DNA of 64,000 bases from a virus, in the IMG/VR virus record IMGVR_UViG_3300025574_000001, positions 7,328 through 71,327 of that record; one strand, given 5' to 3'. Within the stretch, counting starts at the first letter, position 1; each line of letters opens with the position of its first letter. The position numbers and the translations under genes are program-made. Shown here in pieces: positions 1-64,000 of the stretch. The notes beneath the pieces were generated by a model, which was not told the origin of the DNA, did no database searches, and saw only the letters and a list, made by a program, of their open reading frames with translations.

Positions 1-1
1 A

Positions 2-184
2 AAGAAACTAGGTGCTGCGAAATTTTGGACTCAGATTGCCGCGCTTAATGGTAACATCCGTGATCCTAAGTCAATCAAGGTGGGTCAAGTATTACGCTTA
101 CCTAAAGATGCTACTGTTAAGAAAGATCTTAATGAAGTTCTTATTCATGGTCCTGTTGGTGGACCTATCCCGGGATTGTTCTAA
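2..184 (+). CDS. LysM-domain tail/baseplate protein (5' truncated)
   Basis: Frame 2 reads KKLGAAKFWTQIAALNGNIRDPKSIKVGQVLRLP, a LysM pattern. Its stop overlaps the next ATG (TAATG). Confidence 0.75.
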   Translation, partial: KKLGAAKFWTQIAALNGNIRDPKSIKVGQVLRLPKDATVKKDLNEVLIHGPVGGPIPGLF

Positions 185-1683
185 TGTCACTTATTACCGC
201 ACCACCATCGATTCTTGGAAGTACAGTCCCACATCCTGGACTTGCACCTACATCCATTAACACATTATTGGTCAATGGGTCTGATGGATGGAAGACGAAT
301 ATCGCGGACGCGGCAACTGGCATCTCCATTGCATTTAATATCGATGGCACACCCAACGTCATCGTGCAGACAGAAGATCCACAACGATTTTTACTTCGTT
401 CAAAAATGGGTATCGTTCGTTCGTACCTTATGATTGATGGCGTCACGTTCGTGATGGCTGAGATCGACAAGGCAGGTCCACAGATCACATTGACGTTTGA
501 ACACGCGGTATGTTCGAAGTTGAAGGATCGCACAGACACGTTGTCGGTGCGTGCGAATACTATGTCACGAACTTCATTCGTCGCAAAACTTGTAGCGATG
601 GAGGGATGGATTCAGTTATTAATGCCGGGCGGTCCTGAACTTCAAAACTCAATTGCACAACTCTCTACAGGTAACGTCGATTCATCCACGGGTGGCGCAC
701 TCCCACTCCCATACAGCACTACCTTTCAACAAAAAGAAACGTTCTGGGATTCGACTGGCACCGTCCTTTCAACAATCGGGTGGCGTAGATTTCCTCGAGG
801 TGCAAACCAACTTATTGTCGCATCCGACCAGTGGCTCTATAATCAGACACCCATTGCAACGATTGATGAAGACACACCCGGCGTCGATAGCATTGATTTC
901 AACTATGACATACGCAAACCACTGGGTCAAGTGACAGTGACGTGTCGTGCGTCGGCATGGGCGTTCCCGGTGGGTTCCGTCATTGCGTTCTCTGCCAAGA
1001 TGGGAATCATTGGCATACAGTCAAGTGTGCAACCACGACAAACAATCGGTGGACAGTTACCGGCTATCCCGGGTCATTGGCTTGTCACAAACATTGCACG
1101 AACATTAACATCTGCATCTTGCACCATCACACTTGATAATCCACTCTTAACACTGACTGAACCACAGACACAACCGCCGACTAGTCCTGTGAATGAAGTG
1201 ATTGCCGGACTTAGTCCTAGCACTGTTGCAGAACTCTCACTTCCTAATGGCGCACAGACAGGTAAGGGTGCAACACAAAAGATTACGCAGTTCGTTAAGT
1301 TTGCTGAATCAAAAGTTGGTGGTCCATACGTGTGGGGCGGTTCAGGGCCGAAGGGTTATGATTGCAGTGGTCTTGTGCAAGGTGCTGCGGCAACTATTGG
1401 TGTAAGTCTTGAACACAACTCAGTCGCAATCTATAATCAGTGTATGGCGGCAAAAACGACATGCACGACGGAGACGGCAATGAAAACATACGGCGCACTC
1501 CTCTTCATTCAACCCGGGACGAATGGTGAACCATCAGCATCCGCGGGTGGTGGACACATTGCGATTTCATTGGGTAACGGTTCGACAGTTGAGGCCACAG
1601 GAATTGCGGAAGGCATCTGCTACAACACACACATCACTGGTGAATTCAATCAAGGCGCACTACTGCCGGGAATCGCGTACTGA
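184..1683 (+). CDS. Baseplate hub-like protein with C-terminal NlpC/P60 peptidoglycan hydrolase
   Basis: C-terminus has PYVWGG..GYDCSGLV (catalytic Cys) and GHIAISLG (His). It lies between the LysM and gp25 genes. Confidence 0.8.
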   Translation: MSLITAPPSILGSTVPHPGLAPTSINTLLVNGSDGWKTNIADAATGISIAFNIDGTPNVIVQTEDPQRFLLRSKMGIVRSYLMIDGVTFVMAEIDKAGPQITLTFEHAVCSKLKDRTDTLSVRANTMSRTSFVAKLVAMEGWIQLLMPGGPELQNSIAQLSTGNVDSSTGGALPLPYSTTFQQKETFWDSTGTVLSTIGWRRFPRGANQLIVASDQWLYNQTPIATIDEDTPGVDSIDFNYDIRKPLGQVTVTCRASAWAFPVGSVIAFSAKMGIIGIQSSVQPRQTIGGQLPAIPGHWLVTNIARTLTSASCTITLDNPLLTLTEPQTQPPTSPVNEVIAGLSPSTVAELSLPNGAQTGKGATQKITQFVKFAESKVGGPYVWGGSGPKGYDCSGLVQGAAATIGVSLEHNSVAIYNQCMAAKTTCTTETAMKTYGALLFIQPGTNGEPSASAGGGHIAISLGNGSTVEATGIAEGICYNTHITGEFNQGALLPGIAY

Positions 1684-2042
1684 TGAAACCACATGAATCC
1701 GCTACCCTTGGACACGTACTGTTCGGGACACGAGCGACAGAAGATGATGAACACATTGGCGCTCGATTTGAAGAGTGCGCATTTCATCACATCGATGTTG
1801 ATGGAATCTACTTCACACGGCCGATGTATGACAACAAGAAGACAGTCTATGGACCTGCACCATACACGTGGCCGATTGTTGATGTGACAGGTGCAACGGC
1901 AGTGAGTACTTTCGGAACGCACACGCACGTGATACCTATTCCAACACCAGCACCAACAACAGGTGATCGTCTTTTGGTCGCGTGGGTGACAACAATCGTA
2001 GGTGGGTTCCGTCCCTGGGTGATAGGTTGGTCAACATCATGA
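1683..2042 (+). CDS. Putative baseplate/spike protein
   Basis: 119 aa ORF coupled by overlaps between the hub and the gp25-like gene. Assigned by position only. Confidence 0.5.
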   Translation: MKPHESATLGHVLFGTRATEDDEHIGARFEECAFHHIDVDGIYFTRPMYDNKKTVYGPAPYTWPIVDVTGATAVSTFGTHTHVIPIPTPAPTTGDRLLVAWVTTIVGGFRPWVIGWSTS

Positions 2043-2359
2043 CAGTTATGGTTCCTCACTTCACATTTCCGTTCGCGGTTGATGGTGCATCGTTTGGTGT
2101 TCGTGAACAAGATTCAACTGGAGAGATTCAGGATTGTGTTGAGGTCTTGTTACTTACACCAATAGATTCGCGTATGGTGTTGCCCGATTACGGGACACCT
2201 GAACTTCTCTTTTCAGAACTACCCGCAAACATTCCGGCCATTCTTGCGAATTGCAACAAGTGGGAACCTCGTGCCGGGTTGACACTTACTGAAACACTTA
2301 ACGCGATTGACGAAAAAATTGTGAGCGTGCAAGTGCAGATAATCGGAGGCACATCATGA
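2039..2359 (+). CDS. Baseplate wedge protein, gp25/GPW-like
   Basis: PHFTFPF...EIQDCVEVLLLTPIDSRMVLPDYG...KWEPRA pattern. ATGA overlap, directly before baseplate J. Confidence 0.8.
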   Translation: MTVMVPHFTFPFAVDGASFGVREQDSTGEIQDCVEVLLLTPIDSRMVLPDYGTPELLFSELPANIPAILANCNKWEPRAGLTLTETLNAIDEKIVSVQVQIIGGTS

Positions 2360-3705
2360 CGATGGGTTACATCGGCGTTCCCACAGTGACAGATCCTGAT
2401 GTTATTTCTGAAGCAGCACTGAACTACTTGATGACTAATATCCCTGGCTTTTCACCAAGTGACGGTAACTTGGAAGTGTGGATGATCATGGCACTCGCAC
2501 AGATGCTGTCAACGTCACGTGACGTCGCGTCCATCGTGCCAGATGAAATCTTTGAGTATTTCGGCACCACAGTGATGAACCTCCCACCCATCGCTGCGGC
2601 ACCTTCCGCAGTCAATGCAACGATTACGGTGCAGGACAACGCGGGCTATGATATCCCAGCGGGAACACAGTTCGCGTTTCAAGTAACGGGAACGCAGTTC
2701 GCACTCTTCACAACGCTGAATGATACGGTCATTCTTCCAGGATTCAATACTGCAACGAACGTAAATCTTGTTGCGGAGGTTGCTGGTTCCGCGTCTAACG
2801 GCCTGACTGGCGCAATGGTTACGATTGACCCGCTCGCGTTTATTACCGGCATTCTGGCCACTACAACGTCGGCTGGTGGTGTAGATGCTGAAGATATCGG
2901 CACTTACTTATCACGATTAGTTTCTGATCTTCAACTTCTTGCACCACGACCCATTCTTCCTGGTGACTTTGCTGTTCTTGCACGCTCACTCGCTGGCGTG
3001 TATCGTGCACTAGGTGTGGATGGCTACAACCCAGGGCGTGTGTTCACTGATGGTATAACGAATGCCACTAACATACTTAACTCACCGGCACTGGCTAACT
3101 TCACATCGGCTGATGTGGGTCGTGGTATCTCCGGTGGAACAATACCTGGTGGAACAACAATTCTTAGTTTCACTGGACCAACACAGTGCACAATGTCGGC
3201 AGCGGCAACGGGATCAGCGTCAGGTGTAACGATCACTCTTGCTGCACTGACGGGACAAGAACGAACAGTTGGTGTCTCTGCAATTGATAGTTCGGGTGTG
3301 GTTGTGAGTCCTACGATTCAAGCCTTACTCATCGCATACTTAACTTCACTACGTGAAATAAATTTCGTGGTGACGTTTGTTCAGCCAACTGTGACAACAA
3401 TCAATGTGGTCTTTGCTATTCACTGCAATGTAGGTGCGAATTCAACTGTGGTCATAGCGTCAGTCACGGCCGCACTTGAAAATTATCTGTCACAAGCAGC
3501 GTGGGGTGGTGGCAACAATAATCCGCCATCATGGGATCCTACTGCAAGTGTGGTTCGTTATTTGTCTGTGGCAGGTATCATTGAAGAAGTACCGGGTGTG
3601 AACTACTTGTCATCACTTACGCTTAATGGTTCCGCTGCTGATGTCGCAATAGGTGGTGTTGCACCTCTTGCAAACTACGGCACTGTCACAGGGAGTGCAG
3701 TCTGA
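2356..3705 (+). CDS. Baseplate J-like protein
   Basis: IPAGTQF, AEVAGSASNG, GGVDAEDIGTYLSR and IEEVPGV motifs typical of Baseplate_J. 449 aa. Confidence 0.85.
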   Translation: MTMGYIGVPTVTDPDVISEAALNYLMTNIPGFSPSDGNLEVWMIMALAQMLSTSRDVASIVPDEIFEYFGTTVMNLPPIAAAPSAVNATITVQDNAGYDIPAGTQFAFQVTGTQFALFTTLNDTVILPGFNTATNVNLVAEVAGSASNGLTGAMVTIDPLAFITGILATTTSAGGVDAEDIGTYLSRLVSDLQLLAPRPILPGDFAVLARSLAGVYRALGVDGYNPGRVFTDGITNATNILNSPALANFTSADVGRGISGGTIPGGTTILSFTGPTQCTMSAAATGSASGVTITLAALTGQERTVGVSAIDSSGVVVSPTIQALLIAYLTSLREINFVVTFVQPTVTTINVVFAIHCNVGANSTVVIASVTAALENYLSQAAWGGGNNNPPSWDPTASVVRYLSVAGIIEEVPGVNYLSSLTLNGSAADVAIGGVAPLANYGTVTGSAV

Positions 3706-3723
3706 TGAAACAGGAGATCGAAC

Positions 3724-5703
3724 ATGCCATCTAATTATCCCACATCTATCGACACATTCGTAGATCCCACGGATGTAGACACGATGATTGCGATTGACCA
3801 CGCCAGTGAACACACGAACGCCAATGACGCCATTAGTGCAATTGAGAATTTTCTTGGTACTTCTGGTTCGCCAAACTTTGCGAAGAACGCTAGCCCAACG
3901 CTGACCGGAACACCTCATGCACCAACGAACGCGACGGCGACAGATTCTTCAACACAGATAGCAACCGACGCATTTGTTCAGGCAGCCATCGCGGCAGCGG
4001 GTGGTGGTGGAGGTGGTGGAGGTGCGCCACTTGTTAGTCCTGCGTTTACTGGCACACCCACAGCACCAACACAATCACCACTAACCAATAACACTGATCT
4101 CGCCACGACACAGTACACAGACTTAGCAGTGGGAGTGGAAACGACTGCACGCACAGCGGCTGATGCACTTCATGCACTTATCGCTAGTCCAACATTCACG
4201 GGTACGCCACACGCACCTACGAATGGAACAGCGACAGATGCCACAACTCAAATCGCAACTGATGCATTCGTGCAAGCAGCAATTGCAGCGGCAGGTGCCG
4301 GCACTGGAATGTCATCTCTTACAGGTGATGTGACAGGCTCTGGGTCAGGTGCAGTTGCCACTACACTTGTAGCCACAACGAACTCTAAGAAAGTTATTTA
4401 TGGTCTCCTCCCGCAGTTCTATGCGGGCAACCCACTCTATGCAACCGCAGGTTCAATCGGTACGGGCAGTGCAACGAATGACACCACGGCTATGACGAAC
4501 TGTGCAGCGGCAATGATCGCGGCGGGTGGCGGTATTATGTTGTGGCCGGCGGGAACATTCAAGATTAACACCTGGCCTACATTTCCTTCGAACTCTACTT
4601 ATCTTCCATACGCAATCAATGGTGTGGGAAAGAAACTCACCATCTTTCAAAACTACGCAACATCACTTGCTACATCACTCACAATCACTGCTCCCGGTGC
4701 ATTTGTTACCAGTGGTCCTGCTTGGCGAGGCTGGACTATCGATGGTACGAATGCAACATCAACTGCCGTTGGCATTCACTGGTGTGACGTTAGCGACATT
4801 CTTTGGGAAGATGTTGAAATTAGTAACCACACTCTCACGGACAACTGGTATTGGCACAACGTTCTGGGGTGGTGCGAGGACATGATCTTCGTTGGTGTCA
4901 CTAGTTCTAACGCAAAGAACATCATGCACTTTGCTGTTGGTTCCGCGGGGTACTCATCATTCGACTACTGGGTGATGGCAGAGTTTTATACAAACCTCAA
5001 TGCAAACCAAAGTTTCATCACCGAAGAAGCGTCACTCAATACTGGCGGCACAAACCCACTGCAAACTTTGCACGAAGGTTGTCACATCCGCGCTGTGATC
5101 AATGCGCAGACGGGTGGCACTAATACTGGAGTACTCTTGAACTTCAAGGGATGGAGTGCGTGGACCAATACGCACTTCGATATTCATGCTGAAGTTGACG
5201 GTAGTGGTGTGTGTCACCAGTCACTCAATTTTGCCAACAACAACGCAACATTCCAAGGTAGTGGTGTGTTCACATTACTTGGGTCATTCACATCACCAAC
5301 ATTTTCCGGTGGCGTGTATCAAGCAGAGATGAGTGGAAGACTCTTAATCCCTGGTCTCTTTGGTTTTGCGGGTGGTGCCATCACTGTGTCAGGTTCAGCG
5401 GGTGGTTCGGCAACTGTTGTCTCGAACCAACCAACACCGCCAACATTGGTATCGGGAACACCATGGACCAACAACACAGGCTGTGACGTAACGCTTTATG
5501 TTCCGTACACACTGACCGCAACATCAGCCACACTTAAGTTAGCACAACAGTCATACACCATTAGTGCGGCGGGTGCCACAGTGGTCACGTCACCCGTTGC
5601 TTCAATGGCTGGTGTGCTGACGTTGCGTGTAAACAGCAATGAACGAATTCGTATCGATGTATCTACCGGCACCATTGGTACTGTGCAAGCGTTCTGGGGA
5701 TAA
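3724..5703 (+). CDS. Tail fibre/spike protein
   Basis: Three SP(T/A)(L/F)TGTP.APT...T.(I/L)AT repeats, then a NDTTAMTNC...GGGIMLWPAGTFKIN beta-helix-like region. Confidence 0.75.
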   Translation: MPSNYPTSIDTFVDPTDVDTMIAIDHASEHTNANDAISAIENFLGTSGSPNFAKNASPTLTGTPHAPTNATATDSSTQIATDAFVQAAIAAAGGGGGGGGAPLVSPAFTGTPTAPTQSPLTNNTDLATTQYTDLAVGVETTARTAADALHALIASPTFTGTPHAPTNGTATDATTQIATDAFVQAAIAAAGAGTGMSSLTGDVTGSGSGAVATTLVATTNSKKVIYGLLPQFYAGNPLYATAGSIGTGSATNDTTAMTNCAAAMIAAGGGIMLWPAGTFKINTWPTFPSNSTYLPYAINGVGKKLTIFQNYATSLATSLTITAPGAFVTSGPAWRGWTIDGTNATSTAVGIHWCDVSDILWEDVEISNHTLTDNWYWHNVLGWCEDMIFVGVTSSNAKNIMHFAVGSAGYSSFDYWVMAEFYTNLNANQSFITEEASLNTGGTNPLQTLHEGCHIRAVINAQTGGTNTGVLLNFKGWSAWTNTHFDIHAEVDGSGVCHQSLNFANNNATFQGSGVFTLLGSFTSPTFSGGVYQAEMSGRLLIPGLFGFAGGAITVSGSAGGSATVVSNQPTPPTLVSGTPWTNNTGCDVTLYVPYTLTATSATLKLAQQSYTISAAGATVVTSPVASMAGVLTLRVNSNERIRIDVSTGTIGTVQAFWG

Positions 5704-5706
5704 TGA

Positions 5707-6432
5707 ATGTCACTCTACGTTAGAGACTCTGAATATGACTCAACTGATTCATATGTCGGCGTACCTAGTCCAACGACGCCAACCGCAACACCTGATTCCG
5801 TTTCAGAGACGACACTTGACTGGTGGAATCAATTAGGACCGTGGCGTGATGCTGATGAAGCGTCAGGTCTTGCAGGAAATGGATATCCACTTCTTACGTT
5901 TCTTGATGCAATTGGTTTACAGTTTGACGTCACAGAACAGTACACACGTGATGATGCGACACATATCGGTTGGGGACAACTACTTGATGTGAATGTGTGC
6001 CCAGGGTTTGCACTTCCTTGGCTTGCACAACTAGCAGGTGTTGTGATTCCAGTTGGTACATCAGACGCGGCAGCACGACTACTTATCACGACACAAGCGA
6101 ACGCGAAGCGTGGAACACCCGCAACACTTATCGCTGTGTTGCAAGCATTCTTGACTGGCACACAGTCAGTCATACTACTTGAACGAACTCCTGACCCATA
6201 CAGTTTTATGATCATGTGTCAAGCGTCACAGATTCCAGGAGGTGCAGGTGGTGCCACAGCAGCCGCCGCACTTGTTGCATTGATAGCAGCAAAACCCGCT
6301 GGCCTAGTAATGTCGTTTCTAGTACAGGCAGGATTGGATTGGGCGCAGATGGCGGGTTACCCAGTGTTAGCAGGACGATGGGCAGACCAGACGGATACGT
6401 GGGCATCACTCTCTAATGAAATCCCGGTGTAA
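5707..6432 (+). CDS. Baseplate/tail protein (P2 gpI-like)
   Basis: CPGFALPWLAQLAGV...KRGTPATL resembles gpI-like wedge proteins. Located in the tail module. Confidence 0.65.
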   Translation: MSLYVRDSEYDSTDSYVGVPSPTTPTATPDSVSETTLDWWNQLGPWRDADEASGLAGNGYPLLTFLDAIGLQFDVTEQYTRDDATHIGWGQLLDVNVCPGFALPWLAQLAGVVIPVGTSDAAARLLITTQANAKRGTPATLIAVLQAFLTGTQSVILLERTPDPYSFMIMCQASQIPGGAGGATAAAALVALIAAKPAGLVMSFLVQAGLDWAQMAGYPVLAGRWADQTDTWASLSNEIPV

Positions 6433-6435
6433 GAC

Positions 6436-7347
6436 ATGACAACGACAACAAGCAAAGGCTATCAATACCCAACGATTGTTGGTGGGTCTTCTACTGATAC
6501 CGTCACTTCATATCCTCCTAGTGCAGCAGCGAACGCACTCTTACATGAAGCACGTCCGGGAGTATCATCTGTCACAACCACTGTGCGTAATGCGTACACA
6601 GGCATTGACCTCTGGGATGGTCGCATCATCTGGAACACCACCACGTTGCGATTGGAAAAATACGACCTAGGAACCACATCTTGGATTCCTGCAGCGGCGG
6701 GTGCGTCACCAGCCACAACGGTTGCCGGTCCTGCAGCGTTTGGTGATGCAACGATTCTTGGCACATCACTGCTCTATGCGCGTCAAGATCACAACCACGG
6801 ACTCCCCGCAACGACAGGACTTGCAACGACTGCCGCATTAACGACTGAGACAACACGCGCTACAACGGCAGAGACTGCGGTTAATGTTGCTGTGGGTAAT
6901 GAAGCAACGACACGTGCAATAGCGGATGCACTCTTACTTCCGAAATTGAATGGCATCCTAACATCTGCGTTTGAGTCTGTGTATGTCACTGGTTCTGCAC
7001 CCACATATGGGGGTGAGATTGACATCACGACTAACAGTTCGCTTCTTTTCTTTACCGCGGCTGCATCGACTAATTTCTTACCTAATTTTAGAAGTACACC
7101 TACCGTTACGTTGAATGCACTTATGGCAGTAAATACATCAATCACTGTCACAATGTTGGTGACGCAGGGTGCCACTCCTTATTTCTGTTCAACTTGCGAT
7201 ATTGACGGCGCTTCACAAACAGTTCACTGGCAAGGTGGCATTGCACCAACCGCCGGATTTGCGTCTGGCATTGATGCATACACATTCACAATCATCAAAA
7301 CCGCCAGCGCGACATTCACAGTCCTAGCGAGCCTCACACAGTTCTAA
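6436..7347 (+). CDS. Tail fibre-associated protein
   Basis: Contains YARQDHNHGLP and the C-terminal VHWQGGIAPT..GIDAYTFTIIKT..FTVLASLTQF motif seen at phage fibre ends. Confidence 0.65.
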   Translation: MTTTTSKGYQYPTIVGGSSTDTVTSYPPSAAANALLHEARPGVSSVTTTVRNAYTGIDLWDGRIIWNTTTLRLEKYDLGTTSWIPAAAGASPATTVAGPAAFGDATILGTSLLYARQDHNHGLPATTGLATTAALTTETTRATTAETAVNVAVGNEATTRAIADALLLPKLNGILTSAFESVYVTGSAPTYGGEIDITTNSSLLFFTAAASTNFLPNFRSTPTVTLNALMAVNTSITVTMLVTQGATPYFCSTCDIDGASQTVHWQGGIAPTAGFASGIDAYTFTIIKTASATFTVLASLTQF

Positions 7348-8306
7348 TGCCACCACTCCTTCAAACCGCAGCCAATGCAGCAGCACGAGCATTCGGATTC
7401 ATGAGAAATTCGCTTTCTCGAATCTATGATTCATTCGCACGTGTGACCTCTGGTTCACTGGGCACGACAACAAGTGGGTCAATCTGGAATGCAATCACGG
7501 GTGTATGGAATGCTGCAAGTGGTGTGGCGACAACTGCAACATCACCATCATCATATCCGTCGGCAACTATTCCTGTTGCTGTGAATGCATCAGCATCAGT
7601 TGTAAGTCCAAGTCCCGGTGCTGGCGTCATGCTTTGGGAAGCAGGCTCCGGTGACTGGTGGGGTGCAACATCATACGTTTCAGAAGCAAGTGTGAACACA
7701 TACAACTGTGTATCAAATTCTTGTTGCACAACATACAGCACGTGTGCAAGCAATGGGTGTTGCACTACAGCAAACTATTCACAATCATACGCAACACCTG
7801 CCACATGCCCAGGAACATACACGGCTCCAGGAAATACGATTGCGTGTGCGTTCTCATCGCAGATAAGTGGAGGTGGACTTCTTACTTGTTACTACAACGG
7901 ATGTTGTGTTAATAATGGATGTTGCACAGGAAGCCCAACGGGTGGATGTAATTCAAACTCTTGTTGTTCTACAACACTTGCGTACACCACATATACGTGG
8001 AGTCATTTTGTACAGATTTTGAAATCAGTTGCGAGTGTCATCTCATCTGTTGGTATGTCGGCACTCTTAGGAACGAACTCAAATACATCGGGCACATACC
8101 CAGGGAGTGTTGTGAACTCACTTATGGTGACAACACTCGGCACAACCATTGAAGCGTTCGCGTATAGTGACACCGGATTTGCGACATTGCTTGGCACACT
8201 CTCTGAAACGAATGGAGTGACGCCGACAGGAATCGGTGTTGGCATTTTGCTTGCACCCAGTCCTGCCGCACAAGGCAGTACAGTTGGTCCGTTCACAGCA
8301 ACGTAA
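7347..8306 (+). CDS. Cys-rich tail-associated protein
   Basis: 319 aa with five CxxN(G/S)CC motifs in the middle. TAATG coupling to the upstream fibre gene. Confidence 0.6.
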   Translation: MPPLLQTAANAAARAFGFMRNSLSRIYDSFARVTSGSLGTTTSGSIWNAITGVWNAASGVATTATSPSSYPSATIPVAVNASASVVSPSPGAGVMLWEAGSGDWWGATSYVSEASVNTYNCVSNSCCTTYSTCASNGCCTTANYSQSYATPATCPGTYTAPGNTIACAFSSQISGGGLLTCYYNGCCVNNGCCTGSPTGGCNSNSCCSTTLAYTTYTWSHFVQILKSVASVISSVGMSALLGTNSNTSGTYPGSVVNSLMVTTLGTTIEAFAYSDTGFATLLGTLSETNGVTPTGIGVGILLAPSPAAQGSTVGPFTAT

Positions 8307-8320
8307 GAGGAGACGAAAAG

Positions 8321-8605
8321 ATGCCCGATGAAATCGTAAAAGGTCCACCAGTATTTGTTATGCCAAAGGAACCACCACCACACGAGATCGGGTTTGTGAT
8401 TGATGGTGTCGTGCGGCAAACTATTTTTGTCAGTGATTATTTTGCCGCGATTCTTTTGAGCAATCCCGTCATCATCAATGTAACGGATGCAAAGGCAATA
8501 CCAATTCACACCCTTTGGGATGGTGAAAAGTTAATGACTGATGAAGGTGATGAATTGATTGTGAAGCCGAAGTCTCCGTTTGACAAGCAGCCGACACATG
8601 AGTGA
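8321..8605 (+). CDS. Hypothetical protein (possible tail assembly chaperone)
   Basis: 94 aa ORF with RBS GAGGAG upstream. Assigned by position only. Confidence 0.5.
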   Translation: MPDEIVKGPPVFVMPKEPPPHEIGFVIDGVVRQTIFVSDYFAAILLSNPVIINVTDAKAIPIHTLWDGEKLMTDEGDELIVKPKSPFDKQPTHE

Positions 8606-8891
8606 TGAGACACCGGCTCGATTTATTGACATGTTCGATAAGCAAAAGCGACTTGAGGCAGAACTGGGTAAGCCAGTCGCGGTAGAAATCGCAAGTGAAC
8701 GGTTGGCAATCTGTAAAGCGTGTCCACACTTTCGTAAGTTCACACAGCAGTGTAAGATATGTAACTGTCATATGCCGTGGAAAGTTACGTTGGCACAAGC
8801 GACGTGCGCGTTACCCGACCCAAAATTTCCGGGCGAGGAACGTAAATGGGATGTTGCAATTAAACCTGAAAGTGATGAGGAGATACAATGA
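8598..8891 (+). CDS. Cys-cluster protein, DUF6171-like
   Basis: RLAICKACPHF...QCKICNCHMPWKVTLAQATC pattern. Confidence 0.6.
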   Translation: MSDETPARFIDMFDKQKRLEAELGKPVAVEIASERLAICKACPHFRKFTQQCKICNCHMPWKVTLAQATCALPDPKFPGEERKWDVAIKPESDEEIQ

Positions 8892-9499
8892 CGTGGTATT
8901 CAATCTATGATCGAACCAATGCTGGCCTCGAGGCTCTTAAGCATGGTGAGGGGCAAGTCGGCCTTCCGTATATCTGGGGTGGTGAAGAACCAGGTGTCGG
9001 CTTCGACTGTTCGGGACTGACAGAATGGTGTTACCGTTCAGTGGGTCTTTACATTCCTCGCACAACATACGACCAGTACAAGATATGTGAACTCGGCCGT
9101 GGTACTCTACTTCTTCCTGGTGACCTCTTATTCATCAATGAAGGTGAGAACGGAATACCCGGACCTGGTCACGTGATGATGTATCATTCACCTGGTCTTG
9201 TTCTTCAAGCACCCTTCACGGGTGAAAATGTCAACATCGGTCCGTATGACACTGAGGTGTATGTGTTTGCTAGTCGTCCTGCCAATCTTTATGGTGCGGC
9301 AGTCGCGGGACCGACAGGCGCAGTCATTAGGGCGAATGGTCTTGTGCGTCTTAGTACACCTGCACAAGCGTCACTTGCACAAAGGAACAACTGGCAAGTG
9401 CGCGGATGGGATGGTCATGAATTCCCAGTGCTTCCGTTCAATGGGGTTCCTGCAGGTGTGTGTAAGTACGCATCTGCTAATTTTCGCCAGAAGCACTGA
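8888..9499 (+). CDS. NlpC/P60 peptidoglycan endopeptidase
   Basis: LPYIWGG...FDCSGLT...IPRTTYDQ...PGDLLF...GHVMMY...QAP, the complete NlpC/P60 signature. Confidence 0.9.
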   Translation: MTWYSIYDRTNAGLEALKHGEGQVGLPYIWGGEEPGVGFDCSGLTEWCYRSVGLYIPRTTYDQYKICELGRGTLLLPGDLLFINEGENGIPGPGHVMMYHSPGLVLQAPFTGENVNIGPYDTEVYVFASRPANLYGAAVAGPTGAVIRANGLVRLSTPAQASLAQRNNWQVRGWDGHEFPVLPFNGVPAGVCKYASANFRQKH

Positions 9500-9513
9500 A
9501 CTATAATCAGGCT

Positions 9514-9930
9514 ATGACGAAACGACAGAAGTTCACTGTGAAAGATCATGACAGAGCCTTCGTGTTCAACGGTGTCTGCCTAGGTCGTGCAACGTCAGAA
9601 ACCGAAACGAAAAAGCGATGGACGGAAATGGCCATCTATCGAACCGAAGCCGGCACGTACATCATCTCCGGCATTGGTCAGACACGTGTGAAGAAGGGTG
9701 ACACCTTCTGGGATGAGAACCAAAAGTTTATGGTGACGGCAGATGAAGATGAGACACCTCGCGCCTGGGCTCACGTCTGTGAAAGTGCGGAAGGTGCGAT
9801 TCAACGACTGTACCTTTATGATGGTGATGATGTTCGATACATGACGCGTGTTGCACACACCGCCTTGCTTGAGGCTATTGAACTTGATGACATACTGAAG
9901 AGTGCCTTCCTCATCGAGGAGGTGGCCTAA
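9514..9930 (+). CDS. Hypothetical protein
   Basis: 138 aa ORF (RWTEMAIYRTEAGTYII). A TATAAT hexamer lies at 9502-9507 just upstream. Confidence 0.6.
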   Translation: MTKRQKFTVKDHDRAFVFNGVCLGRATSETETKKRWTEMAIYRTEAGTYIISGIGQTRVKKGDTFWDENQKFMVTADEDETPRAWAHVCESAEGAIQRLYLYDGDDVRYMTRVAHTALLEAIELDDILKSAFLIEEVA

Positions 9931-9989
9931 TGAAGAATTGGTGGAAGCGAGTTGTTGCTTGGTGGAAAGAAGTCAAAGCCAATTGGTAA
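9930..9989 (+). CDS. 19-aa Trp-rich micropeptide MKNWWKRVVAWWKEVKANW
   Basis: TAATG coupling and a strong GAGGAGG RBS upstream. Confidence 0.45.
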   Translation: MKNWWKRVVAWWKEVKANW

Positions 9990-10044
9990 GGATTGCGTAA
10001 CATCTGCATTTGTAGTAATTTGATGCAAAGACGAAAGGATATGA

Positions 10045-10500
10045 ATGCTTTTAAAAAAACGACTACATCAAGACGCTGACAAACTTCTTATTGGACCAAA
10101 GAGAACATTTCAGCGCATCATCGTTCATTCACTTATTGATTTGGAATACATTACATCATTAACTTGTGCATGGGAGTCGTGTGTACTCCCGGGTGTTCCG
10201 CTAGCAGCAAGTGGAAGAACACTAGATGGTTTTACAATTGATCATATCATCGCAATAAATGATGGTGGCACTGACCGACCAGAAAACATACAACTTCTAC
10301 ATCACACTTGCAATATGCGCAAAGGTGCAATCTTCACTGAAGAACGTCGAGCAAAGATTGCAGAGAAGACAAAACTTAGATGGAATGACCCGGCATATAG
10401 AAATGCAATGGCCACTCGAACACGATCACAAGAAGAACATGAACATCGAGTTGCAGGAGCACAACGCGGTGATGATCATTGGAAAAGAAGGAGTGCCTAA
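10045..10500 (+). CDS. HNH endonuclease with NUMOD3-like tail
   Basis: TIDHIIAINDGGTDRPENIQLLHHTCN, followed by EERRAKIAE. Confidence 0.85.
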   Translation: MLLKKRLHQDADKLLIGPKRTFQRIIVHSLIDLEYITSLTCAWESCVLPGVPLAASGRTLDGFTIDHIIAINDGGTDRPENIQLLHHTCNMRKGAIFTEERRAKIAEKTKLRWNDPAYRNAMATRTRSQEEHEHRVAGAQRGDDHWKRRSA

Positions 10501-11021
10501 TGTTGGTGATCTTAGAAGGGCCGGATGGGGCCGGGAAAACTACTCTCGCACAAAAGATTGCGTTCAGTGTTCACGGTGTCACTGACATTCGGCATTGTAG
10601 TCAACTAAGACGTAACCCTATGGCTGAGTATGTCGAGGACTTACACATGTACGTTCCCGGCACCGGGATGAATATCGTTTACGACCGTCACTACTTAGGT
10701 GAACTTACCTATGGACCTTTGTACCGTGGCATATCACAAGTCAGCCCAAGTATTAAGACAGCGATTGAGTACCGATTAAACAAACTTGGTGCGCTTCTTG
10801 TTCATGTGACACACGATCTTCCAACGCTAATTGAACGATGTAAGGATAAGGGCGAAGATTTTTTGCAAGAAGGTGACATTTACTTTGTGCGTCAACAATT
10901 CATTGAAGAAGTTGCGGAGTCGGGAATTAGATTCAAGGCGGCTGTGACAGATGCAACAGGTCAAGACATCCTTGATATCATCTGGCTTGCACAAGAACTG
11001 GAAAAGAGAGTGAGTGAATGA
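10500..11021 (+). CDS. Thymidylate-kinase-like dNMP kinase
   Basis: ILEGPDGAGKTT P-loop and the YDRHYLGELTYGPLYR motif. Confidence 0.85.
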   Translation: MLVILEGPDGAGKTTLAQKIAFSVHGVTDIRHCSQLRRNPMAEYVEDLHMYVPGTGMNIVYDRHYLGELTYGPLYRGISQVSPSIKTAIEYRLNKLGALLVHVTHDLPTLIERCKDKGEDFLQEGDIYFVRQQFIEEVAESGIRFKAAVTDATGQDILDIIWLAQELEKRVSE

Positions 11022-11890
11022 TCGTAATCCCTAACATGCCTATTGGTTATCGCACAGTCATTGAACATGTCATTGCACGCGGGCGTCCTGTTAGTCCTCG
11101 AGGAATGCCAACGTTGGAAGTTCCTGATGTTGTTGTGCGTCTTGACAATCCGTTCTTTGCTCTTGCACTCGGTTCAACACGGAAGATCAATCTGGCGATT
11201 GCGGCAGCGGAGACTGTGCAACTTATCGGTGGGTTTCTTGACCCACAACTTTTGACCAGTGTCTCTAAGAACTTTGAACAGTTCATGGATGATGGCACCT
11301 TTCACGGTGGTTATGGCGAACGCATCGGAGATCAGATGTTGCGTGCCGCACAAAAGTTAGTGACGGATCACAGCACGCGACAAGCCGTGATTCAACTCTG
11401 GGACAAGGACAAGGATAATGAAAGCGGATATCACGATTATCCTTGCACTCTTTCACTCGTCTTTCAAGTTCGTGATGATAAGTTAGAACTTCATACCACG
11501 ATGCGTTCAAACGACGTGTGGCTTGGGTTTCCTTATGACGTGTTTCAATTCACCCAGTTGCAAATCACGATGGCACGTGTCTTGGGCTTTGGCATTGGTC
11601 CTTACTATCATCATGCTGTAAGTCTGCATCTCTATGATCGAAATCGTTTTGATGCGGAACACTTGCGCATGGTGCCAGTGACACTCATAGATAACCGTCC
11701 ACTGGGTTTCGGCAATGTACACACTGACCGAAGTATGAATATCTTTGGTGTATTACAAAGAGCCAAAGATATTGGGACAGGTAATAAAAGTGAGGTCACA
11801 AAGCGTTCACCATCAGAAGAGTGGTACGTGAAGCAGTTGGCACCACACGTTGCACCACACACAAAAGACAAAGGGACGAGAAACAAATGA
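11018..11890 (+). CDS. Thymidylate synthase-fold enzyme, probable dCMP hydroxymethylase/hydroxylase
   Basis: DYPC (Cys143) and MRSNDVWLGFPYD. Asp174 sits at the position of E. coli ThyA Asn177 and T4 gp42 Asp179. Confidence 0.8.
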   Translation: MIVIPNMPIGYRTVIEHVIARGRPVSPRGMPTLEVPDVVVRLDNPFFALALGSTRKINLAIAAAETVQLIGGFLDPQLLTSVSKNFEQFMDDGTFHGGYGERIGDQMLRAAQKLVTDHSTRQAVIQLWDKDKDNESGYHDYPCTLSLVFQVRDDKLELHTTMRSNDVWLGFPYDVFQFTQLQITMARVLGFGIGPYYHHAVSLHLYDRNRFDAEHLRMVPVTLIDNRPLGFGNVHTDRSMNIFGVLQRAKDIGTGNKSEVTKRSPSEEWYVKQLAPHVAPHTKDKGTRNK

Positions 11891-12378
11891 CGGCAATAGG
11901 ACGACGACAGAGTTGGGACAGGACGTGGATGGCCATGGCGTTTGTGATGGCACTTCGGTCAGATTGTACACGCTCACAAATAGGTGCAGTGATTGTGAAT
12001 GATAAGAATCGAATCATCGCCACCGGATATAACGGTCCACCCGCGGTAAGTCCTGTCGATTACACATGTCATCTCTCATGTCCCAGGGCGAATGGTGATG
12101 TAGGAGATCAGTACGGGTTCACTTGCATTAGCATTCATGCCGAGGCCAACGCGCTTCTCTTCTGTGATCGGTCAACGATTGAAGGTGGTTCACTCTATGT
12201 GAACGCTGTGCCGTGTCCCGACTGCGCGAAGTTGATTGCGAACAGCGGACTCACGCACGTGTACTTTGTCGATGATGGGAAACCAAATCGAATCCCACAC
12301 ACGGTTACAGAATACTTAGACCAACACGGTGTCCTAATGCTAGAGATGCAGATGCGTGATGAGTTTGCAGAACGTTAA
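11887..12378 (+). CDS. dCMP deaminase
   Basis: IIATGYNGPP, HAEANAL and PCPDCAK Zn-binding motifs. Confidence 0.92.
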   Translation: MTAIGRRQSWDRTWMAMAFVMALRSDCTRSQIGAVIVNDKNRIIATGYNGPPAVSPVDYTCHLSCPRANGDVGDQYGFTCISIHAEANALLFCDRSTIEGGSLYVNAVPCPDCAKLIANSGLTHVYFVDDGKPNRIPHTVTEYLDQHGVLMLEMQMRDEFAER

Positions 12379-14137
12379 ACTCCATTACATCGAGTCGTTG
12401 CGTGATGCTGATGAATTCATGTTATGGCTAGGTAATCAGCGTTCCGTTCTTGCAGTTGACACAGAGACGACAGGTCTCAAGCCGCACAGAGATCACGTGC
12501 GCCTTGTGCAATTTGGCGATCACGATGAAGGGTGGACGTTTCGCTGGGATCGATGGGGCGGTGTCGTTAAAGAAGTGTTTGATAGGTATGAAGGTGATTA
12601 CGTTTTTCACAACGGAAAATTCGACCTTGCGATGTTGAAGCAGTGGTGTGACGTTGTGATTCCTCCTTCACGTGTTCACGACACTGCAATCATGGCGCGA
12701 CTACTTGACCCATGTGGGTTACGTGGTCTTAAGCCGGTGGCCACGATGTTAGTCGATAGGAATGCGGGTGTTGGTCAAGCGATGTTGGATAAGGCGATGC
12801 ATGATGGTGGATGGGACTGGTCAACGATTCCGTATGACGTGCCAGCCTACACGATGTATGCCGCGATGGACTGTGTGCTGACTGTGCGTCTCTTTGAAAT
12901 TCTCTACCCACAGATCTTGACGACTTGTCCGGTGGCATATGATTTGGAACGTGAGTTCGCTTCTGTGGCGCAAAAGATCGAGGCTCGAGGATCACAGGTT
13001 GACGCGGATTACACTAAGCAAGCATTTGAAAGTCTCACCACGTATATGACGACTGCGGAACAGTGGTGTGTTGACAACTACAATGTGAAGCCAGGTTCTA
13101 ATCAAGCAGTGGTACAAGCGCTTATGAATGATGGTGTATCGTTCATCAAGACAACAAAGGCCGGTGCCGTGTCGCTTGATGCTGATGTGTTAGAAGGAAT
13201 TGATCATCCACTTGCAAAGACTGTCTTACAACGACGACAAACGCAAAAGGTAGCGAACACTTATCTCAAAAACTTTTTGGAAATGTCCGATGATCAATAC
13301 ATCATTCGCCCAGGGATGGATGCACAAGGAACTGTGACAGGTCGAATGAGTATGGAGTTGCTTCAAACACTCCCACGTCGCAATGAAGACAACCCGTTAG
13401 CGGACATCGTGCGCAACTGCATTGTGCCGCGTGAAGGTAACGTCTTGCTCTTCAGTGACTTTTCCCAGGTGGAAATGCGTATATTGGCTCACCTCACTGG
13501 TGATCCCGGATTAGCAGAAGCATTCACCCAAGATGATTTTTTTCTTAGTGTTACTCGGGAAATTTTCAATGACCAAACAATTACAAGAAAAGACCCGCGA
13601 CGACAGACCACTAAGAATGGGCTCTATGCGTGGGCGTATGGTGCGGGTGCCGATAAGTTCGCGATGACTGCGGGTATTCCAAGAGAAGAAGGCGCTGTGT
13701 TCTTCAACACAATCAAGAATCGTTTCCCGATGATGGAAGGATTCAAGAAACAAGTCGAACGTGTAGCAACTGAACGCGCACAACTGGAAGGTCGACCGTA
13801 TGTCCTGTCGCCTTTCACACGTCAGCCCTACTATCCGCAACGTGAGGATAAGATTTACGCTTTGGTCAACTACTTAATTCAAGGTAGTGCGGCATCGATC
13901 TTGAAGATGAAGGTTGTTGAACTTGACAACGCGGGTGTTGGCGATTACATCACACTCTTGATTCACGATGAAGTGATTGTGGATGCACCATTGAATATGA
14001 ATCGTGAAATCGCTGGCACGATGCAAGCGATAATGAACGATGATCACATATTGTCGGTTCCTCTTATAGCGGAACTTAGTGCGGGTTATCGGTGGGGTGA
14101 AAAGTTTGATTACCTGGGATCCTCGTTAGATGTCTAG
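12356..14137 (+). CDS. polA: DNA polymerase family A (3'-5' exonuclease plus polymerase)
   Basis: DTETTGL exonuclease motif; motif A DFSQVEMRILAH; motif B RQTTKNGLYAWAYG; motif C IHDE. Confidence 0.95.
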   Translation: MMSLQNVKLHYIESLRDADEFMLWLGNQRSVLAVDTETTGLKPHRDHVRLVQFGDHDEGWTFRWDRWGGVVKEVFDRYEGDYVFHNGKFDLAMLKQWCDVVIPPSRVHDTAIMARLLDPCGLRGLKPVATMLVDRNAGVGQAMLDKAMHDGGWDWSTIPYDVPAYTMYAAMDCVLTVRLFEILYPQILTTCPVAYDLEREFASVAQKIEARGSQVDADYTKQAFESLTTYMTTAEQWCVDNYNVKPGSNQAVVQALMNDGVSFIKTTKAGAVSLDADVLEGIDHPLAKTVLQRRQTQKVANTYLKNFLEMSDDQYIIRPGMDAQGTVTGRMSMELLQTLPRRNEDNPLADIVRNCIVPREGNVLLFSDFSQVEMRILAHLTGDPGLAEAFTQDDFFLSVTREIFNDQTITRKDPRRQTTKNGLYAWAYGAGADKFAMTAGIPREEGAVFFNTIKNRFPMMEGFKKQVERVATERAQLEGRPYVLSPFTRQPYYPQREDKIYALVNYLIQGSAASILKMKVVELDNAGVGDYITLLIHDEVIVDAPLNMNREIAGTMQAIMNDDHILSVPLIAELSAGYRWGEKFDYLGSSLDV

Positions 14138-14489
14138 CGCACTGCACATACGATTGTTCTTTGCCCATAATGGTCTTGGACCATACGCTTGTTTCTTTTG
14201 TGGTGATGATGTCACACTAGAGAAAGTAACAATTCATCATAAGAATCACAATCATGATGACAACCGAAAATCAAACTTGAAAGCATCACACTCCGGTTGT
14301 CATAGTCGACATCATGCCACCGGGCGTGTTAAATCAGATGAAGAATGCGCAAAGATTTCAATAGCGCGTAAGGGTATGTTTGAACGTGGTGAACTTGTAT
14401 CACCAACAAAAGGTGTAGGTCACACACCCGAAACTCGCGCAAAGATGAGTGCATCAATGATGGGAAACTTGAATGGAAAACGAAGGTGA
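14130..14489 (+). CDS. HNH endonuclease with NUMOD3
   Basis: GPYACFFC...IHHKNHNHDDNRKSNL..SHSGCHSRHH and HTPETRAKMS. Confidence 0.85.
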   Translation: MSSALHIRLFFAHNGLGPYACFFCGDDVTLEKVTIHHKNHNHDDNRKSNLKASHSGCHSRHHATGRVKSDEECAKISIARKGMFERGELVSPTKGVGHTPETRAKMSASMMGNLNGKRR

Positions 14490-14911
14490 TTTTTATTGGC
14501 GTGGACCCGGGGAAAACTGTTGGTCTTGCCGTTTACGATACTGATGATGCAGAGTCAATGATGGGTACTCAAATTTTATTTGATGATCTTGGCGATTGGC
14601 TAAATGTAAGTTTGGCAAATCTTAAAGGTCGTGATGTAACTGTCGCATGTGAGAGATACACAATTCGAAGTTTGAAAGTAGCGGCTGATGCGCACTGGGC
14701 AATAGAGATAATTGGAATCGTCAACTATTTGTGTAGGTGTTATTCAGTACCCGTGATAATGCAAATGCCTTCGGATGCAAAGAACTTTGCAACAGACTTA
14801 AAGTTAAGAAAAGCCAAGTGGTATATGCCAGGTAAGAATCATGCGAATGATGCGATGAGGCACATAGGATTAGCAATGGCCTCACTAAAAATTACACCAC
14901 CGTGGTTCTAA
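14486..14911 (+). CDS. RuvC-like Holliday junction resolvase
   Basis: FIGVDPGKTVGLA, VACERY and HANDAMRH acidic catalytic motifs. Confidence 0.85.
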   Translation: MIFIGVDPGKTVGLAVYDTDDAESMMGTQILFDDLGDWLNVSLANLKGRDVTVACERYTIRSLKVAADAHWAIEIIGIVNYLCRCYSVPVIMQMPSDAKNFATDLKLRKAKWYMPGKNHANDAMRHIGLAMASLKITPPWF

Positions 14912-14951
14912 AAGTAGTATTGTAAACTTAGACGAAATTGATGAAGGATGA

Positions 14952-16814
14952 TTGATGGCACTTGCCGAACTTAGTGAAGACAGTGGACGGATCTTGGTGT
15001 CCACAACGTTCAGTGAGAAGGAATTGATTAAGATGGTGCCGGGTAGTGCGTGGAGAAACAATGCATGGACCGTCCCACTGTCTTGGGGTTCGTGTGTTGT
15101 CCTCCGTGGTATTTTTCATGAGCGACTTGAAGTTGGTCCACGCTTAACAGAGTGGGCGTGGCATGAACGCAAGGAACGTGTTGACCCAGCGAATGAAATT
15201 CGCACGGTGATTGCGTGGGCCAATGATGAAGTGATGGAGCCAGGTCTCTACCCATTCCAAGACGTGGGTGTTGAGTTTCTTTATCGCGCTAAGCGTGCAC
15301 TCCTTGCTGATGAAATGGGAACAGGTAAGACGACACAAACCATCCGCGCAATTCGTCGTCTTGCTGATTGGGGTGAAGATCCGTTTCCCGTATGCGTCAT
15401 CTGTCCTAATACTGTCAAACCCGGGTGGGAAACGGAATGGAACCGTGAAGCGCCTCGAGGTGACCCGGGTGTTGACGTATTCATTGTGCAAGGTTCGTTA
15501 CCGAAACGACGTAAGATCTTCACTGATGTAACAAAGGCAATAAGTCTAGGACGTGATGTCGCGGTCGTTATCAATATCGAAGGCGTGCGTGGGCATTCAC
15601 GTCTTGCACCTTACGGAACTGTTCACTTAACTGATGCTGAAAAGGCGCTAAAGGAACTAAACGAAATCCCATTCAAGACCGTTGTTGTTGACGAGGCTCA
15701 CAGGATGAAAGATCCCAAGTCAAAACAAACACGTGCATGCTGGGCAGTGCAACACGGGAAGGATGTAAAGTTTGCATTCGCGTTGACTGGCACACCCATT
15801 GCGAATCATCCTGGTGACATATGGTCAATCATGCATGGAATCGCACCACTTGATTACCCAGTGCGTGGGAAGTTCATCGACCGGTACTGTCAACAAGGTT
15901 ACACTCCTTTTGGTGGATTGAATATCACGGGTGTGTTGCCAGCGACAAAGGAAGAGTTTGAAACTATCCTCAACCCACGTATGCGGTCAATGCCAAAGGA
16001 ACTTGTGTTGCCCTTCTTACCACCTAAGGTTCGACCAGACCCGCGCTATGTAGAGATGGGTGTGAAGCAAAAGAAGGCGTATCGACAGATGGAAGAAGAC
16101 ATGATGATCCGTCTTGAGGATGGGTCAACGATCTTCGCAACAAACTCACTTACACGTAACACACGCTTACTTCAATTCTCTTCTGCGTTCGCAACTGTTG
16201 ATGAAGCGGGTGAAGTACACTTATCTGAACCGTCATCAAAGTTAGATGAACTTGACACGATCATTGATGAAATGGATGGGCAACCACTAGTCGTTGTCGC
16301 TGAGAGTAAGCAACTCATTAACCTTGCCCAGGTGCGAATGGAAAAGCGTGGGATCACGTATCGCATGATCACAGGCGACATACCTGCCGGTCCTATCCGT
16401 GAACAAAACCGAATCGACTTTCAAGAAGGTAAGGCAAGAGTGATGTTGATGACAATTAAAGCGGGTGGTGTTGGGATTACACTTACACGTTCTGGTGTCA
16501 TTGTCTTTTTGCAACGTTCGTGGTCATTCATCGAGAACCAACAGTGTGAAGACCGATTGCACCGCATTGGTTCAGAGATTCACGACAAGATTGTGATCAT
16601 CGACATGATTGCATCCGACACAAAGGAAGAAGATCAGATTCCGCGTCTTCATGAAAAATTAGTCAGGTGGCAGGAGATCGTGCGACACCGTGAAACGTTA
16701 CTGGCAAATGGTAACGTGGAAGCAGTCGCCGCACTTGACGCAGAAAGAGCAGCAATTGAATCGAGCCCACTGTGGGAAAACGATGAAGTGAGAGAAAGAG
16801 AGAATGATGAGTGA
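14952..16814 (+). CDS. SNF2-family helicase
   Basis: LADEMGTGKT, VVDEAH, ALTGTP, GVGITL and QCEDRLHRIG. Confidence 0.93.
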   Translation: MMALAELSEDSGRILVSTTFSEKELIKMVPGSAWRNNAWTVPLSWGSCVVLRGIFHERLEVGPRLTEWAWHERKERVDPANEIRTVIAWANDEVMEPGLYPFQDVGVEFLYRAKRALLADEMGTGKTTQTIRAIRRLADWGEDPFPVCVICPNTVKPGWETEWNREAPRGDPGVDVFIVQGSLPKRRKIFTDVTKAISLGRDVAVVINIEGVRGHSRLAPYGTVHLTDAEKALKELNEIPFKTVVVDEAHRMKDPKSKQTRACWAVQHGKDVKFAFALTGTPIANHPGDIWSIMHGIAPLDYPVRGKFIDRYCQQGYTPFGGLNITGVLPATKEEFETILNPRMRSMPKELVLPFLPPKVRPDPRYVEMGVKQKKAYRQMEEDMMIRLEDGSTIFATNSLTRNTRLLQFSSAFATVDEAGEVHLSEPSSKLDELDTIIDEMDGQPLVVVAESKQLINLAQVRMEKRGITYRMITGDIPAGPIREQNRIDFQEGKARVMLMTIKAGGVGITLTRSGVIVFLQRSWSFIENQQCEDRLHRIGSEIHDKIVIIDMIASDTKEEDQIPRLHEKLVRWQEIVRHRETLLANGNVEAVAALDAERAAIESSPLWENDEVRERENDE

Positions 16815-18213
16815 TATAACAAAGGAAGTGATCGCGGCAGATAGGAAGGCGCGAAATCTTTCAAGAGCAAAGTATGCCGCGGTCTTGGGTGTTACACAAA
16901 CGCGTGTGTACAATCTGGAGATGAATGGAACGAAACCAACTGATGCTGAAGTGGCGATTCTTGAAGCATTGTTTGCAACACCAGTGGGTAGTGAAAAAGT
17001 CCCGGGTGTAAAGAAGGAACGTAAGAAGACTGTGAAGAAACCAACGTTCACGCCAACGCCACCACCAGCGTATGAGCAAGACGCTGTGATCCTCGAGGAT
17101 GATGACACCGATGAGGATGATGATTCGTTTGGTGTTGGTGACGAGGTGCAAGGTAGCATTTTCGATGAGATCCCGGATGATCAAGCGATTGCGGAATCAC
17201 GAACACCTGTGATGATGCCGACTAAGTATGCATTCAAGCATGAAGGTTATCACGTGTCGAATTCTGAACTGCAAACCTTTAAGCGGTGTCATCGTAAATG
17301 GTGGCTTGCGTACTACCGTGAACTTCGTCTTAAGAGCCCAGAGGTGACAGGACCTCGTCAATTAGGAACACGTCTTCACCTTGCGTTGTCGGCGTTCTAT
17401 TCAGTGGAACACATCGATGCAATGGAAGTTCTTGAGTCAACGATTACGTATGACCGCAAGATCTTAAGTGAAGGTACCGACATTGATGCGCTTGCGGATT
17501 TGGAAAAGGAAGCCGACCTTGCACGCATAATGTTGGAAGGTTATCTTGAGTGGGTTGCTGAGAACGGTGCTGATGAAGGTCTTGAGATCATTGGTAATGA
17601 AGAGGTTGTGGAAGTTCCGTTCGGTACGATTCTTGGTGTTGTGATTGTGTTGGTTGGCAAAATGGACATTCGTTTACGTCGAATAGTTGACCGTGCGCGC
17701 TTGTTCCTCGACCACAAGAGTGTTCCTAACTTCGTCACACCACAAAAAACGTTGCACCTCGATGAACAGATGTTGATGTATCACCTACTTGAATATCTGA
17801 CGTTCTTACAAGACGGTGTTCCCGCCAACGAAATCGAACAATCAGCGGGCGGCATTTACAACATGCTTCGCAAAGTGAAGCGAACTACGAATGCCACACC
17901 ACCGTTTTATCAGCGTGTTGAAGTGCGACACAACATTCATGAACTCCGTTCATTCTACATACGTGTGTTTGGTGAAATCACAGCCATCATGGAACTTCGT
18001 GCTAAGTTGGATGCAGGTGAAGATCCCAGGCAGGTTGCGTATCCAACACCGACTAGTAACTGTTCATGGGATTGTGATTTCATTGCTGTGTGCCCAATGT
18101 TTGATGATGGGTCAGCGGCAGAGGAGATGCTTGCGGATGTATATGAGAAGCATGATCCACACGATCACTATTATCCATATGGTGAATTTGAAGATGAAAG
18201 GAGTGGAGCATGA
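16804..18213 (+). CDS. XRE-like HTH fused to a PD-(D/E)XK (Cas4/RecB-like) exonuclease
   Basis: N-terminus LSRAKYAAVLGVTQTRVYNLE; then SNSELQTFKRCHRKW, GKMD, DHKS, QMLMY and C-terminal CSWDCDFIAVC. Confidence 0.85.
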   Translation: MMSDITKEVIAADRKARNLSRAKYAAVLGVTQTRVYNLEMNGTKPTDAEVAILEALFATPVGSEKVPGVKKERKKTVKKPTFTPTPPPAYEQDAVILEDDDTDEDDDSFGVGDEVQGSIFDEIPDDQAIAESRTPVMMPTKYAFKHEGYHVSNSELQTFKRCHRKWWLAYYRELRLKSPEVTGPRQLGTRLHLALSAFYSVEHIDAMEVLESTITYDRKILSEGTDIDALADLEKEADLARIMLEGYLEWVAENGADEGLEIIGNEEVVEVPFGTILGVVIVLVGKMDIRLRRIVDRARLFLDHKSVPNFVTPQKTLHLDEQMLMYHLLEYLTFLQDGVPANEIEQSAGGIYNMLRKVKRTTNATPPFYQRVEVRHNIHELRSFYIRVFGEITAIMELRAKLDAGEDPRQVAYPTPTSNCSWDCDFIAVCPMFDDGSAAEEMLADVYEKHDPHDHYYPYGEFEDERSGA

Positions 18214-18944
18214 TTGAAACCCTTTCGATTCTGATTCACGGATATTCAAAAGTTGGTAAGACAACACTCGCCGCGACTGCACCAGTGCCGATTCTTGCGC
18301 TTGATGCAGAAGGTGGTTGGAAGTTCTTACCTTATCGCATGGTGCAATGGGATCCAATTCAAGGACCACCGCCTTTGTATGATGGCACCTGGGACGTATG
18401 CCATGTGACCGTTCGTGATTGGGCAACAGTCGGGTACACGTTTCAATGGTTGCAGGCAGGACAACACAATTTCCGAAGTTTGGTTATTGACTCCATCACA
18501 GAGATTCAACGACGTCTTAAGGAGAATCTTGTTGGCACTGAAGCAATGCAACGAAATGACTGGGGTGTACTCTTAGCAAAAATGGATGGTGTCATTCGTG
18601 GATTCCGTGACCTTACACTTCACGCCACAAATCCAATTCAAGTTGCTGTGTTCGTTGCAGAGACACGTGAAAACAGCAAAGGCAAGATGGTACCAAAGAT
18701 GGAAGGACAAATTAGTACATCACTTCCGTATTGGACTGACCTTGTTGGATGGCTGTGGGTTCAAGATATCCCGGATGCAAACGGACAACCAAGTGGTGCG
18801 TTAGCGCGACGGTTATGGATAGCGCCTAATGAACAATTCGAAGCAGGTGAACGTGTGCAAGGACGACTGCCCGCAGTTGTTGACTACCCGAACATCACGA
18901 ACATGCTTATCGCTGTATACCCGTCTTTACAACAACAAGTGTAG
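18210..18944 (+). CDS. AAA_24 / Sak4-like recombination ATPase
   Basis: ILIHGYSKVGKTT and LVIDSITEI. Lies between the exonuclease and the SSB-like gene. Confidence 0.85.
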   Translation: MIETLSILIHGYSKVGKTTLAATAPVPILALDAEGGWKFLPYRMVQWDPIQGPPPLYDGTWDVCHVTVRDWATVGYTFQWLQAGQHNFRSLVIDSITEIQRRLKENLVGTEAMQRNDWGVLLAKMDGVIRGFRDLTLHATNPIQVAVFVAETRENSKGKMVPKMEGQISTSLPYWTDLVGWLWVQDIPDANGQPSGALARRLWIAPNEQFEAGERVQGRLPAVVDYPNITNMLIAVYPSLQQQV

Positions 18945-18968
18945 TAACTACAAAAAGAGAAAGAAGGA

Positions 18969-19826
18969 ATGATGGCAGAATTTGATTGGTCCACACTGAT
19001 GGAGCAAGCGGGTACATCGCTTGTGCCGATTCCAGATGGTGAGTATGAATTGCAGTGCAGTTCAGCGAAGCCAGGAACATCAAGTAACGGTAAGCAGACA
19101 TTCAATTGTCGATTCACCGTTGTGCAAGGACCGCACACATCACGACCCGTGTACAACACCTTCACGATTTCGCCGGAAAGTCCGCCAGCAATTGCGTTCT
19201 TCTTTCGACACATGAAGGCGTTTGGTTTGGACCTCGAATACTTTAAGAGGAACCCAACACCGGACCAAGTTGCGGATGCGTTGATTGGGAAGTTGGTTCA
19301 CGCAAAGATCGGTCACAAGACGTACCAAGGTGAAGTGCGAAACGAGTGCAATGGTTTTTCAGCATCACTGCTTGCACCCGGGAGTGTTCCTGTGACACCA
19401 ACACCAGCACCAGTTGGTGGTGGTCCAGTGACAGCACCACCGCCTCCTATCGCATCAGTTCCAACACCGGCAGTCCCGCCAGTCGCAGCCGCACCTGCAC
19501 CTATTGTTGCGCCTGCACCAGTTGCGGAGACGGTTGCACCGCCTCCTGCTGCTGTACGCACGTTCAATCCACCCGATGGTCAAGAGTGGAATGGGACAGC
19601 GTGGATATGGCCAGTGGAACGTGTCGCGGGTTGGAACTGGGATGTTGCTTCGCAGACTTGGGTAAACCCAGTTCCTGCGGCTGTGACGCCTCCACCACCG
19701 CCCGCACCACCTGCACCACCTGCACCACCCGCTGCACCCGCTGCACCAGCCGCACCGCTTGCACCTCCTGTTGCTGCCGCTCCCACGGCTGCGACAGTTC
19801 CTGGTGCACCTTCAGTTCCGTTTTAA
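18969..19826 (+). CDS. DUF669-like ssDNA-binding protein with Pro/Ala tail
   Basis: IPDGEYELQC...GPHTSRPVYNTF OB-like region, then a long Pro/Ala linker and C-terminal PF. Confidence 0.8.
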   Translation: MMAEFDWSTLMEQAGTSLVPIPDGEYELQCSSAKPGTSSNGKQTFNCRFTVVQGPHTSRPVYNTFTISPESPPAIAFFFRHMKAFGLDLEYFKRNPTPDQVADALIGKLVHAKIGHKTYQGEVRNECNGFSASLLAPGSVPVTPTPAPVGGGPVTAPPPPIASVPTPAVPPVAAAPAPIVAPAPVAETVAPPPAAVRTFNPPDGQEWNGTAWIWPVERVAGWNWDVASQTWVNPVPAAVTPPPPPAPPAPPAPPAAPAAPAAPLAPPVAAAPTAATVPGAPSVPF

Positions 19827-19832
19827 GGAAGG

Positions 19833-21146
19833 ATGACGATGGGTAAGAGAATCGGATACGCGAAGTTAGGGCGTTCAATGCCACTTGTTGCTAGTGAAGG
19901 CGACTTCAGTGATGATGAACCTGCACGTGTGTTACGTGATCTTGCCCATCGTCACCCGGAGGATGAATTCGTTATTCTTGGATTCAATTCATGTGATGAC
20001 AATGCAACAGCACGTATGCCCGACAACGTTGTGAACCCGTGGCATGATGGGTGGCGTGATTCATTGAAAGAATTAAGAACGGGTTGGAAGGCGCCACTAG
20101 GACCAGAGAATCAGATGAAGATACAAGATTGGGGTGACGCAAACATTCTCCCATGGTTTCGTTCGTGTGATGCTGTGATCATCTGGCTTGGACAACATGG
20201 GAACACGAATAGTTTTATCCCGCCAGCAAATGGGTTGTGGTCTGATGGTGCAGTTAAACTTCACGACGAATACCTTTCGTATGGAAGTTACTGTGTACGT
20301 GGTGTGAATGCATTTCGTCAAGCCGACCCACTCACACGTGAAGAAATTTATCTAGTCGCTGACGGACGTAATCATTTGAAAGCACGTGACACAAAGTGGC
20401 CACTTAAGCATCCGATTCAGGGACAATACATTTGGTCACGTAAGACGAAGTTTGAACGTTATGGCGATACACGATCACCCGAAGAGTGTGGGTTCCCAGA
20501 AGCAGAGTGGGACAACGATCACATATGGATGGCCGATGTGAAGTATGAATACACACGTCTTGAAATCTCAGGCATCCTTCCCTGGGAAGTTGACATTCGT
20601 TACTCTGAGGAATTTGATTCACGACGTCACTTTGGTCTTTTCATCAATGAGGCAAGAGCGTATGTTGGCGTGTCACGTCTTAAGGCGATGCAAGAGTACG
20701 TGTTACAACTAAACCCGGTGTTCATTCATGGAAAATGGGGTAAGGAATCATTAGCCGTTCTTGGCTTTGATATTCAGCAAGCGCCCGCAACGATTTACTA
20801 TGACATCTTACGTTCTGTGAAGTGTACGTTCTCAACACCTTCATCAGGTACGGGTTGGGCAACGACGAAACCGTGGCAAGGTTTCGGTTGCGGGACCGTG
20901 ACGTTCTTTCATCCGAAATACGACACACAAGACAACATCCTTGGTGATGCACCCAAGGAACTTCGCGATTGGCTTCGTGTCACATCACCTGAACAATTGA
21001 AAAAGCGCGTGGAACATCTTGACACTCACTATGACGATTGGCTTTGGATTATCCGCGAACAGAAAAAGCATTATGATACGGCAGTTGCAGAGATGAGACA
21101 CATCAAAAAAATTGAGGAGAGAATATATGGTAATGACAATGGATGA
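19833..21146 (+). CDS. T4 beta-glucosyltransferase-like DNA glycosyltransferase (GT-B)
   Basis: Motifs collinear with T4 BGT as recalled: YLVADGR vs YLFTDIR (catalytic Asp100), TTKPWQ..YDTQ vs TLRVWE..FDTK, and VTSPEQLKKRVEHL vs VNNRAELIDRVNEL. Confidence 0.75.
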   Translation: MTMGKRIGYAKLGRSMPLVASEGDFSDDEPARVLRDLAHRHPEDEFVILGFNSCDDNATARMPDNVVNPWHDGWRDSLKELRTGWKAPLGPENQMKIQDWGDANILPWFRSCDAVIIWLGQHGNTNSFIPPANGLWSDGAVKLHDEYLSYGSYCVRGVNAFRQADPLTREEIYLVADGRNHLKARDTKWPLKHPIQGQYIWSRKTKFERYGDTRSPEECGFPEAEWDNDHIWMADVKYEYTRLEISGILPWEVDIRYSEEFDSRRHFGLFINEARAYVGVSRLKAMQEYVLQLNPVFIHGKWGKESLAVLGFDIQQAPATIYYDILRSVKCTFSTPSSGTGWATTKPWQGFGCGTVTFFHPKYDTQDNILGDAPKELRDWLRVTSPEQLKKRVEHLDTHYDDWLWIIREQKKHYDTAVAEMRHIKKIEERIYGNDNG

Positions 21147-22218
21147 AACGACGACACACATCAAAGAACCACCGAAAAAATTGGACATAGCAATTGTGTC
21201 CACATCAATCAATGAAGCACCAGTGGCGTATGCGAAGTGGGCAAAGTTAGGACGCTTAATTATTGCGGGTGACAAGAACACACCACCTACACTTGAACAC
21301 TACATCAAATCCCTGGGTGAACAACACCAGTACATACCGCCGGCGCAACAAGATCGATGGGAATCGAGTGAAGTGATTGGGTGGCATAACATCCAACGTC
21401 GCAACATTGCAATCCTCGAGGCGATTAAGTCAGATGTTGATTACATCATCACAGTGGATGACGACAACATCCCACTTCAAAACATTGATCTTATACTCTC
21501 TGCATTTGAAAATTCTCACGCACTACACGTTAGTTCAGCACTAGGTTGGTACGACCCGTGTCGTGAACTTATCCCCGCTGTGTGGCATCGTGGATTCCCA
21601 TATTCTTTTCGCAATCAGCAAGGTAAGCAAGGAGTTGAGTCGCTTGAACGATATGACGTGATAAAAGTGCCAATAGGTGTTGTGGCGGCAACGTGGTTGG
21701 GTGAACCTGATGTTGGTGCAATTGACCGCATCACGAATCACGTACTTGTTCAAGGACATCACGCCACTCTGTTAGACCCGGGTGTTGTGCTACAACCAGG
21801 AACGTGGTGTCCGTTCAATTCGCAAGCAACAGCGTGGCGTGCAGAGTACGCTTCACTGATGATGTGCTGGCCTGGTGTTGGTCGATTCGATGACATCTTC
21901 GCAAGTTTTGCAGCGCGTCGAGTGTTGGATGAATTGGGTGTTGGTGTGAAGTATGTGCAACCACTTGTGCGTCAAGATCGCAATGAACACGATTCATTCG
22001 TTGACCTTGAGAATGAAATGTTTGGCTACAAACATCAAGATGAGTTGTGCGAACTTCTTCGTGCAGTTGACTTACGTGGTATAGATGACGTGCAAGATAT
22101 GCAACATCACGTCTATGATGCTCTTAGTGGCGCTAGATTTTTACCACATAGAACTATTGAATCATTTGAGTGTTGGATGAACGACGTTAAGACAGCGGAA
22201 AAGGAGCGTGCAGTATGA
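21127..22218 (+). CDS. GT75/RGP (UDP-arabinopyranose mutase)- or STELLO-like protein
   Basis: IITVDDDN, HRGFPYSFR, WLGEPDVGA, GTWCPFNSQ and GRFDDIFA match RGP IYTIDDDC, VRGYPFSLR, WLNIPDYDA and GRYDDMWA. Confidence 0.75.
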   Translation: MVMTMDETTTHIKEPPKKLDIAIVSTSINEAPVAYAKWAKLGRLIIAGDKNTPPTLEHYIKSLGEQHQYIPPAQQDRWESSEVIGWHNIQRRNIAILEAIKSDVDYIITVDDDNIPLQNIDLILSAFENSHALHVSSALGWYDPCRELIPAVWHRGFPYSFRNQQGKQGVESLERYDVIKVPIGVVAATWLGEPDVGAIDRITNHVLVQGHHATLLDPGVVLQPGTWCPFNSQATAWRAEYASLMMCWPGVGRFDDIFASFAARRVLDELGVGVKYVQPLVRQDRNEHDSFVDLENEMFGYKHQDELCELLRAVDLRGIDDVQDMQHHVYDALSGARFLPHRTIESFECWMNDVKTAEKERAV

Positions 22219-23183
22219 AGATAGCGGTTACGGGTGCAGGTGGATTCATTGGTGGTCACCTTGTCAATCAGTTGTTGAATGATGGACACCAAGTTTCGGC
22301 GTATGACATTAAGCCGTTAAGAGAATGGCAACAAGTTCGTGGCGATGCGCGTAATCATCCTCTTGTTGATGTTGGTATGAACAATGCTGATTTTGATTTT
22401 GAAGATATGGATGAAGTGTATCAACTTGCAGCCGACATGGGCGGGTTGGGATTCATTCAAAACAACAAAGCACGATGCATGCTATCGGTTCTTGCATCAA
22501 CGAACACATTGTTAAAAGCCAATGAAGCGGGTGTAGGTCGATTCTTTTACCCATCATCAGCGTGTGCGTACCCAGCGGGTGTGCAGACTGAAATTGATTC
22601 ACCGCCAATTAAAGAAAGCGACATATACCCGGCGATGCCAGAGGATGGGTACGGCTGGGAGAAGTTATTCAGTGAGCGAATGTGTAATCACTTCTATGAA
22701 GACTTCGGTCTTGAAACACGTGTGGCGCGATACCACAACACATACGGCCCATGGGGTGAATGGGAAGGTGGTCGTGACAAGGCTCCCGCGGCAATGTGTA
22801 GGAAAGTCGCAATCGCTAAGTTGTCAAAGAGTCATGAAGTTGAAGTATGGGGTGATGGAATGCAAACACGAACGTTCACATACATTGATGATTGTCTAAA
22901 AGGCACAGTGATGTTGACGCGAAGTGACGTGCATGAACCCGTGAACCTTGGTTCCGCGGAACTCATATCCATCAATGATCTGGCGAATCTCACTGCACTT
23001 ATTGCCGGCGTGAACATCCACATACGTCATATCCCCGGCGCGTTGGGCGTGCGAGGTCGATGCAGTGACAACACACTCATCAATAAGTTATTTGACTGGG
23101 AACCTAGCATTTCATTAAGTGAAGGAATGGAACGCACTTATGAATGGGTTTATAATCAGGTGAAGGCAAAATATTTCTCATGA
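22215..23183 (+). CDS. GDP-mannose 3,5-epimerase-like NAD-dependent epimerase
   Basis: VTGAGGFIG, QLAADMGGLGFI, SSACAYP, YGWEK and GGRDKAPAAMCRK, all GME-type motifs. Confidence 0.88.
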   Translation: MKIAVTGAGGFIGGHLVNQLLNDGHQVSAYDIKPLREWQQVRGDARNHPLVDVGMNNADFDFEDMDEVYQLAADMGGLGFIQNNKARCMLSVLASTNTLLKANEAGVGRFFYPSSACAYPAGVQTEIDSPPIKESDIYPAMPEDGYGWEKLFSERMCNHFYEDFGLETRVARYHNTYGPWGEWEGGRDKAPAAMCRKVAIAKLSKSHEVEVWGDGMQTRTFTYIDDCLKGTVMLTRSDVHEPVNLGSAELISINDLANLTALIAGVNIHIRHIPGALGVRGRCSDNTLINKLFDWEPSISLSEGMERTYEWVYNQVKAKYFS

Positions 23184-23548
23184 TAACTGGCAATTGTGTT
23201 AAGTGTGGCACATGGCGACAGTCACTTCATCGTGATCATATCATTGCAAAGTGCAATGGTGGAAGTGATGATCCCAGTAACATCCAGTTGTTGTGCGCGA
23301 ATTGTCATGAAGACAAAACACGTGAAGATTTAACAGGTCGAACAATAAGTGAAGAAACACGTGCCAAAATAAAAGGTCATCCTCATCGTGGTCCTAAACA
23401 TCATTCACCAGAAACACGTGCAAAAATAGGTGAAGCGCGAAAAGGACAAGTGTTCACGCCAGAGACACGGGCGAAGATGAGTACATCAGCAAAAGAATCA
23501 TCTAAACGCGGATGGGAAACACGACGAAGAAATGAGAGAAAAACATGA
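23180..23548 (+). CDS. HNH endonuclease with NUMOD3 repeats
   Basis: CVKC...HRDHIIAKCNGGSDDPSNIQLLCANCH, plus ETRAKI/ETRAKM repeats. Confidence 0.88.
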   Translation: MITGNCVKCGTWRQSLHRDHIIAKCNGGSDDPSNIQLLCANCHEDKTREDLTGRTISEETRAKIKGHPHRGPKHHSPETRAKIGEARKGQVFTPETRAKMSTSAKESSKRGWETRRRNERKT

Positions 23549-24021
23549 CATTCACACCACCCGAATCAGATGACTACACATTCAGTGAGTGGCTTGACTC
23601 CACAACTGAATTGCAAGTGGGCGCATACGGAATCAACCCGGGGAAATTGCAGGGTGAAGCGTTGAAAGGATGGTGTGCAATCAACGTTCTTGCAGCCACT
23701 GATGAACTTCACGAATTCTTACAGGAAGTGCCGTGGAAGCCGTGGGCATCAGGTATGCAAATCAATCGTGATGCAGCCATCAGTGAAATCGTTGACACCA
23801 TGCACTTCATCTCAAACTTGTTGGCGACATTCGACGTCACAGGTGAAGAACTTACACGTGTGTATAAGGCAAAGCAAATTCGCAACGCACAACGTCAAGC
23901 CGAAGGCTACACGGGATTGGACAAGTGTTCAGGTTGTCACCGCGACAAACAAGAAGTCGGCGGATGCATACATGAACAAGGTCCAATGACGTGCAATGGT
24001 TGTGGGACGGTGTGGCTGTGA
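23545..24021 (+). CDS. Dimeric dUTPase/dCTPase (T4 gp56-like, MazG superfamily)
   Basis: DELHEFLQEVPWKPW...EIVDTMHF...YKAKQIRNAQRQAEGY. Confidence 0.85.
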   Translation: MTFTPPESDDYTFSEWLDSTTELQVGAYGINPGKLQGEALKGWCAINVLAATDELHEFLQEVPWKPWASGMQINRDAAISEIVDTMHFISNLLATFDVTGEELTRVYKAKQIRNAQRQAEGYTGLDKCSGCHRDKQEVGGCIHEQGPMTCNGCGTVWL

Positions 24022-24398
24022 GTACGCGAACACATCAAAAAGTTTTTCTAACAAATAATGGTGATGGGCCGTGGCCTTGTCACTTTTGCAAAGAACTTGT
24101 GTATGGACCTATTCCAAATGGAAAAACAAAATATGTTGCTATTGTTCATCACATTGATGAAGATCGTTCTAACAATGACAAATTGAATCTTGTAGTGGCT
24201 CATCACAGTTGCCATTCTTCATATCACGCAACTCATCCACCAAATGATGTTACACAAAGTGACCAAGCCAAACGAGGTTGGAAGACACGAAAACTTCAAG
24301 GAAATAATCTTGCTAATGCATACTGCACAACACGTGGTATGAAACGCAGCAACGCAACAAGTAAGGGTTGGATAACGCGAAAGAGGAATGCATTATGA
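24018..24398 (+). CDS. HNH endonuclease
   Basis: GPWPCHFC...VHHIDEDRSNNDKLNL..AHHSCHSSYH. GTG start overlaps the upstream stop. Confidence 0.8.
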   Translation: MSTRTHQKVFLTNNGDGPWPCHFCKELVYGPIPNGKTKYVAIVHHIDEDRSNNDKLNLVVAHHSCHSSYHATHPPNDVTQSDQAKRGWKTRKLQGNNLANAYCTTRGMKRSNATSKGWITRKRNAL

Positions 24399-25609
24399 CA
24401 AAGTCAACTCACACAGCCATTGATGTACAAGGTTTCGCTGGCGGGTTCACACTGGGAATGGTGCAGGCAGGTTTCACACTTGTTTCAAAATGCGAAATGA
24501 AGGGTGCATTCGGTGCAGCCAACTGTGAAGCGAATCGTCATCTTCTTGGCAACAAGTGGGATCTTCAAGTTGGGCCACAGGAGAGTTGGGAAAACCGAGG
24601 TGCTGAAGTTCAGTTTGGCAATCCTCCGTGTAGTGCGTTCAGTCCTCTTAGCGCGAAATCGTTTCGTGGTATGAACAGTCCTATCGCCCACTGTATGTGG
24701 GCAGAAAGTCAGTACGCCGCACGTGCAATGCCATATGTGATGATCTTTGAGTCTGTGCAACAGGCTTACAATCAAGGTCTCCCGATGATGCGCGATATTC
24801 GCACGTGGCTTGAACACGAATCAAAAACGAAGTGGGAACTGTATCACGTCCTTCATAACAATGCCGGCCTAGGTGGTGCGTCAATTCGTAAGCGATATTT
24901 CTATGTGGTGTCGCGTATCCCATTTGGTGTTGATGAACCACACATCACACGTGTGCCAGTTCTTAAGGATGTGTTAGGTGATCTAATGGGACTGGGTCAG
25001 ACGTGGGAAGCCCAAGCCTATCGACGTCAACCATCGTGGTGGGCAAAGCCAATGCGTTCAAAGTTGAATGTTGTGGATGGTCACATCGGTCGCAACAACG
25101 CAGTGGATGTGTTGCGTGTATTGCAACTTCTTGACGCTGTGCCGTGGGGTGAAGGTGAAGTTGTTGGGCAAGTCGCGAAAAGGTACTATGAACAGTACGG
25201 CGAACTTCCTGATCTCTGGACCAACACGCAGAAGTGGGTGGACAAGGATTGGCAGATGGGATTTCACCAACCCATCAAAATGAAATGGGACAAGATGGCG
25301 CGAGTGATCACAGGCGCAGTGTTGCATAAGAACATTCACCCACGGGAGAATCGGTTTCTTACACATCGCGAGGCTGCACGAATTCAAGGGTTTCCTGATG
25401 ACTGGAACATTCGCCCGTTGCGTGGCGTGAGTGGATTAAGCGCAACGTGGGGCAAGGGTATCCCAGTGCAAGCGGGCAAGTGGATTGGAACAGCGATTAA
25501 GAATGCACTTGACGACAACCCGCAGGAATATCAAGGTGAATTGATTGGAGAGAGGGAACACGTCATCGACTGGACTAACACATATCGAAAATTCACGACT
25601 GAACGGTAG
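24395..25609 (+). CDS. C5-cytosine methyltransferase-fold protein (divergent)
   Basis: GNPPCSAFS (motif IV), FESV (VI), SIRKR (VIII) and REAARIQGFPD (IX). Motif I DVQGFAGG and motif X WGKGIP are non-canonical. Confidence 0.8.
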   Translation: MTKSTHTAIDVQGFAGGFTLGMVQAGFTLVSKCEMKGAFGAANCEANRHLLGNKWDLQVGPQESWENRGAEVQFGNPPCSAFSPLSAKSFRGMNSPIAHCMWAESQYAARAMPYVMIFESVQQAYNQGLPMMRDIRTWLEHESKTKWELYHVLHNNAGLGGASIRKRYFYVVSRIPFGVDEPHITRVPVLKDVLGDLMGLGQTWEAQAYRRQPSWWAKPMRSKLNVVDGHIGRNNAVDVLRVLQLLDAVPWGEGEVVGQVAKRYYEQYGELPDLWTNTQKWVDKDWQMGFHQPIKMKWDKMARVITGAVLHKNIHPRENRFLTHREAARIQGFPDDWNIRPLRGVSGLSATWGKGIPVQAGKWIGTAIKNALDDNPQEYQGELIGEREHVIDWTNTYRKFTTER

Positions 25610-25630
25610 GTCAAAAATCTCCCTGAAAAG

Positions 25631-25684
25631 ACCATTTTTTAATGGTATTTAGTGTCCACTATTTAGTGAAAACTTGATAGTATT
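25631..25684 (+). promoter_or_regulatory. Putative promoter/operator region
   Basis: Intergenic. Inverted repeats ACCATT-TTTT-AATGGT and CACTA-TT-TAGTG, TATTTAGT twice, and a TAGTAT -10-like hexamer. Confidence 0.45.
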
Positions 25685-25716
25685 GGATTGACCACCAAAA
25701 CGGAGGTCAGGACGAA

Positions 25717-26547
25717 ATGACGAAAGGAACAAAGATGGCAGATTTCCAAGATGACACGACTGAAAAGTATGCAACCCGAATCGCTAAGTTGTTGGCGAAG
25801 GCGGAGAGTACATCCAGTCAAGAAGAGGCTGACAGTTTCTTCACCAAGGCGCAGGCCTTGATGACCGAACACAACATCACCGTGCAGATGATTGCACAAG
25901 CCGGTGGTGCCAATGTTTCAGACACTCTTGCAGATGGTGAAATGATTTTCACCGGGATTTTCATGAAGCAGACAATGCACCTTGCATTCCGCGTTGGCGA
26001 ATACAACAACGTGGAGTGCGTGTACAGTCAGCGTGACGATTACGTTGATGGCAAGCGCAAGAAGTACATTCGTGTTGGGATGTTTGGATTCAAGAGTGAT
26101 ATCGCCAATGTCGAACTGCTTGTCACGTCACTTCAACTGCAATGCGCGCAAGCAATGCAGCGTTGGGCGAAGGACGAGGAAGCGTTGCAGTTTGGAACTG
26201 CCATGGAGAAGTTCAAGGAAAAGCGAGAATTCATTCTTGGATTCCAGTCCACCATTGCCCGTCGTCTTCGTGAAGGTCGTGATGCTGGTCGTCGCGCCGC
26301 TGCCGAAGCCGCGACTGCACGAGGCGTTCAAGATGCCACGTCATCCGTTGCACTCGTTGTTCAGTCAAAGGAACAATTGGTCCGTGACGGGTTCAAGAAA
26401 AGGTACCCACGCCTGGGCAAGGGTCGCATTGGTGCGACGTCACCGGGTAGTGGTGCTGCACGTGCTGCGGGTAACGCGGCTGGTGCGAAGGCAAACCTCG
26501 GTGGTGGCAAGGCAGTCACGGGTGGCGGAAAGGCGATAGGACGATGA
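25717..26547 (+). CDS. DUF2786-like protein
   Basis: RIAKLLAKAESTSSQEEADSFFTKAQALMTEHNI. Alternative start at 25735. Confidence 0.8.
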   Translation: MTKGTKMADFQDDTTEKYATRIAKLLAKAESTSSQEEADSFFTKAQALMTEHNITVQMIAQAGGANVSDTLADGEMIFTGIFMKQTMHLAFRVGEYNNVECVYSQRDDYVDGKRKKYIRVGMFGFKSDIANVELLVTSLQLQCAQAMQRWAKDEEALQFGTAMEKFKEKREFILGFQSTIARRLREGRDAGRRAAAEAATARGVQDATSSVALVVQSKEQLVRDGFKKRYPRLGKGRIGATSPGSGAARAAGNAAGAKANLGGGKAVTGGGKAIGR

Positions 26548-27167
26548 CCGAACGTCGACCCGAACAACACTGTCCCAAGTGTGACGGAACGAACATCTTC
26601 TACAGTTTGATTACTGTGGGTGGGATGTTGTGCCGTGAATGCAACTACGGGTTTGTGGACAGTCGAAACCCAGTCACACGGGTGGAGGTGCCGACACAGG
26701 CACCTGCACCCGTCACGCCGAAGACGGTCAAGATTCCAGAGGGAACATACACGATCACCAATTTGAACAAGATGACTGGTGATCTTGACGAGGTTGACAA
26801 CGATTACGTGACACTCCGCGTAGAGAAGGCAACGTTCATCAAGGATGAGGATAAGTTGATGGTGTCGTATCTTATGGGATCCGACAACGAAGTGTCATAC
26901 AAAGGTTTCGCGTTTGTCAATGCAACCGGGATTGCGGTGTGGAGTCGATTCAAGAGTGATTCACGAATCGTTCAGGCTGCCAAGATCCTGTGGAACATTG
27001 CACAGCACGAGGCTGGATTGATTGACGCCCATGAACTGTTTCTCGAGGTTGCGGAGGCATACGCTTTGCGTAGCGGTCAGTGCATGCGTTGTGGTCGTAA
27101 GTTGACTGTACCCGCGTCACTGCATCGCGGCCTGGGTCCAGTGTGCGCCGGAATCGAAGGTGTGTAA
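26544..27167 (+). CDS. DUF6011-like Zn-finger protein
   Basis: C-terminal CMRCGRKLTVPASLHRGLGPVC and N-terminal CPKC..CREC. Confidence 0.75.
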   Translation: MTERRPEQHCPKCDGTNIFYSLITVGGMLCRECNYGFVDSRNPVTRVEVPTQAPAPVTPKTVKIPEGTYTITNLNKMTGDLDEVDNDYVTLRVEKATFIKDEDKLMVSYLMGSDNEVSYKGFAFVNATGIAVWSRFKSDSRIVQAAKILWNIAQHEAGLIDAHELFLEVAEAYALRSGQCMRCGRKLTVPASLHRGLGPVCAGIEGV

Positions 27168-27200
27168 TGCAATATCCAAACAAGACAAAGGAGATGTAAG

Positions 27201-27374
27201 ATGGCTGCAAAGAATGTGACAATCAAGTTCAAGAAGGAGAAGGAAACGAAAGGAACTTTCCGATACACGGAGGAAGGTGATGAGACGAAGGTTGGCAGTC
27301 TCTACCTCAAGAAGGCTGCGGCAACGGAACTGGGCAACCCAGAATCGTTGACTGTCGTTATCACGGCAGCATGA
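27201..27374 (+). CDS. Small hypothetical protein (57 aa)
   Basis: MAAKNVTIKFKKEKETKGTFRY... Has an AAGGAG RBS and ATGA coupling. Not in the supplied ORF track. Confidence 0.6.
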   Translation: MAAKNVTIKFKKEKETKGTFRYTEEGDETKVGSLYLKKAAATELGNPESLTVVITAA

Positions 27375-27610
27375 TGGCGAGTGATGAGGCGTTTGAAACC
27401 AGTGAAGGTGAACTGCGGCAGATGGGTTGGCTCTCTCCTGAAGATCGAAAGATCATCGCGACGGGAGTTGACTATCTGGCGACGACTCATCACGAAGGTC
27501 AGCACACCGCAATGATTCAGCAAGGTATGCGCACAGTGACTGGGTGTGATGCCAAGAGTTGTAAGTATGCCACTGAACTACTGACGTGGCTTAAGACAGA
27601 AAGGACGTGA
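27371..27610 (+). CDS. Hypothetical protein
   Basis: 79 aa ORF coupled by overlaps on both sides. Confidence 0.55.
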   Translation: MMASDEAFETSEGELRQMGWLSPEDRKIIATGVDYLATTHHEGQHTAMIQQGMRTVTGCDAKSCKYATELLTWLKTERT

Positions 27611-28182
27611 AGAATATGGTCACACCGACTGATGCACAGATTGTTAGCACTGCATTCACAGATGAACCGATGACACTGCAACAACTTGTCCATAGGACGG
27701 GTCTTACGAAGTTGCGCGTGAACAACGCGCTTGATGAACTGGTGGATGCAGGTCGCATTCACACAGGATCCAACAACACATGGAGCCTTAAGCCCATGAG
27801 AAGGAGTGCAACTGCAATGTCGAATATCCCAGTCCCACCATCCCCACCCGCTAAGAAAGCGCCAGCGGCTAAGAAGGCAGCCAAGAAGGTGCCAGCGAAG
27901 AAGGCACCTGCAAAGAAGGTGGCGAAGGCTGCCAAGAAGGCGCCCGCAAAAACAAAGGGAGTCGTCAAGAGCCACAGCGATATTGAAGAGCGTGACAACA
28001 CCGCGCTTACGATTATCGCCAAGGCAAAGGACGGGCTCACGAAGGATGAACTGACGGAGGCCATGAAGTTGGAAGCCGGGTTGGTCAACATGTCCATCTA
28101 CCGTTTGCAGCGTGACGGTAAGATTGCCAAGAACGCGGGTGTCAAAGGCGAAGGACGCCAAGTCAAGTGGGTTGCTGTTTAA
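27607..28182 (+). CDS. Two winged-HTH domains joined by a histone H1-like AKK repeat
   Basis: MTLQQLVHRTGLTKLRVNNALDEL, then PAKKAPAAKKAAKKVPAKKAPAKK, then LTKDELTEAMKLEAGLVNMSIYRL. Confidence 0.7.
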   Translation: MKNMVTPTDAQIVSTAFTDEPMTLQQLVHRTGLTKLRVNNALDELVDAGRIHTGSNNTWSLKPMRRSATAMSNIPVPPSPPAKKAPAAKKAAKKVPAKKAPAKKVAKAAKKAPAKTKGVVKSHSDIEERDNTALTIIAKAKDGLTKDELTEAMKLEAGLVNMSIYRLQRDGKIAKNAGVKGEGRQVKWVAV

Positions 28183-28199
28183 CCCAACAAAAAATCGGA

Positions 28200-28239
28200 G
28201 GGAGCAGGTCGTGGGACTACACGCGACCTGCTCCCTTTT
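28200..28239 (+). terminator. Intrinsic terminator
   Basis: 12-bp stem GGGAGCAGGTCG / CGACCTGCTCCC followed by TTTT. Confidence 0.8.
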
Positions 28240-28257
28240 GAATTGAAGGAGAGAAAG

Positions 28258-28431
28258 ATGACATGTGAATTCAAAATTGAAGGTGAAGACGGAGAGAGTA
28301 TGAATTGTGCTCTTGCGGAGAGTTGCACATGGCCTTCATGTGAATCACTCCCTCTTAACCCAGTCGAATTCCCACTGGGACCACCCACAATCAGCGGCAC
28401 AGATGTTGTGAAGGACGTGGATCTTACTTAA
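28258..28431 (+). CDS. Hypothetical protein
   Basis: 57 aa ORF with a GAAGGAG RBS. Confidence 0.45.
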   Translation: MTCEFKIEGEDGESMNCALAESCTWPSCESLPLNPVEFPLGPPTISGTDVVKDVDLT

Positions 28432-28551
28432 GATCAAAGATGCGCGTTGCAGAGTTGCTGCACGACTGAAAAACGATTATTGTTTTGCTACTCGACTATT
28501 CGACGAACGACAAATGAAGGCACACTATGAACTGTATGTGTATGGGTCACC

Positions 28552-30888
28552 ATGCAGTCAAATGAACCAATGGCCCAGTGGTGGGTAGTCACCTTTGGGT
28601 GGTTCATATTTCCAGTGTGGGGTATCGATGAAAACACATTGCAGTGTATGTGTGGTGATCCCGAATGTAAACGCCCTGGCAAACACCCACACTCACTTGC
28701 GCCGAACGGCCATAACTCCGCATCGAACAATCCTGCACAGGTTCAAGCGTGGTGGAACATCGCACCATACGCGAACATCGGTGTTGATACGGGACGTTCA
28801 AACTTGGCGGTGTTGGATAGTGATGGGAGTGAAGGTGTCACTGACTTGTTCAACATGCTGGCATCAATCGGCATCGATGAATTGCCATTGACGTTACGCA
28901 CACGCACGGGCAGCGGTGGTGAACATCTTTTCTTTGACGCAACTGGTTATGACATCAAGTCGATGAATCGTTACTTTGAGAACAATGACGTGAAGGCCAA
29001 AGGTGGCTACGTCATTCTGCCGACGTCGTTACATCACACCGGCAATCGTTATGAGATCCTGGACAATGCATACCCGGCACCACTACCTGATTTACTTGCA
29101 CAACGATTATTGACCGCGAAGAGTGGTGCAGCGTTTGAGAGTAGTCGAAAGCCAGGTGAACCGTCATACGATTTCAGTGAAGCGTGTAAGTACGGTGCTG
29201 CCGCTGGCTATCGTGATGACTTCTTCAATCGTTTCGCATTCAAACTGAAGAAGGATGGTCGCAATGAAGAGTATGCGTTCAATGAAGTCAAGCGTGTATG
29301 GGAACTGACTGAACAACCACAGAACGACCAGTTCACATTTCAGCAAGCAGTGGAAAAACTCATAAGAGTGTATCGTGACGATTCAGTGCAAGCAGATGAG
29401 ATTCCAGAATGGCCCGCAGGATTGGCGGCGCCAGTTGCGACGGAATCTATTGCGGAACCAATTGGAATGCCGACAACATCCTCCAGCCTGCTCGAAATCA
29501 TGGGAATGGCGCCACGTTCAGACGTTGGAAATGGAAACTTATTAGCGTGGCACATCAACACACGTTGGGTGTTCACTAATAAAGATTGGTACGAATACAT
29601 CAATGGCTTATGGACGCAAGATGTGACGAATCGAATTGAACAAGAAGCAACATTAATGGCAAAACTATTACTTGCATTTTCGTATGATAACAAAAACGAT
29701 CTTGAGAATGAAGACCGTAAATCACTTGTAACTTGGGCACTCCAAACACACTTTCGTGTAAGGATGCAAGCGATGATTAAGCAAGCCAGTAGTGATCCTA
29801 AAATTGCATGTAACATTGAACTCTTTGACCAGGACCCGTACATCCTCACAGCCAATAATGTCACTATCAATTTGCGAACGGGCGAAGGATATGAACATCG
29901 TCCTGAAGACATGTGTATGAAGGGAACAAAGGTTGATTATGTCCCTGGATTTCAAAGTCCGTTGTTTACTAAATACATCAATGCAACGTGTGCAAGTGAT
30001 CCCAGTGAACTTTTATATCTGCAACGTCTTAGTGGTTCAATGTTGTGTGGTGAAACGTTAGATAAGTCGTTATACATGGCGATAGGACCAAAGAACACGG
30101 GTAAGACGACATTCATTAATTTGTTGTTGACTGTTCTTAATTCATATGCGATGTCAATCGACCCGAAGTATTTGATGAAACGTAGAATGCAAACTATTCC
30201 ACCACACGAACGTGCCAATATGGAAAACAAACGTGTTGTCGTTTCAGATGAACCGGCCATTGGCGATTTTTTTGATGAATCGTTATTGAAGACAATGACA
30301 GGTCGAGGAACGATTACGGCTGACAAGAAGTTTAAAGACTCACGTACATTCCAAACACGCTTCACATTATTCATTGCTGGTAATCAAGCGCCCGCTGTTC
30401 ATGACGAGGCTCTTAAGGCTCGCATCGTTGAAATTCCATTCGATCACGAACTAAGTTATGAAGATCAGAACCCAGAGATATCACGTGCAGCCACTGACCC
30501 AACATCGGATTTCTGTAAGGCCGCGTTAGCGTGGATGGTTGCGGGTTGTGTTGATTGGTGCGCACATGGTTTAGCCGAACGTCCAGTGCGGGTTGTGTTA
30601 GCAACAGAAGCATATTTGATGGACCAAGATGTCCTGGGTGAATTCATTGAGGAATGTTTGATATATGAGTTGGGTGCGCGTGTGACAGTGCAAGCAGCGT
30701 ATAACGTGTATGCGCCCTGGACTAAAAGTCATAATGAATATGTCCTCACGAAAAAACAGTTCACAACTGATATGAAAATGCGTGGTGGTGGAATCAGTGT
30801 GATAAGTGGTTCTGGTCGTCACGGATTATGTGTCAAAGACTACAAGATCAATGAATCGGTTTTGGCGTGGCCAGGCCAGAACGTCTAG
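28552..30888 (+). CDS. Bifunctional primase-polymerase plus D5-like SF3 helicase
   Basis: CMCGDPECKRPGKHP, NIGVDTG, VLDSD, RTGSGGEH and GGYVILP; then GPKNTGKTT and SDEP. Confidence 0.92.
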   Translation: MQSNEPMAQWWVVTFGWFIFPVWGIDENTLQCMCGDPECKRPGKHPHSLAPNGHNSASNNPAQVQAWWNIAPYANIGVDTGRSNLAVLDSDGSEGVTDLFNMLASIGIDELPLTLRTRTGSGGEHLFFDATGYDIKSMNRYFENNDVKAKGGYVILPTSLHHTGNRYEILDNAYPAPLPDLLAQRLLTAKSGAAFESSRKPGEPSYDFSEACKYGAAAGYRDDFFNRFAFKLKKDGRNEEYAFNEVKRVWELTEQPQNDQFTFQQAVEKLIRVYRDDSVQADEIPEWPAGLAAPVATESIAEPIGMPTTSSSLLEIMGMAPRSDVGNGNLLAWHINTRWVFTNKDWYEYINGLWTQDVTNRIEQEATLMAKLLLAFSYDNKNDLENEDRKSLVTWALQTHFRVRMQAMIKQASSDPKIACNIELFDQDPYILTANNVTINLRTGEGYEHRPEDMCMKGTKVDYVPGFQSPLFTKYINATCASDPSELLYLQRLSGSMLCGETLDKSLYMAIGPKNTGKTTFINLLLTVLNSYAMSIDPKYLMKRRMQTIPPHERANMENKRVVVSDEPAIGDFFDESLLKTMTGRGTITADKKFKDSRTFQTRFTLFIAGNQAPAVHDEALKARIVEIPFDHELSYEDQNPEISRAATDPTSDFCKAALAWMVAGCVDWCAHGLAERPVRVVLATEAYLMDQDVLGEFIEECLIYELGARVTVQAAYNVYAPWTKSHNEYVLTKKQFTTDMKMRGGGISVISGSGRHGLCVKDYKINESVLAWPGQNV

Positions 30889-30950
30889 GTCATCCAGCCC
30901 AGGAAATCCGCCGGTTTTCGGCACTTCAGATTCGTAGTAATCAAATCCAT

Positions 30951-30962
30951 CGCTGGTCAGCG
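30951..30962. promoter_or_regulatory. Palindrome CGCTG-GT-CAGCG (copy 1)
   Basis: Hyphenated palindrome directly downstream of the primase-helicase gene. Confidence 0.45.
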
Positions 30963-31346
30963 TTAGAAACCAAAAAAACCATCTGAGCATTCACTACTTC
31001 ACGCGATTCGTGTGACAAAGGTTGCTTCAAGCGACCTTATGACATCAAGCGACATTTTGATTTACAGTTGCATTGGAGTTTGCTGGTCGATTGTCTTGTG
31101 GTGATTCATCGGGTGGAGATTGGTTTTCCCCCTTCTCCCTTGCACCCCAACCCCTCACCACAACGACATGAGGGCAGTCGGCCAGTGAACTCTTCACTCA
31201 ATCTGATCCCATAGATAATTCCAACGTGCCGCGGCCTTGTCAAAGTCACAAGCATTATTATCGACCAACTCCCAGATGAGTTGAAGTTCATTGTGAAGTT
31301 CATCAAGAAGGTGAGTAATCATAAGGACGTTATCGTCATCACCTAA

Positions 31347-31366
31347 CTTACGCTGGTCAGCGTAAG
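31347..31366. promoter_or_regulatory. Palindrome CTTACGCTG-GT-CAGCGTAAG (copy 2)
   Basis: 9-bp perfect arms around the same 12-bp core. A partial copy starts at 31374. Confidence 0.5.
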
Positions 31367-31556
31367 GAAGCCACGCTGGTCATGCAGAGTATTTGGCTAG
31401 TGTTGACTTTTCCACATCTCTGCCTCGTGATAATCGAGTACCCAGTAGTGATGAACACCTTTGTGTCCTTTGTCCTTGCGGCATTGGTGCGCGGGGTATT
31501 TCAGATGAGTGGCTGAGCAACGTGGATTGATGGCACGTGAGTGCATGAAATAGACG

Positions 31557-31718
31557 TTATACGAATTTAGGAACTGGATGCTTCCGTTCTTTTTTCGGTA
31601 TCACAGTCGTGTTCATACTGTTGTGAACATCTGTGGCGCACGACTTACACACACGATCACCACACTTGTCAGGGCATCCTTGCATTGCTTCATTGGTACT
31701 GCACATTGCACACGTCAT
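31557..31718 (-). CDS. Small Cys-rich hypothetical protein (53 aa)
   Basis: MTCAMC...CPDKCGDRVCKSC. ATGA-coupled to the upstream ORF. Confidence 0.5.
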   Translation of the reverse strand: MTCAMCSTNEAMQGCPDKCGDRVCKSCATDVHNSMNTTVIPKKERKHPVPKFV

Positions 31719-31909
31719 AACAATCCTTCATCGAGTGGACCGATGGCTGTGACGGTTATTTCAGTTTGTGCAAGTGTCATCCATGTGCCATGTGAAGTTT
31801 GCATCTGTACACTACCTGGTGTTGCCTGTGCGTCCTCCTCGGTCCCGACCCTCACGCAACACATCGGCTTGCACACGTTCAAGACGGTCACGAAAATCTT
31901 TTCGGTCAA
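31715..31909 (-). CDS. Hypothetical protein
   Basis: 64 aa ORF coupled within the leftward operon. Confidence 0.45.
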   Translation of the reverse strand: MTEKIFVTVLNVCKPMCCVRVGTEEDAQATPGSVQMQTSHGTWMTLAQTEITVTAIGPLDEGLL

Positions 31910-32184
31910 CTAAGTCCATCTCTCTCCCTCTTCATTAGTTCGATGCAGCCCGCGTACCCAGCGATGTCAATGAGTGAATCACGTTGACCGCCACCATTGT
32001 TGTACCGGGCAATCTTCACACCAATCATACACAGTGCAACTTGTTCAGGTGTGACGTCGACACCAAGGATAGGACTCCACAATCCCGCAATAGTTGTGAA
32101 TGATTGTAGTGGTGTGCCATAGTCTTGTTGACGTTCGCCATTGATGATTTCATCGGCTTCACGTAATACTGACTTTTCACTCAT
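31906..32184 (-). CDS. DUF6378-like protein
   Basis: LREADEIINGERQQDYGTP..SFTTIAGLWS...VALCMIGVKIAR...DSLIDIAGYA. Confidence 0.8.
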   Translation of the reverse strand: MSEKSVLREADEIINGERQQDYGTPLQSFTTIAGLWSPILGVDVTPEQVALCMIGVKIARYNNGGGQRDSLIDIAGYAGCIELMKRERDGLS

Positions 32185-33005
32185 GGGCGTTCCTTGTCAT
32201 GGCGTAGTTGGTGCCACCCGGTGAAGTTGGCGTGGTTGTGATGCTCATATGAATTGTTGTAATCACAAGCGAATGCCTGGTGCTCAAGTGGTGATGCGTG
32301 CATCGGGTTTGCGTTTGTGAGTTGCTCATAAAGGCGCGCATCAGCATCAAAGTCTTTAACGTCACCGGCGTGTAGTGATGACACACGCGCACAACGCGCC
32401 ACACTCATGATTTGGCATTCGCCCAGTGAACGGGTGCGTGATTCTTCTTCAGTGACATAAGGCAAATGCCAGTACCGAAGTTGCGGCGTGCTCTCATCCA
32501 TTGCTTGCTTCATCAGCACCGCCGCTGCACGAATCTCTGGTTGTGCCATTGGTGAACAACGCAAGCCAAAGAAGTTATCCCATTCAGTCGATGTGACCAC
32601 AATGGTGTGCCACATGAATGGTTCAAGATAGCGGTTAAGAACTGATTTGTGAAGACGGTGTTCAGGATCAGGATGACGGTTGAGATAGATGATAATTGAA
32701 TCAGTCGTATCCACAAGAATGTCACGAATAAGATCCTGTGCGTCACTCAAGTCTTGACCTTCCAGTTCACTGCCACCTTGCATACCCTTTTGTTCGCGTG
32801 GATGTGAGATAGGTAGTGCGGGTGATTCATCGATTCTGTCCAGTTGCTTTTGAATCGGAATGGCGCGTGAGGACGCAGAGTTCCTGGAGAAAACACGGTG
32901 CGTGTTGAATTCAGCCAACACGAATCGGTGAAGTGTCACTTCCATCGTTGTGATTCGTGCACCCGTGTAGATTGAATCTTCAATGATCTTGGCTTCTGTG
33001 TTCAT
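32181..33005 (-). CDS. thyX: FAD-dependent thymidylate synthase (ThyX-like)
   Basis: AEFNTHRVFSRNSASSRAIP (ThyX motif variant), RYLEPFMW, SVARCARVS and HASPLEH. Confidence 0.85.
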   Translation of the reverse strand: MNTEAKIIEDSIYTGARITTMEVTLHRFVLAEFNTHRVFSRNSASSRAIPIQKQLDRIDESPALPISHPREQKGMQGGSELEGQDLSDAQDLIRDILVDTTDSIIIYLNRHPDPEHRLHKSVLNRYLEPFMWHTIVVTSTEWDNFFGLRCSPMAQPEIRAAAVLMKQAMDESTPQLRYWHLPYVTEEESRTRSLGECQIMSVARCARVSSLHAGDVKDFDADARLYEQLTNANPMHASPLEHQAFACDYNNSYEHHNHANFTGWHQLRHDKERP

Positions 33006-33481
33006 GGCAGTACCACGTGTTCGCACTTATCACAACAACCGTCCTCACCCAGTCGTCTTTGTTCCATACACAAGTCAAGGATCGTATGACACGCGACACA
33101 TGAACTTGTTCGATTCTCTTCCACAACACGCGCTTCATATTCCTTCCACGCAATCACAGCCGCTTTGAACAACACATTCGTTTCAAAGAGGTTGCCAATG
33201 TCGGCACCTTCGAGATGTGTGAACACTTCAACCATGTGTTTGATTTGTTGCGCCTGCACGTCAGGGCGTGTGTATTCACTGAAGACCTTTAACGCATCAA
33301 TGAACACACTGTCAATCTGTTCTTGCAAGGCAAGAGTGGCGTGTGTTTGTGCCATGATGCTAAGTGCTACTGCATCCCAGTGATTATCTTCATCACGTGA
33401 AAAAACCAAATCATCCGCAGTTCTCAATAATCGTGCTGCTTCATGCACGTGAATCGCTACTGCATCTATTTCGTCACTCAT
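33002..33481 (-). CDS. Hypothetical protein
   Basis: 159 aa, coupled ORF, with C-terminal CxxC...CCDKC. Confidence 0.55.
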   Translation of the reverse strand: MSDEIDAVAIHVHEAARLLRTADDLVFSRDEDNHWDAVALSIMAQTHATLALQEQIDSVFIDALKVFSEYTRPDVQAQQIKHMVEVFTHLEGADIGNLFETNVLFKAAVIAWKEYEARVVEENRTSSCVACHTILDLCMEQRRLGEDGCCDKCEHVVLP

Positions 33482-33617
33482 CTGTTAGTCCTGCTTTCTT
33501 CAACACTTCACGTGTCTTCTTGACGTTGTGCGTTTTCTTAAACGTTGCATACGCTTCATCTAAGATCACGTTCACTTCCTTGGTTCGTTCCTCAATGTTG
33601 ATAGGTTCATCAGACAT
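33474..33617 (-). CDS. Small hypothetical protein (47 aa)
   Basis: MSDEPINIEERTKEVNVIL... Has a GAGGTGG RBS and fills the gap between coupled ORFs. Confidence 0.5.
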   Translation of the reverse strand: MSDEPINIEERTKEVNVILDEAYATFKKTHNVKKTREVLKKAGLTDE

Positions 33618-33990
33618 TATCCACCTCATTAAGAATCAGTAGTAGTGATTCACTGTCGTTCTGCACTGCCCAGTTCCGCGCTTTTTCAATGATGTCCCGC
33701 AATCGCATGTCTTCATCAAGCCACGTGACGTTTTCATTGTTTTCGTGTCTGCACATGTGAGGAGGTTCGTGTCCTGCGGGTTCAAAGCATGAATGTCCCG
33801 CAGTCATCGCTTCACAAAGATTTCTTGAGCCCCACGTGACGTCACAACACTGGTGTGGACCGTCATGTCCTTTTTCTAACAAACACTGATGTGAAAAGTC
33901 TTCATTCTCATCATTGCATTTGGTTGCACGTTGTTGTGGGTACTCACCCTCAAATCCTTCGCGTGCAAATGACACTGGGTCGTCATTCAT
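33610..33990 (-). CDS. Hypothetical protein with C..H repeats
   Basis: Two C-x-x-E-x-GH-(D/E)-x-PH-x-C units. Confidence 0.55.
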   Translation of the reverse strand: MNDDPVSFAREGFEGEYPQQRATKCNDENEDFSHQCLLEKGHDGPHQCCDVTWGSRNLCEAMTAGHSCFEPAGHEPPHMCRHENNENVTWLDEDMRLRDIIEKARNWAVQNDSESLLLILNEVDNV

Positions 33991-34354
33991 GTTCGTTCAC
34001 CTTTCCTAATGATTCCACACCTGCATTTAATTCATCAACACCGTGACCGAGTTCGTGATCATTCGCTAACGCTGCCGCATTGGCAAAGTGCGTGAGCGCA
34101 ACAGTGATGATCCCGGTCAGTTCCGCCACACGACAAGAATGACACGCGTGATGGTCCATGAACTCTTCGTCGTTGGCGTTGCCGCACAATCGACACACAC
34201 CTTGTTCGAGTGATGTAGGTGCTAAGCGTGGATCATTCACCGGATACACGACCTTGCACTCTGAACAAAAGTACGCGTGAGTGAGTGGGTTCCTAACTTC
34301 ATTCAGCAACGCGCCGTCATTCGGACACTGCATCATTTCCTCCCTAGGTTTCAT
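33983..34354 (-). CDS. Zn-ribbon hypothetical protein
   Basis: CPND...CSEC, CRLC...CHSC. Confidence 0.55.
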   Translation of the reverse strand: MKPREEMMQCPNDGALLNEVRNPLTHAYFCSECKVVYPVNDPRLAPTSLEQGVCRLCGNANDEEFMDHHACHSCRVAELTGIITVALTHFANAAALANDHELGHGVDELNAGVESLGKVNEHE

Positions 34355-34566
34355 TGCGCCGCCAGCCGTCCGGCTAGTTTGTCAAAGCCTTCACACACGA
34401 CGTATCCAGGGCATGAAGGATCTTGTATCACTTTCACAAGTGTGGTGAATGTTGATGGGTCATAACAGCGTAAACATCCGAGTGTGATGTTGAGTGGATG
34501 TTCCTTGTCATTGATGATCCACATCCTGTGACCGAACAGTCGGCACCTATGATTGCGTTTCGTCAT
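34351..34566 (-). CDS. Hypothetical protein
   Basis: CRLFGHRM...GCLRC small Zn-binding pattern. Confidence 0.55.
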   Translation of the reverse strand: MTKRNHRCRLFGHRMWIINDKEHPLNITLGCLRCYDPSTFTTLVKVIQDPSCPGYVVCEGFDKLAGRLAAQ

Positions 34567-34583
34567 TTCAACTCTCCGTTTCA

Positions 34584-35069
34584 GGTGTAGGGGCGCTCAT
34601 TCGCTAGTCAGCCTTTGAAATGACAACGAGCGGCTCGTCGTAATCGTGCAGAATGACGAGCGGCGTGTTACTGGACACGACCTCATCGAGGTACTTCTGC
34701 GGGTTGCGGACAAATTCCTCTAACTGAACATCAACCATTTGGGTTCTCCTTTAAGTCATCGGACAGACGGCGTATCTCGTCGTCGGCCCATTCTCCGCCA
34801 GTCGGTGTAGGGGCGCTGGAAGATTCAAGAATTGCGTCGCGTAGGAGTTGAGCGCCGTACCGCTCGTGAGCGATTGGCGTCCCAGTCTCGACCTTCCAAA
34901 TACCATCAATCAATTCGTCCAACCGCTCCCTCGTTAGCCCTGTGGGGGCGCTGGAATATTCAAGAATTGCCCGAACTTCCATTTTGAAATCCTGCGCCTC
35001 GCCGTAAAAGTCGGCTGGATAGTCGGCAAACAACTTTTCGAGTTGCTCCGTTAGCCCTGTGGGGGCGCT
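34584..35069. repeat. Dispersed direct repeats (GGGGCGCT core)
   Basis: 21-bp identical pair at 34932-34952 and 35049-35069; 26-bp pair with one mismatch at 34810-34835 and 34945-34970; 14-bp pair at 34584-34597 and 34804-34817. Confidence 0.85.
34604..34738 (-). CDS. Phd/YefM-like antitoxin fragment (44 aa)
   Basis: MVDVQLEEFVRNPQKYLDEVVSSNTPLVILHDYDEPLVVISKAD. AAGGAG RBS. Not in the ORF track. Confidence 0.5.
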   Translation of the reverse strand: MVDVQLEEFVRNPQKYLDEVVSSNTPLVILHDYDEPLVVISKAD

Positions 35070-35201
35070 CGAAAGTTCTTCGTCGGTTTCGATTTCTTCC
35101 CAATCTCGGCTCTTGATGTAGCGCGTCACGCCCTTGACAATCCGCTCAATGATGAAGTCCTCGCCGCCCCTAGACACAAATCCCCCATTCACTCGTTTCA
35201 T
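34731..35201 (-). CDS. Mosaic hypothetical protein with SSAPT repeats
   Basis: Three SSAPT units encoded by near-identical DNA repeats. Confidence 0.55.
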   Translation of the reverse strand: MKRVNGGFVSRGGEDFIIERIVKGVTRYIKSRDWEEIETDEELSSAPTGLTEQLEKLFADYPADFYGEAQDFKMEVRAILEYSSAPTGLTRERLDELIDGIWKVETGTPIAHERYGAQLLRDAILESSSAPTPTGGEWADDEIRRLSDDLKENPNG

Positions 35202-35494
35202 AGTGTTCCATTCTGCACGTTGGAATTGATCACAGTTGCAACGTGTGCATCAAGATCACGGGTTGTTGTGTACTGCCAGTCGGAGGTGTCATCGAATCCG
35301 TCACCGTCATTGCATACACACTTCTGACCTTGGTGACACGGCCCACCATTCATATCGTGACAGAAGCACAGGCACAATCGTGTGTATGGGTCTGAGGTGA
35401 TTTGTTTAATGAGTGCCGTCAGTGGTGGATTTCCTTGTGCACGCTGTTCAATGAGTTGTTGCAGGGCGTGGTTCTGGTGGTGATGTGTGATCAC
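35198..35494 (-). CDS. Hypothetical protein
   Basis: 98 aa with CLCFCH...CHQGQKCVC. Coupled ORF. Confidence 0.5.
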   Translation of the reverse strand: MITHHHQNHALQQLIEQRAQGNPPLTALIKQITSDPYTRLCLCFCHDMNGGPCHQGQKCVCNDGDGFDDTSDWQYTTTRDLDAHVATVINSNVQNGTL

Positions 35495-35784
35495 AACGCA
35501 ACACCCGCCCTCTGAAGGATCTCATCAATTTGGTGTGTTGGTGCTCCGTCGTGAATTGCGTTGCGGGCTTCGTGAATGACGTTGAACATCTGTGTGTTCT
35601 TACACACCATACAGTCGTCGGGGTCCCAGCCTCCGCAGTTCTCACAGTCCTCTGCGGGGCGTGTGAGTGCCGGGTCATCAATGAGCCATGTTTCACCTTC
35701 CTCTGAACACCCGTAGAAATCCGGCTCACTGATACCTTCTACTAAGGTGAGTGTTCCTCCACAGCCTGGGTTTGGGCACTTCAT
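35491..35784 (-). CDS. Zn-ribbon hypothetical protein
   Basis: MKCPNPGCGG...CENC...CMVC. ATG overlaps the upstream stop. Confidence 0.55.
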   Translation of the reverse strand: MKCPNPGCGGTLTLVEGISEPDFYGCSEEGETWLIDDPALTRPAEDCENCGGWDPDDCMVCKNTQMFNVIHEARNAIHDGAPTHQIDEILQRAGVAL

Positions 35785-35939
35785 GATGTGGGAGTGCTGG
35801 CCGCTTGAACCCTGACGCAGTGTGCACACTGTTCCTGGGACTTCGGTGCAACGGCTGCGGAACCGTCACGGCGGTACTGATTGCAAAGTGAAGAGTTCTC
35901 TCCCTCTGCAAAGATGTGTTGCTTACGCTTTGATGTCAT
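35781..35939 (-). CDS. Small hypothetical protein, first gene of the leftward operon
   Basis: MTSKRKQHIF...LCNQY...CAHC. AAGGAG RBS followed by GACGAAATG. Confidence 0.55.
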   Translation of the reverse strand: MTSKRKQHIFAEGENSSLCNQYRRDGSAAVAPKSQEQCAHCVRVQAASTPTS

Positions 35940-35966
35940 TTCGTCTCTCCTTGGGTTAGTGAATCT

Positions 35967-36004
35967 TACTTGAGAGATTCTCAAGTAGGGCAACTATAGC
36001 GGGT
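35967..36004 (-). promoter_or_regulatory. Leftward promoter with downstream inverted repeat
   Basis: ACCCGCTATAGTT (TATAGT -10-like) at 36004-35992 and TACTTGAGA-GAT-TCTCAAGTA at 35967-35987. Confidence 0.55.
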
Positions 36005-36044
36005 TTCTTATGTGAAGGTCGCGGTGCGTTAGTGAGTGTTTAGA

Positions 36045-36462
36045 GTGATAAGTTTGTGAAGGGTTTATGAAGAGTTTATGACGGGACATCACCTGTTCAC
36101 ACAGTTTTGCAAGGGCTTATTTTGCTTGAGAGTGTTGAACAAAGTGATAAGGTTTTTGTGATATGACCTTGGAGAGAAATTAGCAGGTGAAGAAAGGATG
36201 TGTAGAAGAGTGATATGAGTGATATGAAGTTGAGAAGGGAGAAATGATGTGTATCACTCTGAAGACTAAATAAAAACTGGAAGGTGATACATATGATATG
36301 AGTGATACATAAAAATAAAGATATACGTTAGAGGAATTTTTATATATATATAGATAGATACACTTTAAAACGTATCACACGTATCACACGTATTAAAACC
36401 CGTTTGATAATTAGCGTTTGGTTGTTGGGTGATGTATCACGGTGATATGAACTATGTATCAC
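36045..36462. repeat. Putative replication origin: GTGATA/TATCAC iterons around an AT-rich core
   Basis: 13 hexamer copies flank TTTTTATATATATATAGATAGATA. Non-coding, between divergent operons. Confidence 0.65.
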
Positions 36463-36579
36463 AAGAGATTTTTGAAGGAGGAGGGAGAAAAAAGGGAGGA
36501 AAACTCACTCGTGTGGCCTTGTTGGGTGAATCCCAACCCTAGCGCGTGCAGTGTTTTTCTCTTGTGTTGAAACTCTCTT

Positions 36580-36620
36580 GTGATCACTAAAACCTGTTAG
36601 ACTGATTCCAAGGCAGTAAC
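36580..36620 (+). promoter_or_regulatory. Rightward early-promoter-like motif
   Basis: GTGATCACTAAAACCTGTTAGACT...CAAGGCAGTAAC, homologous to 40276-40314. Confidence 0.55.
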
Positions 36621-36643
36621 TACAGAAAGCAAGTAAAGTTGAA

Positions 36644-37705
36644 ATGACAAAGAATCCCGAATTAGAAATCACCTGGCCCGTCTCATACATCAACGTTGAC
36701 AACTTCTATGGGTCCACCAAGAAGGAAGCGATCTGTTGGGACTGCTTCCATTATGATGCACAACACAGTGATGACCTCGAGTACAATTCCTCGGGTCGGA
36801 ATTCGTATGATGACAAGACGTCAACCTTCACATCACCAGTGGTGTGCAACACTTGTGCAAAGACGCTTGTCACACTCAAGCCCAACCCTTACACGATTCC
36901 CGAACTGCCCAACCTGGGTGATGTGAAGTTTTCGTGGGTGATGACGAAGGCACTTGACAATGTGTTCACTGACGCTTATGTGTTTCACAACACGCAAGTG
37001 TGGAAGACCGCCAACCCAGGCAAGGAACCCACGTTTGAAGACCGAGGTGTGATGTACACATACCCAGACTTCTACTCAGCACACAAGTGCTGGCTGGAGA
37101 ATGTCACCTTTCAGAAGTTGGGTGAAATCAAGAAGGTGTTGGCGGAGTACTTGAACGGCCTCACCACAAAGGTGACCACTGGGATTTCCACGAATGCCGG
37201 GAGTGCCAAAATGAACCTCAAGAAATTGGGTGTGGAACTGGACAAGCAGATGGCACGTGCGTTTGAAGAGGCAGTGAACACACGTGAGGAGGCCATCACA
37301 CGTGCACGTAAGAGCACACTGCAATTCGGTGAGCGTGATGTGTACGAAATCCGACTTGTGGAAGATTCAAATTGTGGGATGGTCAAAGTGGGTGCGTTCA
37401 ACATGACACCTCAAGGATCCTCCAAGTGGGTGAATACACATTCCGAATTCTCACGTGAGATCACCGTGTACATCACTGTGAACGCTGATCGCGAAGCGGA
37501 GATGGCGTTTCAGCAGGACATCATTTCCAAGGAGGATGGAGCGTGGGTCCGTAACGGACACGTTTCTTCATCGCTTGATGAGGCCATTGCGAAGGCAAAG
37601 GAAATGTTGCAGGTGCAAATCGACGCATGTGAAACAAGCGTTGACCAGAACGCCATCTACGCAATGGAAGCGTTGCGGACTGCGGGGCTTTCATTGACCG
37701 CGTAG
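36644..37705 (+). CDS. Hypothetical protein (353 aa)
   Basis: Long ORF with CWDC...CNTC, followed by a small hairpin AGCGCC/GGCGCT at 37711-37727. Confidence 0.7.
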   Translation: MTKNPELEITWPVSYINVDNFYGSTKKEAICWDCFHYDAQHSDDLEYNSSGRNSYDDKTSTFTSPVVCNTCAKTLVTLKPNPYTIPELPNLGDVKFSWVMTKALDNVFTDAYVFHNTQVWKTANPGKEPTFEDRGVMYTYPDFYSAHKCWLENVTFQKLGEIKKVLAEYLNGLTTKVTTGISTNAGSAKMNLKKLGVELDKQMARAFEEAVNTREEAITRARKSTLQFGERDVYEIRLVEDSNCGMVKVGAFNMTPQGSSKWVNTHSEFSREITVYITVNADREAEMAFQQDIISKEDGAWVRNGHVSSSLDEAIAKAKEMLQVQIDACETSVDQNAIYAMEALRTAGLSLTA

Positions 37706-37805
37706 CAGTAAGCGCCCGTGTGGCGCTTTGGTGTACTGGTCATGCCCTTGCCCAGTGCATCAAAGGACCACCCGGTTCGATGTACCCACAGAAAGAAACG
37801 ACGAA

Positions 37806-38060
37806 ATGACGAAGAGAACAGTAGTGCAGACTGACCAGTGCGCCGACATTGACGCAGAAGCGCGTGCGTTGACTGCGCGTGGCTACAAGATCATGCTTGA
37901 CAGTAGGGAGATGTTTACATCAACGTTCATGGATGCAGAGGATGCAGGTGAAGTGAGTGTAGATAGTCTTGGGTTTACCTGGTACTTAATGACTGCAACG
38001 GAACGTGAAGAGCGTGCAATGATGTTGGTTCAGTTGGCCCAGGTATGGATTGACGCATGA
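37806..38060 (+). CDS. Hypothetical protein
   Basis: Start preceded by GACGAAATG. 84 aa. Confidence 0.55.
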   Translation: MTKRTVVQTDQCADIDAEARALTARGYKIMLDSREMFTSTFMDAEDAGEVSVDSLGFTWYLMTATEREERAMMLVQLAQVWIDA

Positions 38061-38221
38061 GTACCACTGCACGTCGTTACTACGTATGGTGCGACCAGCA
38101 TAAGTACATTGGTCACCCTTATGCAACACGGGATCTACCAGCGTTACACGCACACGCACATGACGTAGAATTTCACAAGAGTGTTATTACGGCAAAAGTG
38201 ATGAGAGGACCAAAGCGATGA
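38057..38221 (+). CDS. Small hypothetical protein (54 aa)
   Basis: MSTTARRYYVWCDQH...HAHAHDVEFH. ATGA coupling. Confidence 0.5.
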   Translation: MSTTARRYYVWCDQHKYIGHPYATRDLPALHAHAHDVEFHKSVITAKVMRGPKR

Positions 38222-38420
38222 GCAAGCAACCCAAGTTGCTTACACACACACGCCTAGCCCAGACGGGCTGTGTGAATGTTTACCCATCACTCTTCACCTC
38301 CCACACCCGGCTTCGTAAATTTTTTCACCCACCTTTTCAAAAATCACACTCTCCCCTTCCCAAAAATTTTTCACCTCCCAAAACCCAACAGATTCACCCA
38401 AGAGAAAGGAACACAGTATC

Positions 38421-38744
38421 ATGCCCAAGCACCCACAAGGAAAGTCCGAGGTTGAACCTCCCGACTTCATGATTCACTGCCGACCACACTTCTTCGAACT
38501 GCAACCCAGGTATGAAGTGATGATCATTAACAATGACACGGGTGAGGTGCTACATCACCAGACACTCAACACCAACCTCACGCCGTTTCCCAACGCACTG
38601 AAAGCCTACCTCCATACACACGGCTACCGACGCACCAACTCCTTCACACGGGTGAATGCGGACGGCCTCACCTTCGCTGCCGCGGAGTTCAAGGGAGTAC
38701 CTGTCCTCACCGACGCAGAGGTTGAACGCCTGGGCGTGTTGTGA
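38421..38744 (+). CDS. Hypothetical protein
   Basis: 107 aa ORF with an AGAAAGGA RBS. Confidence 0.55.
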   Translation: MPKHPQGKSEVEPPDFMIHCRPHFFELQPRYEVMIINNDTGEVLHHQTLNTNLTPFPNALKAYLHTHGYRRTNSFTRVNADGLTFAAAEFKGVPVLTDAEVERLGVL

Positions 38745-38965
38745 TGAGTGACAACAACGCAGCCATCACCATCACCCAGACGTACCTCGAGGAACTGGAA
38801 CAGAAGTTGAAGAACACACGTATGTCAAAGGATGCCGCGTACCGTGTGAATGACAACGGGATGTATCACTACTTCACCAACGAGGAACATGGTCTTATGG
38901 GTGCGCAAGACGCAGTGCAAGTACTCCTAAGTAAGTTTGAGAACGATGATAAGAGGATGCTATGA
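38741..38965 (+). CDS. Hypothetical protein (paralogue A)
   Basis: AITIT...KDAAYR motif shared with the next ORF. Confidence 0.65.
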   Translation: MMSDNNAAITITQTYLEELEQKLKNTRMSKDAAYRVNDNGMYHYFTNEEHGLMGAQDAVQVLLSKFENDDKRML

Positions 38966-39168
38966 CCAGTAACGCCAAAGCAATCACGATCACCGAGGCT
39001 CACATCACCAAGGCCGAGGAACAGTTGAAGGAGATCCGTCTCACAAAGGATGCCGCGTACCGTGCGGATGTGAATGACTTGTATGTCTTCACATCCATTG
39101 AAGAGAAGGAGAAGGTCGCGGCAATCAATGCGTTGCAGGTTCTCCTCACAGACCTCGAGGCGATATGA
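38962..39168 (+). CDS. Hypothetical protein (paralogue B)
   Basis: AITIT...KDAAYR motif; 21 bp of DNA identical to paralogue A. Confidence 0.65.
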   Translation: MTSNAKAITITEAHITKAEEQLKEIRLTKDAAYRADVNDLYVFTSIEEKEKVAAINALQVLLTDLEAI

Positions 39169-39446
39169 ACAAGGTGAACACTCTCATTCATCCACTGGAC
39201 CGATGCGCGAACTGCAACCTTTCCATTTACAATCATAAGTGGCCGGCGAGAGTTCACTCACACTCGTGTAAACATTTCATCAGTGTTGAGATGATGTGCT
39301 ATCTCCTCCTTGATCTTATGCGCACCAACACGATTGAGGCGTTGAAGGATTCACCAACACGAGTGACACGGGAGATGATGCAACCCAGTATCGAAAAGAA
39401 TCACCTCATCATGCTTGAGGCCAAGAAAATGTTGCGGCGATACTAA
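39165..39446 (+). CDS. Hypothetical protein
   Basis: CANC...HSCKHF. Coupled ORF. Confidence 0.5.
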   Translation: MNKVNTLIHPLDRCANCNLSIYNHKWPARVHSHSCKHFISVEMMCYLLLDLMRTNTIEALKDSPTRVTREMMQPSIEKNHLIMLEAKKMLRRY

Positions 39447-39534
39447 TGTGGAACATACCCACACCACTTGCCGTCATCCTTTGCATTGCCATTGGCGTCC
39501 TAAACGCCATCATCCTTGGAAGGATCAATAAGCG

Positions 39535-39876
39535 ATGACACAGAGCCAACACCCAAGCCAGCAACCTTGCAATCATTCATATCAACGTGAGGACGGGTAC
39601 ACCTATGATGTGTATCGCGGTCGCTGTCCTAAGTGCCACAAACTGATTCGACCTTTCTCCTTCTACTGGTGGCACACGTTAGAATCATTCTTTCACCTCA
39701 CCATACCCATGTGGGTGAAGAAGACGTGGTGGATTTATTTCACAGGTCTCTATGGGTGGTTGATCACGGGTGACATATGGCGTGGTGATTATCGAGGCGC
39801 CCTGGAATATGTCCTCCTTGTTACATTCATCATCTGTCTCGACTGGCCCAGGGTCAAGAAATGGTTTAAGCGATGA
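39535..39876 (+). CDS. Membrane protein with N-terminal Zn-ribbon
   Basis: CNH...CPKCH followed by Trp-rich hydrophobic segments. Confidence 0.55.
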   Translation: MTQSQHPSQQPCNHSYQREDGYTYDVYRGRCPKCHKLIRPFSFYWWHTLESFFHLTIPMWVKKTWWIYFTGLYGWLITGDIWRGDYRGALEYVLLVTFIICLDWPRVKKWFKR

Positions 39877-40112
39877 ATCTTTTACACACCAAAGAATTCG
39901 AGGCGTTCCTTCGCAACAAGGACAACGACCATATGTATGTGCGTGTTCATCGAACGTGGCGGGACGGTATGTGTAGTGTTGTGGGCATCAACGGGGAGTC
40001 GTCGTTCATCACGTTCAAACTGTCCAGTGACGCACTTACATTTGCCCAGAAGGAGGTCAAGAAACTGATCCGCAAGGGATACCGCCAGGTGGCGATTCCC
40101 ACGCCACGATAG
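39873..40112 (+). CDS. Hypothetical protein (WGR-like end motif)
   Basis: ALTFAQKEVKKLIRKGY resembles the end of WGR domains. Weak. Confidence 0.5.
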   Translation: MNLLHTKEFEAFLRNKDNDHMYVRVHRTWRDGMCSVVGINGESSFITFKLSSDALTFAQKEVKKLIRKGYRQVAIPTPR

Positions 40113-40244
40113 ATTGACGTGTGCAGCACCTCCTCCGACACATTCACACGTTCATACTGAATCTCCCGGCGGGTTTTGTCGGTTACGTGATAGGAGTCGT
40201 GGTCACGACTGTCGCGTTCCTGATATTGAACGCCCGCCAAACGG

Positions 40245-40314
40245 GCCAAAAATAAGCCAAAAATAGGCCATTTTAGTGATCATTAACCTGCTAGTATTTA
40301 GTCAAGGCAGTAAC
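40245..40314 (+). promoter_or_regulatory. Rightward early-promoter-like motif with phased A-tracts
   Basis: GCCAAAAATA twice at 11-bp spacing, a TAGTAT hexamer, and CAAGGCAGTAAC identical to 36609-36620. Confidence 0.55.
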
Positions 40315-40338
40315 CAAGGAAAAAAGGAAGGTTTCAAA

Positions 40339-40497
40339 ATGACCCGCAAAATGATTCACGCAGTAATCTGCGAAACACCTGGATGTGACTTCGAGTTTGA
40401 AGAGCGTTCTGTGTTCCCAAGCGACAAGTGGTATGACGCTTCAGAACACGACATCGAATTCAATCACACCGTTCGCCTCGTTCACGCGGTGGCTTAA
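40339..40497 (+). CDS. Small Zn-binding hypothetical protein
   Basis: CETPGC...H....H pattern. AAGGAAGG RBS. Confidence 0.55.
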   Translation: MTRKMIHAVICETPGCDFEFEERSVFPSDKWYDASEHDIEFNHTVRLVHAVA

Positions 40498-40499
40498 TC

Positions 40500-40766
40500 A
40501 TGTCAATCAAAAATCACGAAGGTCAGGAGATTCGCGAAAGCGACCAGATCATCTCCTTCTCCGGTTCACGTGCACCCAAGGTCATCGGGTACATCGTTGG
40601 ATTTAGGAATGGCGCATTCGGCCAAGAGGCTGTTGTTCGGATGCAGGATGAAATGCCAAACGACAACATCTTCATTTACTCGTTGACTGAACTCTGCCTT
40701 TATGCAGAAGCCGGTCACGGTAGCACAGTCAGCGTCAACACCAAGACCAAATGGTTCGTGGCCTAA
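40500..40766 (+). CDS. Hypothetical protein
   Basis: 88 aa ORF in the operon. Confidence 0.5.
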   Translation: MSIKNHEGQEIRESDQIISFSGSRAPKVIGYIVGFRNGAFGQEAVVRMQDEMPNDNIFIYSLTELCLYAEAGHGSTVSVNTKTKWFVA

Positions 40767-40832
40767 TGCGTACCAGCGATTCCTCATTCACATCCACACT
40801 TGGCTTGACGATGAAATTGATAAGGAGACACG

Positions 40833-40997
40833 ATGAACGCCAATGATCTTGCCAAAGCAATTGAAGGCATTGAGGAACTGGAGAAGTTTCACGCTGAACA
40901 ACACGACTCACCATATGATCAGGTGGATGAACAGGCTGCAAAAGCCATCACGATGTTGCGTAAACGATTGTCACATGAGATTGTGAGGATGCCATGA
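40833..40997 (+). CDS. Small hypothetical protein (54 aa)
   Basis: AAGGAG RBS and ATGA coupling to the next ORF. Confidence 0.5.
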   Translation: MNANDLAKAIEGIEELEKFHAEQHDSPYDQVDEQAAKAITMLRKRLSHEIVRMP

Positions 40998-41254
40998 GTG
41001 ATCCCATCACAGGCCAGCCTTTCGCCGTTGGTTCGTATGTGCGTGTCAAGAATTCACCCAAGATCTTTGGTGAGGTTGTCAGTTGTTTCAAGAAGTCGTA
41101 TGATGAGGACCGTGAGTGGGAAGTTCAATTTCAGTCAATGCGATATGAACACCCACTTGCATACTGGTGGTGGCAGGTCGAGGCCGCGACGACTGACGGA
41201 CGTAAAGTTGAACCATGCATACACGGTGAAGGAAATGATTGGGAGGAATCATGA
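40994..41254 (+). CDS. SH3/KOW-like hypothetical protein
   Basis: FAVGSYVRVK...FGEVV. Confidence 0.5.
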   Translation: MSDPITGQPFAVGSYVRVKNSPKIFGEVVSCFKKSYDEDREWEVQFQSMRYEHPLAYWWWQVEAATTDGRKVEPCIHGEGNDWEES

Positions 41255-41847
41255 CACCGGAACTTCCAATCGACCTCAACCTGATTGATCACGTGGCATT
41301 TGGAAGCGGTCCCATCACGTTGCCAACCCGCAAAACATGGGACGAATTATCGGCACGTGCCGGTCGCAACGACATGCCTGGCATCCTTGCAGAGGCCATA
41401 CTGTCTGAATCACTGTCACACGTAGAACTGGCGAAAGGAATTGCATCCACATGGGTACTGTGTGAATGGCCGGCAAGAGCAATTGAAATTCATGTGTGGG
41501 AATACATTTTCACAATGGTGTGTGACGGTGGTTACTACCTCAATGATGATGGCGACGTCAAGAGTCACGAGGATCTCCCAGAGGAACTGATCTTGTACCG
41601 CGGTTGCCTTCCAGAATTCAAAGAGGGTATGTCATGGACCACTGATAAGGAACGGGCCGTGTGGTTCGCGCATCGTCTTGATCACGGCAACAACATCGGA
41701 CATCTTTACACCTGCACCATACCACCACACATAGTGCTGGCGAAATTCGACGGGCGTGGAGAGAATGAAATCGTCATTGAAGTATCGCAGTTGTTTGAAG
41801 ACGACATCGAAGAAATCGATGAGTCCACAGAAAAGAAAGAAGGATAA
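41251..41847 (+). CDS. Putative ADP-ribosyltransferase-fold protein
   Basis: LYRG ... MSWTTD..RAVWFA ... GENEIVI, an R-S-ExE-type pattern. Confidence 0.55.
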   Translation: MTPELPIDLNLIDHVAFGSGPITLPTRKTWDELSARAGRNDMPGILAEAILSESLSHVELAKGIASTWVLCEWPARAIEIHVWEYIFTMVCDGGYYLNDDGDVKSHEDLPEELILYRGCLPEFKEGMSWTTDKERAVWFAHRLDHGNNIGHLYTCTIPPHIVLAKFDGRGENEIVIEVSQLFEDDIEEIDESTEKKEG

Positions 41848-41850
41848 GAA

Positions 41851-42297
41851 ATGAAGAAAGTATTATTCACAATCACAATGGCGTTGGCGGTCCTATTGCC
41901 CACGACCATTGCCAGTGCATCACCGGCATCTAAGTTTAATAAGTGGATACTGGCAACCAACCCAATCATCCAAAAGTTCTTACGTGATAATCACACCCTG
42001 GGCGTCATCTTGAATTCAGGAAACGTGACGGGTGCAGTGCGACAACTCGCAATCCTCAGTCGTGATGGCACCTCACTGGGTACACACACGAATAGTGGTG
42101 ACTTACTATTGAATGTTGACATAACACTCTTATCACGTTCCATCATTCACATGACGGGTGTTGGTATGAACACACTCGCCGGTGGTTACGGTGGGTCATT
42201 TAACCCGTGGACAAATGCAGTTCGCACCGTGACAGTGAATGAAGGACACGTCACTGCTGACCTGAACTATGACGCTAAGAAATTTGGGTTGGCATAA
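41851..42297 (+). CDS. Secreted hypothetical protein
   Basis: Signal peptide MKKVLFTITMALAVLLPTTIASA. Confidence 0.65.
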   Translation: MKKVLFTITMALAVLLPTTIASASPASKFNKWILATNPIIQKFLRDNHTLGVILNSGNVTGAVRQLAILSRDGTSLGTHTNSGDLLLNVDITLLSRSIIHMTGVGMNTLAGGYGGSFNPWTNAVRTVTVNEGHVTADLNYDAKKFGLA

Positions 42298-42674
42298 TGA
42301 AGGCTCTTAAGATGAATGTGGACGGCAAGACTGAAGTTGTAGCATTCACAAATGCAACGTGTTACAAAACGTTGAATGAAGGTGTGAACGGCTATATCCA
42401 ATGTGTTCGCTTACATCACCTCAACGTTGACATGTGGGTGAATGAGGAAGGGAAGTTACGTGATCTTCCCACAAACGACCAAGCAACACTGATGTGGGTA
42501 CGGTCATACGGACCCACGGATGTGATTAAGGGTAATGTGGTCTTCACTTCACATACGAATTCCATGGGCAACACTGTTGGATTAAGTGATGAACAGATTG
42601 AAAAGATTAAGAAAGAGATCATCGACTTTCTTAAGGTCACGATCATCAGTCTTGACGACATAGTAGAGTTGTAA
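42297..42674 (+). CDS. DUF3846-like protein
   Basis: VNGYIQCV...MWVNEEGKLRDLPTN..AT...IKGNVVF. Confidence 0.8.
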   Translation: MKALKMNVDGKTEVVAFTNATCYKTLNEGVNGYIQCVRLHHLNVDMWVNEEGKLRDLPTNDQATLMWVRSYGPTDVIKGNVVFTSHTNSMGNTVGLSDEQIEKIKKEIIDFLKVTIISLDDIVEL

Positions 42675-42795
42675 CGACGAAAGGACGAAATGAATATGAT
42701 TTACAACGCACTTACATATTTCTTTTGGCACGCATTCTTTGTCATCGGAACTCTCTCAGCAATCGGTGTATGCATCATCGGCATAAAGGAAATGC

Positions 42796-43014
42796 GTGGC
42801 AACTGAACTTCACACGCACATCACAGCAATAACGTTGTGGCGCACTGAACACGGTGCAACTATTTTCAAGGCAGTGTGTACGTGTGGAAAGTGGGAAGAG
42901 CAGCGAACTGATTCATCCATCATTCTTGACAAGTGTGTTGCACACGAACTCTCGAATCTGGCGAAGGACATAAACCTATGGAAAGAAAGGAATGAAAAAA
43001 ATGGCAACGACTGA
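42796..43014 (+). CDS. Hypothetical protein
   Basis: AVCTCGKW...HE Zn-like pattern. Confidence 0.5.
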   Translation: MATELHTHITAITLWRTEHGATIFKAVCTCGKWEEQRTDSSIILDKCVAHELSNLAKDINLWKERNEKNGND

Positions 43015-43189
43015 ACAAACGAAACAAGAAAAAATCAATGAGATCGACCAGAGTTTGAATCTTGCACGTGTCCAATTGGGTGAGGCGAAGTTTGTCTTGG
43101 GTAAGGGCGACACAGAGCAAGTGAAGTTCTTGACGAATCGCACCATCATTGAACTGAACAACATCCTCACGAAAGTTGAGGGTCTGTGA
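42992..43189 (+). CDS. Hypothetical coiled-coil protein
   Basis: 65 aa ORF with an RBS. Confidence 0.5.
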   Translation: MKKMATTEQTKQEKINEIDQSLNLARVQLGEAKFVLGKGDTEQVKFLTNRTIIELNNILTKVEGL

Positions 43190-43434
43190 GCGACAACTCA
43201 TCACAGCATTATGTCCCAGTGAAGTGTGAGTGTAGTCACAAGGACAAGAAGCACATTGGCGGAAAAGGTCCTTGCACAGTACGTGATTGTGACTGTGATG
43301 AGATGCGGGCAGTGCGATGAGTAAGCGTTCACGCAAGAAGGAAGTAAAAAGAGAAGACAAAGTATTCCGTAAGTCAGTGAAACGTTATGAACGCTTTTTA
43401 CAGGACCAAAGGAATTGGACGAAAGGACGGAGTG

Positions 43435-43668
43435 ATGCAAGGAGATAGGAACGAGACGGAATGGTGTGGTCTTAAGGAAAATGATCCTGTCTTAGTGTCA
43501 GGAATCAAAGGACAGTTTCTTTTCGACTACGTGAGGATGGATGGTGACAAACCCATCTGGGTTTCCGTCACACGTGCGAAGACGGACAAGAGGCAAGGAA
43601 CTCGGATGGTGACACCTGACAGGATTGGTGTTCAACAAGGTCGTGGCATGAGGATGGTGCTGCAATGA
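43435..43668 (+). CDS. SH3-like hypothetical protein
   Basis: DPVLVSGIKGQFLF..V...WVSV...RMVTPDRI. Confidence 0.55.
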   Translation: MQGDRNETEWCGLKENDPVLVSGIKGQFLFDYVRMDGDKPIWVSVTRAKTDKRQGTRMVTPDRIGVQQGRGMRMVLQ

Positions 43669-43786
43669 CGAGATCAAAGTATGTGCGACGTGACAACACC
43701 ACGCCAACGAAATCAGCGATGAAGACGCGACGGGAACAGCGTCGTGCACGCAACAAGGCAGCACGCGCCAGTCGGAAGAAGAACCG

Positions 43787-44053
43787 ATGAAGATCTGCGG
43801 AACGTGTAAGAAGCCTGTGGCTTATATTGTCACACGCACATCCGGTCTTTGGCGTCACGGCACTGGGAACTGGCGATGTGCACCTCCTTTCATAGGTGAT
43901 GCCAACACATCGCAGATTGAAGTGCGAATGGCGAAGTGTTCAGTGTGTAAGACTGAAAAACCCACAAGCGAATTGGAGGGTGACAAGTTATTGGTGCATC
44001 ATACGTATCTTGATCACGACGATTACTGGTGTGGCTGTGTGGGTGGCGACTGA
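43787..44053 (+). CDS. Cys/His-rich hypothetical protein
   Basis: CGTC..WRH..C, CSVC, DDYWCGCVG. Confidence 0.55.
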   Translation: MKICGTCKKPVAYIVTRTSGLWRHGTGNWRCAPPFIGDANTSQIEVRMAKCSVCKTEKPTSELEGDKLLVHHTYLDHDDYWCGCVGGD

Positions 44054-44151
44054 TCTTGATAGTTTTTTGATAAACGACGAAGAGATGAAGGGAGGTGAAC
44101 TGTGAACAACGCGATGTATGAAGTTGCCTAGTCGCCAATCGAAGGAGTCCC

Positions 44152-44580
44152 ATGACTCGCAAGATCATAGCAACGCTTTTCATATGTTTGTTGGTGGGCT
44201 TTGGAAATGTTCAGATCTCCAGTGCCCACACTACGCATTCAACGCATCACACAGCGACAGTGCTGTGGTACCAACCACTTTTACAAATTCCTCATTCATG
44301 GATGCCAGCGATTAAATGTTTGATGATGGCGGAATCACGTTCCACAACTGCACACCCGAATCTTGGTGACAATCGTTCACCAGCAATAGGACAGTATTCG
44401 GGAATCTTTCAGATGGGCAATTACGTTGGTGGCGTGTGGGATACTTACGCAATGCCACGACTACATGTGCAAATCTGGAATGCAACACCATACCAACAAG
44501 CCGAAGGGTTCGTGGATGTGTTGCGGTACGACGGTGGATTTCATCCGTGGCATGGTGATGGGTGCATCTACCCTAATTGA
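44152..44580 (+). CDS. Secreted lysozyme-like (Rpf/SLT) transglycosylase
   Basis: Signal peptide, then CLMMAESRS...YSGIFQM...WD...ATPYQQA...GGFHPW..DGC. Confidence 0.7.
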   Translation: MTRKIIATLFICLLVGFGNVQISSAHTTHSTHHTATVLWYQPLLQIPHSWMPAIKCLMMAESRSTTAHPNLGDNRSPAIGQYSGIFQMGNYVGGVWDTYAMPRLHVQIWNATPYQQAEGFVDVLRYDGGFHPWHGDGCIYPN

Positions 44581-44645
44581 GGTGAGTCACTCTTTGTTGT
44601 GATGACGTGCTATTGTTGGCGTCATCACGACATAGGAGTGTCACA

Positions 44646-45023
44646 ATGGCCCTTGTTTATCTCACCGCAACAACGGCAAGTGCAGCAATGGACGCCGTTG
44701 TCCCCGCCTCAACAAACATGGCAATCAGTTTGCATATCAGCACTGGCCCTGGGAACACGGGTGCCAATGAATGCGCAGGTACTGGGTACGCATACCAGCA
44801 AGGACAGTTCATCGCTGCGGTGTCGGGTGTTAAGACCGGACCCAACGCCGCGGTGTCGTTCACATCGACCGCATGGACCGGCACCATTGGTTATTTCGGT
44901 GTATGGGACACGACACACGCAACATGGAAATGCGGAGGTGCACTGACCGCGACACTCACACCGCCATCATCATGCACCATCGTCATTGCCATCGCTGGAC
45001 TTTCACTTTCGATTCAAGGCTAA
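44646..45023 (+). CDS. Minor structural/fibre protein
   Basis: TGYAYQ...AAVSF...GTIGYFGVWD...GGALT pattern, common in phage fibre-like proteins. Confidence 0.65.
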   Translation: MALVYLTATTASAAMDAVVPASTNMAISLHISTGPGNTGANECAGTGYAYQQGQFIAAVSGVKTGPNAAVSFTSTAWTGTIGYFGVWDTTHATWKCGGALTATLTPPSSCTIVIAIAGLSLSIQG

Positions 45024-45032
45024 GGAGACAAG

Positions 45033-45410
45033 ATGTCAGATGACGTCATCAAGACCAAGGTTGGTGTCGATGCTAACGGCATGGACAAATTCAATTACAA
45101 CTGGAAGGATCATCCAGGAATGCAGGATGTCGATCCTCGCAACCACACGCACATCGCAATCGTTACTGGACCACTAGGCGGCAGTGTGTCGTTGGCCGAT
45201 GGCACGTCATATGATATGACGGAGACGTTGATTGTTGTGCCAGTGAAAGACGCTGACGAACTGGTGACGAAGATTCACGACGTCCACCGTCTTGCCGGCC
45301 TCACCACCGAACCGACACCCACCACCGCGGAAGTGAAGGCCAAGCGAATGGCCAGTGCGGAGGAAGCGGCAGTGAAACATGGGTTGCCACCCGCGGCTGT
45401 GACACGATGA
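45033..45410 (+). CDS. Hypothetical protein
   Basis: 125 aa ORF with an AAGGAG RBS. Confidence 0.6.
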   Translation: MSDDVIKTKVGVDANGMDKFNYNWKDHPGMQDVDPRNHTHIAIVTGPLGGSVSLADGTSYDMTETLIVVPVKDADELVTKIHDVHRLAGLTTEPTPTTAEVKAKRMASAEEAAVKHGLPPAAVTR

Positions 45411-46549
45411 CGGACACTGCACTCGTCACTCTGACGCCAGCACAGGCGACCACAGCACGGGCGAACGGTTTCACCGTCTATTCGACAACGGTGAATGGTG
45501 TTGCACTCGAATTGGCGTTACCTAGTGCAATCGTTGTGACGCCACCTCCGCCTCCACCTACACAGACGTTTACGGCAACGCAAGTTGGCACTAGTCAGAT
45601 TCAAGTTGCCTGGGCCGGGTTCTCACCAGTCAAGATCGGACGTAATGGTGTGGATTCGAATGGCACTGGTCCTTGGAGCACTGCAACGCTGACCGGCGAA
45701 CCATCCACCGGCACGTTCACGTTCAACAGTCTTGTGCCGGGTAATTCGTACATCCTCACGGCGACGAAAGCGGATGGCACAGCGATAACGACCGCCATCA
45801 CGATGTCCGGTGGTGTAGTAGTGACGCCACCGCCTGTCACACCACCACCGAACTCGGGTACCTACCCCCTGGGAATTGATCCCTACCCTCTAGGCGTGGG
45901 TGAGTCAGTGATCAAACTGTTTGACTTCAAGTCAGGTCTTAACACAACTGACTTCGGCGTGTACAGCGGTAAGTCACAGCCATCTAATGGACAGTTCGTC
46001 ACCATCAATACCACTGTTGTTGGTGGTGAATTGAATCTTAAGATGAACCAGAATCCGAGTCTTGGCACACCAGTGAACAACAATGAAGTTGGCGCGGGCG
46101 TTCAACTCATCTCACACACGATGCAACCGGGTCAGCGCATTGAGTTTGCGTTTAAGAATGTTCCGATGAATGGTGCATATCAAATCGGTCTTCTGTTCGC
46201 GGCTGACAACGTGTGGCCGGGTCACGGCGAAATCGACATTCTTGAACAAGATGACGGTGGTGCGTTTAAGAGCACCGTCATTTCCAATGCGGGTAACCCG
46301 CAAAAGGCTGTCCCAACCACCAACGCCAGCGCACACATGATGGCACTCGCGTGGACCACGGACGGACACCTGCGTTTCTATCTCGACAACCTCACGACAC
46401 CGTACTGGGATTTTCCAACACCACCCGCACCGTTCGGTGCAGCCGGTCTGAACTTCTGTTTGCAGACCCAACAGGAATCCATCTTCAATTCACCGGGTTT
46501 GACAAGCGATGAAATCGTTGACTGGGTTCGTTTGGTGAAGTTGGCATGA
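45407..46549 (+). CDS. GH16-like glycoside hydrolase with N-terminal beta-sandwich
   Basis: WPGHGEIDILE catalytic motif, GELNL and FYLD; Pro-rich linkers. Confidence 0.75.
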   Translation: MTDTALVTLTPAQATTARANGFTVYSTTVNGVALELALPSAIVVTPPPPPPTQTFTATQVGTSQIQVAWAGFSPVKIGRNGVDSNGTGPWSTATLTGEPSTGTFTFNSLVPGNSYILTATKADGTAITTAITMSGGVVVTPPPVTPPPNSGTYPLGIDPYPLGVGESVIKLFDFKSGLNTTDFGVYSGKSQPSNGQFVTINTTVVGGELNLKMNQNPSLGTPVNNNEVGAGVQLISHTMQPGQRIEFAFKNVPMNGAYQIGLLFAADNVWPGHGEIDILEQDDGGAFKSTVISNAGNPQKAVPTTNASAHMMALAWTTDGHLRFYLDNLTTPYWDFPTPPAPFGAAGLNFCLQTQQESIFNSPGLTSDEIVDWVRLVKLA

Positions 46550-47205
46550 ACACTCACGGAGCCGTCGATCTTGCACCAACCAAAGCAAAGATTGAACTAG
46601 GTCGTTTTCACGACCCATCGATTGAACGGATGGCGGAGATTGCGCACGACTTAAACGCCACAATGTATTCAGGTGGATGGGTCAACTTGTTGAACTTTGA
46701 TTCGCCTGAACAAGATACGGCGGTCACGCCTAAGAACACCTTCACAACAATGGCAGACATTTGTAATCCGCAGCGTCCGTTCATCCCGGCGAACTCGGTG
46801 AAGACCGGAACGATCTTTCGCATAATGGCGTGGGGGACCGTCGGTTCGGCGGCCGGCACGGCGACGACAACGATGGGACTGTACCTGAACGGTGCCGCAG
46901 CCGGGACGCAACTTGCCGTCACAGCCGCACAGACACCGGCAACATCAACTGTGAACTGTTGGAATATGGACACGCAGGCTCGTGTCGTGTCAATCGGCGC
47001 AGCAGGGACCATCGTCACCATCGGAGACGTCATGGGAATTAACGCCACCGCGACAACCGGTGTGCTGATGCCCGCAACACTTCCTGCGGCAGCGGCCTTC
47101 AACACAACACAGGCGAACAGCATTACCATCGCCGCATCGTGGAGTGTGTCGGCAGCGGGCAACACCTACTCCGTTCATGGTTTCACCGTGGAGCAATTGA
47201 ACTGA
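46546..47205 (+). CDS. Structural/fibre-like protein
   Basis: Ala/Thr/Gly-rich beta-type sequence within the structural cassette. Confidence 0.55.
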   Translation: MNTHGAVDLAPTKAKIELGRFHDPSIERMAEIAHDLNATMYSGGWVNLLNFDSPEQDTAVTPKNTFTTMADICNPQRPFIPANSVKTGTIFRIMAWGTVGSAAGTATTTMGLYLNGAAAGTQLAVTAAQTPATSTVNCWNMDTQARVVSIGAAGTIVTIGDVMGINATATTGVLMPATLPAAAAFNTTQANSITIAASWSVSAAGNTYSVHGFTVEQLN

Positions 47206-47213
47206 CGTAAGTC

Positions 47214-50200
47214 ATGACAATCAACAAGGCCCAAAGTACCGGCACTGGTGCAGGATGGGGTGCGTCACCGATCTCCGTCACGCTGAATAATGTCGCTCCT
47301 GGCAATGCACTGTTTTTTGCAATCAATATCCAGGGCGGCGCGGGACTTGGTGTCTCTGGCATTACGGACAACAACGGCAACACGTGGACCAAGATAATTG
47401 CATTTCCCGATAACACCGGCTATGGCAACCAAGACACAGAGTTGTGGTGGGTCAAAAATAATCAAGTTGGCGGAACGGTAACCCTCTCGGTCGCGTACAC
47501 CGGCACACCCTACGGAACTGTCGGCTCATACAACATCATGGTGTGGTTTGCAGAATTTCCCAATGTAAAAGCGGTGAACACATCTGGACTCGCAACAGGT
47601 ACATCAACTGCACCACTGTCATTGGCGATAGGAAGCAGCACCGGCACTAACACTCTAATAATTTCACTGGCGTCTCTCACAACCCTGAACCTGGGATCAC
47701 CAACCGCGTCACCAACCGCGCCGTGGGTCAATGAAGTAATCCCTGGCAGTGTTGGCAACGACCTGTTCATTGCGTGGCAGGTCATGACGTCGTTTACCTC
47801 AGTTCAAGCGTCATGGACCCTGGCGACCAGTGGTATATGGGCAGTGTGGGCTGTAGCACTCACACCGGAACCATTGTTGTCTGCATCACCACCGCCGCCG
47901 ATTGCATTTGGACCACCGATTGGACCGCCCCCTCTTCGGGCGTGGCTTTTTGGCCCACGAGTTAATTATGATGCGGGTGCAAACGTTGCGACACAAAACG
48001 CTGCGGGTACTTTCGCCGGGACATTCGGCACCACTGGTATCCTTGATGTATTGGTGGCAGGATCATTCTTAGGAACATACACCGATTCAACAAGTCCTCT
48101 CACTATCCCAATCACTGCATCAGTCACATATAATTATTCAACGGTTGCCGCAGTGAACCTTGGTGCTGCGGGTTTGTTCGCTGGTGCATTCACAGAGACA
48201 AGTCAAGTGAACCTTGATGTGGCAGGATCGTTCTTAAGTTCATACACGACGTCAACGAGTGTTCTTACGATTCCCATTACCGCTACCGTCACGTATAACT
48301 ACACATCCACGGGTGTAATCGCGTATGGCGTTGCGGGTTCATTCACCGGGATGTATGCAGCAACGACCAGTGTCCTCACCATGCCGGTCGCTGCTACTGT
48401 CACATATAACTACACAGCAACAGGTGGCATTGCGTTTGGTGTTACAAGCGCTGTGACGTATCTGTATTCCACGACTGCCACTGTCGCGTTGGGCGTCTCA
48501 GGCGTGGCGGCGTACACGTATAGCGCAACTGGTGCGATCATATTCATTGAAGCGGGTACGTTCCTTGGCACGTATTCAACTGCGGCAACAATCGCACTGG
48601 GTGTGAGTGGTGTTGGTGCATACACATACAGCACATCAACAAGTGTCTTAACGTTCAAGATCGCCGGCACTGGTGCATACACGTACAGCACATCCACAAG
48701 CACTCTTGTCTTCTCTCTCACTGGCACTGGTGCATACACATACTCTGCGACTGGTGGTGTTGGGATTGCGGTTACAAGTAGCGTCATGTATAACTACACA
48801 GCCAGTGGTGCGTTGATTCCGCAAGTCACAGGTGTCGTCACATACAACTATTCAGCAACAGGTGCAGTGGCACTTCGCGTGAGTGGCACGTTCACTGGAA
48901 CATATACCACAAGTGGGAATGTTGGGTTAGGTGTTGCTGCGTCAGTGACATACAACTATTCCGCGACAGGCAGTGTGATATTTGTTCTTGCAGGAACAGG
49001 CGCGTATACATTCACAAGCACTGGTGCCATCGCCTATGGAGTGTCTGGTGCTGCGACATATAACTACACCGCGACAGGCGTTGCCACGTACATTGTTAGT
49101 GGCGCATTCACTGGCACGTATTCGACGAGTGCAACTATTGCGATTAGTGTGGGTGCAACATTTGCGGGTACTTATCAAAGTACGGGTCTTGTTGTCTTCC
49201 CAGTGTTGGGAACCTTCGCCGGAACATACACAACCGCGGGTAATGTGTCGGCTGTCACCATCATAGGTGCAAGTCCAGGATTCGTAGGTGCATACACGAC
49301 AGCAACGAGTGGCGTCACGTATGGAGTGACAGGAACGTTTGTCATGTCATACACTTCCAGCACGAGTGTCTTGACCATTCCTATTGCTGGTGTAGGAGCA
49401 TACACTTACACCGCTGCCGGCGTACTGAAAATTCCAATCACTGGCACCACAGCGTACACATTCACAAGTAGTGGTGGTGTGGTCTTCATGCTCACTGGCA
49501 CGTTCGCTGGTTCGTACACATCAACGAGTACTCTTGGAATTAAAGTGTCAGGTGCAGGTGCATACGTCTTCACTAGTAGTGGTGCTGTCATTATCCCAAT
49601 CACAGGTGCGTTCGCTGGTGCATACACAGAGACGAGTCACATTGGTCTGCAAGTTGGTGGAACATTTGCGGGATCATACACAGAGACGAGTCACATCAGT
49701 ATTCAAGTAAGCGGAACGTTTGTGGGATCATACACGTCAACAAGCCAAGTTGGAATTCGAGTAAGCGGAACGTTTACGGGATCATACACATCTACCGCTA
49801 GCGTCACTCTTCATATTGCTGGTGTTGGTGCGTATACATTCACTAGTGTTGGTGCACTCGTCATTCCAGTCATAGGAACATTCACAGGATCATATGCATC
49901 AACCGCAACTGTCACTCTTCATATCGCTGCCACGTTCACTGCATCATATACATCAGTAGGACAAATTGCTATTGGTGTGAGTGCCGGATTCATTGGTTCA
50001 TACACATCAGTTGCAAACATCACCATTCATATTGGCGGAACTGGTGCATACACTTACACTAGTGCTGGTGTTCTTATTGCACTTATCACAAGTACTATTG
50101 CGTATGTGTACACAGGAACAGGAACGGTGATACTGCACGTCACTGGTGGATTCATCGGTTCATATACATCCACTGGGCAAATCAACATCAAAATAAATGC

Positions 50201-50477
50201 AAGTGGCACGTTCACTGGTTCATACACGTCAACCGCGACTGCATCTTTTCTTACTGTCCCAGCGGGTCTGTTCATTGGTCTGTTCATTGGTGCGGGTGTC
50301 CCAAATCGAATTGGTCTTCTTTTCTTCATCGCTGCTACTAGGATGACGAATCGTCAGGCCACGGGAACATACACAATGAATCGTGCAGTGACTGAAACAC
50401 AGATGAAGAGTCGTCAAGCCACAATGACACGTACAACGAATCGCGCAATCGAAAAAATTGAAGACGCTACAATCTAA
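47214..50477 (+). CDS. Giant repetitive fibre-like protein (1087 aa)
   Basis: N-terminal beta domain followed by dozens of 18-19 aa repeats such as VSGTFTGSYTSTASVTLH. Confidence 0.7.
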   Translation: MTINKAQSTGTGAGWGASPISVTLNNVAPGNALFFAINIQGGAGLGVSGITDNNGNTWTKIIAFPDNTGYGNQDTELWWVKNNQVGGTVTLSVAYTGTPYGTVGSYNIMVWFAEFPNVKAVNTSGLATGTSTAPLSLAIGSSTGTNTLIISLASLTTLNLGSPTASPTAPWVNEVIPGSVGNDLFIAWQVMTSFTSVQASWTLATSGIWAVWAVALTPEPLLSASPPPPIAFGPPIGPPPLRAWLFGPRVNYDAGANVATQNAAGTFAGTFGTTGILDVLVAGSFLGTYTDSTSPLTIPITASVTYNYSTVAAVNLGAAGLFAGAFTETSQVNLDVAGSFLSSYTTSTSVLTIPITATVTYNYTSTGVIAYGVAGSFTGMYAATTSVLTMPVAATVTYNYTATGGIAFGVTSAVTYLYSTTATVALGVSGVAAYTYSATGAIIFIEAGTFLGTYSTAATIALGVSGVGAYTYSTSTSVLTFKIAGTGAYTYSTSTSTLVFSLTGTGAYTYSATGGVGIAVTSSVMYNYTASGALIPQVTGVVTYNYSATGAVALRVSGTFTGTYTTSGNVGLGVAASVTYNYSATGSVIFVLAGTGAYTFTSTGAIAYGVSGAATYNYTATGVATYIVSGAFTGTYSTSATIAISVGATFAGTYQSTGLVVFPVLGTFAGTYTTAGNVSAVTIIGASPGFVGAYTTATSGVTYGVTGTFVMSYTSSTSVLTIPIAGVGAYTYTAAGVLKIPITGTTAYTFTSSGGVVFMLTGTFAGSYTSTSTLGIKVSGAGAYVFTSSGAVIIPITGAFAGAYTETSHIGLQVGGTFAGSYTETSHISIQVSGTFVGSYTSTSQVGIRVSGTFTGSYTSTASVTLHIAGVGAYTFTSVGALVIPVIGTFTGSYASTATVTLHIAATFTASYTSVGQIAIGVSAGFIGSYTSVANITIHIGGTGAYTYTSAGVLIALITSTIAYVYTGTGTVILHVTGGFIGSYTSTGQINIKINASGTFTGSYTSTATASFLTVPAGLFIGLFIGAGVPNRIGLLFFIAATRMTNRQATGTYTMNRAVTETQMKSRQATMTRTTNRAIEKIEDATI

Positions 50478-50493
50478 ATGAAGCGAGGACACA

Positions 50494-50862
50494 GTGGCTA
50501 TTACATATCTTGAAGACAATGTGATTGAATTTGAGATGGTGTTTGTCGACCCTGACAATAATGATGCTCCTGTCGATCCTACTGTTGTGACTGCACAATT
50601 TTGGTTTTCACCTGACACTGTCACTGCGTACACTGCATACGGTTCAGTGATCACATATGCCGGTGCTATCATATCCGCAGTGAACGTCATCAGTCGTATG
50701 TTGAATGCCGATGGTGTGTATTGCTATCGTGTGAGGTTCGATACCACTGGTCTTCCTATTCCTGTAGGTGTGCAATACGCTGGTGCACTATGTAAATGGA
50801 AGTCAACAGGTTCAGGACAAGCGGCGGACAACGACTATGCTCTTATCGAAACAAACAACTAA
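50494..50862 (+). CDS. Ig/BppU-like structural protein
   Basis: FVDPDNNDAPVDPTVV...GVYCYRVRFDTTG. GTG start with a GAGGA RBS. Confidence 0.55.
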   Translation: MAITYLEDNVIEFEMVFVDPDNNDAPVDPTVVTAQFWFSPDTVTAYTAYGSVITYAGAIISAVNVISRMLNADGVYCYRVRFDTTGLPIPVGVQYAGALCKWKSTGSGQAADNDYALIETNN

Positions 50863-50868
50863 GGAGAT

Positions 50869-51069
50869 ATGATGTCAAAAGTTAAGGGTGGTAAAAGCCG
50901 AGGTAAGGGTGGCGGCGCAAAAGTCGTCAATGACACCACACAGGCTGGTAAGGGCAAGGGCAAGGCGACCAAGGCAATCGGAACGAACAAGGATCCTGCG
51001 GGCGGCACACCCGACGGCAACACAACTCCCGCAGTGAAGAAGGGTGCACTGGGCGCAGGAAAAGAATAA
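50869..51069 (+). CDS. Small basic Gly/Lys-rich protein
   Basis: AAGGAG RBS and a Lys/Gly-rich composition. Confidence 0.55.
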   Translation: MMSKVKGGKSRGKGGGAKVVNDTTQAGKGKGKATKAIGTNKDPAGGTPDGNTTPAVKKGALGAGKE

Positions 51070-51109
51070 CGTCACTTTGCTATAGTGCGAACTACCAGGA
51101 GGTGATGTA

Positions 51110-51793
51110 GTGACGGCGTGTACCAACCCAGCGGTGGTTCGCGATGAGAACGGCGAAACGAAACGCGACATCCTCACCGGTGAACCGCTGACGCGTGAGT
51201 GTCGTCACCACGCACTGATTGGAACTGACCCACCTAAGTGTTTGCAGCACGCGTCACCGATGGAACGTCAGAAGCGAATGCAAGACACGTTCATGGCGCG
51301 ACATAGCAAGGACGTCTTACAACTTCTGCAAGCACTTGACATTCCTGATCTCAATCCTATGGATGGGTTGCTTGAGGCTGTTCGTGTGAGTGGTGGCATG
51401 ATGCGAATGTTCCAAGTGTTGGTCAGTGAACTTCCAGAAGGTCCACGTGTTGAAAACAAACTTATCGATGGTATCATGACCGAGGTTGTGACATCAGGTG
51501 TATGGGGATACGACCACAACATGGACCAAGCGCCTCACGTACTCATGAATCTTTTAACGATGTGGACCGACCGTTACACACGTGCATGCAAGATGGCGAT
51601 TGACGCGGGTCTCGATGAACGCCTCGTGCGCAACGCAGAAGTTACAAGTAACACACTCCTTGGTGCGTTCGACCGTGCGCTTAAGGCAGTGAACTTGACT
51701 GAGGAAGCACAGATGGCGATTAAGCAAGCGATGGCACAAGAAATTCGCAAAGCAGTGTCACCACAATCAACCCCTATGGAGGTTTCAGCATGA
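51110..51793 (+). CDS. terS: Terminase small subunit (putative)
   Basis: WTDRYTRACKMAIDAGLDERLVRNAE resembles actinophage TerS. GCTATAGT promoter-like motif at 51079 and a CAGGAGG RBS. Confidence 0.6.
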   Translation: MTACTNPAVVRDENGETKRDILTGEPLTRECRHHALIGTDPPKCLQHASPMERQKRMQDTFMARHSKDVLQLLQALDIPDLNPMDGLLEAVRVSGGMMRMFQVLVSELPEGPRVENKLIDGIMTEVVTSGVWGYDHNMDQAPHVLMNLLTMWTDRYTRACKMAIDAGLDERLVRNAEVTSNTLLGAFDRALKAVNLTEEAQMAIKQAMAQEIRKAVSPQSTPMEVSA

Positions 51794-52263
51794 GTATGAA
51801 CCCACTCAATCCGGTGGAAACGAATACACCGCTTACACCCGCACCACCCTGGGGGCGTGGTGTGACAGCGGATGCACAACTTGCCGCCACGTCAGAGATG
51901 GTGAACTACGCAAAATCCGGCGCAGTGGTTCCTGCAGGCACCACAATTTCAAAGACGTTCGACTTGAATGTTGATGAATCGTATGAATCACAGTTAGTTC
52001 TCGATGTCAACATCACCGCAGTATCGGGTGGCGACACATTGACTGTGCAAATCAATGGTAAGAATTCAGATGGCACCACATATCCGATCCTCACCAGTGC
52101 TGCACTTGCCGCTGTTGCTGTCACCACATTGCGCGTGGGTGCAGGATTCACTCCTGCGGCAAACCTTGCGGCGAATGACATGCTGCCCAATGACATACAA
52201 GTTGTTTGCACTGTGGCGGGCGGTGGTGCAATCGCGTATGGTGTTGACTTGGAAATTGGTTGA
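51790..52263 (+). CDS. Hypothetical beta-sandwich (possible virion) protein
   Basis: LVLDVNITAVSGGDTLTVQINGK...YPILTSAAL. Confidence 0.55.
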   Translation: MSMNPLNPVETNTPLTPAPPWGRGVTADAQLAATSEMVNYAKSGAVVPAGTTISKTFDLNVDESYESQLVLDVNITAVSGGDTLTVQINGKNSDGTTYPILTSAALAAVAVTTLRVGAGFTPAANLAANDMLPNDIQVVCTVAGGGAIAYGVDLEIG

Positions 52264-52883
52264 CAGTGACAACGGAACCGACTAACGGCGGCGCACCACC
52301 CCGCATTGACCCAACGGTTGTTACCAAAGAAGCAATCGACATGGCGAAGGAAGACCTACGTCGTGAGATAGCCGCAAGCAAAGAACTTACTGACTTATCG
52401 AGAGATTCACTTCGCACCGAAGTCATGAGCGACATTCGTCGTGTGAATGATGTGGCCGACCAAAAGTTCGACAGTGTTGCACAACGATTTGAGGAACGTG
52501 AAATACGATTCAATACTGCAGTAAGAGAAAATCGAGTCGCGTTGGATACTGCCCTTGCTGCAGCGAAGGAGGCGGTTGAAGTGCAGAATAAATCAGATGC
52601 ATTGAGTATCACTAAAGCCGAGGTCGCGACACAGAAGCAAATCGACGCACTCGTGGAACTCTTCAACACGCGCACCGATTCACTCAACATTCAAATCGGT
52701 GACGTGAAGAGTCGGCTCGACCGTGGCGAAGGCACGGTACACGGTGAAGATAAATCTGCTGCACAACTGACTGCTGAGAAAGCGCAAGCCACTGCAAAAA
52801 CAAGTATGTTTATTGCTGCGGTTGGTGGTGCAGCATACCTCATCTATCTCGTTCTTGCAATTTCAACGAAAGGAAAGTTCTAA
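52260..52883 (+). CDS. Coiled-coil protein with a C-terminal transmembrane helix
   Basis: Heptad-rich body ending in MFIAAVGGAAYLIYLVLAI. Typical of lysis-cassette membrane genes. Confidence 0.6.
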   Translation: MTVTTEPTNGGAPPRIDPTVVTKEAIDMAKEDLRREIAASKELTDLSRDSLRTEVMSDIRRVNDVADQKFDSVAQRFEEREIRFNTAVRENRVALDTALAAAKEAVEVQNKSDALSITKAEVATQKQIDALVELFNTRTDSLNIQIGDVKSRLDRGEGTVHGEDKSAAQLTAEKAQATAKTSMFIAAVGGAAYLIYLVLAISTKGKF

Positions 52884-52954
52884 TGTACATAGGTGGCGGA
52901 TTAATCGTTCTCATTCTCATCGTTGTGTTAATCGTTTTTCTTGTTCGACACTAA
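52883..52954 (+). CDS. 23-aa membrane peptide
   Basis: MYIGGGLIVLILIVVLIVFLVRH. TAATG coupling. Confidence 0.55.
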   Translation: MYIGGGLIVLILIVVLIVFLVRH

Positions 52955-52964
52955 AGGAGGCATC

Positions 52965-53159
52965 ATGACCACCACAGAGCCAACGCCTACACGACGACGT
53001 GGACCTATTCGATACTTCTTGGTCATCGGTGCAGTCCTTGTCGTTCTTGCTGGTTGTGTTGCGGATCATGCACACTTACACTTCGGTTGGAACGTGTATT
53101 TGTGCAGCGGCATTGTTGCTGTGATTCTCGATAAGATTTTTCCTAACGCTTCAGTCTGA
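52965..53159 (+). CDS. Holin-like two-TM protein
   Basis: Two hydrophobic helices, an AAGGAGG RBS, and position next to the peptidase gene. Confidence 0.55.
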   Translation: MTTTEPTPTRRRGPIRYFLVIGAVLVVLAGCVADHAHLHFGWNVYLCSGIVAVILDKIFPNASV

Positions 53160-53170
53160 CAAGGAGACAC

Positions 53171-54322
53171 GTGATGAAGATTTTTGAACGCGGGTTGTTA
53201 CCGTTTGACCCAGTGAAGCACGCGCTTCGTAAATCAACACTCGATTATGGGTTCACATTCCCGGTACCAATGTATCCGATTGATAAGTCAGGTGGCATCA
53301 CTGACTTTGGTATGGGTGGCAACGGACCTGACCCAACGCTGACTGTCAACAAAGGACAACCCGTAGGTGACTGTGGACCGAATGCAGTACCGAAAAACGC
53401 CAACTTAGTTGACGCAGTTCTCACGGGACTTGCGGTAACTGATTACACAATGACATCAGATGAAATCGTTACTCTCTATTTTGAGTACACGGGTGGACAA
53501 GATACTGGTGTTGACTTGGGCGATTGGCTTATGTGGCTCTTCAAGAAGGGTCTTATCAAAGGGTTCGTGAAATTGAATCTTAGCGATATGGACGCTGCAC
53601 TTGCACTGGGTTTCGCGGTCGTCGTTGGTGTGAGTCTTAATCGACTCGCCGATGATCAAGTTATCCAAGGTGTTCCTTGGGACGTTGGTCCCGGTGATGA
53701 ACCCGACCCAAATGAAGGTCACGCGATTCTTCGACTCGCGGCTGAGAGTGCGACAGGAAATCGAACGTGGGCGTCATGGGGTCAACGAGTTATATCAACA
53801 TATGACTGGGACCAAGCATGTGTGCAAGAAGCGTTCGGTGTTGTGACGAATCCTGATGCACTTGAGAAAAATGGTTTCCCGGTCGCTGCATTAATTGCTG
53901 ACCTCGTTGCGGATAGCGGTACTGTTGCATCACTCCCTGCCGAAGTACTGAGATTAGAGAGTCCCAGCGTTGTAGCACTTGCACCAGTGACGCCACTGCA
54001 ACCGAATGTCGTGAAGGCGATTGTGCGAAGTATCATGCCATTCATTATCTCAGCATTCGTGGCTGTGTGCATTCATTTCGGTTATCACCCAACTGCACAG
54101 ACCATCACCTGGGTTCTTGGTGCGGGTGGCGGTGGATTGACTATTCTCTTACATCTCCTTGAGAAAAAATGGCCGATGGTTGGAATTCTGTTGGGGTACA
54201 TTGGTGCTCCTGTCTACACTCCACCAAAGAGAGTGTTGCAATCGAATAAGATAAGTCAGTTGGAAACACAAGTGGCGACTCTTACTGATACTGTCAACGC
54301 TCTACGACGCGGAGGCACATGA
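53171..54322 (+). CDS. Papain-like cysteine peptidase with C-terminal membrane segments (possible endolysin)
   Basis: GQPVGDCGPNAV (Cys), EGHAIL (His) and WASWG; then two or three TM helices and a coiled coil. Confidence 0.6.
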   Translation: MMKIFERGLLPFDPVKHALRKSTLDYGFTFPVPMYPIDKSGGITDFGMGGNGPDPTLTVNKGQPVGDCGPNAVPKNANLVDAVLTGLAVTDYTMTSDEIVTLYFEYTGGQDTGVDLGDWLMWLFKKGLIKGFVKLNLSDMDAALALGFAVVVGVSLNRLADDQVIQGVPWDVGPGDEPDPNEGHAILRLAAESATGNRTWASWGQRVISTYDWDQACVQEAFGVVTNPDALEKNGFPVAALIADLVADSGTVASLPAEVLRLESPSVVALAPVTPLQPNVVKAIVRSIMPFIISAFVAVCIHFGYHPTAQTITWVLGAGGGGLTILLHLLEKKWPMVGILLGYIGAPVYTPPKRVLQSNKISQLETQVATLTDTVNALRRGGT

Positions 54323-55017
54323 CGAACGACCGAATGATACTTATCGTCCCACCATTTACAATCAAGTGGTTTGGACCGGGTGAACACTGCACTGATGCGG
54401 TGGATGCTGACTTGTTGCTTATAGATCATGGCACATGGGAAGATCGTGCTATTGAATATGCACAAGACGCACTCTTGCTAACGGAACCTGAACTCAAGGG
54501 TTATACATGGTGCGCGCATAACGCGATTATCCGAGGTAAGAACGCAGAAGATCGCACGATGGTCAGTGGGATGGGTCCAGGTGGTTACGAACGCCGACCA
54601 CTCTACGATTACAAGCATCACCTCTACGCTGTGATTCACTTCGAAGTCAATGAAGACCTTCGTGCGAATGCAGTGCAGTATGACGAGGCATGTGTTAACC
54701 TCGATTATGGGTGGTCACAGTACTTGTTCATTGGTGTTGATGATCTCACAGGTGTTAAGTTGGCGTGCTCTTGTGGTGGTGCTATCATCTGCTCAACACA
54801 CGCAACATTGGTGGAGATGGGTCTTGGGTTGTTTCCTGACCGTCCGCCCAGTCTTGTCGTCCCTGCACGTATGGCGTTGTGGTGCGATGCAAAGGTACCT
54901 CACGGGATAGTCGTTGGTCCACCAACATCAATCATCGTGACGCCAGGGATACCGCGCAACAACGTAGGACCACCTACTACGATAATCGTGACTCCCGGAA
55001 TTCCCCGAGAGAATTAA
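54319..55017 (+). CDS. Permuted papain-like (YaeF/YiiX-type) amidase
   Basis: AHNAII (His) precedes DYGWSQYL and IICSTHA (Cys), the permuted NlpC/P60 order. Confidence 0.6.
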   Translation: MTNDRMILIVPPFTIKWFGPGEHCTDAVDADLLLIDHGTWEDRAIEYAQDALLLTEPELKGYTWCAHNAIIRGKNAEDRTMVSGMGPGGYERRPLYDYKHHLYAVIHFEVNEDLRANAVQYDEACVNLDYGWSQYLFIGVDDLTGVKLACSCGGAIICSTHATLVEMGLGLFPDRPPSLVVPARMALWCDAKVPHGIVVGPPTSIIVTPGIPRNNVGPPTTIIVTPGIPREN

Positions 55018-55035
55018 CAGAGATAGGAAAGACAC

Positions 55036-55362
55036 ATGGCTGATTTCATTCTTGGCGATGGCCAAAACGTCGACCTCGGAATTGTACCCGGGACGGACGC
55101 TGCAGGCAACCCGACCACGGCACCATTTGACGCGGGCTCGGTAACGGCGACGTTGCCCGAGGCCACGAACCTTGTGGCGACTGTGAGTGCGGACCAGACG
55201 TCAATCAACGTGAAGGCCGAAGGCCCACTCGTTGTTGACGATGTCCTCACCATCTCGGGAACAGTGAACGGAGTACCCGTCACTGCCGATTTCCCGTTCG
55301 ATGTGGACGCCGAAGCGCCGACCACCATCACGGTCACGCCCGGTACGCCGAACGCGAACTAA
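55036..55362 (+). CDS. Small acidic Ig-like protein
   Basis: 108 aa, beta-rich, ending in PTTITVTPGTPNAN. Confidence 0.6.
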   Translation: MADFILGDGQNVDLGIVPGTDAAGNPTTAPFDAGSVTATLPEATNLVATVSADQTSINVKAEGPLVVDDVLTISGTVNGVPVTADFPFDVDAEAPTTITVTPGTPNAN

Positions 55363-55371
55363 AGGTCGTGT

Positions 55372-55409
55372 CGACAGGTCAGTGTTTCTTGGGACGCACT
55401 GGCCTGTCG
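55372..55409 (+). terminator. Stem-loop / possible terminator
   Basis: 13-bp stem CGACAGGTCAGTG / CACTGGCCTGTCG with one G-U pair. Weak U tract. Confidence 0.55.
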
Positions 55410-55422
55410 GCTCTTCACTTAA

Positions 55423-56979
55423 ATGACGAATGCCCTTTCACTCTTTGCTGACAGACTTGACCCACCAGAGTCTCAGTATCTATTTCACCCTGAAAGATGG
55501 GTGCAAGATCGACTAGGTGAACACCTTTGGTCGAAGCAAATTGAGATGCACAATGCAGTCGTTCATCATCGTCACGTTGCTGTGCAGTCGTGCAACGACG
55601 TTGGCAAATCATTTGGGATGGCGCGACTTGCGGCCTGGTGGATTGAAGAACACGCACCCGGTGAAGCATTCGTTATCACCACTGCACCAACATGGTCGCA
55701 GGTGTCCGCGATTCTCTGGCGTGAACTTGCACGTGCACACAAGAAAGGAAAACTCCGTGGCCGCATCACTAGCATGTGCGAATGGAAACTTGACATGGGT
55801 GGTGGGCCAGATGAACTTGTCGCCTATGGCCGAAAGCCTGCGGACTATGATGCAGCCGGCTTCCTTGGAATTCACCAACGATACGTACTTGTCATTATCG
55901 ATGAAGGTGGAGGAGTCCCACAAGCCATCTATGACGCTGCTGAATCACTAGCAACGAATGAGTATGCACGCATCGTTGCAGTAGGAAACCCAGATGATCC
56001 TTCAAGTTACTTCGCAAAAGTCTGCGCACCCGGGAGTGGGTGGCACAACATTCGTATTGACTCGTTTGAAAGTCCAAACTTCACAGCGGCTGAAGTGAAC
56101 AAGTATCCAGAGGTGCGTTCACTGATGATTCGTGAAGGTATTGTACCAACGACTGAAGCAATCCCAGCCGATGTACGGGACCTCTTGTTGTCACCACTCT
56201 GGGTGAGTGAGCGAATTAAGCGATGGGGTATTGGGAGTCCTTTGTTTGAATCACGTGTGCGAGGTCGATTCCCTTTGATCACCAACAACACACTTATCCA
56301 ACCTCACTGGGTTGCGTTGGCGTGTTCACGTGACCTCATACCAGTCGCCACAGACCAAACCCTGGGCGTTGACGTTGCGAGGTATGGAACTGACCACAGC
56401 ATCATTCTGCATCGTCAGGGTGGTGTTGCGCGTGTTGTCGAAGACATCGCATACGGACCTGTGACAGAACTAGCGGGACGTGTTCAAATCCTCGGGCAAA
56501 CGTTGGGTGGAATGGTGCGACCCATTGCGAACATTGACGACACGGGTGTTGGTGGTGGTGTGACAGACATTCTTCGTGAAGATGGGTATCCTTGCATTGG
56601 ACTCATATCATCAGCCGCGTGTAGTCCGCAAGAAGTGTTAGAAGGGACAGGAAAGCCGAGGTTCGCAAATGCACGTAGTGAATGGTGGTGGAGGTTACGT
56701 GAGTGGCTTGCAGGCGTAAGCGGTACTGGAAACGATGGGCGTTTAGACCTCGACCCAGAAGACGAAGATCTTCAAGCACAGATCACTGGAATTCGTTACA
56801 AGATAAATCGTCATGGGCAAATACAAGTCGAGTCAAAAGATGAAATGAAACATCGCGGACTGCCCAGCCCAGACAGAGGGGACTCGTTGGTTTATTCGTT
56901 AGTTCCAACTGAAACGACTGATGGTGTTGCGATACTGGATGACATGGTGATGCATGACGTCTTAGATATGAGATGGTAA
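55423..56979 (+). CDS. terL: Terminase large subunit
   Basis: SCNDVGKS Walker A, IIDEGGG Walker B, VGNP, LGVDVARYGTD and SPDRGDS nuclease motifs. Confidence 0.93.
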   Translation: MTNALSLFADRLDPPESQYLFHPERWVQDRLGEHLWSKQIEMHNAVVHHRHVAVQSCNDVGKSFGMARLAAWWIEEHAPGEAFVITTAPTWSQVSAILWRELARAHKKGKLRGRITSMCEWKLDMGGGPDELVAYGRKPADYDAAGFLGIHQRYVLVIIDEGGGVPQAIYDAAESLATNEYARIVAVGNPDDPSSYFAKVCAPGSGWHNIRIDSFESPNFTAAEVNKYPEVRSLMIREGIVPTTEAIPADVRDLLLSPLWVSERIKRWGIGSPLFESRVRGRFPLITNNTLIQPHWVALACSRDLIPVATDQTLGVDVARYGTDHSIILHRQGGVARVVEDIAYGPVTELAGRVQILGQTLGGMVRPIANIDDTGVGGGVTDILREDGYPCIGLISSAACSPQEVLEGTGKPRFANARSEWWWRLREWLAGVSGTGNDGRLDLDPEDEDLQAQITGIRYKINRHGQIQVESKDEMKHRGLPSPDRGDSLVYSLVPTETTDGVAILDDMVMHDVLDMRW

Positions 56980-56988
56980 TCTAAAACC

Positions 56989-57549
56989 ATGAACGCGCCA
57001 ACAATCTTCCAGGAACAAGCGCACTATCGCAAGATCTTCGTCAAGCACAACGGCGATGGTCCCTGGGCATGTTTCTTCTGTGGTGATGAAGTATCGCGTG
57101 TGGAGAAGGATACACGCTTCCGTCTCGCGATTCATCATAAGAATCACAACCATGATGATGATCGAAAATTGAATTTAAAGCCAGCGCATAATTCATGTCA
57201 TTCACGGCATCATTCAATTGGACGTAAACATACACCTGAGACTCGTGCAAAACAACGTGCGGCAAGTATGGGGAATCAGCATGGTCTTAATCCTTCTGAT
57301 GAGACACGTGAAAAACTTCGTGTAGCATCGACTGGCAGACTTGGTCCTAATAGAGGAAAAATTCCATGGAACAAAGGCGCGGTCACACCCGATGAAGTAC
57401 GTGCAAAGATAAGTGAAGCACATAAAGGAAAAATCCTGTCACCGGAGACGCGTGCAAAAATAAGTAAAATTCACAGAGGAAAACCTAAGTCACCAGAGAC
57501 ACGGGCACGTATGAGTGATGCGGCAAAACGACGGAAGGTATCGCTATGA
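56989..57549 (+). CDS. HNH endonuclease with NUMOD3 repeats
   Basis: GPWACFFC...IHHKNHNHDDDRKLNL..AHNSCHSRHH, plus four ETR(A/E)K-type repeats. Confidence 0.88.
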   Translation: MNAPTIFQEQAHYRKIFVKHNGDGPWACFFCGDEVSRVEKDTRFRLAIHHKNHNHDDDRKLNLKPAHNSCHSRHHSIGRKHTPETRAKQRAASMGNQHGLNPSDETREKLRVASTGRLGPNRGKIPWNKGAVTPDEVRAKISEAHKGKILSPETRAKISKIHRGKPKSPETRARMSDAAKRRKVSL

Positions 57550-58940
57550 GCACTATGCAAACCGGCACTGAGGATGGTCCTACTTCAGAACGCGGGTACC
57601 CTCAGGATTTCCCAATGAACTGGAACATGTGGTCCGCTGATATGCAGGAATCGGCAGGTGATCTTCGGTGGCCGAACAGCATCAACGTGTATCACAAGAT
57701 GAGGACTGATGCGCAGATCTTCGCACTCACATCAGCCATCTCATTGCCAATTCGAAGTTCACGATGGGTCATCGACCCAAATGGTTCACGGGATGAAGTG
57801 ACGGAACTTGTTGCGAACGCAATGGGTCTTCCTATCAAAGGTCAAGAGGAACCGGCACCACGTAGTCGTCTTCGCTTTAATCACGATGAACATCTTGCAC
57901 ACGCGTTGCTTGCACTCATCTATGGATTCATGTTCTTTGAAGAAGTTGGTGAAATCAATGCGCAGATGCAGTGGCAGTTGACGAAACTCGCGCCACGTAT
58001 GCCACAGTCAATTCAGAAGATCAATGTGGATAAGGTCGGTGAACTTATTTCCATCGCGCAGTATTCGCGCCCAGGCGAACCAATGATGGAAGGTTTGGTC
58101 ATCCCAGCAAATGCACTCGCACCATACATATGGGGTAAGGAAGGTGCGAACTGGCTTGGACGTTCACTTCTTCGACCGTGTTATCGACACTGGCTCTTGA
58201 AGGACCGATTGATTCGTGTTGACGCGATGAAGAATGAACGATTCGGAATGGGTGTTCCAGTCGCCACCGCACCACAGGGCGCCACACGTGAGACCGTAGA
58301 ACGATATGCAGCGATGGCGCGGTCGGCGCGTGGTGATCCACAAGCCGGTGCGGGTATGGCGGCAGGTTCGAAGTTTTCAATTGAGGGTGTCACAGGAACG
58401 TTGCCTGACATTCTTAAGTCCATTACATATCACGATGAACAGATGGCGCGTTCATTCTTGGCAATGTTCCTTGGCCTTGGACAAGCAACACATGGTTCAC
58501 GTGCCCTGGGTGAATCATTCGTTGACTTCTTCAAGATGAGTGTTGATGCAACGGCAGGATGGTACAAGTCTTGCACAAACAAAAACGTCATCGAAGACAT
58601 TGTGAATTGGAACTACGGCATTGATGAGAACGCACCGCAGATCACCTGGGACGAAGATCCTGAATCACGTATGGATGCAACGGATCTTGTGGCATTGATT
58701 GAGAGCGGCACCATCGTCGTTGACAAAGAACTTCGCACATGGATCTCTGACAGGTGGGGTGTTAGTGACCCGGGTGCTGGCACGCCTGATCCTCCGGGTC
58801 CAAGTCCCACAGTTCAGTTGGTTCCTAACCTTCTCCCAGGTGAAAAGATTCCTGCACTTCCCGCTGGTGCTGCCCAAGCACGCGCACACCGCGCTGAAAT
58901 GCGTCGGCGTGAACGGTGGGATTCACAAAACGGCGGATGA
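57546..58940 (+). CDS. Portal protein (DUF935 / Mu gp29-like)
   Basis: YHKMRTDAQI, ALIYGFMFFEEV, GRSLLRPCY and GSRALGE. Follows TerL. Confidence 0.9.
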   Translation: MSTMQTGTEDGPTSERGYPQDFPMNWNMWSADMQESAGDLRWPNSINVYHKMRTDAQIFALTSAISLPIRSSRWVIDPNGSRDEVTELVANAMGLPIKGQEEPAPRSRLRFNHDEHLAHALLALIYGFMFFEEVGEINAQMQWQLTKLAPRMPQSIQKINVDKVGELISIAQYSRPGEPMMEGLVIPANALAPYIWGKEGANWLGRSLLRPCYRHWLLKDRLIRVDAMKNERFGMGVPVATAPQGATRETVERYAAMARSARGDPQAGAGMAAGSKFSIEGVTGTLPDILKSITYHDEQMARSFLAMFLGLGQATHGSRALGESFVDFFKMSVDATAGWYKSCTNKNVIEDIVNWNYGIDENAPQITWDEDPESRMDATDLVALIESGTIVVDKELRTWISDRWGVSDPGAGTPDPPGPSPTVQLVPNLLPGEKIPALPAGAAQARAHRAEMRRRERWDSQNGG

Positions 58941-60763
58941 CCATTCACCAAGTCCCAGTGTGGGAACTGTTTCCTACACGCGTGCAAGCGACAACTGATC
59001 CCACAACACTCGCTGAACTATTCGCACTTCTTAACGTCACTGACGCAACTGATGAAGAACAGTTACCGGCACTCTTCGATTACATCGACTCACCATTGTG
59101 GTTGTCTGCGTCCATCATCCTTATGGATGAAGTGGATGTGTTCCTCTATGCTCACGTTAAGATTGATGGTTCATATGTGCAAGCGGTGTTTGATGAGAGT
59201 GAAGAACGTGACGCGTCAGGCAAGTGGGTTGGCAATGGTGTATCATTCGCTAAGACGCAAGCGCGTGTGAGATTGCAGATACTTGGCAATCAAGCGCGCA
59301 CGATGTCAGGGTTGAATAAGAACGCACCAGTGATGATCGCTATCAACAAGGTGCCACAAGGAAGTACCACACCTCCGTATTCCAAAGATGAACACAGTGC
59401 TAGCAAAGAAACACATCACTGGGAGGATATGCCGACTGCATCTGACAATGACGCTGTGAAGACGGAAGGTGCAATCGTTTACATTCAAGTCACGGGCACC
59501 AAGGATAACTTCGTTGGGTGGATGGGAACTGGCAGTGTGGCACCCGTGTTGTTGTCAATGAATGGTGTTGACCTCTACAATAAGGATGGCACGCCAGCAG
59601 AAGGTGCGCCACTTGTACCCACTGTCATTCCTGGAGGAAAAGTACCGGGTGCACCAAAACCACAGGGCATCTCAAAGAAGGTTGAAGGTGATCACACTGG
59701 ACTTAACCTTAGTATTCCTGGTGTGTATGATCGTGAAGCGGCAGTTGCAAGTGCAAGAGAAGTTGGTCAGAAAATAGTGGATGCACAACTACTTGTTACA
59801 AAGGGTACTTCATCTAGTAGTCAAGATTTTGTAGATGCAGGAAAGTTAAAAGCGAATGTCGCTGCCACAATTGCCGCTAAGATGGGTGATAAGTATGATG
59901 CACAGATCATGCCTGAGGTTCGTGTACCCGGTGATCCTAATGGTGCAACGTATGCAGAGAAAAGTTTTTCAACTAAGTCAGCATCTGAACTTTTCACAAA
60001 GAATGATGTGTGGGAAAAGTACAATGCGCCAGATAGCACCACCAGATATAAGTATGTAGGTACGTTAGGTCAAACAGTTGTTGGACGTACATATGAAAAT
60101 GGTGGTATTCAAAATGTAGAGACAGTGGTCACTCTTGGACCAAAGGCACTTGGCCTTGGTAAAACGGGTGTAAGAACAAACATCACCGGCGACACACCCG
60201 AAGTTGCACAAGCACAACGTGAGGAAGGCGTAAGTAGTCTTGTTCACTTATGGGCACAGTCATCAAATGATGAACACCCAGTATCACTTGCTGTTCAAAA
60301 CTCTGCGGTTAAAGAATTTGGTCTTCCTGATACAAAAGCATGGGGTAAGGGTGGTTCACTTATGAAGAATGCAATTGTTCAAGTAGAGGCTGCAAAAGGT
60401 GAGGCTCTTCAAGCATTCTTACGCGCACAGTACGACGCCACACAGGAATTTTTTAAAGCGCAAGGTATCACCGCGGTGACGTTGTTTCGAGGTTTTAAAT
60501 CAAGTTCCACTGCGTTAAAAGCAAACTCAGGTGACCAAGTTAAAGTACAGATGAGACCGTTATCTTCATTCTCTTATTCGAGACAACAGGCGAATAAATT
60601 TGGTGGTGGTGGACCGAACAAGGTTCTTATCGTTGGTGTGATACCAATTGAAAACATTCTCTCAACGTCTCTCACAGGTGTCGGTTGTCAGAGTGAAGCA
60701 GAAGTTGTTGTGATTGGTGGAAAGAACATCTACACTCTTGACGCCAGGGCAGGAGGTTATTAA
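58937..60763 (+). CDS. Head-module protein with a C-terminal ADP-ribosyltransferase-like domain
   Basis: FDESEERDASGKW motif; C-terminus TLFRG...PLSSFS...ANKF...SEAEVVV. Confidence 0.65.
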   Translation: MTIHQVPVWELFPTRVQATTDPTTLAELFALLNVTDATDEEQLPALFDYIDSPLWLSASIILMDEVDVFLYAHVKIDGSYVQAVFDESEERDASGKWVGNGVSFAKTQARVRLQILGNQARTMSGLNKNAPVMIAINKVPQGSTTPPYSKDEHSASKETHHWEDMPTASDNDAVKTEGAIVYIQVTGTKDNFVGWMGTGSVAPVLLSMNGVDLYNKDGTPAEGAPLVPTVIPGGKVPGAPKPQGISKKVEGDHTGLNLSIPGVYDREAAVASAREVGQKIVDAQLLVTKGTSSSSQDFVDAGKLKANVAATIAAKMGDKYDAQIMPEVRVPGDPNGATYAEKSFSTKSASELFTKNDVWEKYNAPDSTTRYKYVGTLGQTVVGRTYENGGIQNVETVVTLGPKALGLGKTGVRTNITGDTPEVAQAQREEGVSSLVHLWAQSSNDEHPVSLAVQNSAVKEFGLPDTKAWGKGGSLMKNAIVQVEAAKGEALQAFLRAQYDATQEFFKAQGITAVTLFRGFKSSSTALKANSGDQVKVQMRPLSSFSYSRQQANKFGGGGPNKVLIVGVIPIENILSTSLTGVGCQSEAEVVVIGGKNIYTLDARAGGY

Positions 60764-60765
60764 TA

Positions 60766-61854
60766 ATGACTGATGAAGTTGAAGAATTAGAGTATGATGA
60801 GGATGATGATAATGAAGATTGGATAAAGCCATATGCCTGGGATCTTTATCGTATGGGAACACTCATCACAACACTCGACGACCTTTTCTTTGTGAATGAT
60901 CTTGTTGACGCGAACCCAGATGATCAAGTTAAGTTCCTTGAAGAACTGATTGTGCTCCCGTGTTATGAAGCAGTCCCACCAGAGTTGGAGAAAGAAGTCA
61001 ATGCATTCTTAGACGCACAATCAAGTCTTATCACAGTCGTGAATGTACGGGCACGTCAACAGACACTTCACACGAACGTGATTGGACATCGTGAGCCTTC
61101 ACCCGTGGAGGCTGCTGCTAAGACAAATTTTGCGACCATTCAACAACAGTGGCAGAACCAGACTGATGCACTTGTGCAACAGTATTCCGCTGTGCGTGAC
61201 CAACAGATTCAAGAACTCTCTGACCAGATTCAAGAAGCGGTTGACAATGGTGATGTGGATGCGCTTGCTGCAATCATGGCCGACACCACTGGTGAAGATC
61301 TTATTGCACAGCACATGACACAGATGATGGAGAACGCAATCGTCACAGCGAAGACAGAAGCGCAATCCCAGGGAGTGATGATCCCATTGATTAACACTGC
61401 GGACTTGACGAAACAAATGTCGAACCAAGCAAGTGCAGTCGCGGGTCTTATGAATCGAAGTATCTCTAACACCGCAGCCACACAAGCATTGACAAGATAT
61501 GGTGTGCAGAATCTTTCGGGTGCTGAAGTTGCGGGCGCTGTGACGGAACACTTACAAGATCTTTCACCCGCGTACCTCAATGATATGTTGGGTGGTGCGT
61601 TAACACAAGCGCAAAACGCGGGACGCATTGAAGTAATGCAACAAGCACCTGGTGATGCATATAGTTCAGAGTTGTTAGACGAATCAACTTGTGAAGAGTG
61701 TGAAGCGATTGACGGGACTGAGTATGATTCATTAGCAGATGCACAATTGGATTATCCCACAGGAGGTTATTCTGAATGCCTCGGTGGACCGAGATGTCGT
61801 GGAACTATCGTGATGGTTTACGCTGAGGCTGATTCATCTGATTCTTCCTCTTAA
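60766..61854 (+). CDS. MuF-like minor head (morphogenesis) protein
   Basis: TQAQNAGR...YSSELLDESTCEECEAIDG...CLGGPRCRGTIV. Confidence 0.85.
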   Translation: MTDEVEELEYDEDDDNEDWIKPYAWDLYRMGTLITTLDDLFFVNDLVDANPDDQVKFLEELIVLPCYEAVPPELEKEVNAFLDAQSSLITVVNVRARQQTLHTNVIGHREPSPVEAAAKTNFATIQQQWQNQTDALVQQYSAVRDQQIQELSDQIQEAVDNGDVDALAAIMADTTGEDLIAQHMTQMMENAIVTAKTEAQSQGVMIPLINTADLTKQMSNQASAVAGLMNRSISNTAATQALTRYGVQNLSGAEVAGAVTEHLQDLSPAYLNDMLGGALTQAQNAGRIEVMQQAPGDAYSSELLDESTCEECEAIDGTEYDSLADAQLDYPTGGYSECLGGPRCRGTIVMVYAEADSSDSSS

Positions 61855-62380
61855 CATCCGGGTAGTCGTAACGACGATGACATGATGTGCAGAGTTCTAA
61901 GTAATCATTTCGTCGCGATGTGTAATGACGACCATCTATCCAGATGAATTCAGTTCTCCCATGGATAAGCGCAAGTTCTTTGGCAGTACCACCGCAATGT
62001 TCACACACACCAATCCATCGTTCTTTCTTATGACGTCCGTGCCATGTGCCGTATGAAAGTACATGATCATATCGACACTTGAGAGAACAGAAGTTCATCT
62101 TAAACGATTCTGATTTTGCACACGTGAAATTTTTCTTACATCGAGGACATGTCTTTGTCACACGTCGTCCTATTGTTCGATTGCCAACCTTCTTATGAAA
62201 TTCTGAACTGGAATGCCAGCACAGCAATGAACAGTATTGATTCTTTGCAGGACTCTTACATGTCTTACACTTATTTCTTTTAACTGGTCCACCGCGTCGT
62301 TTTGCCCAACGGTTTATTGCTGCACATGACTTACATCGTGGTCCTCGCACAATTTGTTTTTGACAATCAAGACATTGCAT
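61805..62380 (-). CDS. HNH endonuclease with Zn-ribbon repeats (antisense insertion)
   Basis: CxxC repeats and YCS/FCS motifs; C-terminal CEHC...NDYLELCTSCHRRYD. Confidence 0.75.
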   Translation of the reverse strand: MQCLDCQKQIVRGPRCKSCAAINRWAKRRGGPVKRNKCKTCKSPAKNQYCSLLCWHSSSEFHKKVGNRTIGRRVTKTCPRCKKNFTCAKSESFKMNFCSLKCRYDHVLSYGTWHGRHKKERWIGVCEHCGGTAKELALIHGRTEFIWIDGRHYTSRRNDYLELCTSCHRRYDYPDVKRKNQMNQPQRKPSR

Positions 62381-62433
62381 AACAATTATTTTAGCGTATT
62401 ACTTGACGTGTGTTACTACTTTCTGATGTGATG

Positions 62434-62446
62434 ACCCGCTATAGTT
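62434..62446 (+). promoter_or_regulatory. Promoter-like motif ACCCGCTATAGTT
   Basis: Identical 13-mer to the leftward motif at 36004-35992. Upstream of an AAGGAGG RBS. Confidence 0.55.
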
Positions 62447-62476
62447 CAACTCGATTCCCTACAAGGAGGAAGTGTA

Positions 62477-62854
62477 ATGACTTATCCTGTGATTCCGTCG
62501 GATACTCCGAGTTCATACATCAACCCGGACCCGACACCAACCATTGAAGAATTCAATGGCACACTGGTCGCCAACACTGTTGACGTGCTTACATTTACGT
62601 TGAATCACGTTGGCGTAAAGATCACGAACATCAGTGGTGCAGCCGTCATCAACTATACGGTGGATGGTAGCACACCTGCCGCTGGGACGTCGCCGGAGTT
62701 GGCTGCTATCGCTGGTGCGTCGGTCATCGTGTCGTTCGATAGTGAAGACCTCCCAGTTGTGAAGTTACTTTCAACCGGCGTACCCACCATCGCGGTGCAG
62801 GGTCTTGATGAACTTGAACTCTTGCAGGACGACCAGACTGTGCGTGACGCTTAG
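62477..62854 (+). CDS. Hypothetical beta-rich protein
   Basis: GVKITNISGAAVINYTVDGSTP. Strong RBS. Confidence 0.6.
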   Translation: MTYPVIPSDTPSSYINPDPTPTIEEFNGTLVANTVDVLTFTLNHVGVKITNISGAAVINYTVDGSTPAAGTSPELAAIAGASVIVSFDSEDLPVVKLLSTGVPTIAVQGLDELELLQDDQTVRDA

Positions 62855-62857
62855 CAC

Positions 62858-63217
62858 ATGTCTAACTGGGTGTCGCTTGATGCGATGGCAGAGAATGAAG
62901 CAAAACGTAATCCTCCCTACTTTGGTAGTGAGGTCAACAATCCTGACTGGACATATGAAGACCCAGCGGTAACAGTTACTCCAGGAGCACCTTCACCTGG
63001 TGAACTTTGGTTGCTTGCTGACTACGATCCTTTGTTCTACGTTGGCCTTATGGCGAAATACGGATACACGAACAATGCGTGGAAGGCAATTCAGAACGCG
63101 CCTCCTCCAATCAAACCTTACATCCCACCGCGACCTGTACCCGCATACATCAGTGGATTAGATGGAACTGGTGCTGGAGACTTCGATGGGTTGACTGCAC
63201 CGGAGTTCACCTCATGA
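62858..63217 (+). CDS. Hypothetical protein
   Basis: 119 aa Pro-rich ORF. Confidence 0.55.
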   Translation: MSNWVSLDAMAENEAKRNPPYFGSEVNNPDWTYEDPAVTVTPGAPSPGELWLLADYDPLFYVGLMAKYGYTNNAWKAIQNAPPPIKPYIPPRPVPAYISGLDGTGAGDFDGLTAPEFTS

Positions 63218-63243
63218 AACACAATGTAGTATCGTGTACATAC

Positions 63244-64000
63244 ATGAAGGTCATTGGGCAACCTACATTGGTGCGCGCATCGCTGTTAGCGCCTGAAGCA
63301 CCTGCACCTTTACTTGCTGAACAACCTGCTCTTGTCACTCTTCCCAACGTTGAACTTCTTGAGGTTGGCGAAGACTGGGCGTGTTCAACTGGTGTGTTCA
63401 CGTGGACGCTTGAAGATCTTCAATCGGCCATCGCTTCGCAAGATGACCCATTCGTTCGTACACCCATTGTAAAACTTGGACACACTGACCCAAGGTTTGA
63501 TGGGCAGCCCGCGTTGGCTTCAGTTGAGAATTTACACCTTTCTCCAAATGGTCAGACTCTCATTGGTGATTTGGTCGGTCTTCCACTTTGGCTTGCACAG
63601 TGTATGGCGTCTTCATATCCACGACGTTCAGTGGAAGGTTACTTTGCATATGGAACACGTGCAGGTAAAGAGTGGCCATTTGTTCTTACTGGACTTGCTC
63701 TCTTGGGTGAAGCATACCCTGCCATCGATAGTCTTGAGGACGTGAAGGCATTGTTCAGTGGTACACCGCCTATCCTCATTCCTCTTGAAGAGAACCCATT
63801 GATGTTGGCAGGAAACCCCTCTGGGCCAGTGGTCGCTGTGCCACTTCGTGACAGGGACTTGTATGTCAATGCGACTGCACCTAGGATCGTGCAGGCCGAT
63901 GTTTCAGTTGATGACATTAGGACTGCCTTTTACGACGGTCCCGCTGCATCGCCAGATATGTTCTGGTGGTGGATACGTGAGATTCGTATTGACCCCGCTG
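63244..64000 (+). CDS. Mu-like prohead protease (3' truncated)
   Basis: Open to the window end: VKLGHTDPRFDGQPAL...GDLVGLPLW...YPRRSVEG...VLTGLALLG...PAI. Not in the ORF track. Confidence 0.8.
   Translation, partial: MKVIGQPTLVRASLLAPEAPAPLLAEQPALVTLPNVELLEVGEDWACSTGVFTWTLEDLQSAIASQDDPFVRTPIVKLGHTDPRFDGQPALASVENLHLSPNGQTLIGDLVGLPLWLAQCMASSYPRRSVEGYFAYGTRAGKEWPFVLTGLALLGEAYPAIDSLEDVKALFSGTPPILIPLEENPLMLAGNPSGPVVAVPLRDRDLYVNATAPRIVQADVSVDDIRTAFYDGPAASPDMFWWWIREIRIDPA

Follow-up and report, generated by a model that had tools for sequence, protein, structure and literature searches.

The tetranucleotide AGCT is completely absent from the genome of this soil phage, and the reading that we favour, with a probability of roughly 0.55, is that its avoidance is imposed by an AGCT-specific endonuclease of the host (AluI-type, type IIP) which cytosine modification of the phage DNA does not block. 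The window, that is the whole stretch of 64,000 bases analysed here, corresponds to bases 7328-71327 of the complete genome of 75,028 bp. An exact search of the window returned zero copies of AGCT, against a mean of 135 (sd 11.5) in dinucleotide-preserving shuffles, and the count for the complete genome was zero as well. Genome-wide expectations amounted to 292 copies from base composition, 97 from the maximal-order Markov model and 161 +/- 10 from synonymous-codon shuffles, in which every protein and the codon usage were preserved (the lowest of 300 held 130); the Poisson probability of finding none is between about 1e-42 and 1e-70. AGCT was the sole tetramer with a zero count in the genome. 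Of the 571 AGC trinucleotides in the window, 231 precede an A, 222 a G, 118 a C and none a T. Furthermore, the 4.3 kb of non-coding DNA contain no copy where 6.6-16 would be expected. The absence, which an earlier note had suspected from reading the sequence by eye, is real and extreme and lies well under the Markov expectation, and the other palindromes named in that note do occur in the window (GATC 217, TCGA 221, GGCC 104, CCGG 158, CTAG 59 and GTAC 186). An artefact of assembly or library was considered and rejected, as ten contigs were concordant across JGI, ENA, Logan and IMG/VR assemblies.

Positions 1-64,000, no strand assigned, continuing across the whole 75,028-bp genome: AGCT-free DNA (0 copies against 97-161 expected), with all three codon phases and the non-coding DNA cleared.

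The DNA word itself is the target of selection. Each of the three codon phases is free of AGCT through whichever synonymous route exists. The alanine codon GCT is never found after a codon of the type NNA (0 of 375, as compared with 15-21% elsewhere), GCG, GCC and GCA being used instead, and AGC-T is missing in the same manner (0 of 274). The remark of the earlier note on the spelling of Glu/Lys/Gln-Leu pairs was right: NAG-CTN does not occur, NAA-CTN is used 152 times and NAG-TTR 57 times. When homologous sites were compared among relatives, the replacements tracked the available synonymous routes, and the removal was undirected, mostly by synonymous substitution and without a directed mutational process.

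These patterns leave very little room for mutational decay, according to which the C5-methyltransferase (MTase) of the phage would methylate AGCT and deamination of C to T would then remove it. AACT and AGTT do serve as replacements at Lys/Gln/Glu-Leu pairs, as decay would predict, but no other single synonymous change is available at these pairs, and alanine sites were cleared through changes of the T or of the A before the codon, with the C left in place. Both words had been described earlier as abundant; this held for AACT, which is overrepresented (+50, z 4.6), and not for AGTT (-4), and it is because a symmetric excess is missing that C-to-T decay is rejected. It should be added that AGCT-free relatives of subclade B, described below, show no MTase in their sequenced regions, that MTase-bearing outgroups retain AGCT, and that holding the count at exactly zero in ten independent genomes is beyond the reach of such a process. 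The decay route proposed in the earlier note is thus refuted by the alanine sites, by the lack of AGTT excess and by the MTase-less AGCT-free relatives.

The ban is shared by a whole clade. Nine AGCT-free relatives were available as metagenomic contigs (PolA identity of at least 62%, 119 kb in total): eight of them, with 115 kb, contain 2 copies of AGCT against about 190 expected, and the ninth, L021, adds a further 3.7 kb with none. By contrast, 2,701 copies (4.05 per kb) were counted in the 663 kb of 70 sister and outgroup loci, and not one of the 70 is AGCT-free. The AGCT-free genomes form one clade in the PolA tree, with support of 100/100. The ban has a single origin, on the branch to this soil and rhizosphere phage clade, and has been kept in every sampled member; avoidance is thus lineage-specific, with one AGCT-free clade set against relatives elsewhere that retain the word. 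A megablast search with 20 kb of the genome against deposited phages produced no match. Within the clade, four-fold sites differ by 49-55% among members of the module-bearing subclade A and by 69-71% between A and the module-less subclade B, so that silent sites have turned over by about one substitution per site with AGCT still banned. Because of this turnover, an undecayed legacy was rejected as the origin of the zero in subclade A, and the ban is actively maintained by continuing purifying selection.

The module that distinguishes subclade A is a set of genes for putative cytosine modification, represented in the window by the following features.

Positions 10479-11021, plus strand: P-loop dNMP-kinase-like gene, with a weak thymidylate-kinase P-loop match.
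Positions 11018-11890, plus strand: ThyA-fold enzyme, probably a dCMP 5-hydroxymethylase (Pfam Thymidylat_synt).
Positions 11821-12378, plus strand: dCMP deaminase (Pfam dCMP_cyt_deam_1, E 1.8e-20).
Positions 19833-21146, plus strand: 437-aa protein occupying the module's glycosyltransferase slot, assigned by synteny.
Positions 21112-23183, plus strand: RGP-like and NAD-dependent epimerase genes, predicted sugar-nucleotide remodelling (Pfam RGP 9e-07, Epimerase 4.7e-33).
Positions 23545-24021, plus strand: NTP pyrophosphohydrolase of MazG/dimeric-dUTPase fold, candidate dCTPase (Pfam dUTPase_2 3.4e-10, PHROG dUTPase).
Positions 24368-25609, plus strand: C5-cytosine MTase-fold gene, the "24395 protein" of the earlier note (Pfam DNA_methylase 4.8e-17).
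Positions 32181-33026, minus strand: ThyX (PHROG thymidylate synthase 1.7e-55, Pfam Thy1).

The best solved relative of the ThyA-fold enzyme is the CMP 5-hydroxymethylase MilA (E 3e-16). In the phage enzyme, catalytic Cys143 and Asp174 are invariant in nine relatives, and Asp174 sits at the position of Asn177 of dUMP-specific ThyA. Since ThyX supplies dTMP, the ThyA-fold enzyme would be freed for another role. In 21 outgroup loci the dNMP-kinase-like gene accompanies the ThyA-fold gene. The 437-aa protein gave no match in Pfam or PHROG; its homologues (36-45% identity) are present in 27 outgroup loci, where they adjoin MazG and MTase, and the genes syntenic to it in deposited phages carry a glycosyltransferase annotation. 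The C5-MTase-fold protein can be aligned with M.HaeIII at the PPC, ExV, RxR and GxG motifs. Taken together, these genes point to a T4-like scheme of dCMP hydroxymethylase, kinase, dCTPase and glycosyltransferase. The gene set matches that of the T4-type 5-hmC/glucosyl-hmC system: the ThyA-fold enzyme bears the Asp that specifies cytosine, and it is accompanied by a dNMP-kinase-like gene, a dCMP deaminase, an NTP pyrophosphatase of all-alpha fold, a glycosyltransferase slot and, as a distinct thymidylate synthase, ThyX. The RGP-like and epimerase sugar genes and the C5-MTase-fold gene within the module set it apart, and its chemistry is predicted from the genes.

The ban is independent of both the C5-MTase-fold gene and the module. 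AGCT is normal in Kurnik, GMA2, GodonK and DSL-LC01, which carry orthologues of the MTase-fold gene, and in 26 metagenomic outgroup loci with orthologues of 44-54% identity, so the tie between AGCT loss and this gene that had been suggested earlier does not hold; outgroups combining the gene with the dCMP-hydroxymethylase/glycosyltransferase module have normal AGCT as well. Sister lineages in which AGCT is normal possess the ThyA-fold gene, which was not found in AGCT-free subclade B; this enzyme is not the cause of the ban. Neither the MTase-fold gene nor the module was seen in the sequenced regions of subclade B, where contigs are partial and a relocated module is possible. A strictly modification-dependent nuclease, which the earlier note had also considered, is unlikely because the module-less subclade B avoids AGCT equally completely.

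The two subclades differ sharply in the longer palindromes that they tolerate. Subclade B has no copy of CGATCG, CCGCGG, GCCGGC, CTCGAG, GGCGCC or GCGCGC, where 89 were expected; it is also without GGATCC, AGATCT and CGGCCG, and has erased at least ten 6-bp palindromes. Subclade A, on the other hand, holds 102 copies of the same six 6-mers against 122 expected, with AGCT at about zero, and AGCT is the only word banned in both. Because A tolerates at least ten palindromes that module-less B has erased, the module seems to shield subclade A from ordinary restriction enzymes, and the comparison bears out the earlier statement that modification does not fully protect AGCT. Thirty-seven outgroup loci, most with the module, avoid neither AGCT nor the six 6-mers, and in DSL-LC01 avoidance is confined to TTAA and ATAT, which contain no cytosine; protection of cytosine-containing sites by the module would be expected to give such a pattern.

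The contrast in 6-mers may, however, have arisen in the absence of protective modification if A and B infect hosts whose restriction repertoires differ. This belongs to a broader alternative of ordinary AluI-type avoidance by an enzyme without special properties: either the cytosine modification of A would be incomplete, lacking or dependent on context, or the host repertoires of A and B would differ and have only the AGCT enzyme in common. It would agree with the partial depletion of cytosine-containing words in subclade A (CATG 0.56, GATC 0.69, GTGCAC 0.50 and CTGCAG 0.50), and the base modification itself is a prediction from gene content. We nevertheless judge it unlikely, given the outgroup loci and the pattern in DSL-LC01, which fits protection by the module and matches reports on hmC coliphages.

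Selection against a nuclease that reads AGCT, an idea already present in the earlier note, is the best explanation of the extreme depletion, the synonymous clearing at the level of the word and the origin in a single clade. In the reading that we prefer, an AGCT endonuclease would be common in the soil hosts of the clade, which are probably actinobacterial, and purifying selection would keep AGCT out through undirected synonymous substitutions. The module would protect subclade A from ordinary restriction enzymes but would not stop the AGCT nuclease, leaving deletion of the site as the only escape; it is because A tolerates the 6-mers and not AGCT that this nuclease appears not to be blocked by the modification. 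AGCT is a 4-bp palindrome of the orthodox type IIP kind, and the banned word is the exact recognition site of both R.AluI and R.AluBI. R.AluI is blocked by 5mC, hmC and glc-hmC and leaves hmC and glc-hmC T4 DNA uncut (PMC7653180 Table S1; PMC4471564), whereas R.AluBI cuts AGCT irrespective of C5 methylation, and such reported insensitivity is the property that the selective agent would need (PMC3912423). The literature on AluI isoschizomers and their source organisms offered nothing usable beyond AluBI. A more specific proposition is that hypermodification of cytosine makes no difference to the pressure on AGCT, which would come either from an AluBI-like soil enzyme that cuts hmC/glycosyl-hmC DNA or from an AGCT nuclease of the clade's own, with immunity through lack of the site, and that the ancestor already bore the module; this we put forward tentatively and at clearly less than even odds.

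Zero AGCT across contigs from many metagenomes would require a near-universal enzyme in the hosts. The ban is equally absolute in all members, in any sample and with or without the module, and it arose on one branch, which an agent travelling with the phage would explain more easily: the clade ancestor might have gained an AGCT-cutting nuclease directed against the DNA of the host or of co-infecting related phages, the clade itself being immune for lack of sites. The nuclease would be carried by the virus, as are the restriction enzymes of chloroviruses, although immunity there is by methylation and here would be by absence of the site. The genome does encode three HNH, one NUMOD3-type and one PD-(D/E)XK nuclease, along with many unannotated early genes. 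However, the HNH and NUMOD3 genes occur in only some of the AGCT-free relatives, in the manner of homing endonucleases, the PD-(D/E)XK gene is present in all outgroups too, and Pfam and PHROG searches detected no restriction-endonuclease family in the genome. Moreover, in the comparable region, which lies outside the early region of B, the only genes that A and B share to the exclusion of outgroups encode tail proteins, and no nuclease is among them. A phage-borne origin of the pressure is therefore improbable in our estimation, to about the same degree as ordinary AluI-type avoidance.

We give a still lower probability to a constraint other than DNA restriction, such as an AGCU-specific endoribonuclease of the toxin type or an unknown process of the kind proposed for clade-A pandoraviruses. 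AGCT is totally absent from those viruses, with a sharp boundary at one clade and undirected replacements as in the phages described here, and restriction-modification models were tested and rejected for them (Poirot, Jeudy, Abergel, Claverie 2019, 10.1101/712018). Selection at the RNA and DNA levels is inseparable here because AGCT is palindromic and each DNA copy is also found in the transcript. To our knowledge, no AGCU-specific RNase has been described. The non-coding DNA is likewise free of AGCT, though few copies were expected there, and the loss of at least ten classic 6-bp restriction palindromes in subclade B shows heavy type II restriction on the clade. The pandoraviruses are giant viruses of eukaryotes, whereas we deal here with a bacterial virus whose sister subclade exhibits classic multi-site avoidance, so that a nuclease is plausible here. 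The clade also offers a bacterial and more tractable parallel to their unexplained AGCT ban.

Avoidance of restriction sites is well known, and the bare absence of AGCT would be ordinary: about one tenth of the genomes of prokaryotic viruses show complete or near-complete site elimination, and coliphages encoding hydroxymethylase (hmC) show essentially no site avoidance (Rusinov et al. 2018, PMC6286503). Our phage resembles the cases of that survey as a dsDNA phage without signs of lysogeny from which a type II palindrome was fully removed synonymously, but differs from them in having a cytosine-containing site at zero despite an apparent dCMP-hydroxymethylase and glycosyltransferase module. 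Zero AGCT has likewise been recorded in the halovirus HRTV-7 (PMC7230728), a tailed virus of prokaryotes of comparable size, and was put down by its authors to a host R-M target; HRTV-7 is, however, an archaeal virus that lacks CTAG and GATC too, and a single genome, not a clade trait mapped to a branch. The added value of the present case lies in the comparison within the clade, where the module seems to buy tolerance of at least ten 6-bp sites but not of AGCT, and which points to an AGCT-reading nuclease of soil bacteria able to act in spite of base modification. If it exists, this enzyme would represent a new move in the arms race of phages and hosts and could serve as a reagent for cutting modified DNA.

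With regard to the host, no tRNAs were found in the phage genome, and scans of genome contigs with two alignments, of baseplate-J and Sak4, retrieved nothing. Neighbours of the endolysin in the atlas were split between Bacillota and Actinomycetota.

AGCT was absent from the 64-kb window by exact search, as the earlier note had stated from reading alone, where dinucleotide-preserving shuffles gave a mean of 135 copies (sd 11.5); T never came next after any of the 571 AGC trinucleotides. The exact count was also zero in the entire 75,028-bp genome, of which the window spans bases 7328-71327 and which carries direct terminal repeats and an IMG/VR completeness rating of 100%. Expectations for this genome were 292 copies from base composition, 97 from a maximal-order Markov model and 161 +/- 10 from synonymous-codon shuffles preserving all proteins and per-gene codon usage (minimum 130 in 300 shuffles). 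It should be added that AGCT was the sole tetramer with zero count genome-wide, and that 4.3 kb of non-coding DNA lacked it as well (6.6-16 expected). Other palindromes did occur, as was remarked earlier, and the depletion of CATG (O/E 0.54) and GATC (O/E 0.61) was no more than partial.

AGCT was lost through selection on the word itself. The protein sequence never forces AGCT, and all three reading phases were emptied via whatever synonymous route is open. Ala GCT behind an A-ending codon was found in 0 of 375 cases (15-21% behind other codons), the stand-ins being GCG, GCC and GCA, which are changes at the T; Lys/Gln/Glu-Leu pairs were written NAA-CTN (152) or NAG-TTR (57), never NAG-CTN; and Ser AGC ahead of a T-initial codon numbered 0 of 274. 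Where outgroup AGCT sites code for residues that are conserved (29 sites), replacements in the studied genome followed the synonymous steps open to them.

The earlier note had alternatively considered C-to-T decay at a methylated AGCT, with AGTT and AACT both looking abundant. Against synonymous shuffles, the excess held for AACT (+50, z 4.6) but not for its mirror product AGTT (-4). Decay was rejected on this missing AGTT excess, on the T-side changes at Ala and on replacements that track synonymous routes.

The ban arose once. In the PolA maximum-likelihood tree AGCT-free genomes formed a single clade (support 100/100), the closest sisters being normal. Eight contigs (115 kb) that are at least 62% identical in PolA or portal, drawn from separate assemblies (JGI, ENA, Logan and IMG/VR), held 2 AGCT in total versus ~190 expected, and a ninth (L021, 3.7 kb) held none. 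AGCT was normal or raised in relatives at identity of 59% or below, and 70 sister and outgroup loci (663 kb) contained 2,701 copies (4.05 per kb), with no AGCT-free locus among them. Both copies in the 119 kb of clade relatives sit in one metagenomic locus, L008, and A precedes each: AAGCTT at position 237 (LysM-protein gene) and AAGCTG at position 11329 (Pol A).

By gene content in profile searches, the genome is that of a tailed phage, with the following features:

Structural and lysis genes: baseplate J, NlpC/P60 tail lysin, Mu-like portal, large terminase
Replication and recombination genes: Pol A, SNF2 helicase, PD-(D/E)XK nuclease, Sak4-like recombinase, prim-pol
ThyA-fold enzyme: closest solved relative CMP 5-hydroxymethylase MilA; Asp at the dUMP-specific ThyA Asn177 position
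dNMP-kinase-like gene, module member
dCMP deaminase, module member
MazG/dimeric-dUTPase-fold NTPase, module member
Protein in the glycosyltransferase (GT) slot, module member, then RGP-like and epimerase genes
Window 24368-25609: C5-MTase-fold protein, catalytic motifs intact
ThyX, separate from the ThyA-fold enzyme
Window 10045-10500, 14130-14489, 23180-23548 and 23991-24398: HNH/NUMOD3-type genes

The role of Asn177 in the dUMP-specific ThyA is well established. The gene set resembles a cytosine-modification module, and cytosine would, judging from these genes, actually be modified. The C5-MTase-fold gene, with orthologues in loci L001-L004, L014 and 26 metagenomic loci and motifs intact, is a conserved part of this module, which seems to swap cytosine for a C5-substituted base; since C5 would then already be occupied, the substrate and role of the MTase are puzzling. 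The three HNH genes and the small endonuclease gene of NUMOD3 type lie dispersed across the replication and modification modules and are patchy among close relatives, in homing-endonuclease fashion.

Among deposited phages, the closest relatives (35-40% identity) are the actinobacteriophages Kurnik (Micrococcus), GMA2 and GodonK (both Gordonia) and DSL-LC01 (Actinomycetia). All share the module in unchanged gene order, and AGCT is normal (O/E 0.90-1.35) in deposited relatives with an orthologous MTase. The 'thymidylate synthase' genes of Kurnik (L001:4656-5405) and DSL-LC01 (L003:6985-7845) encode Asp at the Asn177 position, as does T4 dCMP hydroxymethylase, and are probably dCMP-modifying enzymes rather than dTMP synthases. 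DSL-LC01 (L003, OQ999401.1 78377-119558), whose ThyA-fold enzyme has this same Asp, avoids only TTAA (0 vs ~50 expected) and ATAT (0 vs ~46), both cytosine-free, as expected for cytosine-modified DNA.

The ban is independent of the MTase and of the module. Most outgroup loci have the ThyA-fold, deaminase, GT-slot, MazG and MTase genes (MTase orthologues 44-54% identical) with normal AGCT. The module is retained in subclade A (the studied genome, L005-L009 and the contig of P0002), and its genes were not found in the partial contigs of subclade B (L010, L011/L016, L012), where both slots, upstream of Pol A and in the SSB-to-prim-pol interval, are sequenced. The previously suspected tie to the MTase-fold gene is ruled out, since outgroups with the MTase keep AGCT and subclade B contigs without it avoid it. 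By parsimony, presence in sisters and in subclade A places the module in the ancestor where AGCT was purged. Furthermore, the ban is actively maintained: the studied genome and other subclade A members differ at 49-55% of their four-fold degenerate sites (Jukes-Cantor distance 0.8-1.0), and A and B at 69-71%, which is saturation; with silent-site turnover this deep a neutral AGCT would be back by now.

Other palindromes separate the two subclades. Three independent contigs of subclade B, 52.5 kb in all, lacked CGATCG, CCGCGG, GCCGGC, CTCGAG, GGCGCC and GCGCGC entirely (jointly 89 expected), whereas subclade A (138 kb) held 102 of them versus 122 expected and outgroups were at expectation. Subclade B also had GGATCC at 0/10, AGATCT at 0/8.4, CGGCCG at 0/6.9 and CCCGGG at 1/10.8 (observed/expected), so that at least ten 6-bp palindromes were erased there, CCCGGG included; L010, L011 and L012 retained GAATTC, TGATCA, GACGTC, CGTACG and CTGCAG. 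Subclade A (window, L005-L009) showed partial depletions not seen in B: CATG 0.56, GATC 0.69, GTGCAC 0.50, CTGCAG 0.50, CGCGCG 0.19 and CGTACG 0.31 (O/E); CCCC/GGGG was strongly depleted (0.38) in the same loci. The contrast in the six words, together with DSL-LC01, is what protection of cytosine-containing sites by the module would be expected to produce. It is in line with the reported near-lack of site avoidance in coliphages encoding the hydroxymethylase (PMC6286503). AGCT was the only cytosine-containing word banned both with and without the module, which agrees with the earlier suggestion that modification, here predicted from genes, does not fully protect this site. We infer that A and B differ through protection rather than through their hosts, although plain AluI-type avoidance, with either partial modification or different hosts for A and B, is possible.

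AluI is unable to cut hmC or glucosyl-hmC T4 DNA (PMC7653180 Table S1; PMC4471564), but its isoschizomer AluBI is reportedly unaffected by C5 methylation (PMC3912423), which favours a host AGCT endonuclease tolerating C5-substituted cytosine. Modification would give no shelter from such an enzyme at AGCT, and deleting the site would be the sole escape. Of the nuclease-type selection suggested earlier, the selective loss is observed, and we infer a host nuclease as the selecting agent. A clade-encoded nuclease, to which the phage is immune through lack of sites, would fit a ban this uniform; however, tail proteins aside, a search of the region comparable between the partial subclade B contigs and A found no gene specific to A plus B, and the HNH and NUMOD3 genes have the patchy occurrence described above. 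An RNA-level or other unexplained process, as raised for pandoraviruses (10.1101/712018), is also possible for a palindrome, each DNA copy of which recurs in the transcript.

As a class, the purge that we ascribe to a host nuclease belongs to restriction-site avoidance. Roughly one in ten prokaryotic virus genomes shows site elimination that is complete or nearly so (PMC6286503), and AGCT is likewise missing in halovirus HRTV-7 (PMC7230728). Unusual features of the present case are a ban that maps to a single branch, its persistence at zero throughout a diverged clade, and its coexistence with a cytosine-modification module that seems to make avoidance of other sites unnecessary.

Genome-contig scans for the host with baseplate-J and Sak4 alignments gave no match in either. 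Many words erased in subclade B are recognised by enzymes of high-G+C actinomycetes, a hint at the host phylum. The branch of the purge also carries a drop in G+C, with 59-64% in sisters and 46-55% in the AGCT-free clade, suggesting a host shift or an altered mutational bias. A soil metagenome is named in one sister record.

What the first reader, a model, noticed from the sequence alone, without database searches (positions are those of the whole stretch)
10500..25609. Candidate new cytosine hypermodification pathway with a non-glucose sugar
Seen in sequence: a dNMP kinase, an Asp-type ThyA-fold enzyme, dCMP deaminase and Pol A are clustered. About 6 kb downstream is an overlapping run of a BGT-like transferase, a GT75-like protein, a GME-like epimerase, a gp56-like dCTPase and a C5-MTase-fold gene (two HNHs are inserted in this run). 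ThyX lies at 32-33 kb. Established: T4 uses gp42, gp1, gp56, cd and BGT to make glucosyl-hmC. Inference: this phage replaces C with hmC (or hydroxy-C) and adds a sugar it makes itself, for example an L-galactose/L-gulose-type or furanose sugar, rather than host UDP-glucose. I do not know this combination to be characterised in an actinobacterial-type phage.
Basis: partly seen in the sequence, partly recalled or inferred. Interest (0 to 1): 0.95.

Follow-up and report, generated by a model that had tools for sequence, protein, structure and literature searches.

The report
Phage cytosine sugar-decoration gene module
An uncultured 75-kb phage from a peat metagenome carries a T4-style gene set predicted to replace cytosine with hydroxymethylcytosine, plus a DNA glycosyltransferase and two enzymes predicted to make a rare sugar donor (GDP-L-galactofuranose), so it probably decorates its DNA with a sugar not yet reported on DNA.

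Summary
It is not shown chemically.

- **Modified base.** The ThyA-fold enzyme matches T4 dCMP hydroxymethylase at the diagnostic positions and lacks the D169N mark of 5-hydroxycytosine synthases. I therefore predict 5-hmC, not 5-hoC.
- **Sugar donor.** The next two genes are a GT75 enzyme closest to MtdL, a GDP-L-galactose/fucose pyranose-furanose mutase, and a clear GDP-mannose 3,5-epimerase. Together they predict GDP-L-galactofuranose made from host GDP-mannose.
- **Relatives.** In 72 related viral contigs the transferase travels with the hydroxymethylase-type ThyA, a dCTPase and a C5-methyltransferase. The slot after the transferase swaps sugar-donor cassettes.

I found no paper describing this combination. 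The scan reached the same reading earlier on another genome (e1-3411311). Two points remain open: AGCT is completely absent from the genome, and the always-present C5-methyltransferase has no clear role. I rate this a new variant of a known kind, of moderate to high interest.

The parts
10500..11021 (+). Nucleotide (dNMP) kinase, YorR/thymidylate-kinase-like. Its proposed role is hmdCMP to hmdCDP. The ORF is open from a TTG at 10479; the likely start is the ATG at 10500.
   Evidence: phrog_761 at 6e-16. Best solved relative is YorR 2axp/3kb2 at 2e-5, starting at residue 8. BLASTP against RB69p045 gives 2e-5. The gene is adjacent to ThyA in relatives.
11018..11890 (+). ThyA-fold enzyme, predicted dCMP hydroxymethylase (5-hmdCMP synthase)
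   Evidence: PF00303 at 5.8e-19. Best PDB match is MilA CMP hydroxymethylase at 3e-16. E58, L143D, C146, D169, G173, N177D and Y209 equal the T4 gp42 pattern and differ from RB69 gp48.
11821..12378 (+). dCMP deaminase (start codon uncertain; the Pfam match begins at residue 31)
   Evidence: PF00383 at 1.8e-20. The gene is conserved next to ThyA in relatives.
12356..14137 (+). Family A DNA polymerase with 3'-5' exonuclease (context: the replication module that must accept the modified dNTP)
   Evidence: PF00476 at 5.4e-57 and PF01612 at 8.3e-16.
19833..21146 (+). GT-B glycosyltransferase with a T4 BGT-like fold; predicted DNA hmC glycosyltransferase
21127..22218 (+). GT75 enzyme; predicted GDP-L-galactopyranose to GDP-L-galactofuranose mutase (MtdL-like)
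   Evidence: PF03214 is above its cut-off. MtdL structures match at 2e-28 with the single sequence and 1.6e-58 with the profile, against 2.8e-7 for plant UAM. The catalytic residues are kept, except that His287 is Gln.
22215..23183 (+). [quoted passage not shown]
   Evidence: 2c59 at 3.6e-92 over residues 1-318; the next family scores 8e-27. S143, C145, Y174, K178 and K217 equivalents are kept, read from the alignment.
23180..23548 (+). HNH + NUMOD3 homing-type endonuclease, inserted; not part of the pathway
   Evidence: PF01844 at 1.5e-10 and PF07460. The gene is absent at this place in L087 and L001.
23545..24021 (+). dCTPase/dUTPase of the all-alpha dUTPase_2 family (T4 gp56-like)
   Evidence: PF08761 at 3.4e-10. 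phrog_18650 at 2.7e-23. BLASTP against T4 gp56 gives 1e-8 over 42 residues. Present in 44 of 49 relatives with enough flank.
23991..24398 (+). HNH_3 endonuclease, inserted; not part of the pathway
   Evidence: PF13392 at 6.9e-8. The gene is absent in L087.
24368..25609 (+). C5 cytosine DNA methyltransferase-fold enzyme with all catalytic motifs; its role in the module is unresolved
   Evidence: PF00145 at 4.8e-17. Motifs read from the M.HaeIII alignment are FAGG, PPC, ESV, RKR, REAARIQGFPDD and GKGIPV. NPPCS and the other motifs are at least 95% conserved in 60 homologues. Present in 49 of 49 relatives.
32181..33026 (-). ThyX flavin-dependent thymidylate synthase; it supplies dTMP, so the ThyA-fold enzyme is not needed for that
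   Evidence: phrog_85 at 1.7e-55. TIGR02170 at 4.3e-10, below its cut-off.

Best explanation
This is a complete phage genome that builds glycosylated 5-hydroxymethylcytosine DNA by a T4-like route, but with its own sugar donor.

Proposed steps (all inferred from homology):
1. The gp56-like dCTPase (23545-24021) depletes dCTP.
2. The ThyA-fold enzyme (11018-11890) hydroxymethylates dCMP using methylene-tetrahydrofolate.
3. The adjacent kinase (10500-11021) and host NDP kinase raise the product to hmdCTP.
4. The phage Pol A incorporates it into DNA.
5. dCMP deaminase and ThyX keep dTTP supplied.
6. In parallel, GME (22215-23183) converts host GDP-D-mannose to GDP-L-galactose.
7. The MtdL-like GT75 mutase (21127-22218) contracts the ring to give GDP-L-galactofuranose.
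8. After replication, the BGT-fold GT-B enzyme (19833-21146) transfers this hexose to the hydroxymethyl group of hmC in DNA, shielding the genome from host nucleases.

What is shown here: the gene content, the diagnostic residues, the fold and the conserved linkage. What is inferred: the base, the donor, the acceptor and the protective role.
For: **hmC route.**
- The ThyA-fold enzyme has E58, L143D, C146, D169, G173, N177D and Y209. This is identical to T4 gp42 at every diagnostic position. It differs from the proven 5-hoC synthase RB69 gp48, which has F58, N169, V173 and F209. The same pattern holds in 36 relatives and in three very distant ones.
- The rules come from PMC13326640: N177D means a dCMP substrate, L143D/E means a hydroxymethyl product, and D169N marks 5-hoC synthases.
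- The kinase, dCMP deaminase, dUTPase_2-family dCTPase and ThyX complete the T4 logic.

**Transferase.**
- The model has pLDDT 93.
- T4 AGT and the phage HY126 DNA glycosyltransferase also appear among the matches, and BFVD returns a protein named 'DNA beta-glucosyltransferase'.

**Donor.**
- GME matches at 3.6e-92 with its catalytic residues kept.
- The GT75 profile matches MtdL at 1.6e-58, against 2.8e-7 for plant UDP-arabinopyranose mutase.
- The GDP-selecting Thr13 is kept and invariant. The DDDN motif, R159, S228/Q229, R257, D260, R289 and H292 are also kept.
- MtdL makes GDP-L-galactofuranose from GDP-L-galactopyranose (PMC9937993).
- The genome has no nucleotidyltransferase of its own, so host GDP-mannose is the likely starting point.

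**Linkage.**
- Among 72 related viral loci, hmC-type ThyA is present in 33 of 41 with a full upstream flank. In six of the other eight, the flank ends at or just after the dCMP deaminase gene that follows ThyA.
- The dCTPase is present in 44 of 49 and the C5-methyltransferase in 49 of 49.
- The slot after the transferase holds alternative sugar-nucleotide cassettes. These include the NTP-transferase + SIS isomerase pair known from DNA arabinosylation in RB69/DLP3, and in L034 a 5-hmdU-DNA-kinase-family gene.
Against: - No chemistry is available and there is no cultured relative. The transferase has no tblastn match in 50,697 phage records.
- The transferase is not a sequence member of the T4 BGT family. 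It has no PF09198 hit, and hhalign aligns only 55 columns at 34% probability. GT-B folds are common.
- In overall sequence the ThyA-fold enzyme is closer to RB69 gp48 (1e-14) than to T4 gp42 (3e-8). The hmC call therefore rests on a handful of residues.
- The Mn-binding His287 of MtdL is an invariant Gln in the phage GT75 family.
- GME and GT75 genes also occur in cyanophages. I did not examine those cyanophages for an hmC route.
- AGCT is absent from the whole genome, against 96 to 291 expected, and is nearly absent in close relatives. This is unexpected if every cytosine were shielded.
- A conserved, apparently active C5-methyltransferase has no substrate in fully hmC-substituted DNA.
Confidence: 0.55

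Rival explanations
1. The base route is as described, but the sugar chemistry differs. GME supplies GDP-L-galactose or GDP-L-gulose in pyranose form to the GT-B enzyme. The GT75 protein acts as a second glycosyltransferase or self-glycosylating protein rather than a mutase, giving an L-hexopyranosyl or di-hexosyl hmC.
For: GT75 members also show glycosyltransferase (autoglycosylation) activity (PMC9937993). The Mn-binding His287 is replaced by Gln in every phage homologue. 12 relatives carry GT75 without any epimerase. From my own knowledge, T2 and T6 add a second sugar with a second transferase.
Against: The mutase catalytic and sugar-binding residues R159, S228/Q229, R257 and D260 are all kept and mostly invariant. 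GME followed by a GT75 mutase is the documented route to GDP-L-galactofuranose. No GT75 enzyme is known to glycosylate DNA.
Confidence: 0.15
2. The GT-B/GT75/GME trio glycosylates something other than DNA, such as a virion protein, a host envelope glycan or a small molecule. It merely sits inside the replication module. The DNA would then carry bare hmC or none.
For: GME occurs in 54 phage records, mostly cyanophages, and GT75 in 4 cyanophage records and 2 uncultured-phage records. An earlier scan note (e1-3505823) read a GME/GT75 cassette next to a terminase gene as protein-directed. GT-B enzymes have very diverse acceptors.
Against: The transferase family is linked to hmC-type ThyA enzymes across 23 to 50% identity and across very different GC contents. 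It always lies between the SSB-like gene and the dCTPase and methyltransferase genes, not with structural genes. Its best structural neighbour is the DNA enzyme T4 BGT. The same slot holds the DNA-arabinosylation-type cassette and a 5-hmdU DNA kinase homologue in relatives.
Confidence: 0.12
3. The ThyA-fold enzyme is a flavin-dependent 5-hydroxy-dCMP synthase like RB69 gp48, so the sugar is ether-linked directly to C5 (glycosyl-5hoC).
For: Pairwise similarity is higher to RB69 gp48 than to T4 gp42. The adjacent YorR-like kinase is the same kind of kinase found beside the 5-hoC synthases of RB69 and DLP3. Phage-made furanose donors are known for 5-hoC systems.
Against: The diagnostic D169N is absent; Asp is kept in the window and in all 39 relatives examined. 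The folate-side residues E58, G173 and Y209, which differ in RB69 gp48, are also kept. All nine D169N enzymes tested in PMC13326640 made 5-hoC.
Confidence: 0.07

Closest known systems
Phage T4 glucosyl-hydroxymethylcytosine system (gp42, gp1, gp56, cd, beta-gt)
   Same: The logic and most of the parts match. There is a ThyA-fold enzyme with the gp42 residue pattern, a gp56-family dCTPase, a dCMP deaminase, a separate thymidylate synthase, and a transferase whose best structural match is T4 BGT.
   Different: The kinase is YorR/TMPK-like rather than gp1-like. The thymidylate synthase is ThyX. The transferase is not a sequence member of the BGT family: there is no PF09198 hit, and K/Q replace R269/E272 in the one segment that aligns. 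The donor is predicted to be phage-made GDP-L-galactofuranose rather than host UDP-glucose. A C5-methyltransferase is an obligate neighbour.
Arabinosyl-5-hydroxycytosine systems of RB69, DLP3 and HY126 (PMC13326640)
   Same: A ThyA homologue with N177D sits beside a YorR-like kinase and a GT-B DNA glycosyltransferase, and the phage encodes synthesis of an unusual furanose nucleotide sugar. Some relatives of this window carry the same NTP-transferase + SIS isomerase cassette.
   Different: Those enzymes carry D169N and make 5-hoC with a flavin. The window keeps D169 and the folate-side residues. The sugar route there runs from ribulose-5-P to UDP-arabinofuranose, whereas here it runs from GDP-mannose through GME and GT75.
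Rhizobium phage RL38J1 hexosyl-5hoC with a phage UDP-galactopyranose mutase (PMC13326640)
   Same: A phage-encoded pyranose-furanose mutase is proposed to feed a DNA glycosyltransferase.
   Different: That mutase is an FAD-type UGM acting on UDP-D-galactose. Here the mutase is a metal-dependent GT75 enzyme related to MtdL, acting on GDP-L-sugars. The base also differs (5-hoC there, 5-hmC here).
MtdL and Hyg20 GDP-L-hexose mutases of the A201A and hygromycin A antibiotic pathways (PMC9937993)
   Same: The fold and catalytic residues match: profile E 1.6e-58, with Thr13, DDDN, R159, S228/Q229, R257, D260, R289 and H292 kept. In the A201A pathway a GME homologue supplies the substrate; that detail is from my own recollection of the 2017 A201A paper, which I did not read here.
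   Different: His287, the Mn ligand, is an invariant Gln in the phage family. Ser86/Asp87 read Asn/Ile in the window. The context is a phage DNA-modification module rather than an antibiotic gene cluster.
GME and GT75 genes in cyanophages
   Same: The cyanophage GME genes are 43-46% identical and the GT75 genes about 30% identical to the window's.
   Different: In those records the match was not examined for linkage to a ThyA-Asp enzyme or a BGT-like transferase. No member of the window's transferase family was found in any cultured phage record.

Membership tests
dCMP hydroxymethylase (T4 gp42-type ThyA homologue) | Catalytic Cys (E. coli C146) and Asp at the N177 position (cytosine substrate) | tested here: met
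   Cys143 and Asp174 in the window. MAFFT alignment with E. coli ThyA, T4 gp42 and RB69 gp48; HMMER alignment to B. subtilis ThyA.
dCMP hydroxymethylase (T4 gp42-type ThyA homologue) | Acidic residue at L143 (hydroxymethyl rather than methyl product), with D169 retained (folate-type rather than 5-hoC synthase) | tested here: met
   Asp140 aligns to L143 and Asp166 to D169. E58, G173 and Y209 are also kept as in gp42. The rule is from PMC13326640.
dCMP hydroxymethylase (T4 gp42-type ThyA homologue) | Product is 5-hmdCMP | not testable with these tools
   This needs an enzyme assay or nucleoside LC-MS.
5-hydroxy-dCMP synthase (RB69 gp48 type) | D169N signature | tested here: not met
   Asp is kept in the window and in all 39 relatives aligned.
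T4 beta-glucosyltransferase family (GT63, Pfam PF09198) | Sequence membership in the family profile | tested here: not met
   No Pfam hit at E <= 0.01. PF09198 finds nothing in the genome at E <= 1. hhalign of the family profile against T4 BGT aligns only 55 columns, with probability 34% and E 4e-4.
T4 beta-glucosyltransferase family (GT63, Pfam PF09198) | GT-B fold closest to BGT | tested here: met
T4 beta-glucosyltransferase family (GT63, Pfam PF09198) | Catalytic Asp100 and UDP-binding R269/E272 equivalents | tested here: inconclusive
   In the only segment that aligns, TTKPWQ pairs with TLRVWE, so K346/Q349 replace R269/E272. Asp177 is invariant in the family, but its equivalence to Asp100 was not tested by residue-level superposition.
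T4 beta-glucosyltransferase family (GT63, Pfam PF09198) | Acceptor is hmC in duplex DNA | not testable with these tools
   Support is indirect only: linkage to hmC-type ThyA in 33 of 41 loci and in distant homologues.
GT75 NDP-pyranose mutase (MtdL/Hyg20/plant UAM) | Pfam RGP above the gathering score, DxD motif, and catalytic Arg159 and Arg257/Asp260 | tested here: met
   PF03214 scores 28.8 bits against a cut-off of 23.8. DDDN, RGFP and RFDD are aligned to MtdL and invariant in 44 homologues.
GT75 NDP-pyranose mutase (MtdL/Hyg20/plant UAM) | Mn-coordinating His287 | tested here: not met
   The window has Gln283 at this position, and it is invariant in the phage family.
GT75 NDP-pyranose mutase (MtdL/Hyg20/plant UAM) | GDP- rather than UDP-type base pocket (Thr13, Asn42, non-Asp at position 86) | tested here: met
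   Thr26 is invariant and aligns to Thr13. Asn51 aligns to Asn42, although most relatives have Lys there. Position 86 is Asn rather than the Asp of plant enzymes.
GDP-mannose 3,5-epimerase | Full-length similarity well above other SDR families, with the catalytic Ser/Tyr/Lys and the Cys145/Lys217 acid-base pair | tested here: met
   E 3.6e-92 over residues 1-318, against 8e-27 for the next family. SSAC, YGxEK and GGRxK are aligned. The residue roles are from my own knowledge of the Arabidopsis enzyme.
T4 gp56-type dCTPase | All-alpha dUTPase_2 family membership and similarity to gp56 | tested here: met
   PF08761 at 3.4e-10, 40.9 bits against a cut-off of 22.9. BLASTP against T4 gp56 gives 1e-8 over 42 residues at 36% identity. 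Substrate preference was not tested.
C5 cytosine DNA methyltransferase | Motifs I, IV (Pro-Cys), VI, VIII, IX and X | tested here: met
   All were read from the alignment to M.HaeIII. They are at least 95% conserved in 60 homologues.
CmoX-type C5 carboxymethyltransferase / TET-dependent hypermodification | Partner CmoA (Cx-SAM synthase) or a TET/JBP dioxygenase in the genome | tested here: not met
   TIGR00740 and PF12851 find nothing in the complete genome. The PF12851 search had no positive control.

The most novel reading that the evidence does not exclude
A widespread clade of uncultured phages keeps one BGT-fold DNA glycosyltransferase and one hmC route, but swaps the sugar-nucleotide cassette at a single genomic slot. 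The clade comes from peat and other metagenomes; several relatives carry WhiB or other actinophage-type genes. The cassettes seen are GME+GT75, GT75 plus another SDR, GT75 alone, kinase plus nucleotidyltransferase, and an RB69-like arabinose cassette. The clade would therefore carry a family of different glycosyl-hmC bases. This member would put L-galactofuranose on DNA, a sugar so far known in the antibiotic A201A. The universally linked C5-methyltransferase-fold enzyme, and the complete loss of AGCT in this sub-lineage, would point to a second layer of the system that is not yet understood.
Probability: 0.35. Interest if true: 0.8.

Novelty: new variant of a known kind. Interest (0 to 1): 0.62.

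Why it matters
Glycosylated cytosines are the classic phage answer to restriction and CRISPR. They also define which type IV nucleases and glycosylases can attack a phage. The known examples use glucose on hmC (T-even phages), and arabinose or galactose/glucose on 5-hoC.

If this prediction holds, it adds three things:
- A GDP-linked L-hexofuranose on hmC would be new DNA chemistry.
- It would be a second, mechanistically unrelated kind of phage pyranose-furanose mutase (GT75 rather than UGM).
- The donor cassette appears to be the evolutionarily mobile part of the system.

The prediction can be tested entirely by heterologous expression, because each step has an established assay.

Tried and rejected
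- **Closest phage.** Megablast of the 15-kb region against 50,697 phage records gave no match.
- **Transferase in cultured phages.** tblastn of the transferase against the same records gave no match at 1e-3, so there is no cultured relative to consult.
- **Transferase by sequence.** Pfam, PHROGs, NCBIfam and PDB sequence searches all gave nothing. Only structure prediction was informative.
- **Transferase against T4 BGT.** Profile-sequence hhalign is too weak to claim family membership.
- **Other routes to a modified cytosine.** I considered a C5-methyltransferase plus TET route, a CmoA/CmoX carboxymethyl route and a 5-hmdU DNA kinase route. None of these partners is in the complete genome.
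- **Host.** No WhiB gene and no tRNA are present in this genome. The actinobacterial link rests on relatives (WhiB in L001) and on the best ThyA hits, which are to actinophages.
- **Second SDR.** I tried to assign the other SDR found in many relatives. PDB hits are ambiguous between GME-like and GDP-fucose-synthase-like enzymes.
- **Literature.** Searches for GDP-L-galactose mutase, galactofuranose with hydroxymethylcytosine, GDP-mannose epimerase with phage DNA modification, RGP with hypermodification, and actinobacteriophage hydroxymethylase found no description of this cluster.
- **Depletion of A/T-only palindromes in high-GC relatives**. I judged this too confounded by base composition to use as evidence.

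Full report
**What the sequence is**

The window is bases 7328-71327 of a 75,028-bp viral contig. The contig has a 127-bp terminal overlap and is rated 100% complete. It is 49% G+C. The only public run found to hold the stretch is a peat metagenome, which is probably the source. No near relative exists among 50,697 deposited phage genomes.

**Check of the observation**

*First cluster:*
- An HNH gene lies at 10045-10500.
- A P-loop nucleotide kinase lies at 10479/10500-11021. It matches phrog_761 at 6e-16, and its best solved relative is the prophage protein YorR at 2e-5.
- A ThyA-fold gene lies at 11018-11890, PF00303 at 5.8e-19.
- A dCMP deaminase follows (PF00383, 1.8e-20), then a family A polymerase with proofreading domain.

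*Between the clusters* lie a NUMOD3 protein, a RuvC-like resolvase, an SNF2 helicase, an HTH-PD-(D/E)XK nuclease, an AAA_24 ATPase and an SSB-like protein.

*Second cluster:*
- A 437-aa protein with no sequence-family hit at all lies at 19833-21146.
- A GT75/RGP protein lies at 21127-22218 (PF03214, above its cut-off).
- An SDR epimerase lies at 22215-23183.
- An HNH+NUMOD3 gene, a dUTPase_2-family pyrophosphatase (23545-24021), an HNH_3 gene and a C5 DNA methyltransferase (24368-25609) follow.

ThyX lies on the minus strand at 32181-33026.

The two HNH genes in the run are true insertions. In the close relative L087 the epimerase, dCTPase and methyltransferase genes abut directly. In L086 only one small NUMOD3 gene intervenes.

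**Which base**

A 2026 paper (PMC13326640) showed that phage ThyA homologues fall into functional classes readable from a few positions, in E. coli numbering:
- N177D selects dCMP as substrate.
- An acidic residue at L143 goes with a hydroxymethyl rather than a methyl product.
- D169N marks the flavin-dependent enzymes that make 5-hydroxy-dCMP, as in RB69 and DLP3. All nine D169N enzymes tested made 5-hoC.

I aligned the window's protein with E. coli ThyA, T4 gp42 and RB69 gp48, all taken from public records, and with 36 relatives.
- The window and every relative read E58, D143, C146, D169, G173, D177 and Y209.
- T4 gp42 has the same residue at each of these positions.
- RB69 gp48 differs at four of them: F58, N169, V173 and F209.

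In the window's own numbering, the catalytic Cys is Cys143, the L143 equivalent is Asp140, the D169 equivalent is Asp166 and the N177 equivalent is Asp174.

The prediction is therefore 5-hmdCMP, not 5-hodCMP. One caution applies. In overall pairwise similarity the protein is nearer to RB69 gp48 (1e-14) than to gp42 (3e-8). Its best solved relative is MilA, a CMP hydroxymethylase. The call thus rests on the signature residues.

The rest of the T4 logic is present:
- A kinase sits beside the ThyA gene. It is of the YorR-like type that also sits beside the ThyA homologues of RB69 and DLP3.
- A pyrophosphatase of the gp56 family is present, with BLASTP against gp56 at 1e-8 over 42 residues.
- A dCMP deaminase and an independent thymidylate synthase (ThyX) are present.

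**The transferase**

More than 300 metagenomic homologues exist, all unnamed. A profile search of 1.84 billion cluster representatives finds 410 clusters at E <= 0.001 and 297 at E <= 1e-10.

An AlphaFold2 model built on 47 of these homologues is confident, with pLDDT 93 and pTM 0.92. Its structural matches are as follows:
- Foldseek's first six PDB matches are all T4 beta-glucosyltransferase, the best at 2.6e-9.
- Among predicted viral structures, the best matches include a protein named 'DNA beta-glucosyltransferase'.

By sequence it is not a member of the BGT family. It has no PF09198 match. The profile aligns to BGT over only 55 columns at the nucleotide-binding end, where K346/Q349 replace R269/E272. 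So it works like BGT by fold, but I do not file it in GT63.

**The donor**

The epimerase matches plant GDP-mannose 3,5-epimerase structures at 3.6e-92 over its whole length. The next SDR family scores 8e-27. The Ser/Tyr/Lys triad and the Cys/Lys acid-base pair align.

The GT75 protein's only solved relatives are the MtdL structures, at 2e-28. A profile of 44 phage homologues scores 1.6e-58 against MtdL, but only 2.8e-7 against plant UDP-arabinopyranose mutase.

MtdL converts GDP-L-galactopyranose to GDP-L-galactofuranose in A201A biosynthesis (PMC9937993). Comparing the phage protein with MtdL residue by residue:
- The GDP-selecting Thr13 is kept, along with Ile15 and Asp40.
- The DDDN motif, Arg159, Ser228/Gln229, Arg257, Asp260, Arg289 and His292 are kept, and most are invariant in the phage family.
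- The exception is the Mn ligand His287, which is an invariant Gln in the phage family.

The genome has no sugar-1-phosphate nucleotidyltransferase. The starting material would therefore be host GDP-mannose. The predicted chain is GDP-D-mannose to GDP-L-galactose to GDP-L-galactofuranose.

**Comparative evidence that these parts form one system acting on DNA**

I fetched 80 viral contigs encoding relatives of the transferase. With the window's proteins as tblastn queries, 72 loci carry a homologue at 32% identity or more.
- *ThyA.* Of 41 loci with a full 10-kb upstream flank, 33 contain the ThyA-fold gene. In six of the other eight, the flank ends at or just after the dCMP deaminase gene that follows it.
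- *Downstream genes.* Of 49 loci with at least 5 kb downstream, 44 have the dCTPase and all 49 have the C5-methyltransferase.
- *Distant homologues.* Three transferase homologues at 23-28% identity lie on low-GC contigs. They are also linked to ThyA-fold genes with the same hmC signature.

The slot directly after the transferase, or in some loci directly before it, is variable. Among 55 loci with at least 3 kb downstream it holds:

| Cassette | Loci |
|---|---|
| GT75 + true GME | 8 (plus the window, L086 and L087) |
| GT75 + a different SDR | 15 |
| GT75 alone | 12 |
| Kinase-like protein + nucleotidyltransferase | 8 |
| ~500-aa nucleotidyltransferase + SIS sugar-phosphate isomerase | 6 |
| Nucleotidyltransferase alone | 4 |
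| Nothing recognised | 2 |

The nucleotidyltransferase + SIS pair is the pair of activities that PMC13326640 assigns to UDP-arabinose synthesis in RB69 and DLP3.

One locus (L034) adds a UDP-glucose/GDP-mannose dehydrogenase, a SAM methyltransferase and a protein of the 5-hmdU DNA kinase family.

A conserved transferase next to interchangeable sugar-nucleotide cassettes, inside a replication and nucleotide-metabolism module, is the pattern expected of a DNA glycosylation system whose sugar diversifies.

**What does not fit**

*AGCT.* The tetramer AGCT does not occur at all in the 74.9-kb genome, against 96 expected from a Markov model and 291 from base composition. It is also absent or nearly so in the three closest relatives. 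Two of them (L086 and L087) were compared with the window at nucleotide level and are only 71-73% identical.

| Locus | AGCT observed | AGCT expected |
|---|---|---|
| L086 | 0 | 81 |
| L087 | 7 | 76 |
| L088 | 1 | 32 |

The higher-GC relatives have normal AGCT counts. Selection against this C-containing site persists in this sub-lineage. That is unexpected if all cytosines were shielded. It suggests one of three things: replacement or glycosylation is incomplete, a host enzyme is not blocked by the modification, or a phage nuclease uses AGCT.

*The C5-methyltransferase.* It has every catalytic motif. The Pro-Cys motif is conserved in 60 homologues, and the gene is never missing from the module. 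It would have little to act on in fully hmC-substituted DNA. The genome has no CmoA, TET/JBP or 5-hmdU DNA kinase partner. I leave its role open; a second, sequence-specific protective layer on residual cytosine is my best guess.

*GME and GT75 elsewhere.* GME occurs in 54 phage records, mostly cyanophages, and GT75 in 4 cyanophage records and 2 uncultured-phage records. I did not check those phages for an hmC route. Whether these two enzymes are confined to DNA modification in phages is therefore untested.

**Comparison with what is known, and novelty**

The system works like T4's glucosyl-hmC pathway. In having a phage-made furanose donor, it also resembles the arabinosyl-5hoC systems and the RL38J1 system. 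It differs from each:
- The base is predicted to be hmC rather than hoC.
- The donor is GDP-linked and of the L series.
- The mutase is a GT75 enzyme rather than an FAD-dependent UGM.

My literature searches found no description of this combination. The nearest mention is a genome announcement noting a dCMP hydroxymethylase and two glycosyltransferases in a Brevibacterium phage.

Within this scan, the same reading was reached earlier on another genome (e1-3411311). I arrived at mine before seeing that note, and it is not independent evidence.

**Verdict**

I rate it a new variant of a known kind. My confidence in the full mechanism is 0.55, and every step can be tested by heterologous expression.

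Noticed in passing
whole genome (window 1-64000 and the rest of the contig); L086, L087, L088: AGCT occurs zero times in the 74.9-kb genome, against 96 expected by a Markov model and 291 by base composition. It is also absent or nearly absent in the three closest relatives, at 0, 7 and 1 sites against 81, 76 and 32 expected. More distant, higher-GC relatives have normal counts. CATG and GATC are mildly depleted in the window (ratios 0.54 and 0.61).
   Followed up: partly
window 10045-10500, 14130-14489, 23180-23548, 23991-24398: Four HNH/NUMOD3 endonuclease-type genes are scattered through the replication and modification module. Their presence differs between close relatives, as expected of mobile homing endonucleases.
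   Followed up: partly
L034:11690-16533: In one relative, the slot after the transferase holds a SAM methyltransferase, GT75, a UDP-glucose/GDP-mannose dehydrogenase, a GME-like SDR and a protein of the 5-hmdU DNA kinase family (PF18723, 1.3e-22). This suggests a more elaborate hypermodification there.
   Followed up: no
L053:11296-13385, L064:11266-13322 and four other loci: Some relatives pair the hmC-type ThyA and the same transferase family with a ~500-aa nucleotidyltransferase and a SIS isomerase. This is the cassette type assigned to UDP-arabinose synthesis in RB69 and DLP3. It would predict arabinosyl-hmC rather than arabinosyl-5hoC.
   Followed up: no
window 21127-22218 (residue Gln283) and 44 homologues: The Mn-coordinating His287 of MtdL is replaced by an invariant Gln throughout the phage GT75 family, while the neighbouring Arg and His of the same loop are kept.
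   Followed up: partly
window 24368-25609 and 60 homologues: The C5-methyltransferase is the most constant neighbour of the transferase, present in 49 of 49 loci. It reads NPPCS at motif IV, where M.HaeIII reads PPCQ in the alignment.
   Followed up: partly
window 28552-30888: This 778-aa ORF has the same length and position as a Prim-Pol/D5_N primase-helicase called in the close relatives L086 and L087. I did not scan it on the window itself.
   Followed up: no
L004, L012, L059, L064, L066, L067, L069: Several high-GC relatives have no AATT at all in 15-21 kb, and very few TTAA or TATA. C-containing palindromes other than CTAG are mostly not depleted. This may reflect base composition or the vulnerability of A/T-only sites in C-modified DNA.
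   Followed up: no

Follow-up and report, generated by a model that had tools for sequence, protein, structure and literature searches.

The question raised by this locus is whether a phage protein that lies outside all curated families is a DNA glycosyltransferase of the kind represented by T4 β-glucosyltransferase (BGT) and, if so, which base it modifies and with which sugar. The window analysed here is a stretch of 64,000 nucleotides from an uncultivated phage with a complete genome of 75 kb, and the gene under study is the following.

19833-21146, forward strand: transferase gene, an open frame of 437 aa; predicted GT-B DNA 5hmC glycosyltransferase and remote homologue of T4 BGT

This is a real open reading frame, with its likely true start at 19839; an identical database protein has 435 aa, being two codons shorter at the start. 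The protein drew nothing from the curated libraries Pfam, PHROGs, NCBIfam and PADLOC, and the only Pfam row for it, Sp-CxC at E 0.085, was dismissed as noise. The Pfam model for BGT, PF09198, which describes the N-terminal domain and is present in 42/42 of the BGT homologues found, had no match in the transferase at E up to 0.1 or in the whole genome at E up to 10. The earlier note had read the gene as a T4 BGT-like DNA glycosyltransferase, and this identification is supported by structure searches, by profile homology of the donor domain and by a T4-style hydroxymethylcytosine gene set. We consider it likely that the gene encodes a DNA 5hmC glycosyltransferase; the explanation as a whole, in which the enzyme would glycosylate the hydroxymethyl group of 5hmC in the replicated DNA of the phage itself much as T4 BGT does, appears probable.

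The AF2 model of the transferase has a pLDDT of 91.8 and a pTM of 0.91, and T4 BGT entries fill the top six places among its Foldseek matches in the PDB (E 7e-9 to 4e-7). T4 BGT came first for the whole chain in two independent structure searches, and in a search of BFVD a protein labelled DNA beta-glucosyltransferase ranks second (E 4e-18). Residues 5-433 of the model superpose on BGT 1-351 over the whole chain, with agreement in the order of the motifs; structure prediction, the check that had been suggested for a BGT-like GT-B fold, thus returned such a fold, with T4 BGT as the best solved match. The two enzymes (for BGT: CAZy GT63, PF09198; PDB 1C3J, 1J39, 1NZD) have in common the two-domain GT-B fold and, as far as the weaker N-terminal pairings hold, the order in which a Glu, an Asp, an Arg, a basic residue and an Asp, all conserved, occur along the chain; each also has as partners a dCMP hydroxymethylase of gp42 type and a dCTPase of the gp56 family. 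They differ in that identity is about 10-12% and that the transferase exceeds BGT by 86 residues, its additional helices lying at about 55-112 and its additional strands at about 195-240.

Comparison of family against family was needed, because hhalign against the T4 BGT sequence alone reached only 32% probability, and a PDB profile search with the transferase listed BGT only at E 0.16. When 52 members of the transferase family were set against 28 BGT-family proteins (T4 BGT reference sequence for alignments, L003:10401-11456:-), transferase 233-433 aligned with BGT 152-351 at 96.2% probability and E 2.2e-9; on this profile evidence the C-terminal donor-binding domains are homologous. The acceptor half is weakly BGT-like: hhalign run globally did not align the N-terminal halves, the best local alignment was weak (E 0.0055, probability 6.7%) and Foldseek with the N-domain model gave no significant match; BGT was still ranked first when the N-domain was searched alone.

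The motif pairings of the earlier note can be placed on these alignments. Two of them, SRLKAMQEY with QRESKMVEF and TTKPWQ with TLRVWE, fall within the significant profile-profile alignment and are well beyond chance; the same alignment pairs R282 with BGT R195, K346 with R269, Q349 with E272 and D364 with D287, confirming that the positions equivalent to R269 and E272 read K and Q. Of the BGT residues that bind the diphosphate and ribose (R191, R195, R269 and E272), R191 has no clear partner, R275 being one position off. KRIGYAKLG with MKIAIINMG and DDEP with SSET, which pairs E29 with E22, recur in the weak local N-terminal alignment, whereas YLVADGR with YLFTDIR, which pairs D177 with the catalytic D100, came back in this register only once the search had been confined to that region (E about 0.08, not significant by sequence). 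Because the acceptor half matches BGT only weakly, we infer the equivalence of D177 and D100; D177 is kept in 53/53 of the relatives compared and D100 is invariant across the BGT family. E29 is kept in 50/53 relatives, and E29, D177, R282, K346 and D364 are each conserved in 49-53/53. In the AF2 model, E29 and D177 follow strands equivalent to those in BGT.

Evidence on the sugar comes from the two genes directly downstream.

21112-22218, forward strand: homologue of GT75 NDP-sugar pyranose-furanose mutases (MtdL/RGP-like), Pfam RGP above cut-off
22215-23183, forward strand: homologue of GDP-mannose 3,5-epimerase (Arabidopsis GME 2C59, E 3.6e-92, 312 bits)

Transferase, mutase and epimerase genes overlap end to start, in a position between recombination genes and the dCTPase gene: the mutase, which more likely starts at an ATG at 21127, begins before the transferase gene has ended, and the epimerase overlaps the mutase gene at the mutase stop codon. 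The epimerase aligns with 2C59 over its full length (residues 1-318), with identical residues at the equivalents of GME Cys145, Tyr174, Lys178 and Lys217, which we take to be the Cys/Lys acid-base pair (Cys145, Lys217) and the SDR Tyr/Lys (Tyr174, Lys178). It is predicted to convert GDP-D-mannose to GDP-L-galactose or GDP-L-gulose.

The mutase matches the structures of MtdL (GT75; PDB 7XPR-7XPV) at E 2e-28 for 7XPR and others. MtdL makes GDP-L-galactofuranose, and its substrate, GDP-L-galactopyranose, is the product of a GDP-mannose 3,5-epimerase, the enzyme paired here with the phage mutase; MtdL itself serves the biosynthesis of the antibiotic A201A, a small-molecule pathway and not DNA (PMC9937993, also the source for the roles of GT75 residues). 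The phage mutase shares the DDD motif, the nucleophile Arg (R159) and the base Asp (D260), and also keeps equivalents of D195, S228, Q229, R257, R289 and H292. It departs from MtdL at the Mn-binding His287 (Gln), at the sugar-binding Asp87 (Ile) and at Ser86 (Asn). Among 33 phage GT75 homologues, DDD, Arg159, Asp260 and Arg257 are found in 32-33/33, His287 is replaced by Gln in 30/33, and the position of Asp87 is Ile, Thr or Val. Given the changes at His287 and Asp87, the mutase may be impaired or have a different sugar as its substrate. A GT75 homologue is also encoded by cyanophage S-T4, where it lies in an island for glycan synthesis that is unconnected with DNA modification.

The slot adjoining the transferase holds a sugar-nucleotide gene in 51/53 loci and none in two (L069 and L070). 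Its contents vary: a cassette of GDP-L-galactose type, GT75 only, GT75 with another epimerase, or an arabinose-type nucleotidyltransferase with an isomerase, the isomerase of one such cassette resembling the RB69 arabinose 5-phosphate isomerase. The type of cassette tracks the transferase tree, with 10 changes as against 32 when labels were shuffled, which is the pattern expected if enzyme and donor co-evolve.

T4 BGT takes UDP-glucose, whereas the donor of the transferase is predicted from these neighbours to be a GDP-L-hexose. UDP-glucose is probably not the donor; that the donor is instead a GDP-L-hexose made by the adjacent epimerase and mutase is a plausible suggestion that we put at slightly under an even chance, and the furanose form of that sugar specifically is a more doubtful one. 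A different NDP-sugar donor had already been hinted at from the K/Q residues. Gene context bears the hint out, with epimerase and mutase directly downstream; the residue argument fares differently at its two positions. K346 is invariant in the transferase family whatever the sugar cassette, and is uninformative on the donor for that reason. Residue 349 is Gln here and Glu, as in BGT E272, in 44/53 relatives; Gln occurs in 7/9 epimerase-linked loci and 0/44 other loci, being confined to loci with the GDP-mannose epimerase, but these loci are close relatives on the tree and the association is inseparable from shared ancestry, so that Q349 was set aside as a marker of GDP donors.

The best-surviving alternative is a 5hmC DNA glycosyltransferase that uses an ordinary host donor, for example UDP-glucose, with the mutase and epimerase serving a second glycosylation or a non-DNA glycan. 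It sits poorly with the overlap of the three genes between recombination genes and dCTPase, and with a slot so regularly filled by cassettes that follow the transferase phylogeny, and we regard it as rather unlikely, even though T4 BGT, the nearest solved structure, does use UDP-glucose, K346 and R282 are unchanged in relatives with quite different cassettes, L069 and L070 do without a sugar gene beside the transferase, and GT75 homologues are known from a phage glycan island unrelated to DNA.

The reading of the acceptor as 5hmC draws on a further group of genes in the window.

10479-11021, forward strand: P-loop nucleotide kinase-like, predicted 5hm-dCMP kinase (weak P-loop matches to thymidylate kinase models only)
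11018-11890, forward strand: ThyA-fold enzyme, predicted dCMP hydroxymethylase giving 5hm-dCMP (PF00303)
11821-12378, forward strand: dCMP deaminase, dUMP supply for dTMP (PF00383, E 1.8e-20)
23545-24021, forward strand: dUTPase_2 all-alpha NTP pyrophosphatase, predicted depletion of the dCTP pool (PF08761, E 3.4e-10)
24368-25609, forward strand: C5 cytosine DNA methyltransferase-fold gene (PF00145; PADLOC type II MTase models)
32181-33026, reverse strand: divergent ThyX-like flavin thymidylate synthase (PF02511, E 5.9e-9; TIGR02170, E 4.3e-10, below its cut-off)

The closest solved structure to the ThyA-fold enzyme is the CMP hydroxymethylase MilA, and at E. coli positions 143/146/169/177 the enzyme reads D/C/D/D, the dCMP-hydroxymethylase signature of T4 gp42, which is also present in 37/37 linked relatives. 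Adjacency of kinase and hydroxymethylase recurs in 24 related loci and is shared by the clusters of RB69, DLP3 and RL38J1 (PMC13326640). T4 gp56 dCTPase scores above the PF08761 cut-off, which places it in the same Pfam family as the pyrophosphatase, and a gp56-family gene lies beside the transferase in 52/80 related loci. The ThyX-like protein, if it acts as a thymidylate synthase, would free the ThyA-fold enzyme for cytosine hydroxymethylation. The pre-replicative T4-type set for 5hmC is present (gp42-type hydroxymethylase, dCTPase, kinase and dCMP deaminase, no TET); a route to 5hmC by methyltransferase plus TET was rejected, as the complete genome holds no match to Tet_JBP (TET/JBP). The phage is unrelated to the T-even phages: it encodes PolA, a PD-(D/E)XK nuclease and a primase-polymerase.

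From homology, conserved residues and gene context, on which every step is based, a pathway can be proposed. The gp56-family pyrophosphatase would drain dCTP while the ThyA-fold enzyme would convert dCMP to 5hm-dCMP, which the adjacent kinase and host enzymes would raise to the triphosphate for incorporation by the phage PolA. The transferase would then bind the DNA between its two Rossmann-like domains, in the cleft that separates them; Asp177, which is invariant and proposed to correspond to BGT Asp100, would act as general base, Arg282 and Lys346 would hold the donor diphosphate and residue 349 the ribose. For the donor, the epimerase would turn host GDP-D-mannose into GDP-L-galactose, from which the GT75 mutase may give GDP-L-galactofuranose; the product is thereby predicted to be 5hmC bearing an L-galactosyl group, possibly in furanosyl form.

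Besides the absence of a match to any curated model, the substitutions in the mutase and the glycan island of S-T4, two further observations count against this main reading. The gene of C5-methyltransferase fold is conserved, lying downstream of the module in 55/80 related loci, and what it would do in DNA whose cytosine is all replaced is not obvious. The sequence AGCT is wholly avoided in this phage lineage, which shows that at least one sequence-specific pressure still acts on the DNA.

The same module bears on a second alternative, a GT-B glycosyltransferase with a non-DNA acceptor (protein, cell-envelope glycan or small molecule) whose likeness to BGT reflects only the common GT-B fold. 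We judge it decidedly improbable: BGT is the top match for the whole chain in both structure searches, and again when the N-domain is taken by itself, the gene lies within a replication and nucleotide-metabolism module, and the gp42-type hydroxymethylase co-occurs with it even where the genome is laid out otherwise, as in the distant relatives L068 and L073-L075, whose transferase lies a few kb from kinase, hydroxymethylase and deaminase. Slightly less probable still is an acceptor base other than 5hmC, either 5-hydroxycytosine (as in RB69 and DLP3), which the earlier note had allowed for, or 5-hydroxymethyluracil: MilA is listed among the best matches of 5hoC synthases too (PMC13326640), a dCMP deaminase adjoins the ThyA-fold enzyme and one relative (L034) has a 5-hmdU DNA kinase domain near its transferase, but both bases were rejected on the hydroxymethylase signature (PMC13326640), the enzyme here and in the linked relatives having Asp at the cytosine-specific E. 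coli position 177 and at 169, where the control, the RB69 5hoC synthase gp48, has Asn in the same alignment.

A glycosylated 5hmC made in this way can be set beside two groups of described systems. The GT53, GT66 and GT94 enzymes of metavirome phages are GT-B proteins of BGT-like architecture that place unusual sugars onto 5hmC, with an Asp proposed as the D100 equivalent; the same study, through HMM mining of IMG/VR, found GT-B matches linked to thymidylate-synthase homologues and sugar-modifying genes, and its text mentions neither GDP, galactose nor furanose (bioRxiv 10.1101/2023.12.21.572611). By their description these enzymes are set apart from the transferase, coming from methyltransferase-plus-TET post-replicative clusters and using heptose or Kdo-type sugars. 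The clusters of RB69 and DLP3 (arabinosyl-5-hydroxycytosine) and RL38J1 (galactosyl-glucosyl) follow a logic like that seen here, combining a thymidylate-synthase homologue, a thymidylate-kinase-like kinase, GT-B transferases and a phage-made NDP-sugar (PMC13326640), and some relatives of the transferase carry an RB69-like cassette of isomerase and nucleotidyltransferase. RL38J1 also has a pyranose-furanose mutase, but it is a UDP-galactopyranose mutase of FAD type and not GT75; the three phages make 5-hydroxycytosine (Asn at 169), whereas the phage here keeps Asp, and their transferases resemble BshA, PimA and sucrose-phosphate synthase, not BGT (PMC13326640).

In the DNA-glycosylation literature examined, neither L-galactose nor any other L-hexose was reported on DNA, and all named donors are UDP-sugars; if the prediction of GDP-L-galactose is true, both the sugar and the class of donor would be new to DNA hypermodification. 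Sugar-coated cytosines are a main means of phage escape from restriction enzymes and CRISPR nucleases, and T4 BGT is a working tool in 5hmC mapping. We tentatively suggest that this lineage decorates the 5hmC of its DNA with L-galactofuranose from a phage-made GDP donor, through the 3,5-epimerase and the ring-contracting GT75 mutase, and, as part of the same speculative reading, that the transferase defines a sister family of T4 BGT, large and uncultivated, with several donor switches among its members. WhiB was found in relatives and is absent from this phage genome, so that an actinobacterial host is only suggested. No relatives of the transferase were found in isolate phages by tblastn of 50,697 records. 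The neighbouring cassettes amount to a naturally occurring set of donor specificities built on a single scaffold, usable for understanding or engineering the sugar choice of DNA glycosyltransferases. In public metagenomes the family amounts to at least 301 clusters at 90% identity, as against 42 for the classical BGT family, which it thus outnumbers, yet with neither a curated model nor a cultured representative.

The predicted DNA 5hmC glycosyltransferase (hereafter the transferase) belongs to an uncultivated virus genome of 75,028 bp with direct terminal repeats and a completeness rated 100%, of which the window covers 64 kb. The database protein identical to it starts at the third codon of the ORF. 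The transferase gene lies among the following genes:

11018-11890, + strand, ThyA-fold enzyme, predicted dCMP hydroxymethylase (T4 gp42 type)
19833-21146, + strand, transferase ORF, 437 aa
21112-22218, + strand, GT75 mutase, MtdL/RGP-like
22215-23183, + strand, GDP-mannose 3,5-epimerase (GME)
23545-24021, + strand, dUTPase_2 protein

Searches of Pfam, PHROGs, NCBIfam and PADLOC gave no model that matches the transferase. Its metagenomic relatives number at least 301 (41-79% identity), none with an assigned name; an exhaustive search placed its relatives in 235 clusters at 50% identity, and none was present among 50,697 records of isolate phages.

A confident AlphaFold2 model of the transferase, made with 48 relatives (pLDDT 91.8, pTM 0.91), gave T4 beta-glucosyltransferase (BGT) as all of its best six Foldseek matches in the PDB (E 7e-9 to 4e-7), other GT-B enzymes ranking below these entries, in agreement with the BGT-like GT-B fold proposed in the earlier note. 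Among predicted viral structures the top two matches came from uncultured phages, one of them labelled DNA beta-glucosyltransferase (E 4e-18). The BGT reference set comprised the T4 BGT gene itself and 41 homologues, all with PF09198, and a 52-member profile of the transferase family was compared with a 28-member BGT profile. The hhalign alignment of the two families (96.2% probability, E 2.2e-9) joins transferase residues 233-433 to BGT residues 152-351, the entire C-terminal domain, pairing R282 with R195, K346 with R269, Q349 with E272, D364 with D287 and Y240 with Y159; both C-terminal motif pairs that the note had matched were recovered in it. The N-terminal halves align weakly (E 0.0055, probability 6.7%), and here the proposed register recurs, with K5-RIGYAKLG on M1-KIAIINMG and E29 on E22, at that weak level. 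Likewise, YLVADGR and YLFTDIR (D177 and D100) do pair in a region-restricted search, but not significantly by sequence. D177 is kept in 53/53 transferase relatives; D100, cited as the catalytic base (Lariviere et al. 2003, cited in 10.1101/2023.12.21.572611), does not vary within the BGT family. In the first Rossmann-like domain, each of the two comes after strand four. On the C-terminal profile alignment, then, the donor-binding half is demonstrably homologous to BGT, whereas for the acceptor half BGT is no more than the best match available. The transferase is predicted to work like T4 BGT, yet it fails the sequence model of the BGT family, so it is placed here in a remote sister family and not counted as a member.

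The transferase gene sits inside a replication and nucleotide-metabolism module, which runs from a P-loop kinase through the ThyA-fold enzyme, a dCMP deaminase, PolA, an SNF2 helicase, a PD-(D/E)XK nuclease and an AAA_24 ATPase to an SSB-like protein, the transferase, the GT75 protein, the SDR epimerase, the dUTPase_2 protein and a C5-methyltransferase-fold gene, with HNH endonuclease genes interspersed. When the ThyA-fold enzyme is aligned with ThyA of E. coli and gp42 of T4, the residues D, C, D and D occupy positions 143, 146, 169 and 177 (E. coli numbering), exactly as in T4 dCMP hydroxymethylase. Asn at position 169 marks 5-hydroxy-dCMP synthases and Asp at position 177 confers cytosine specificity (PMC13326640); in the same alignment the control, RB69 gp48, has Asn at 169, where the window's enzyme has Asp. 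PF08761, the Pfam family of the 23545-24021 protein, also takes in T4 gp56 dCTPase, which exceeds its cut-off. A ThyX-like gene could supply dTMP, and no TET/JBP homologue was found in the complete genome. Taken together, this gene set is, as predicted from sequence, that of T4 logic, in which 5hmC would replace cytosine before replication.

Gene order in the related loci, a comparison set of 80 from IMG/VR, is as in the window. The hydroxymethylase was seen in 37 of the 80, always with the gp42 signature (37/37); in the five syntenic loci with the deaminase and without the hydroxymethylase, the fetched DNA stops approximately 350 bp or less from the deaminase gene. In four distant loci (L068, L073-L075) the kinase, hydroxymethylase and deaminase lie within a few kb of the transferase despite a different genome layout, and this persisting proximity argues for a functional link beyond inherited synteny alone.

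Phage GT-B DNA glycosyltransferases of BGT-like architecture, and GT-B enzymes accompanied by thymidylate-synthase homologues in metaviromes, have already been described (10.1101/2023.12.21.572611), as have phage-made NDP-sugars for cytosine glycosylation (PMC13326640). That preprint makes no mention of GDP, galactose or furanose, and among the papers retrieved on GDP-L-galactose and bacteriophages no title or abstract opening concerns DNA modification.

The GT75 mutase gene overlaps the end of the transferase gene, and the epimerase gene overlaps the stop codon of the mutase gene. The mutase scores above the Pfam RGP cut-off and matches crystal structures of MtdL (E 2e-28), a mutase of GT75 whose reaction turns GDP-L-galactopyranose into GDP-L-galactofuranose (PMC9937993). 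Phage GT75 homologues (32-33/33) keep DDD, Arg159, Asp195, Ser228 (Ser or Thr), Gln229, Arg257, Asp260, Arg289 and His292 in MtdL numbering, in which Arg159 is the proposed nucleophile, Asp260 the base, His287 Mn-binding and Asp87 sugar-contacting (PMC9937993). Unlike MtdL, the phage subfamily has Gln for His287 (30/33) and Ile, Thr or Val for Asp87; the His-to-Gln change could mean an altered function. The epimerase matches plant GDP-mannose 3,5-epimerase over its full length (E 3.6e-92) and retains the acid-base Cys/Lys pair as well as the SDR Tyr/Lys. The GME-type epimerase would make GDP-L-galactose, and its position beside a homologue of MtdL, the GDP-L-galactose mutase, is the arrangement one would expect for making GDP-L-galactofuranose, a possible donor. 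Against this donor, a glycan island in a cyanophage, with no connection to DNA, likewise contains GT75 homologues; among isolate phages such homologues are confined to cyanomyoviruses and one 735-kb uncultured phage. In Synechococcus phage S-T4 (MH412654.1 77002-77910) the island holds heptose-pathway genes and fucosyltransferases, and the annotation calls the GT75 homologue a membrane protein.

The slot beside the transferase was surveyed in 53 loci.

Cassettes beside the transferase in the 53 loci
GT75 and true GME (window among them): 9 loci
GT75 and a different SDR: 14 loci
GT75 alone: 11 loci
Nucleotidyltransferase with extra domain or gene: 12 loci
Nucleotidyltransferase with extra domain or gene, and SIS isomerase (homologue of RB69 arabinose 5-phosphate isomerase): 5 loci
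Empty slot: 2 loci

Cassette type tracks the transferase tree (10 changes versus a mean of 32 for shuffled labels). The suggestion that K and Q at the R269 and E272 positions point to a different donor holds only in part: Gln349 occurs in 7/9 epimerase-linked loci versus 0/44 others, which is compatible with it but is not counted as evidence because those loci are close relatives, while Lys346 is invariant and so cannot indicate the donor. In 17 relatives (e.g. L050:11296-13397 and L038:11335-12896) the nucleotidyltransferase that replaces mutase and epimerase is fused to an uncharacterised C-terminal half or lies beside a 280-aa uncharacterised protein. The SIS isomerase in five of them has 27% identity to RB69 gp55 arabinose 5-phosphate isomerase; the route is of arabinose type, but the hydroxymethylase paired with it is gp42-type (5hmC) and not a 5-hydroxycytosine (5hoC) synthase. 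A larger cassette follows the transferase in L034:11690-16533, with a SAM methyltransferase, GT75, a UDP-glucose/GDP-mannose dehydrogenase, GME and a protein with PF18723, the 5-hmdU DNA kinase helical domain; its content suggests a more elaborate modification, or a second one on thymine.

AGCT is absent from the 64-kb window (expected approximately 135 from shuffles, approximately 79 from a Markov estimate), and the two closest relatives, independent assemblies, also avoid it (L086, 0 versus 35 expected; L087, 7 versus 31), whereas counts are normal in all more distant relatives. The AGCT sites of L087 read GGCT, AGCC or GGCC in the window. The avoidance looks like genuine lineage-specific selection rather than an artefact of assembly. 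Two other tetranucleotides, GATC and CATG, are likewise rarer than expected. The C5 cytosine methyltransferase-fold gene (24368-25609), just downstream of the predicted dCTPase (23545-24021), is kept in 55/80 related loci. Full cytosine replacement accounts for neither the AGCT avoidance nor the retention of this gene.

Five small genes that resemble HNH and/or NUMOD3 homing endonucleases (10045-10500, 14130-14489, 23180-23548, 23991-24398 and 56989-57549) are spread over the replication, modification and packaging modules, and the epimerase-dCTPase-methyltransferase run, contiguous in relatives, is split in the window by two of them. As a clue to the host, the polymerases nearest to PolA are those of actinophages (34-38% identity); WhiB is encoded by relatives and absent from the window's own genome. 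Baseplate J and P2-I tail proteins are encoded and indicate a contractile tail. Directly after the Mu-type portal gene lies a 615-aa protein (58916-60763) whose C-terminus matches dinitrogenase reductase ADP-ribosyltransferase (PF07357, E 1.8e-6).
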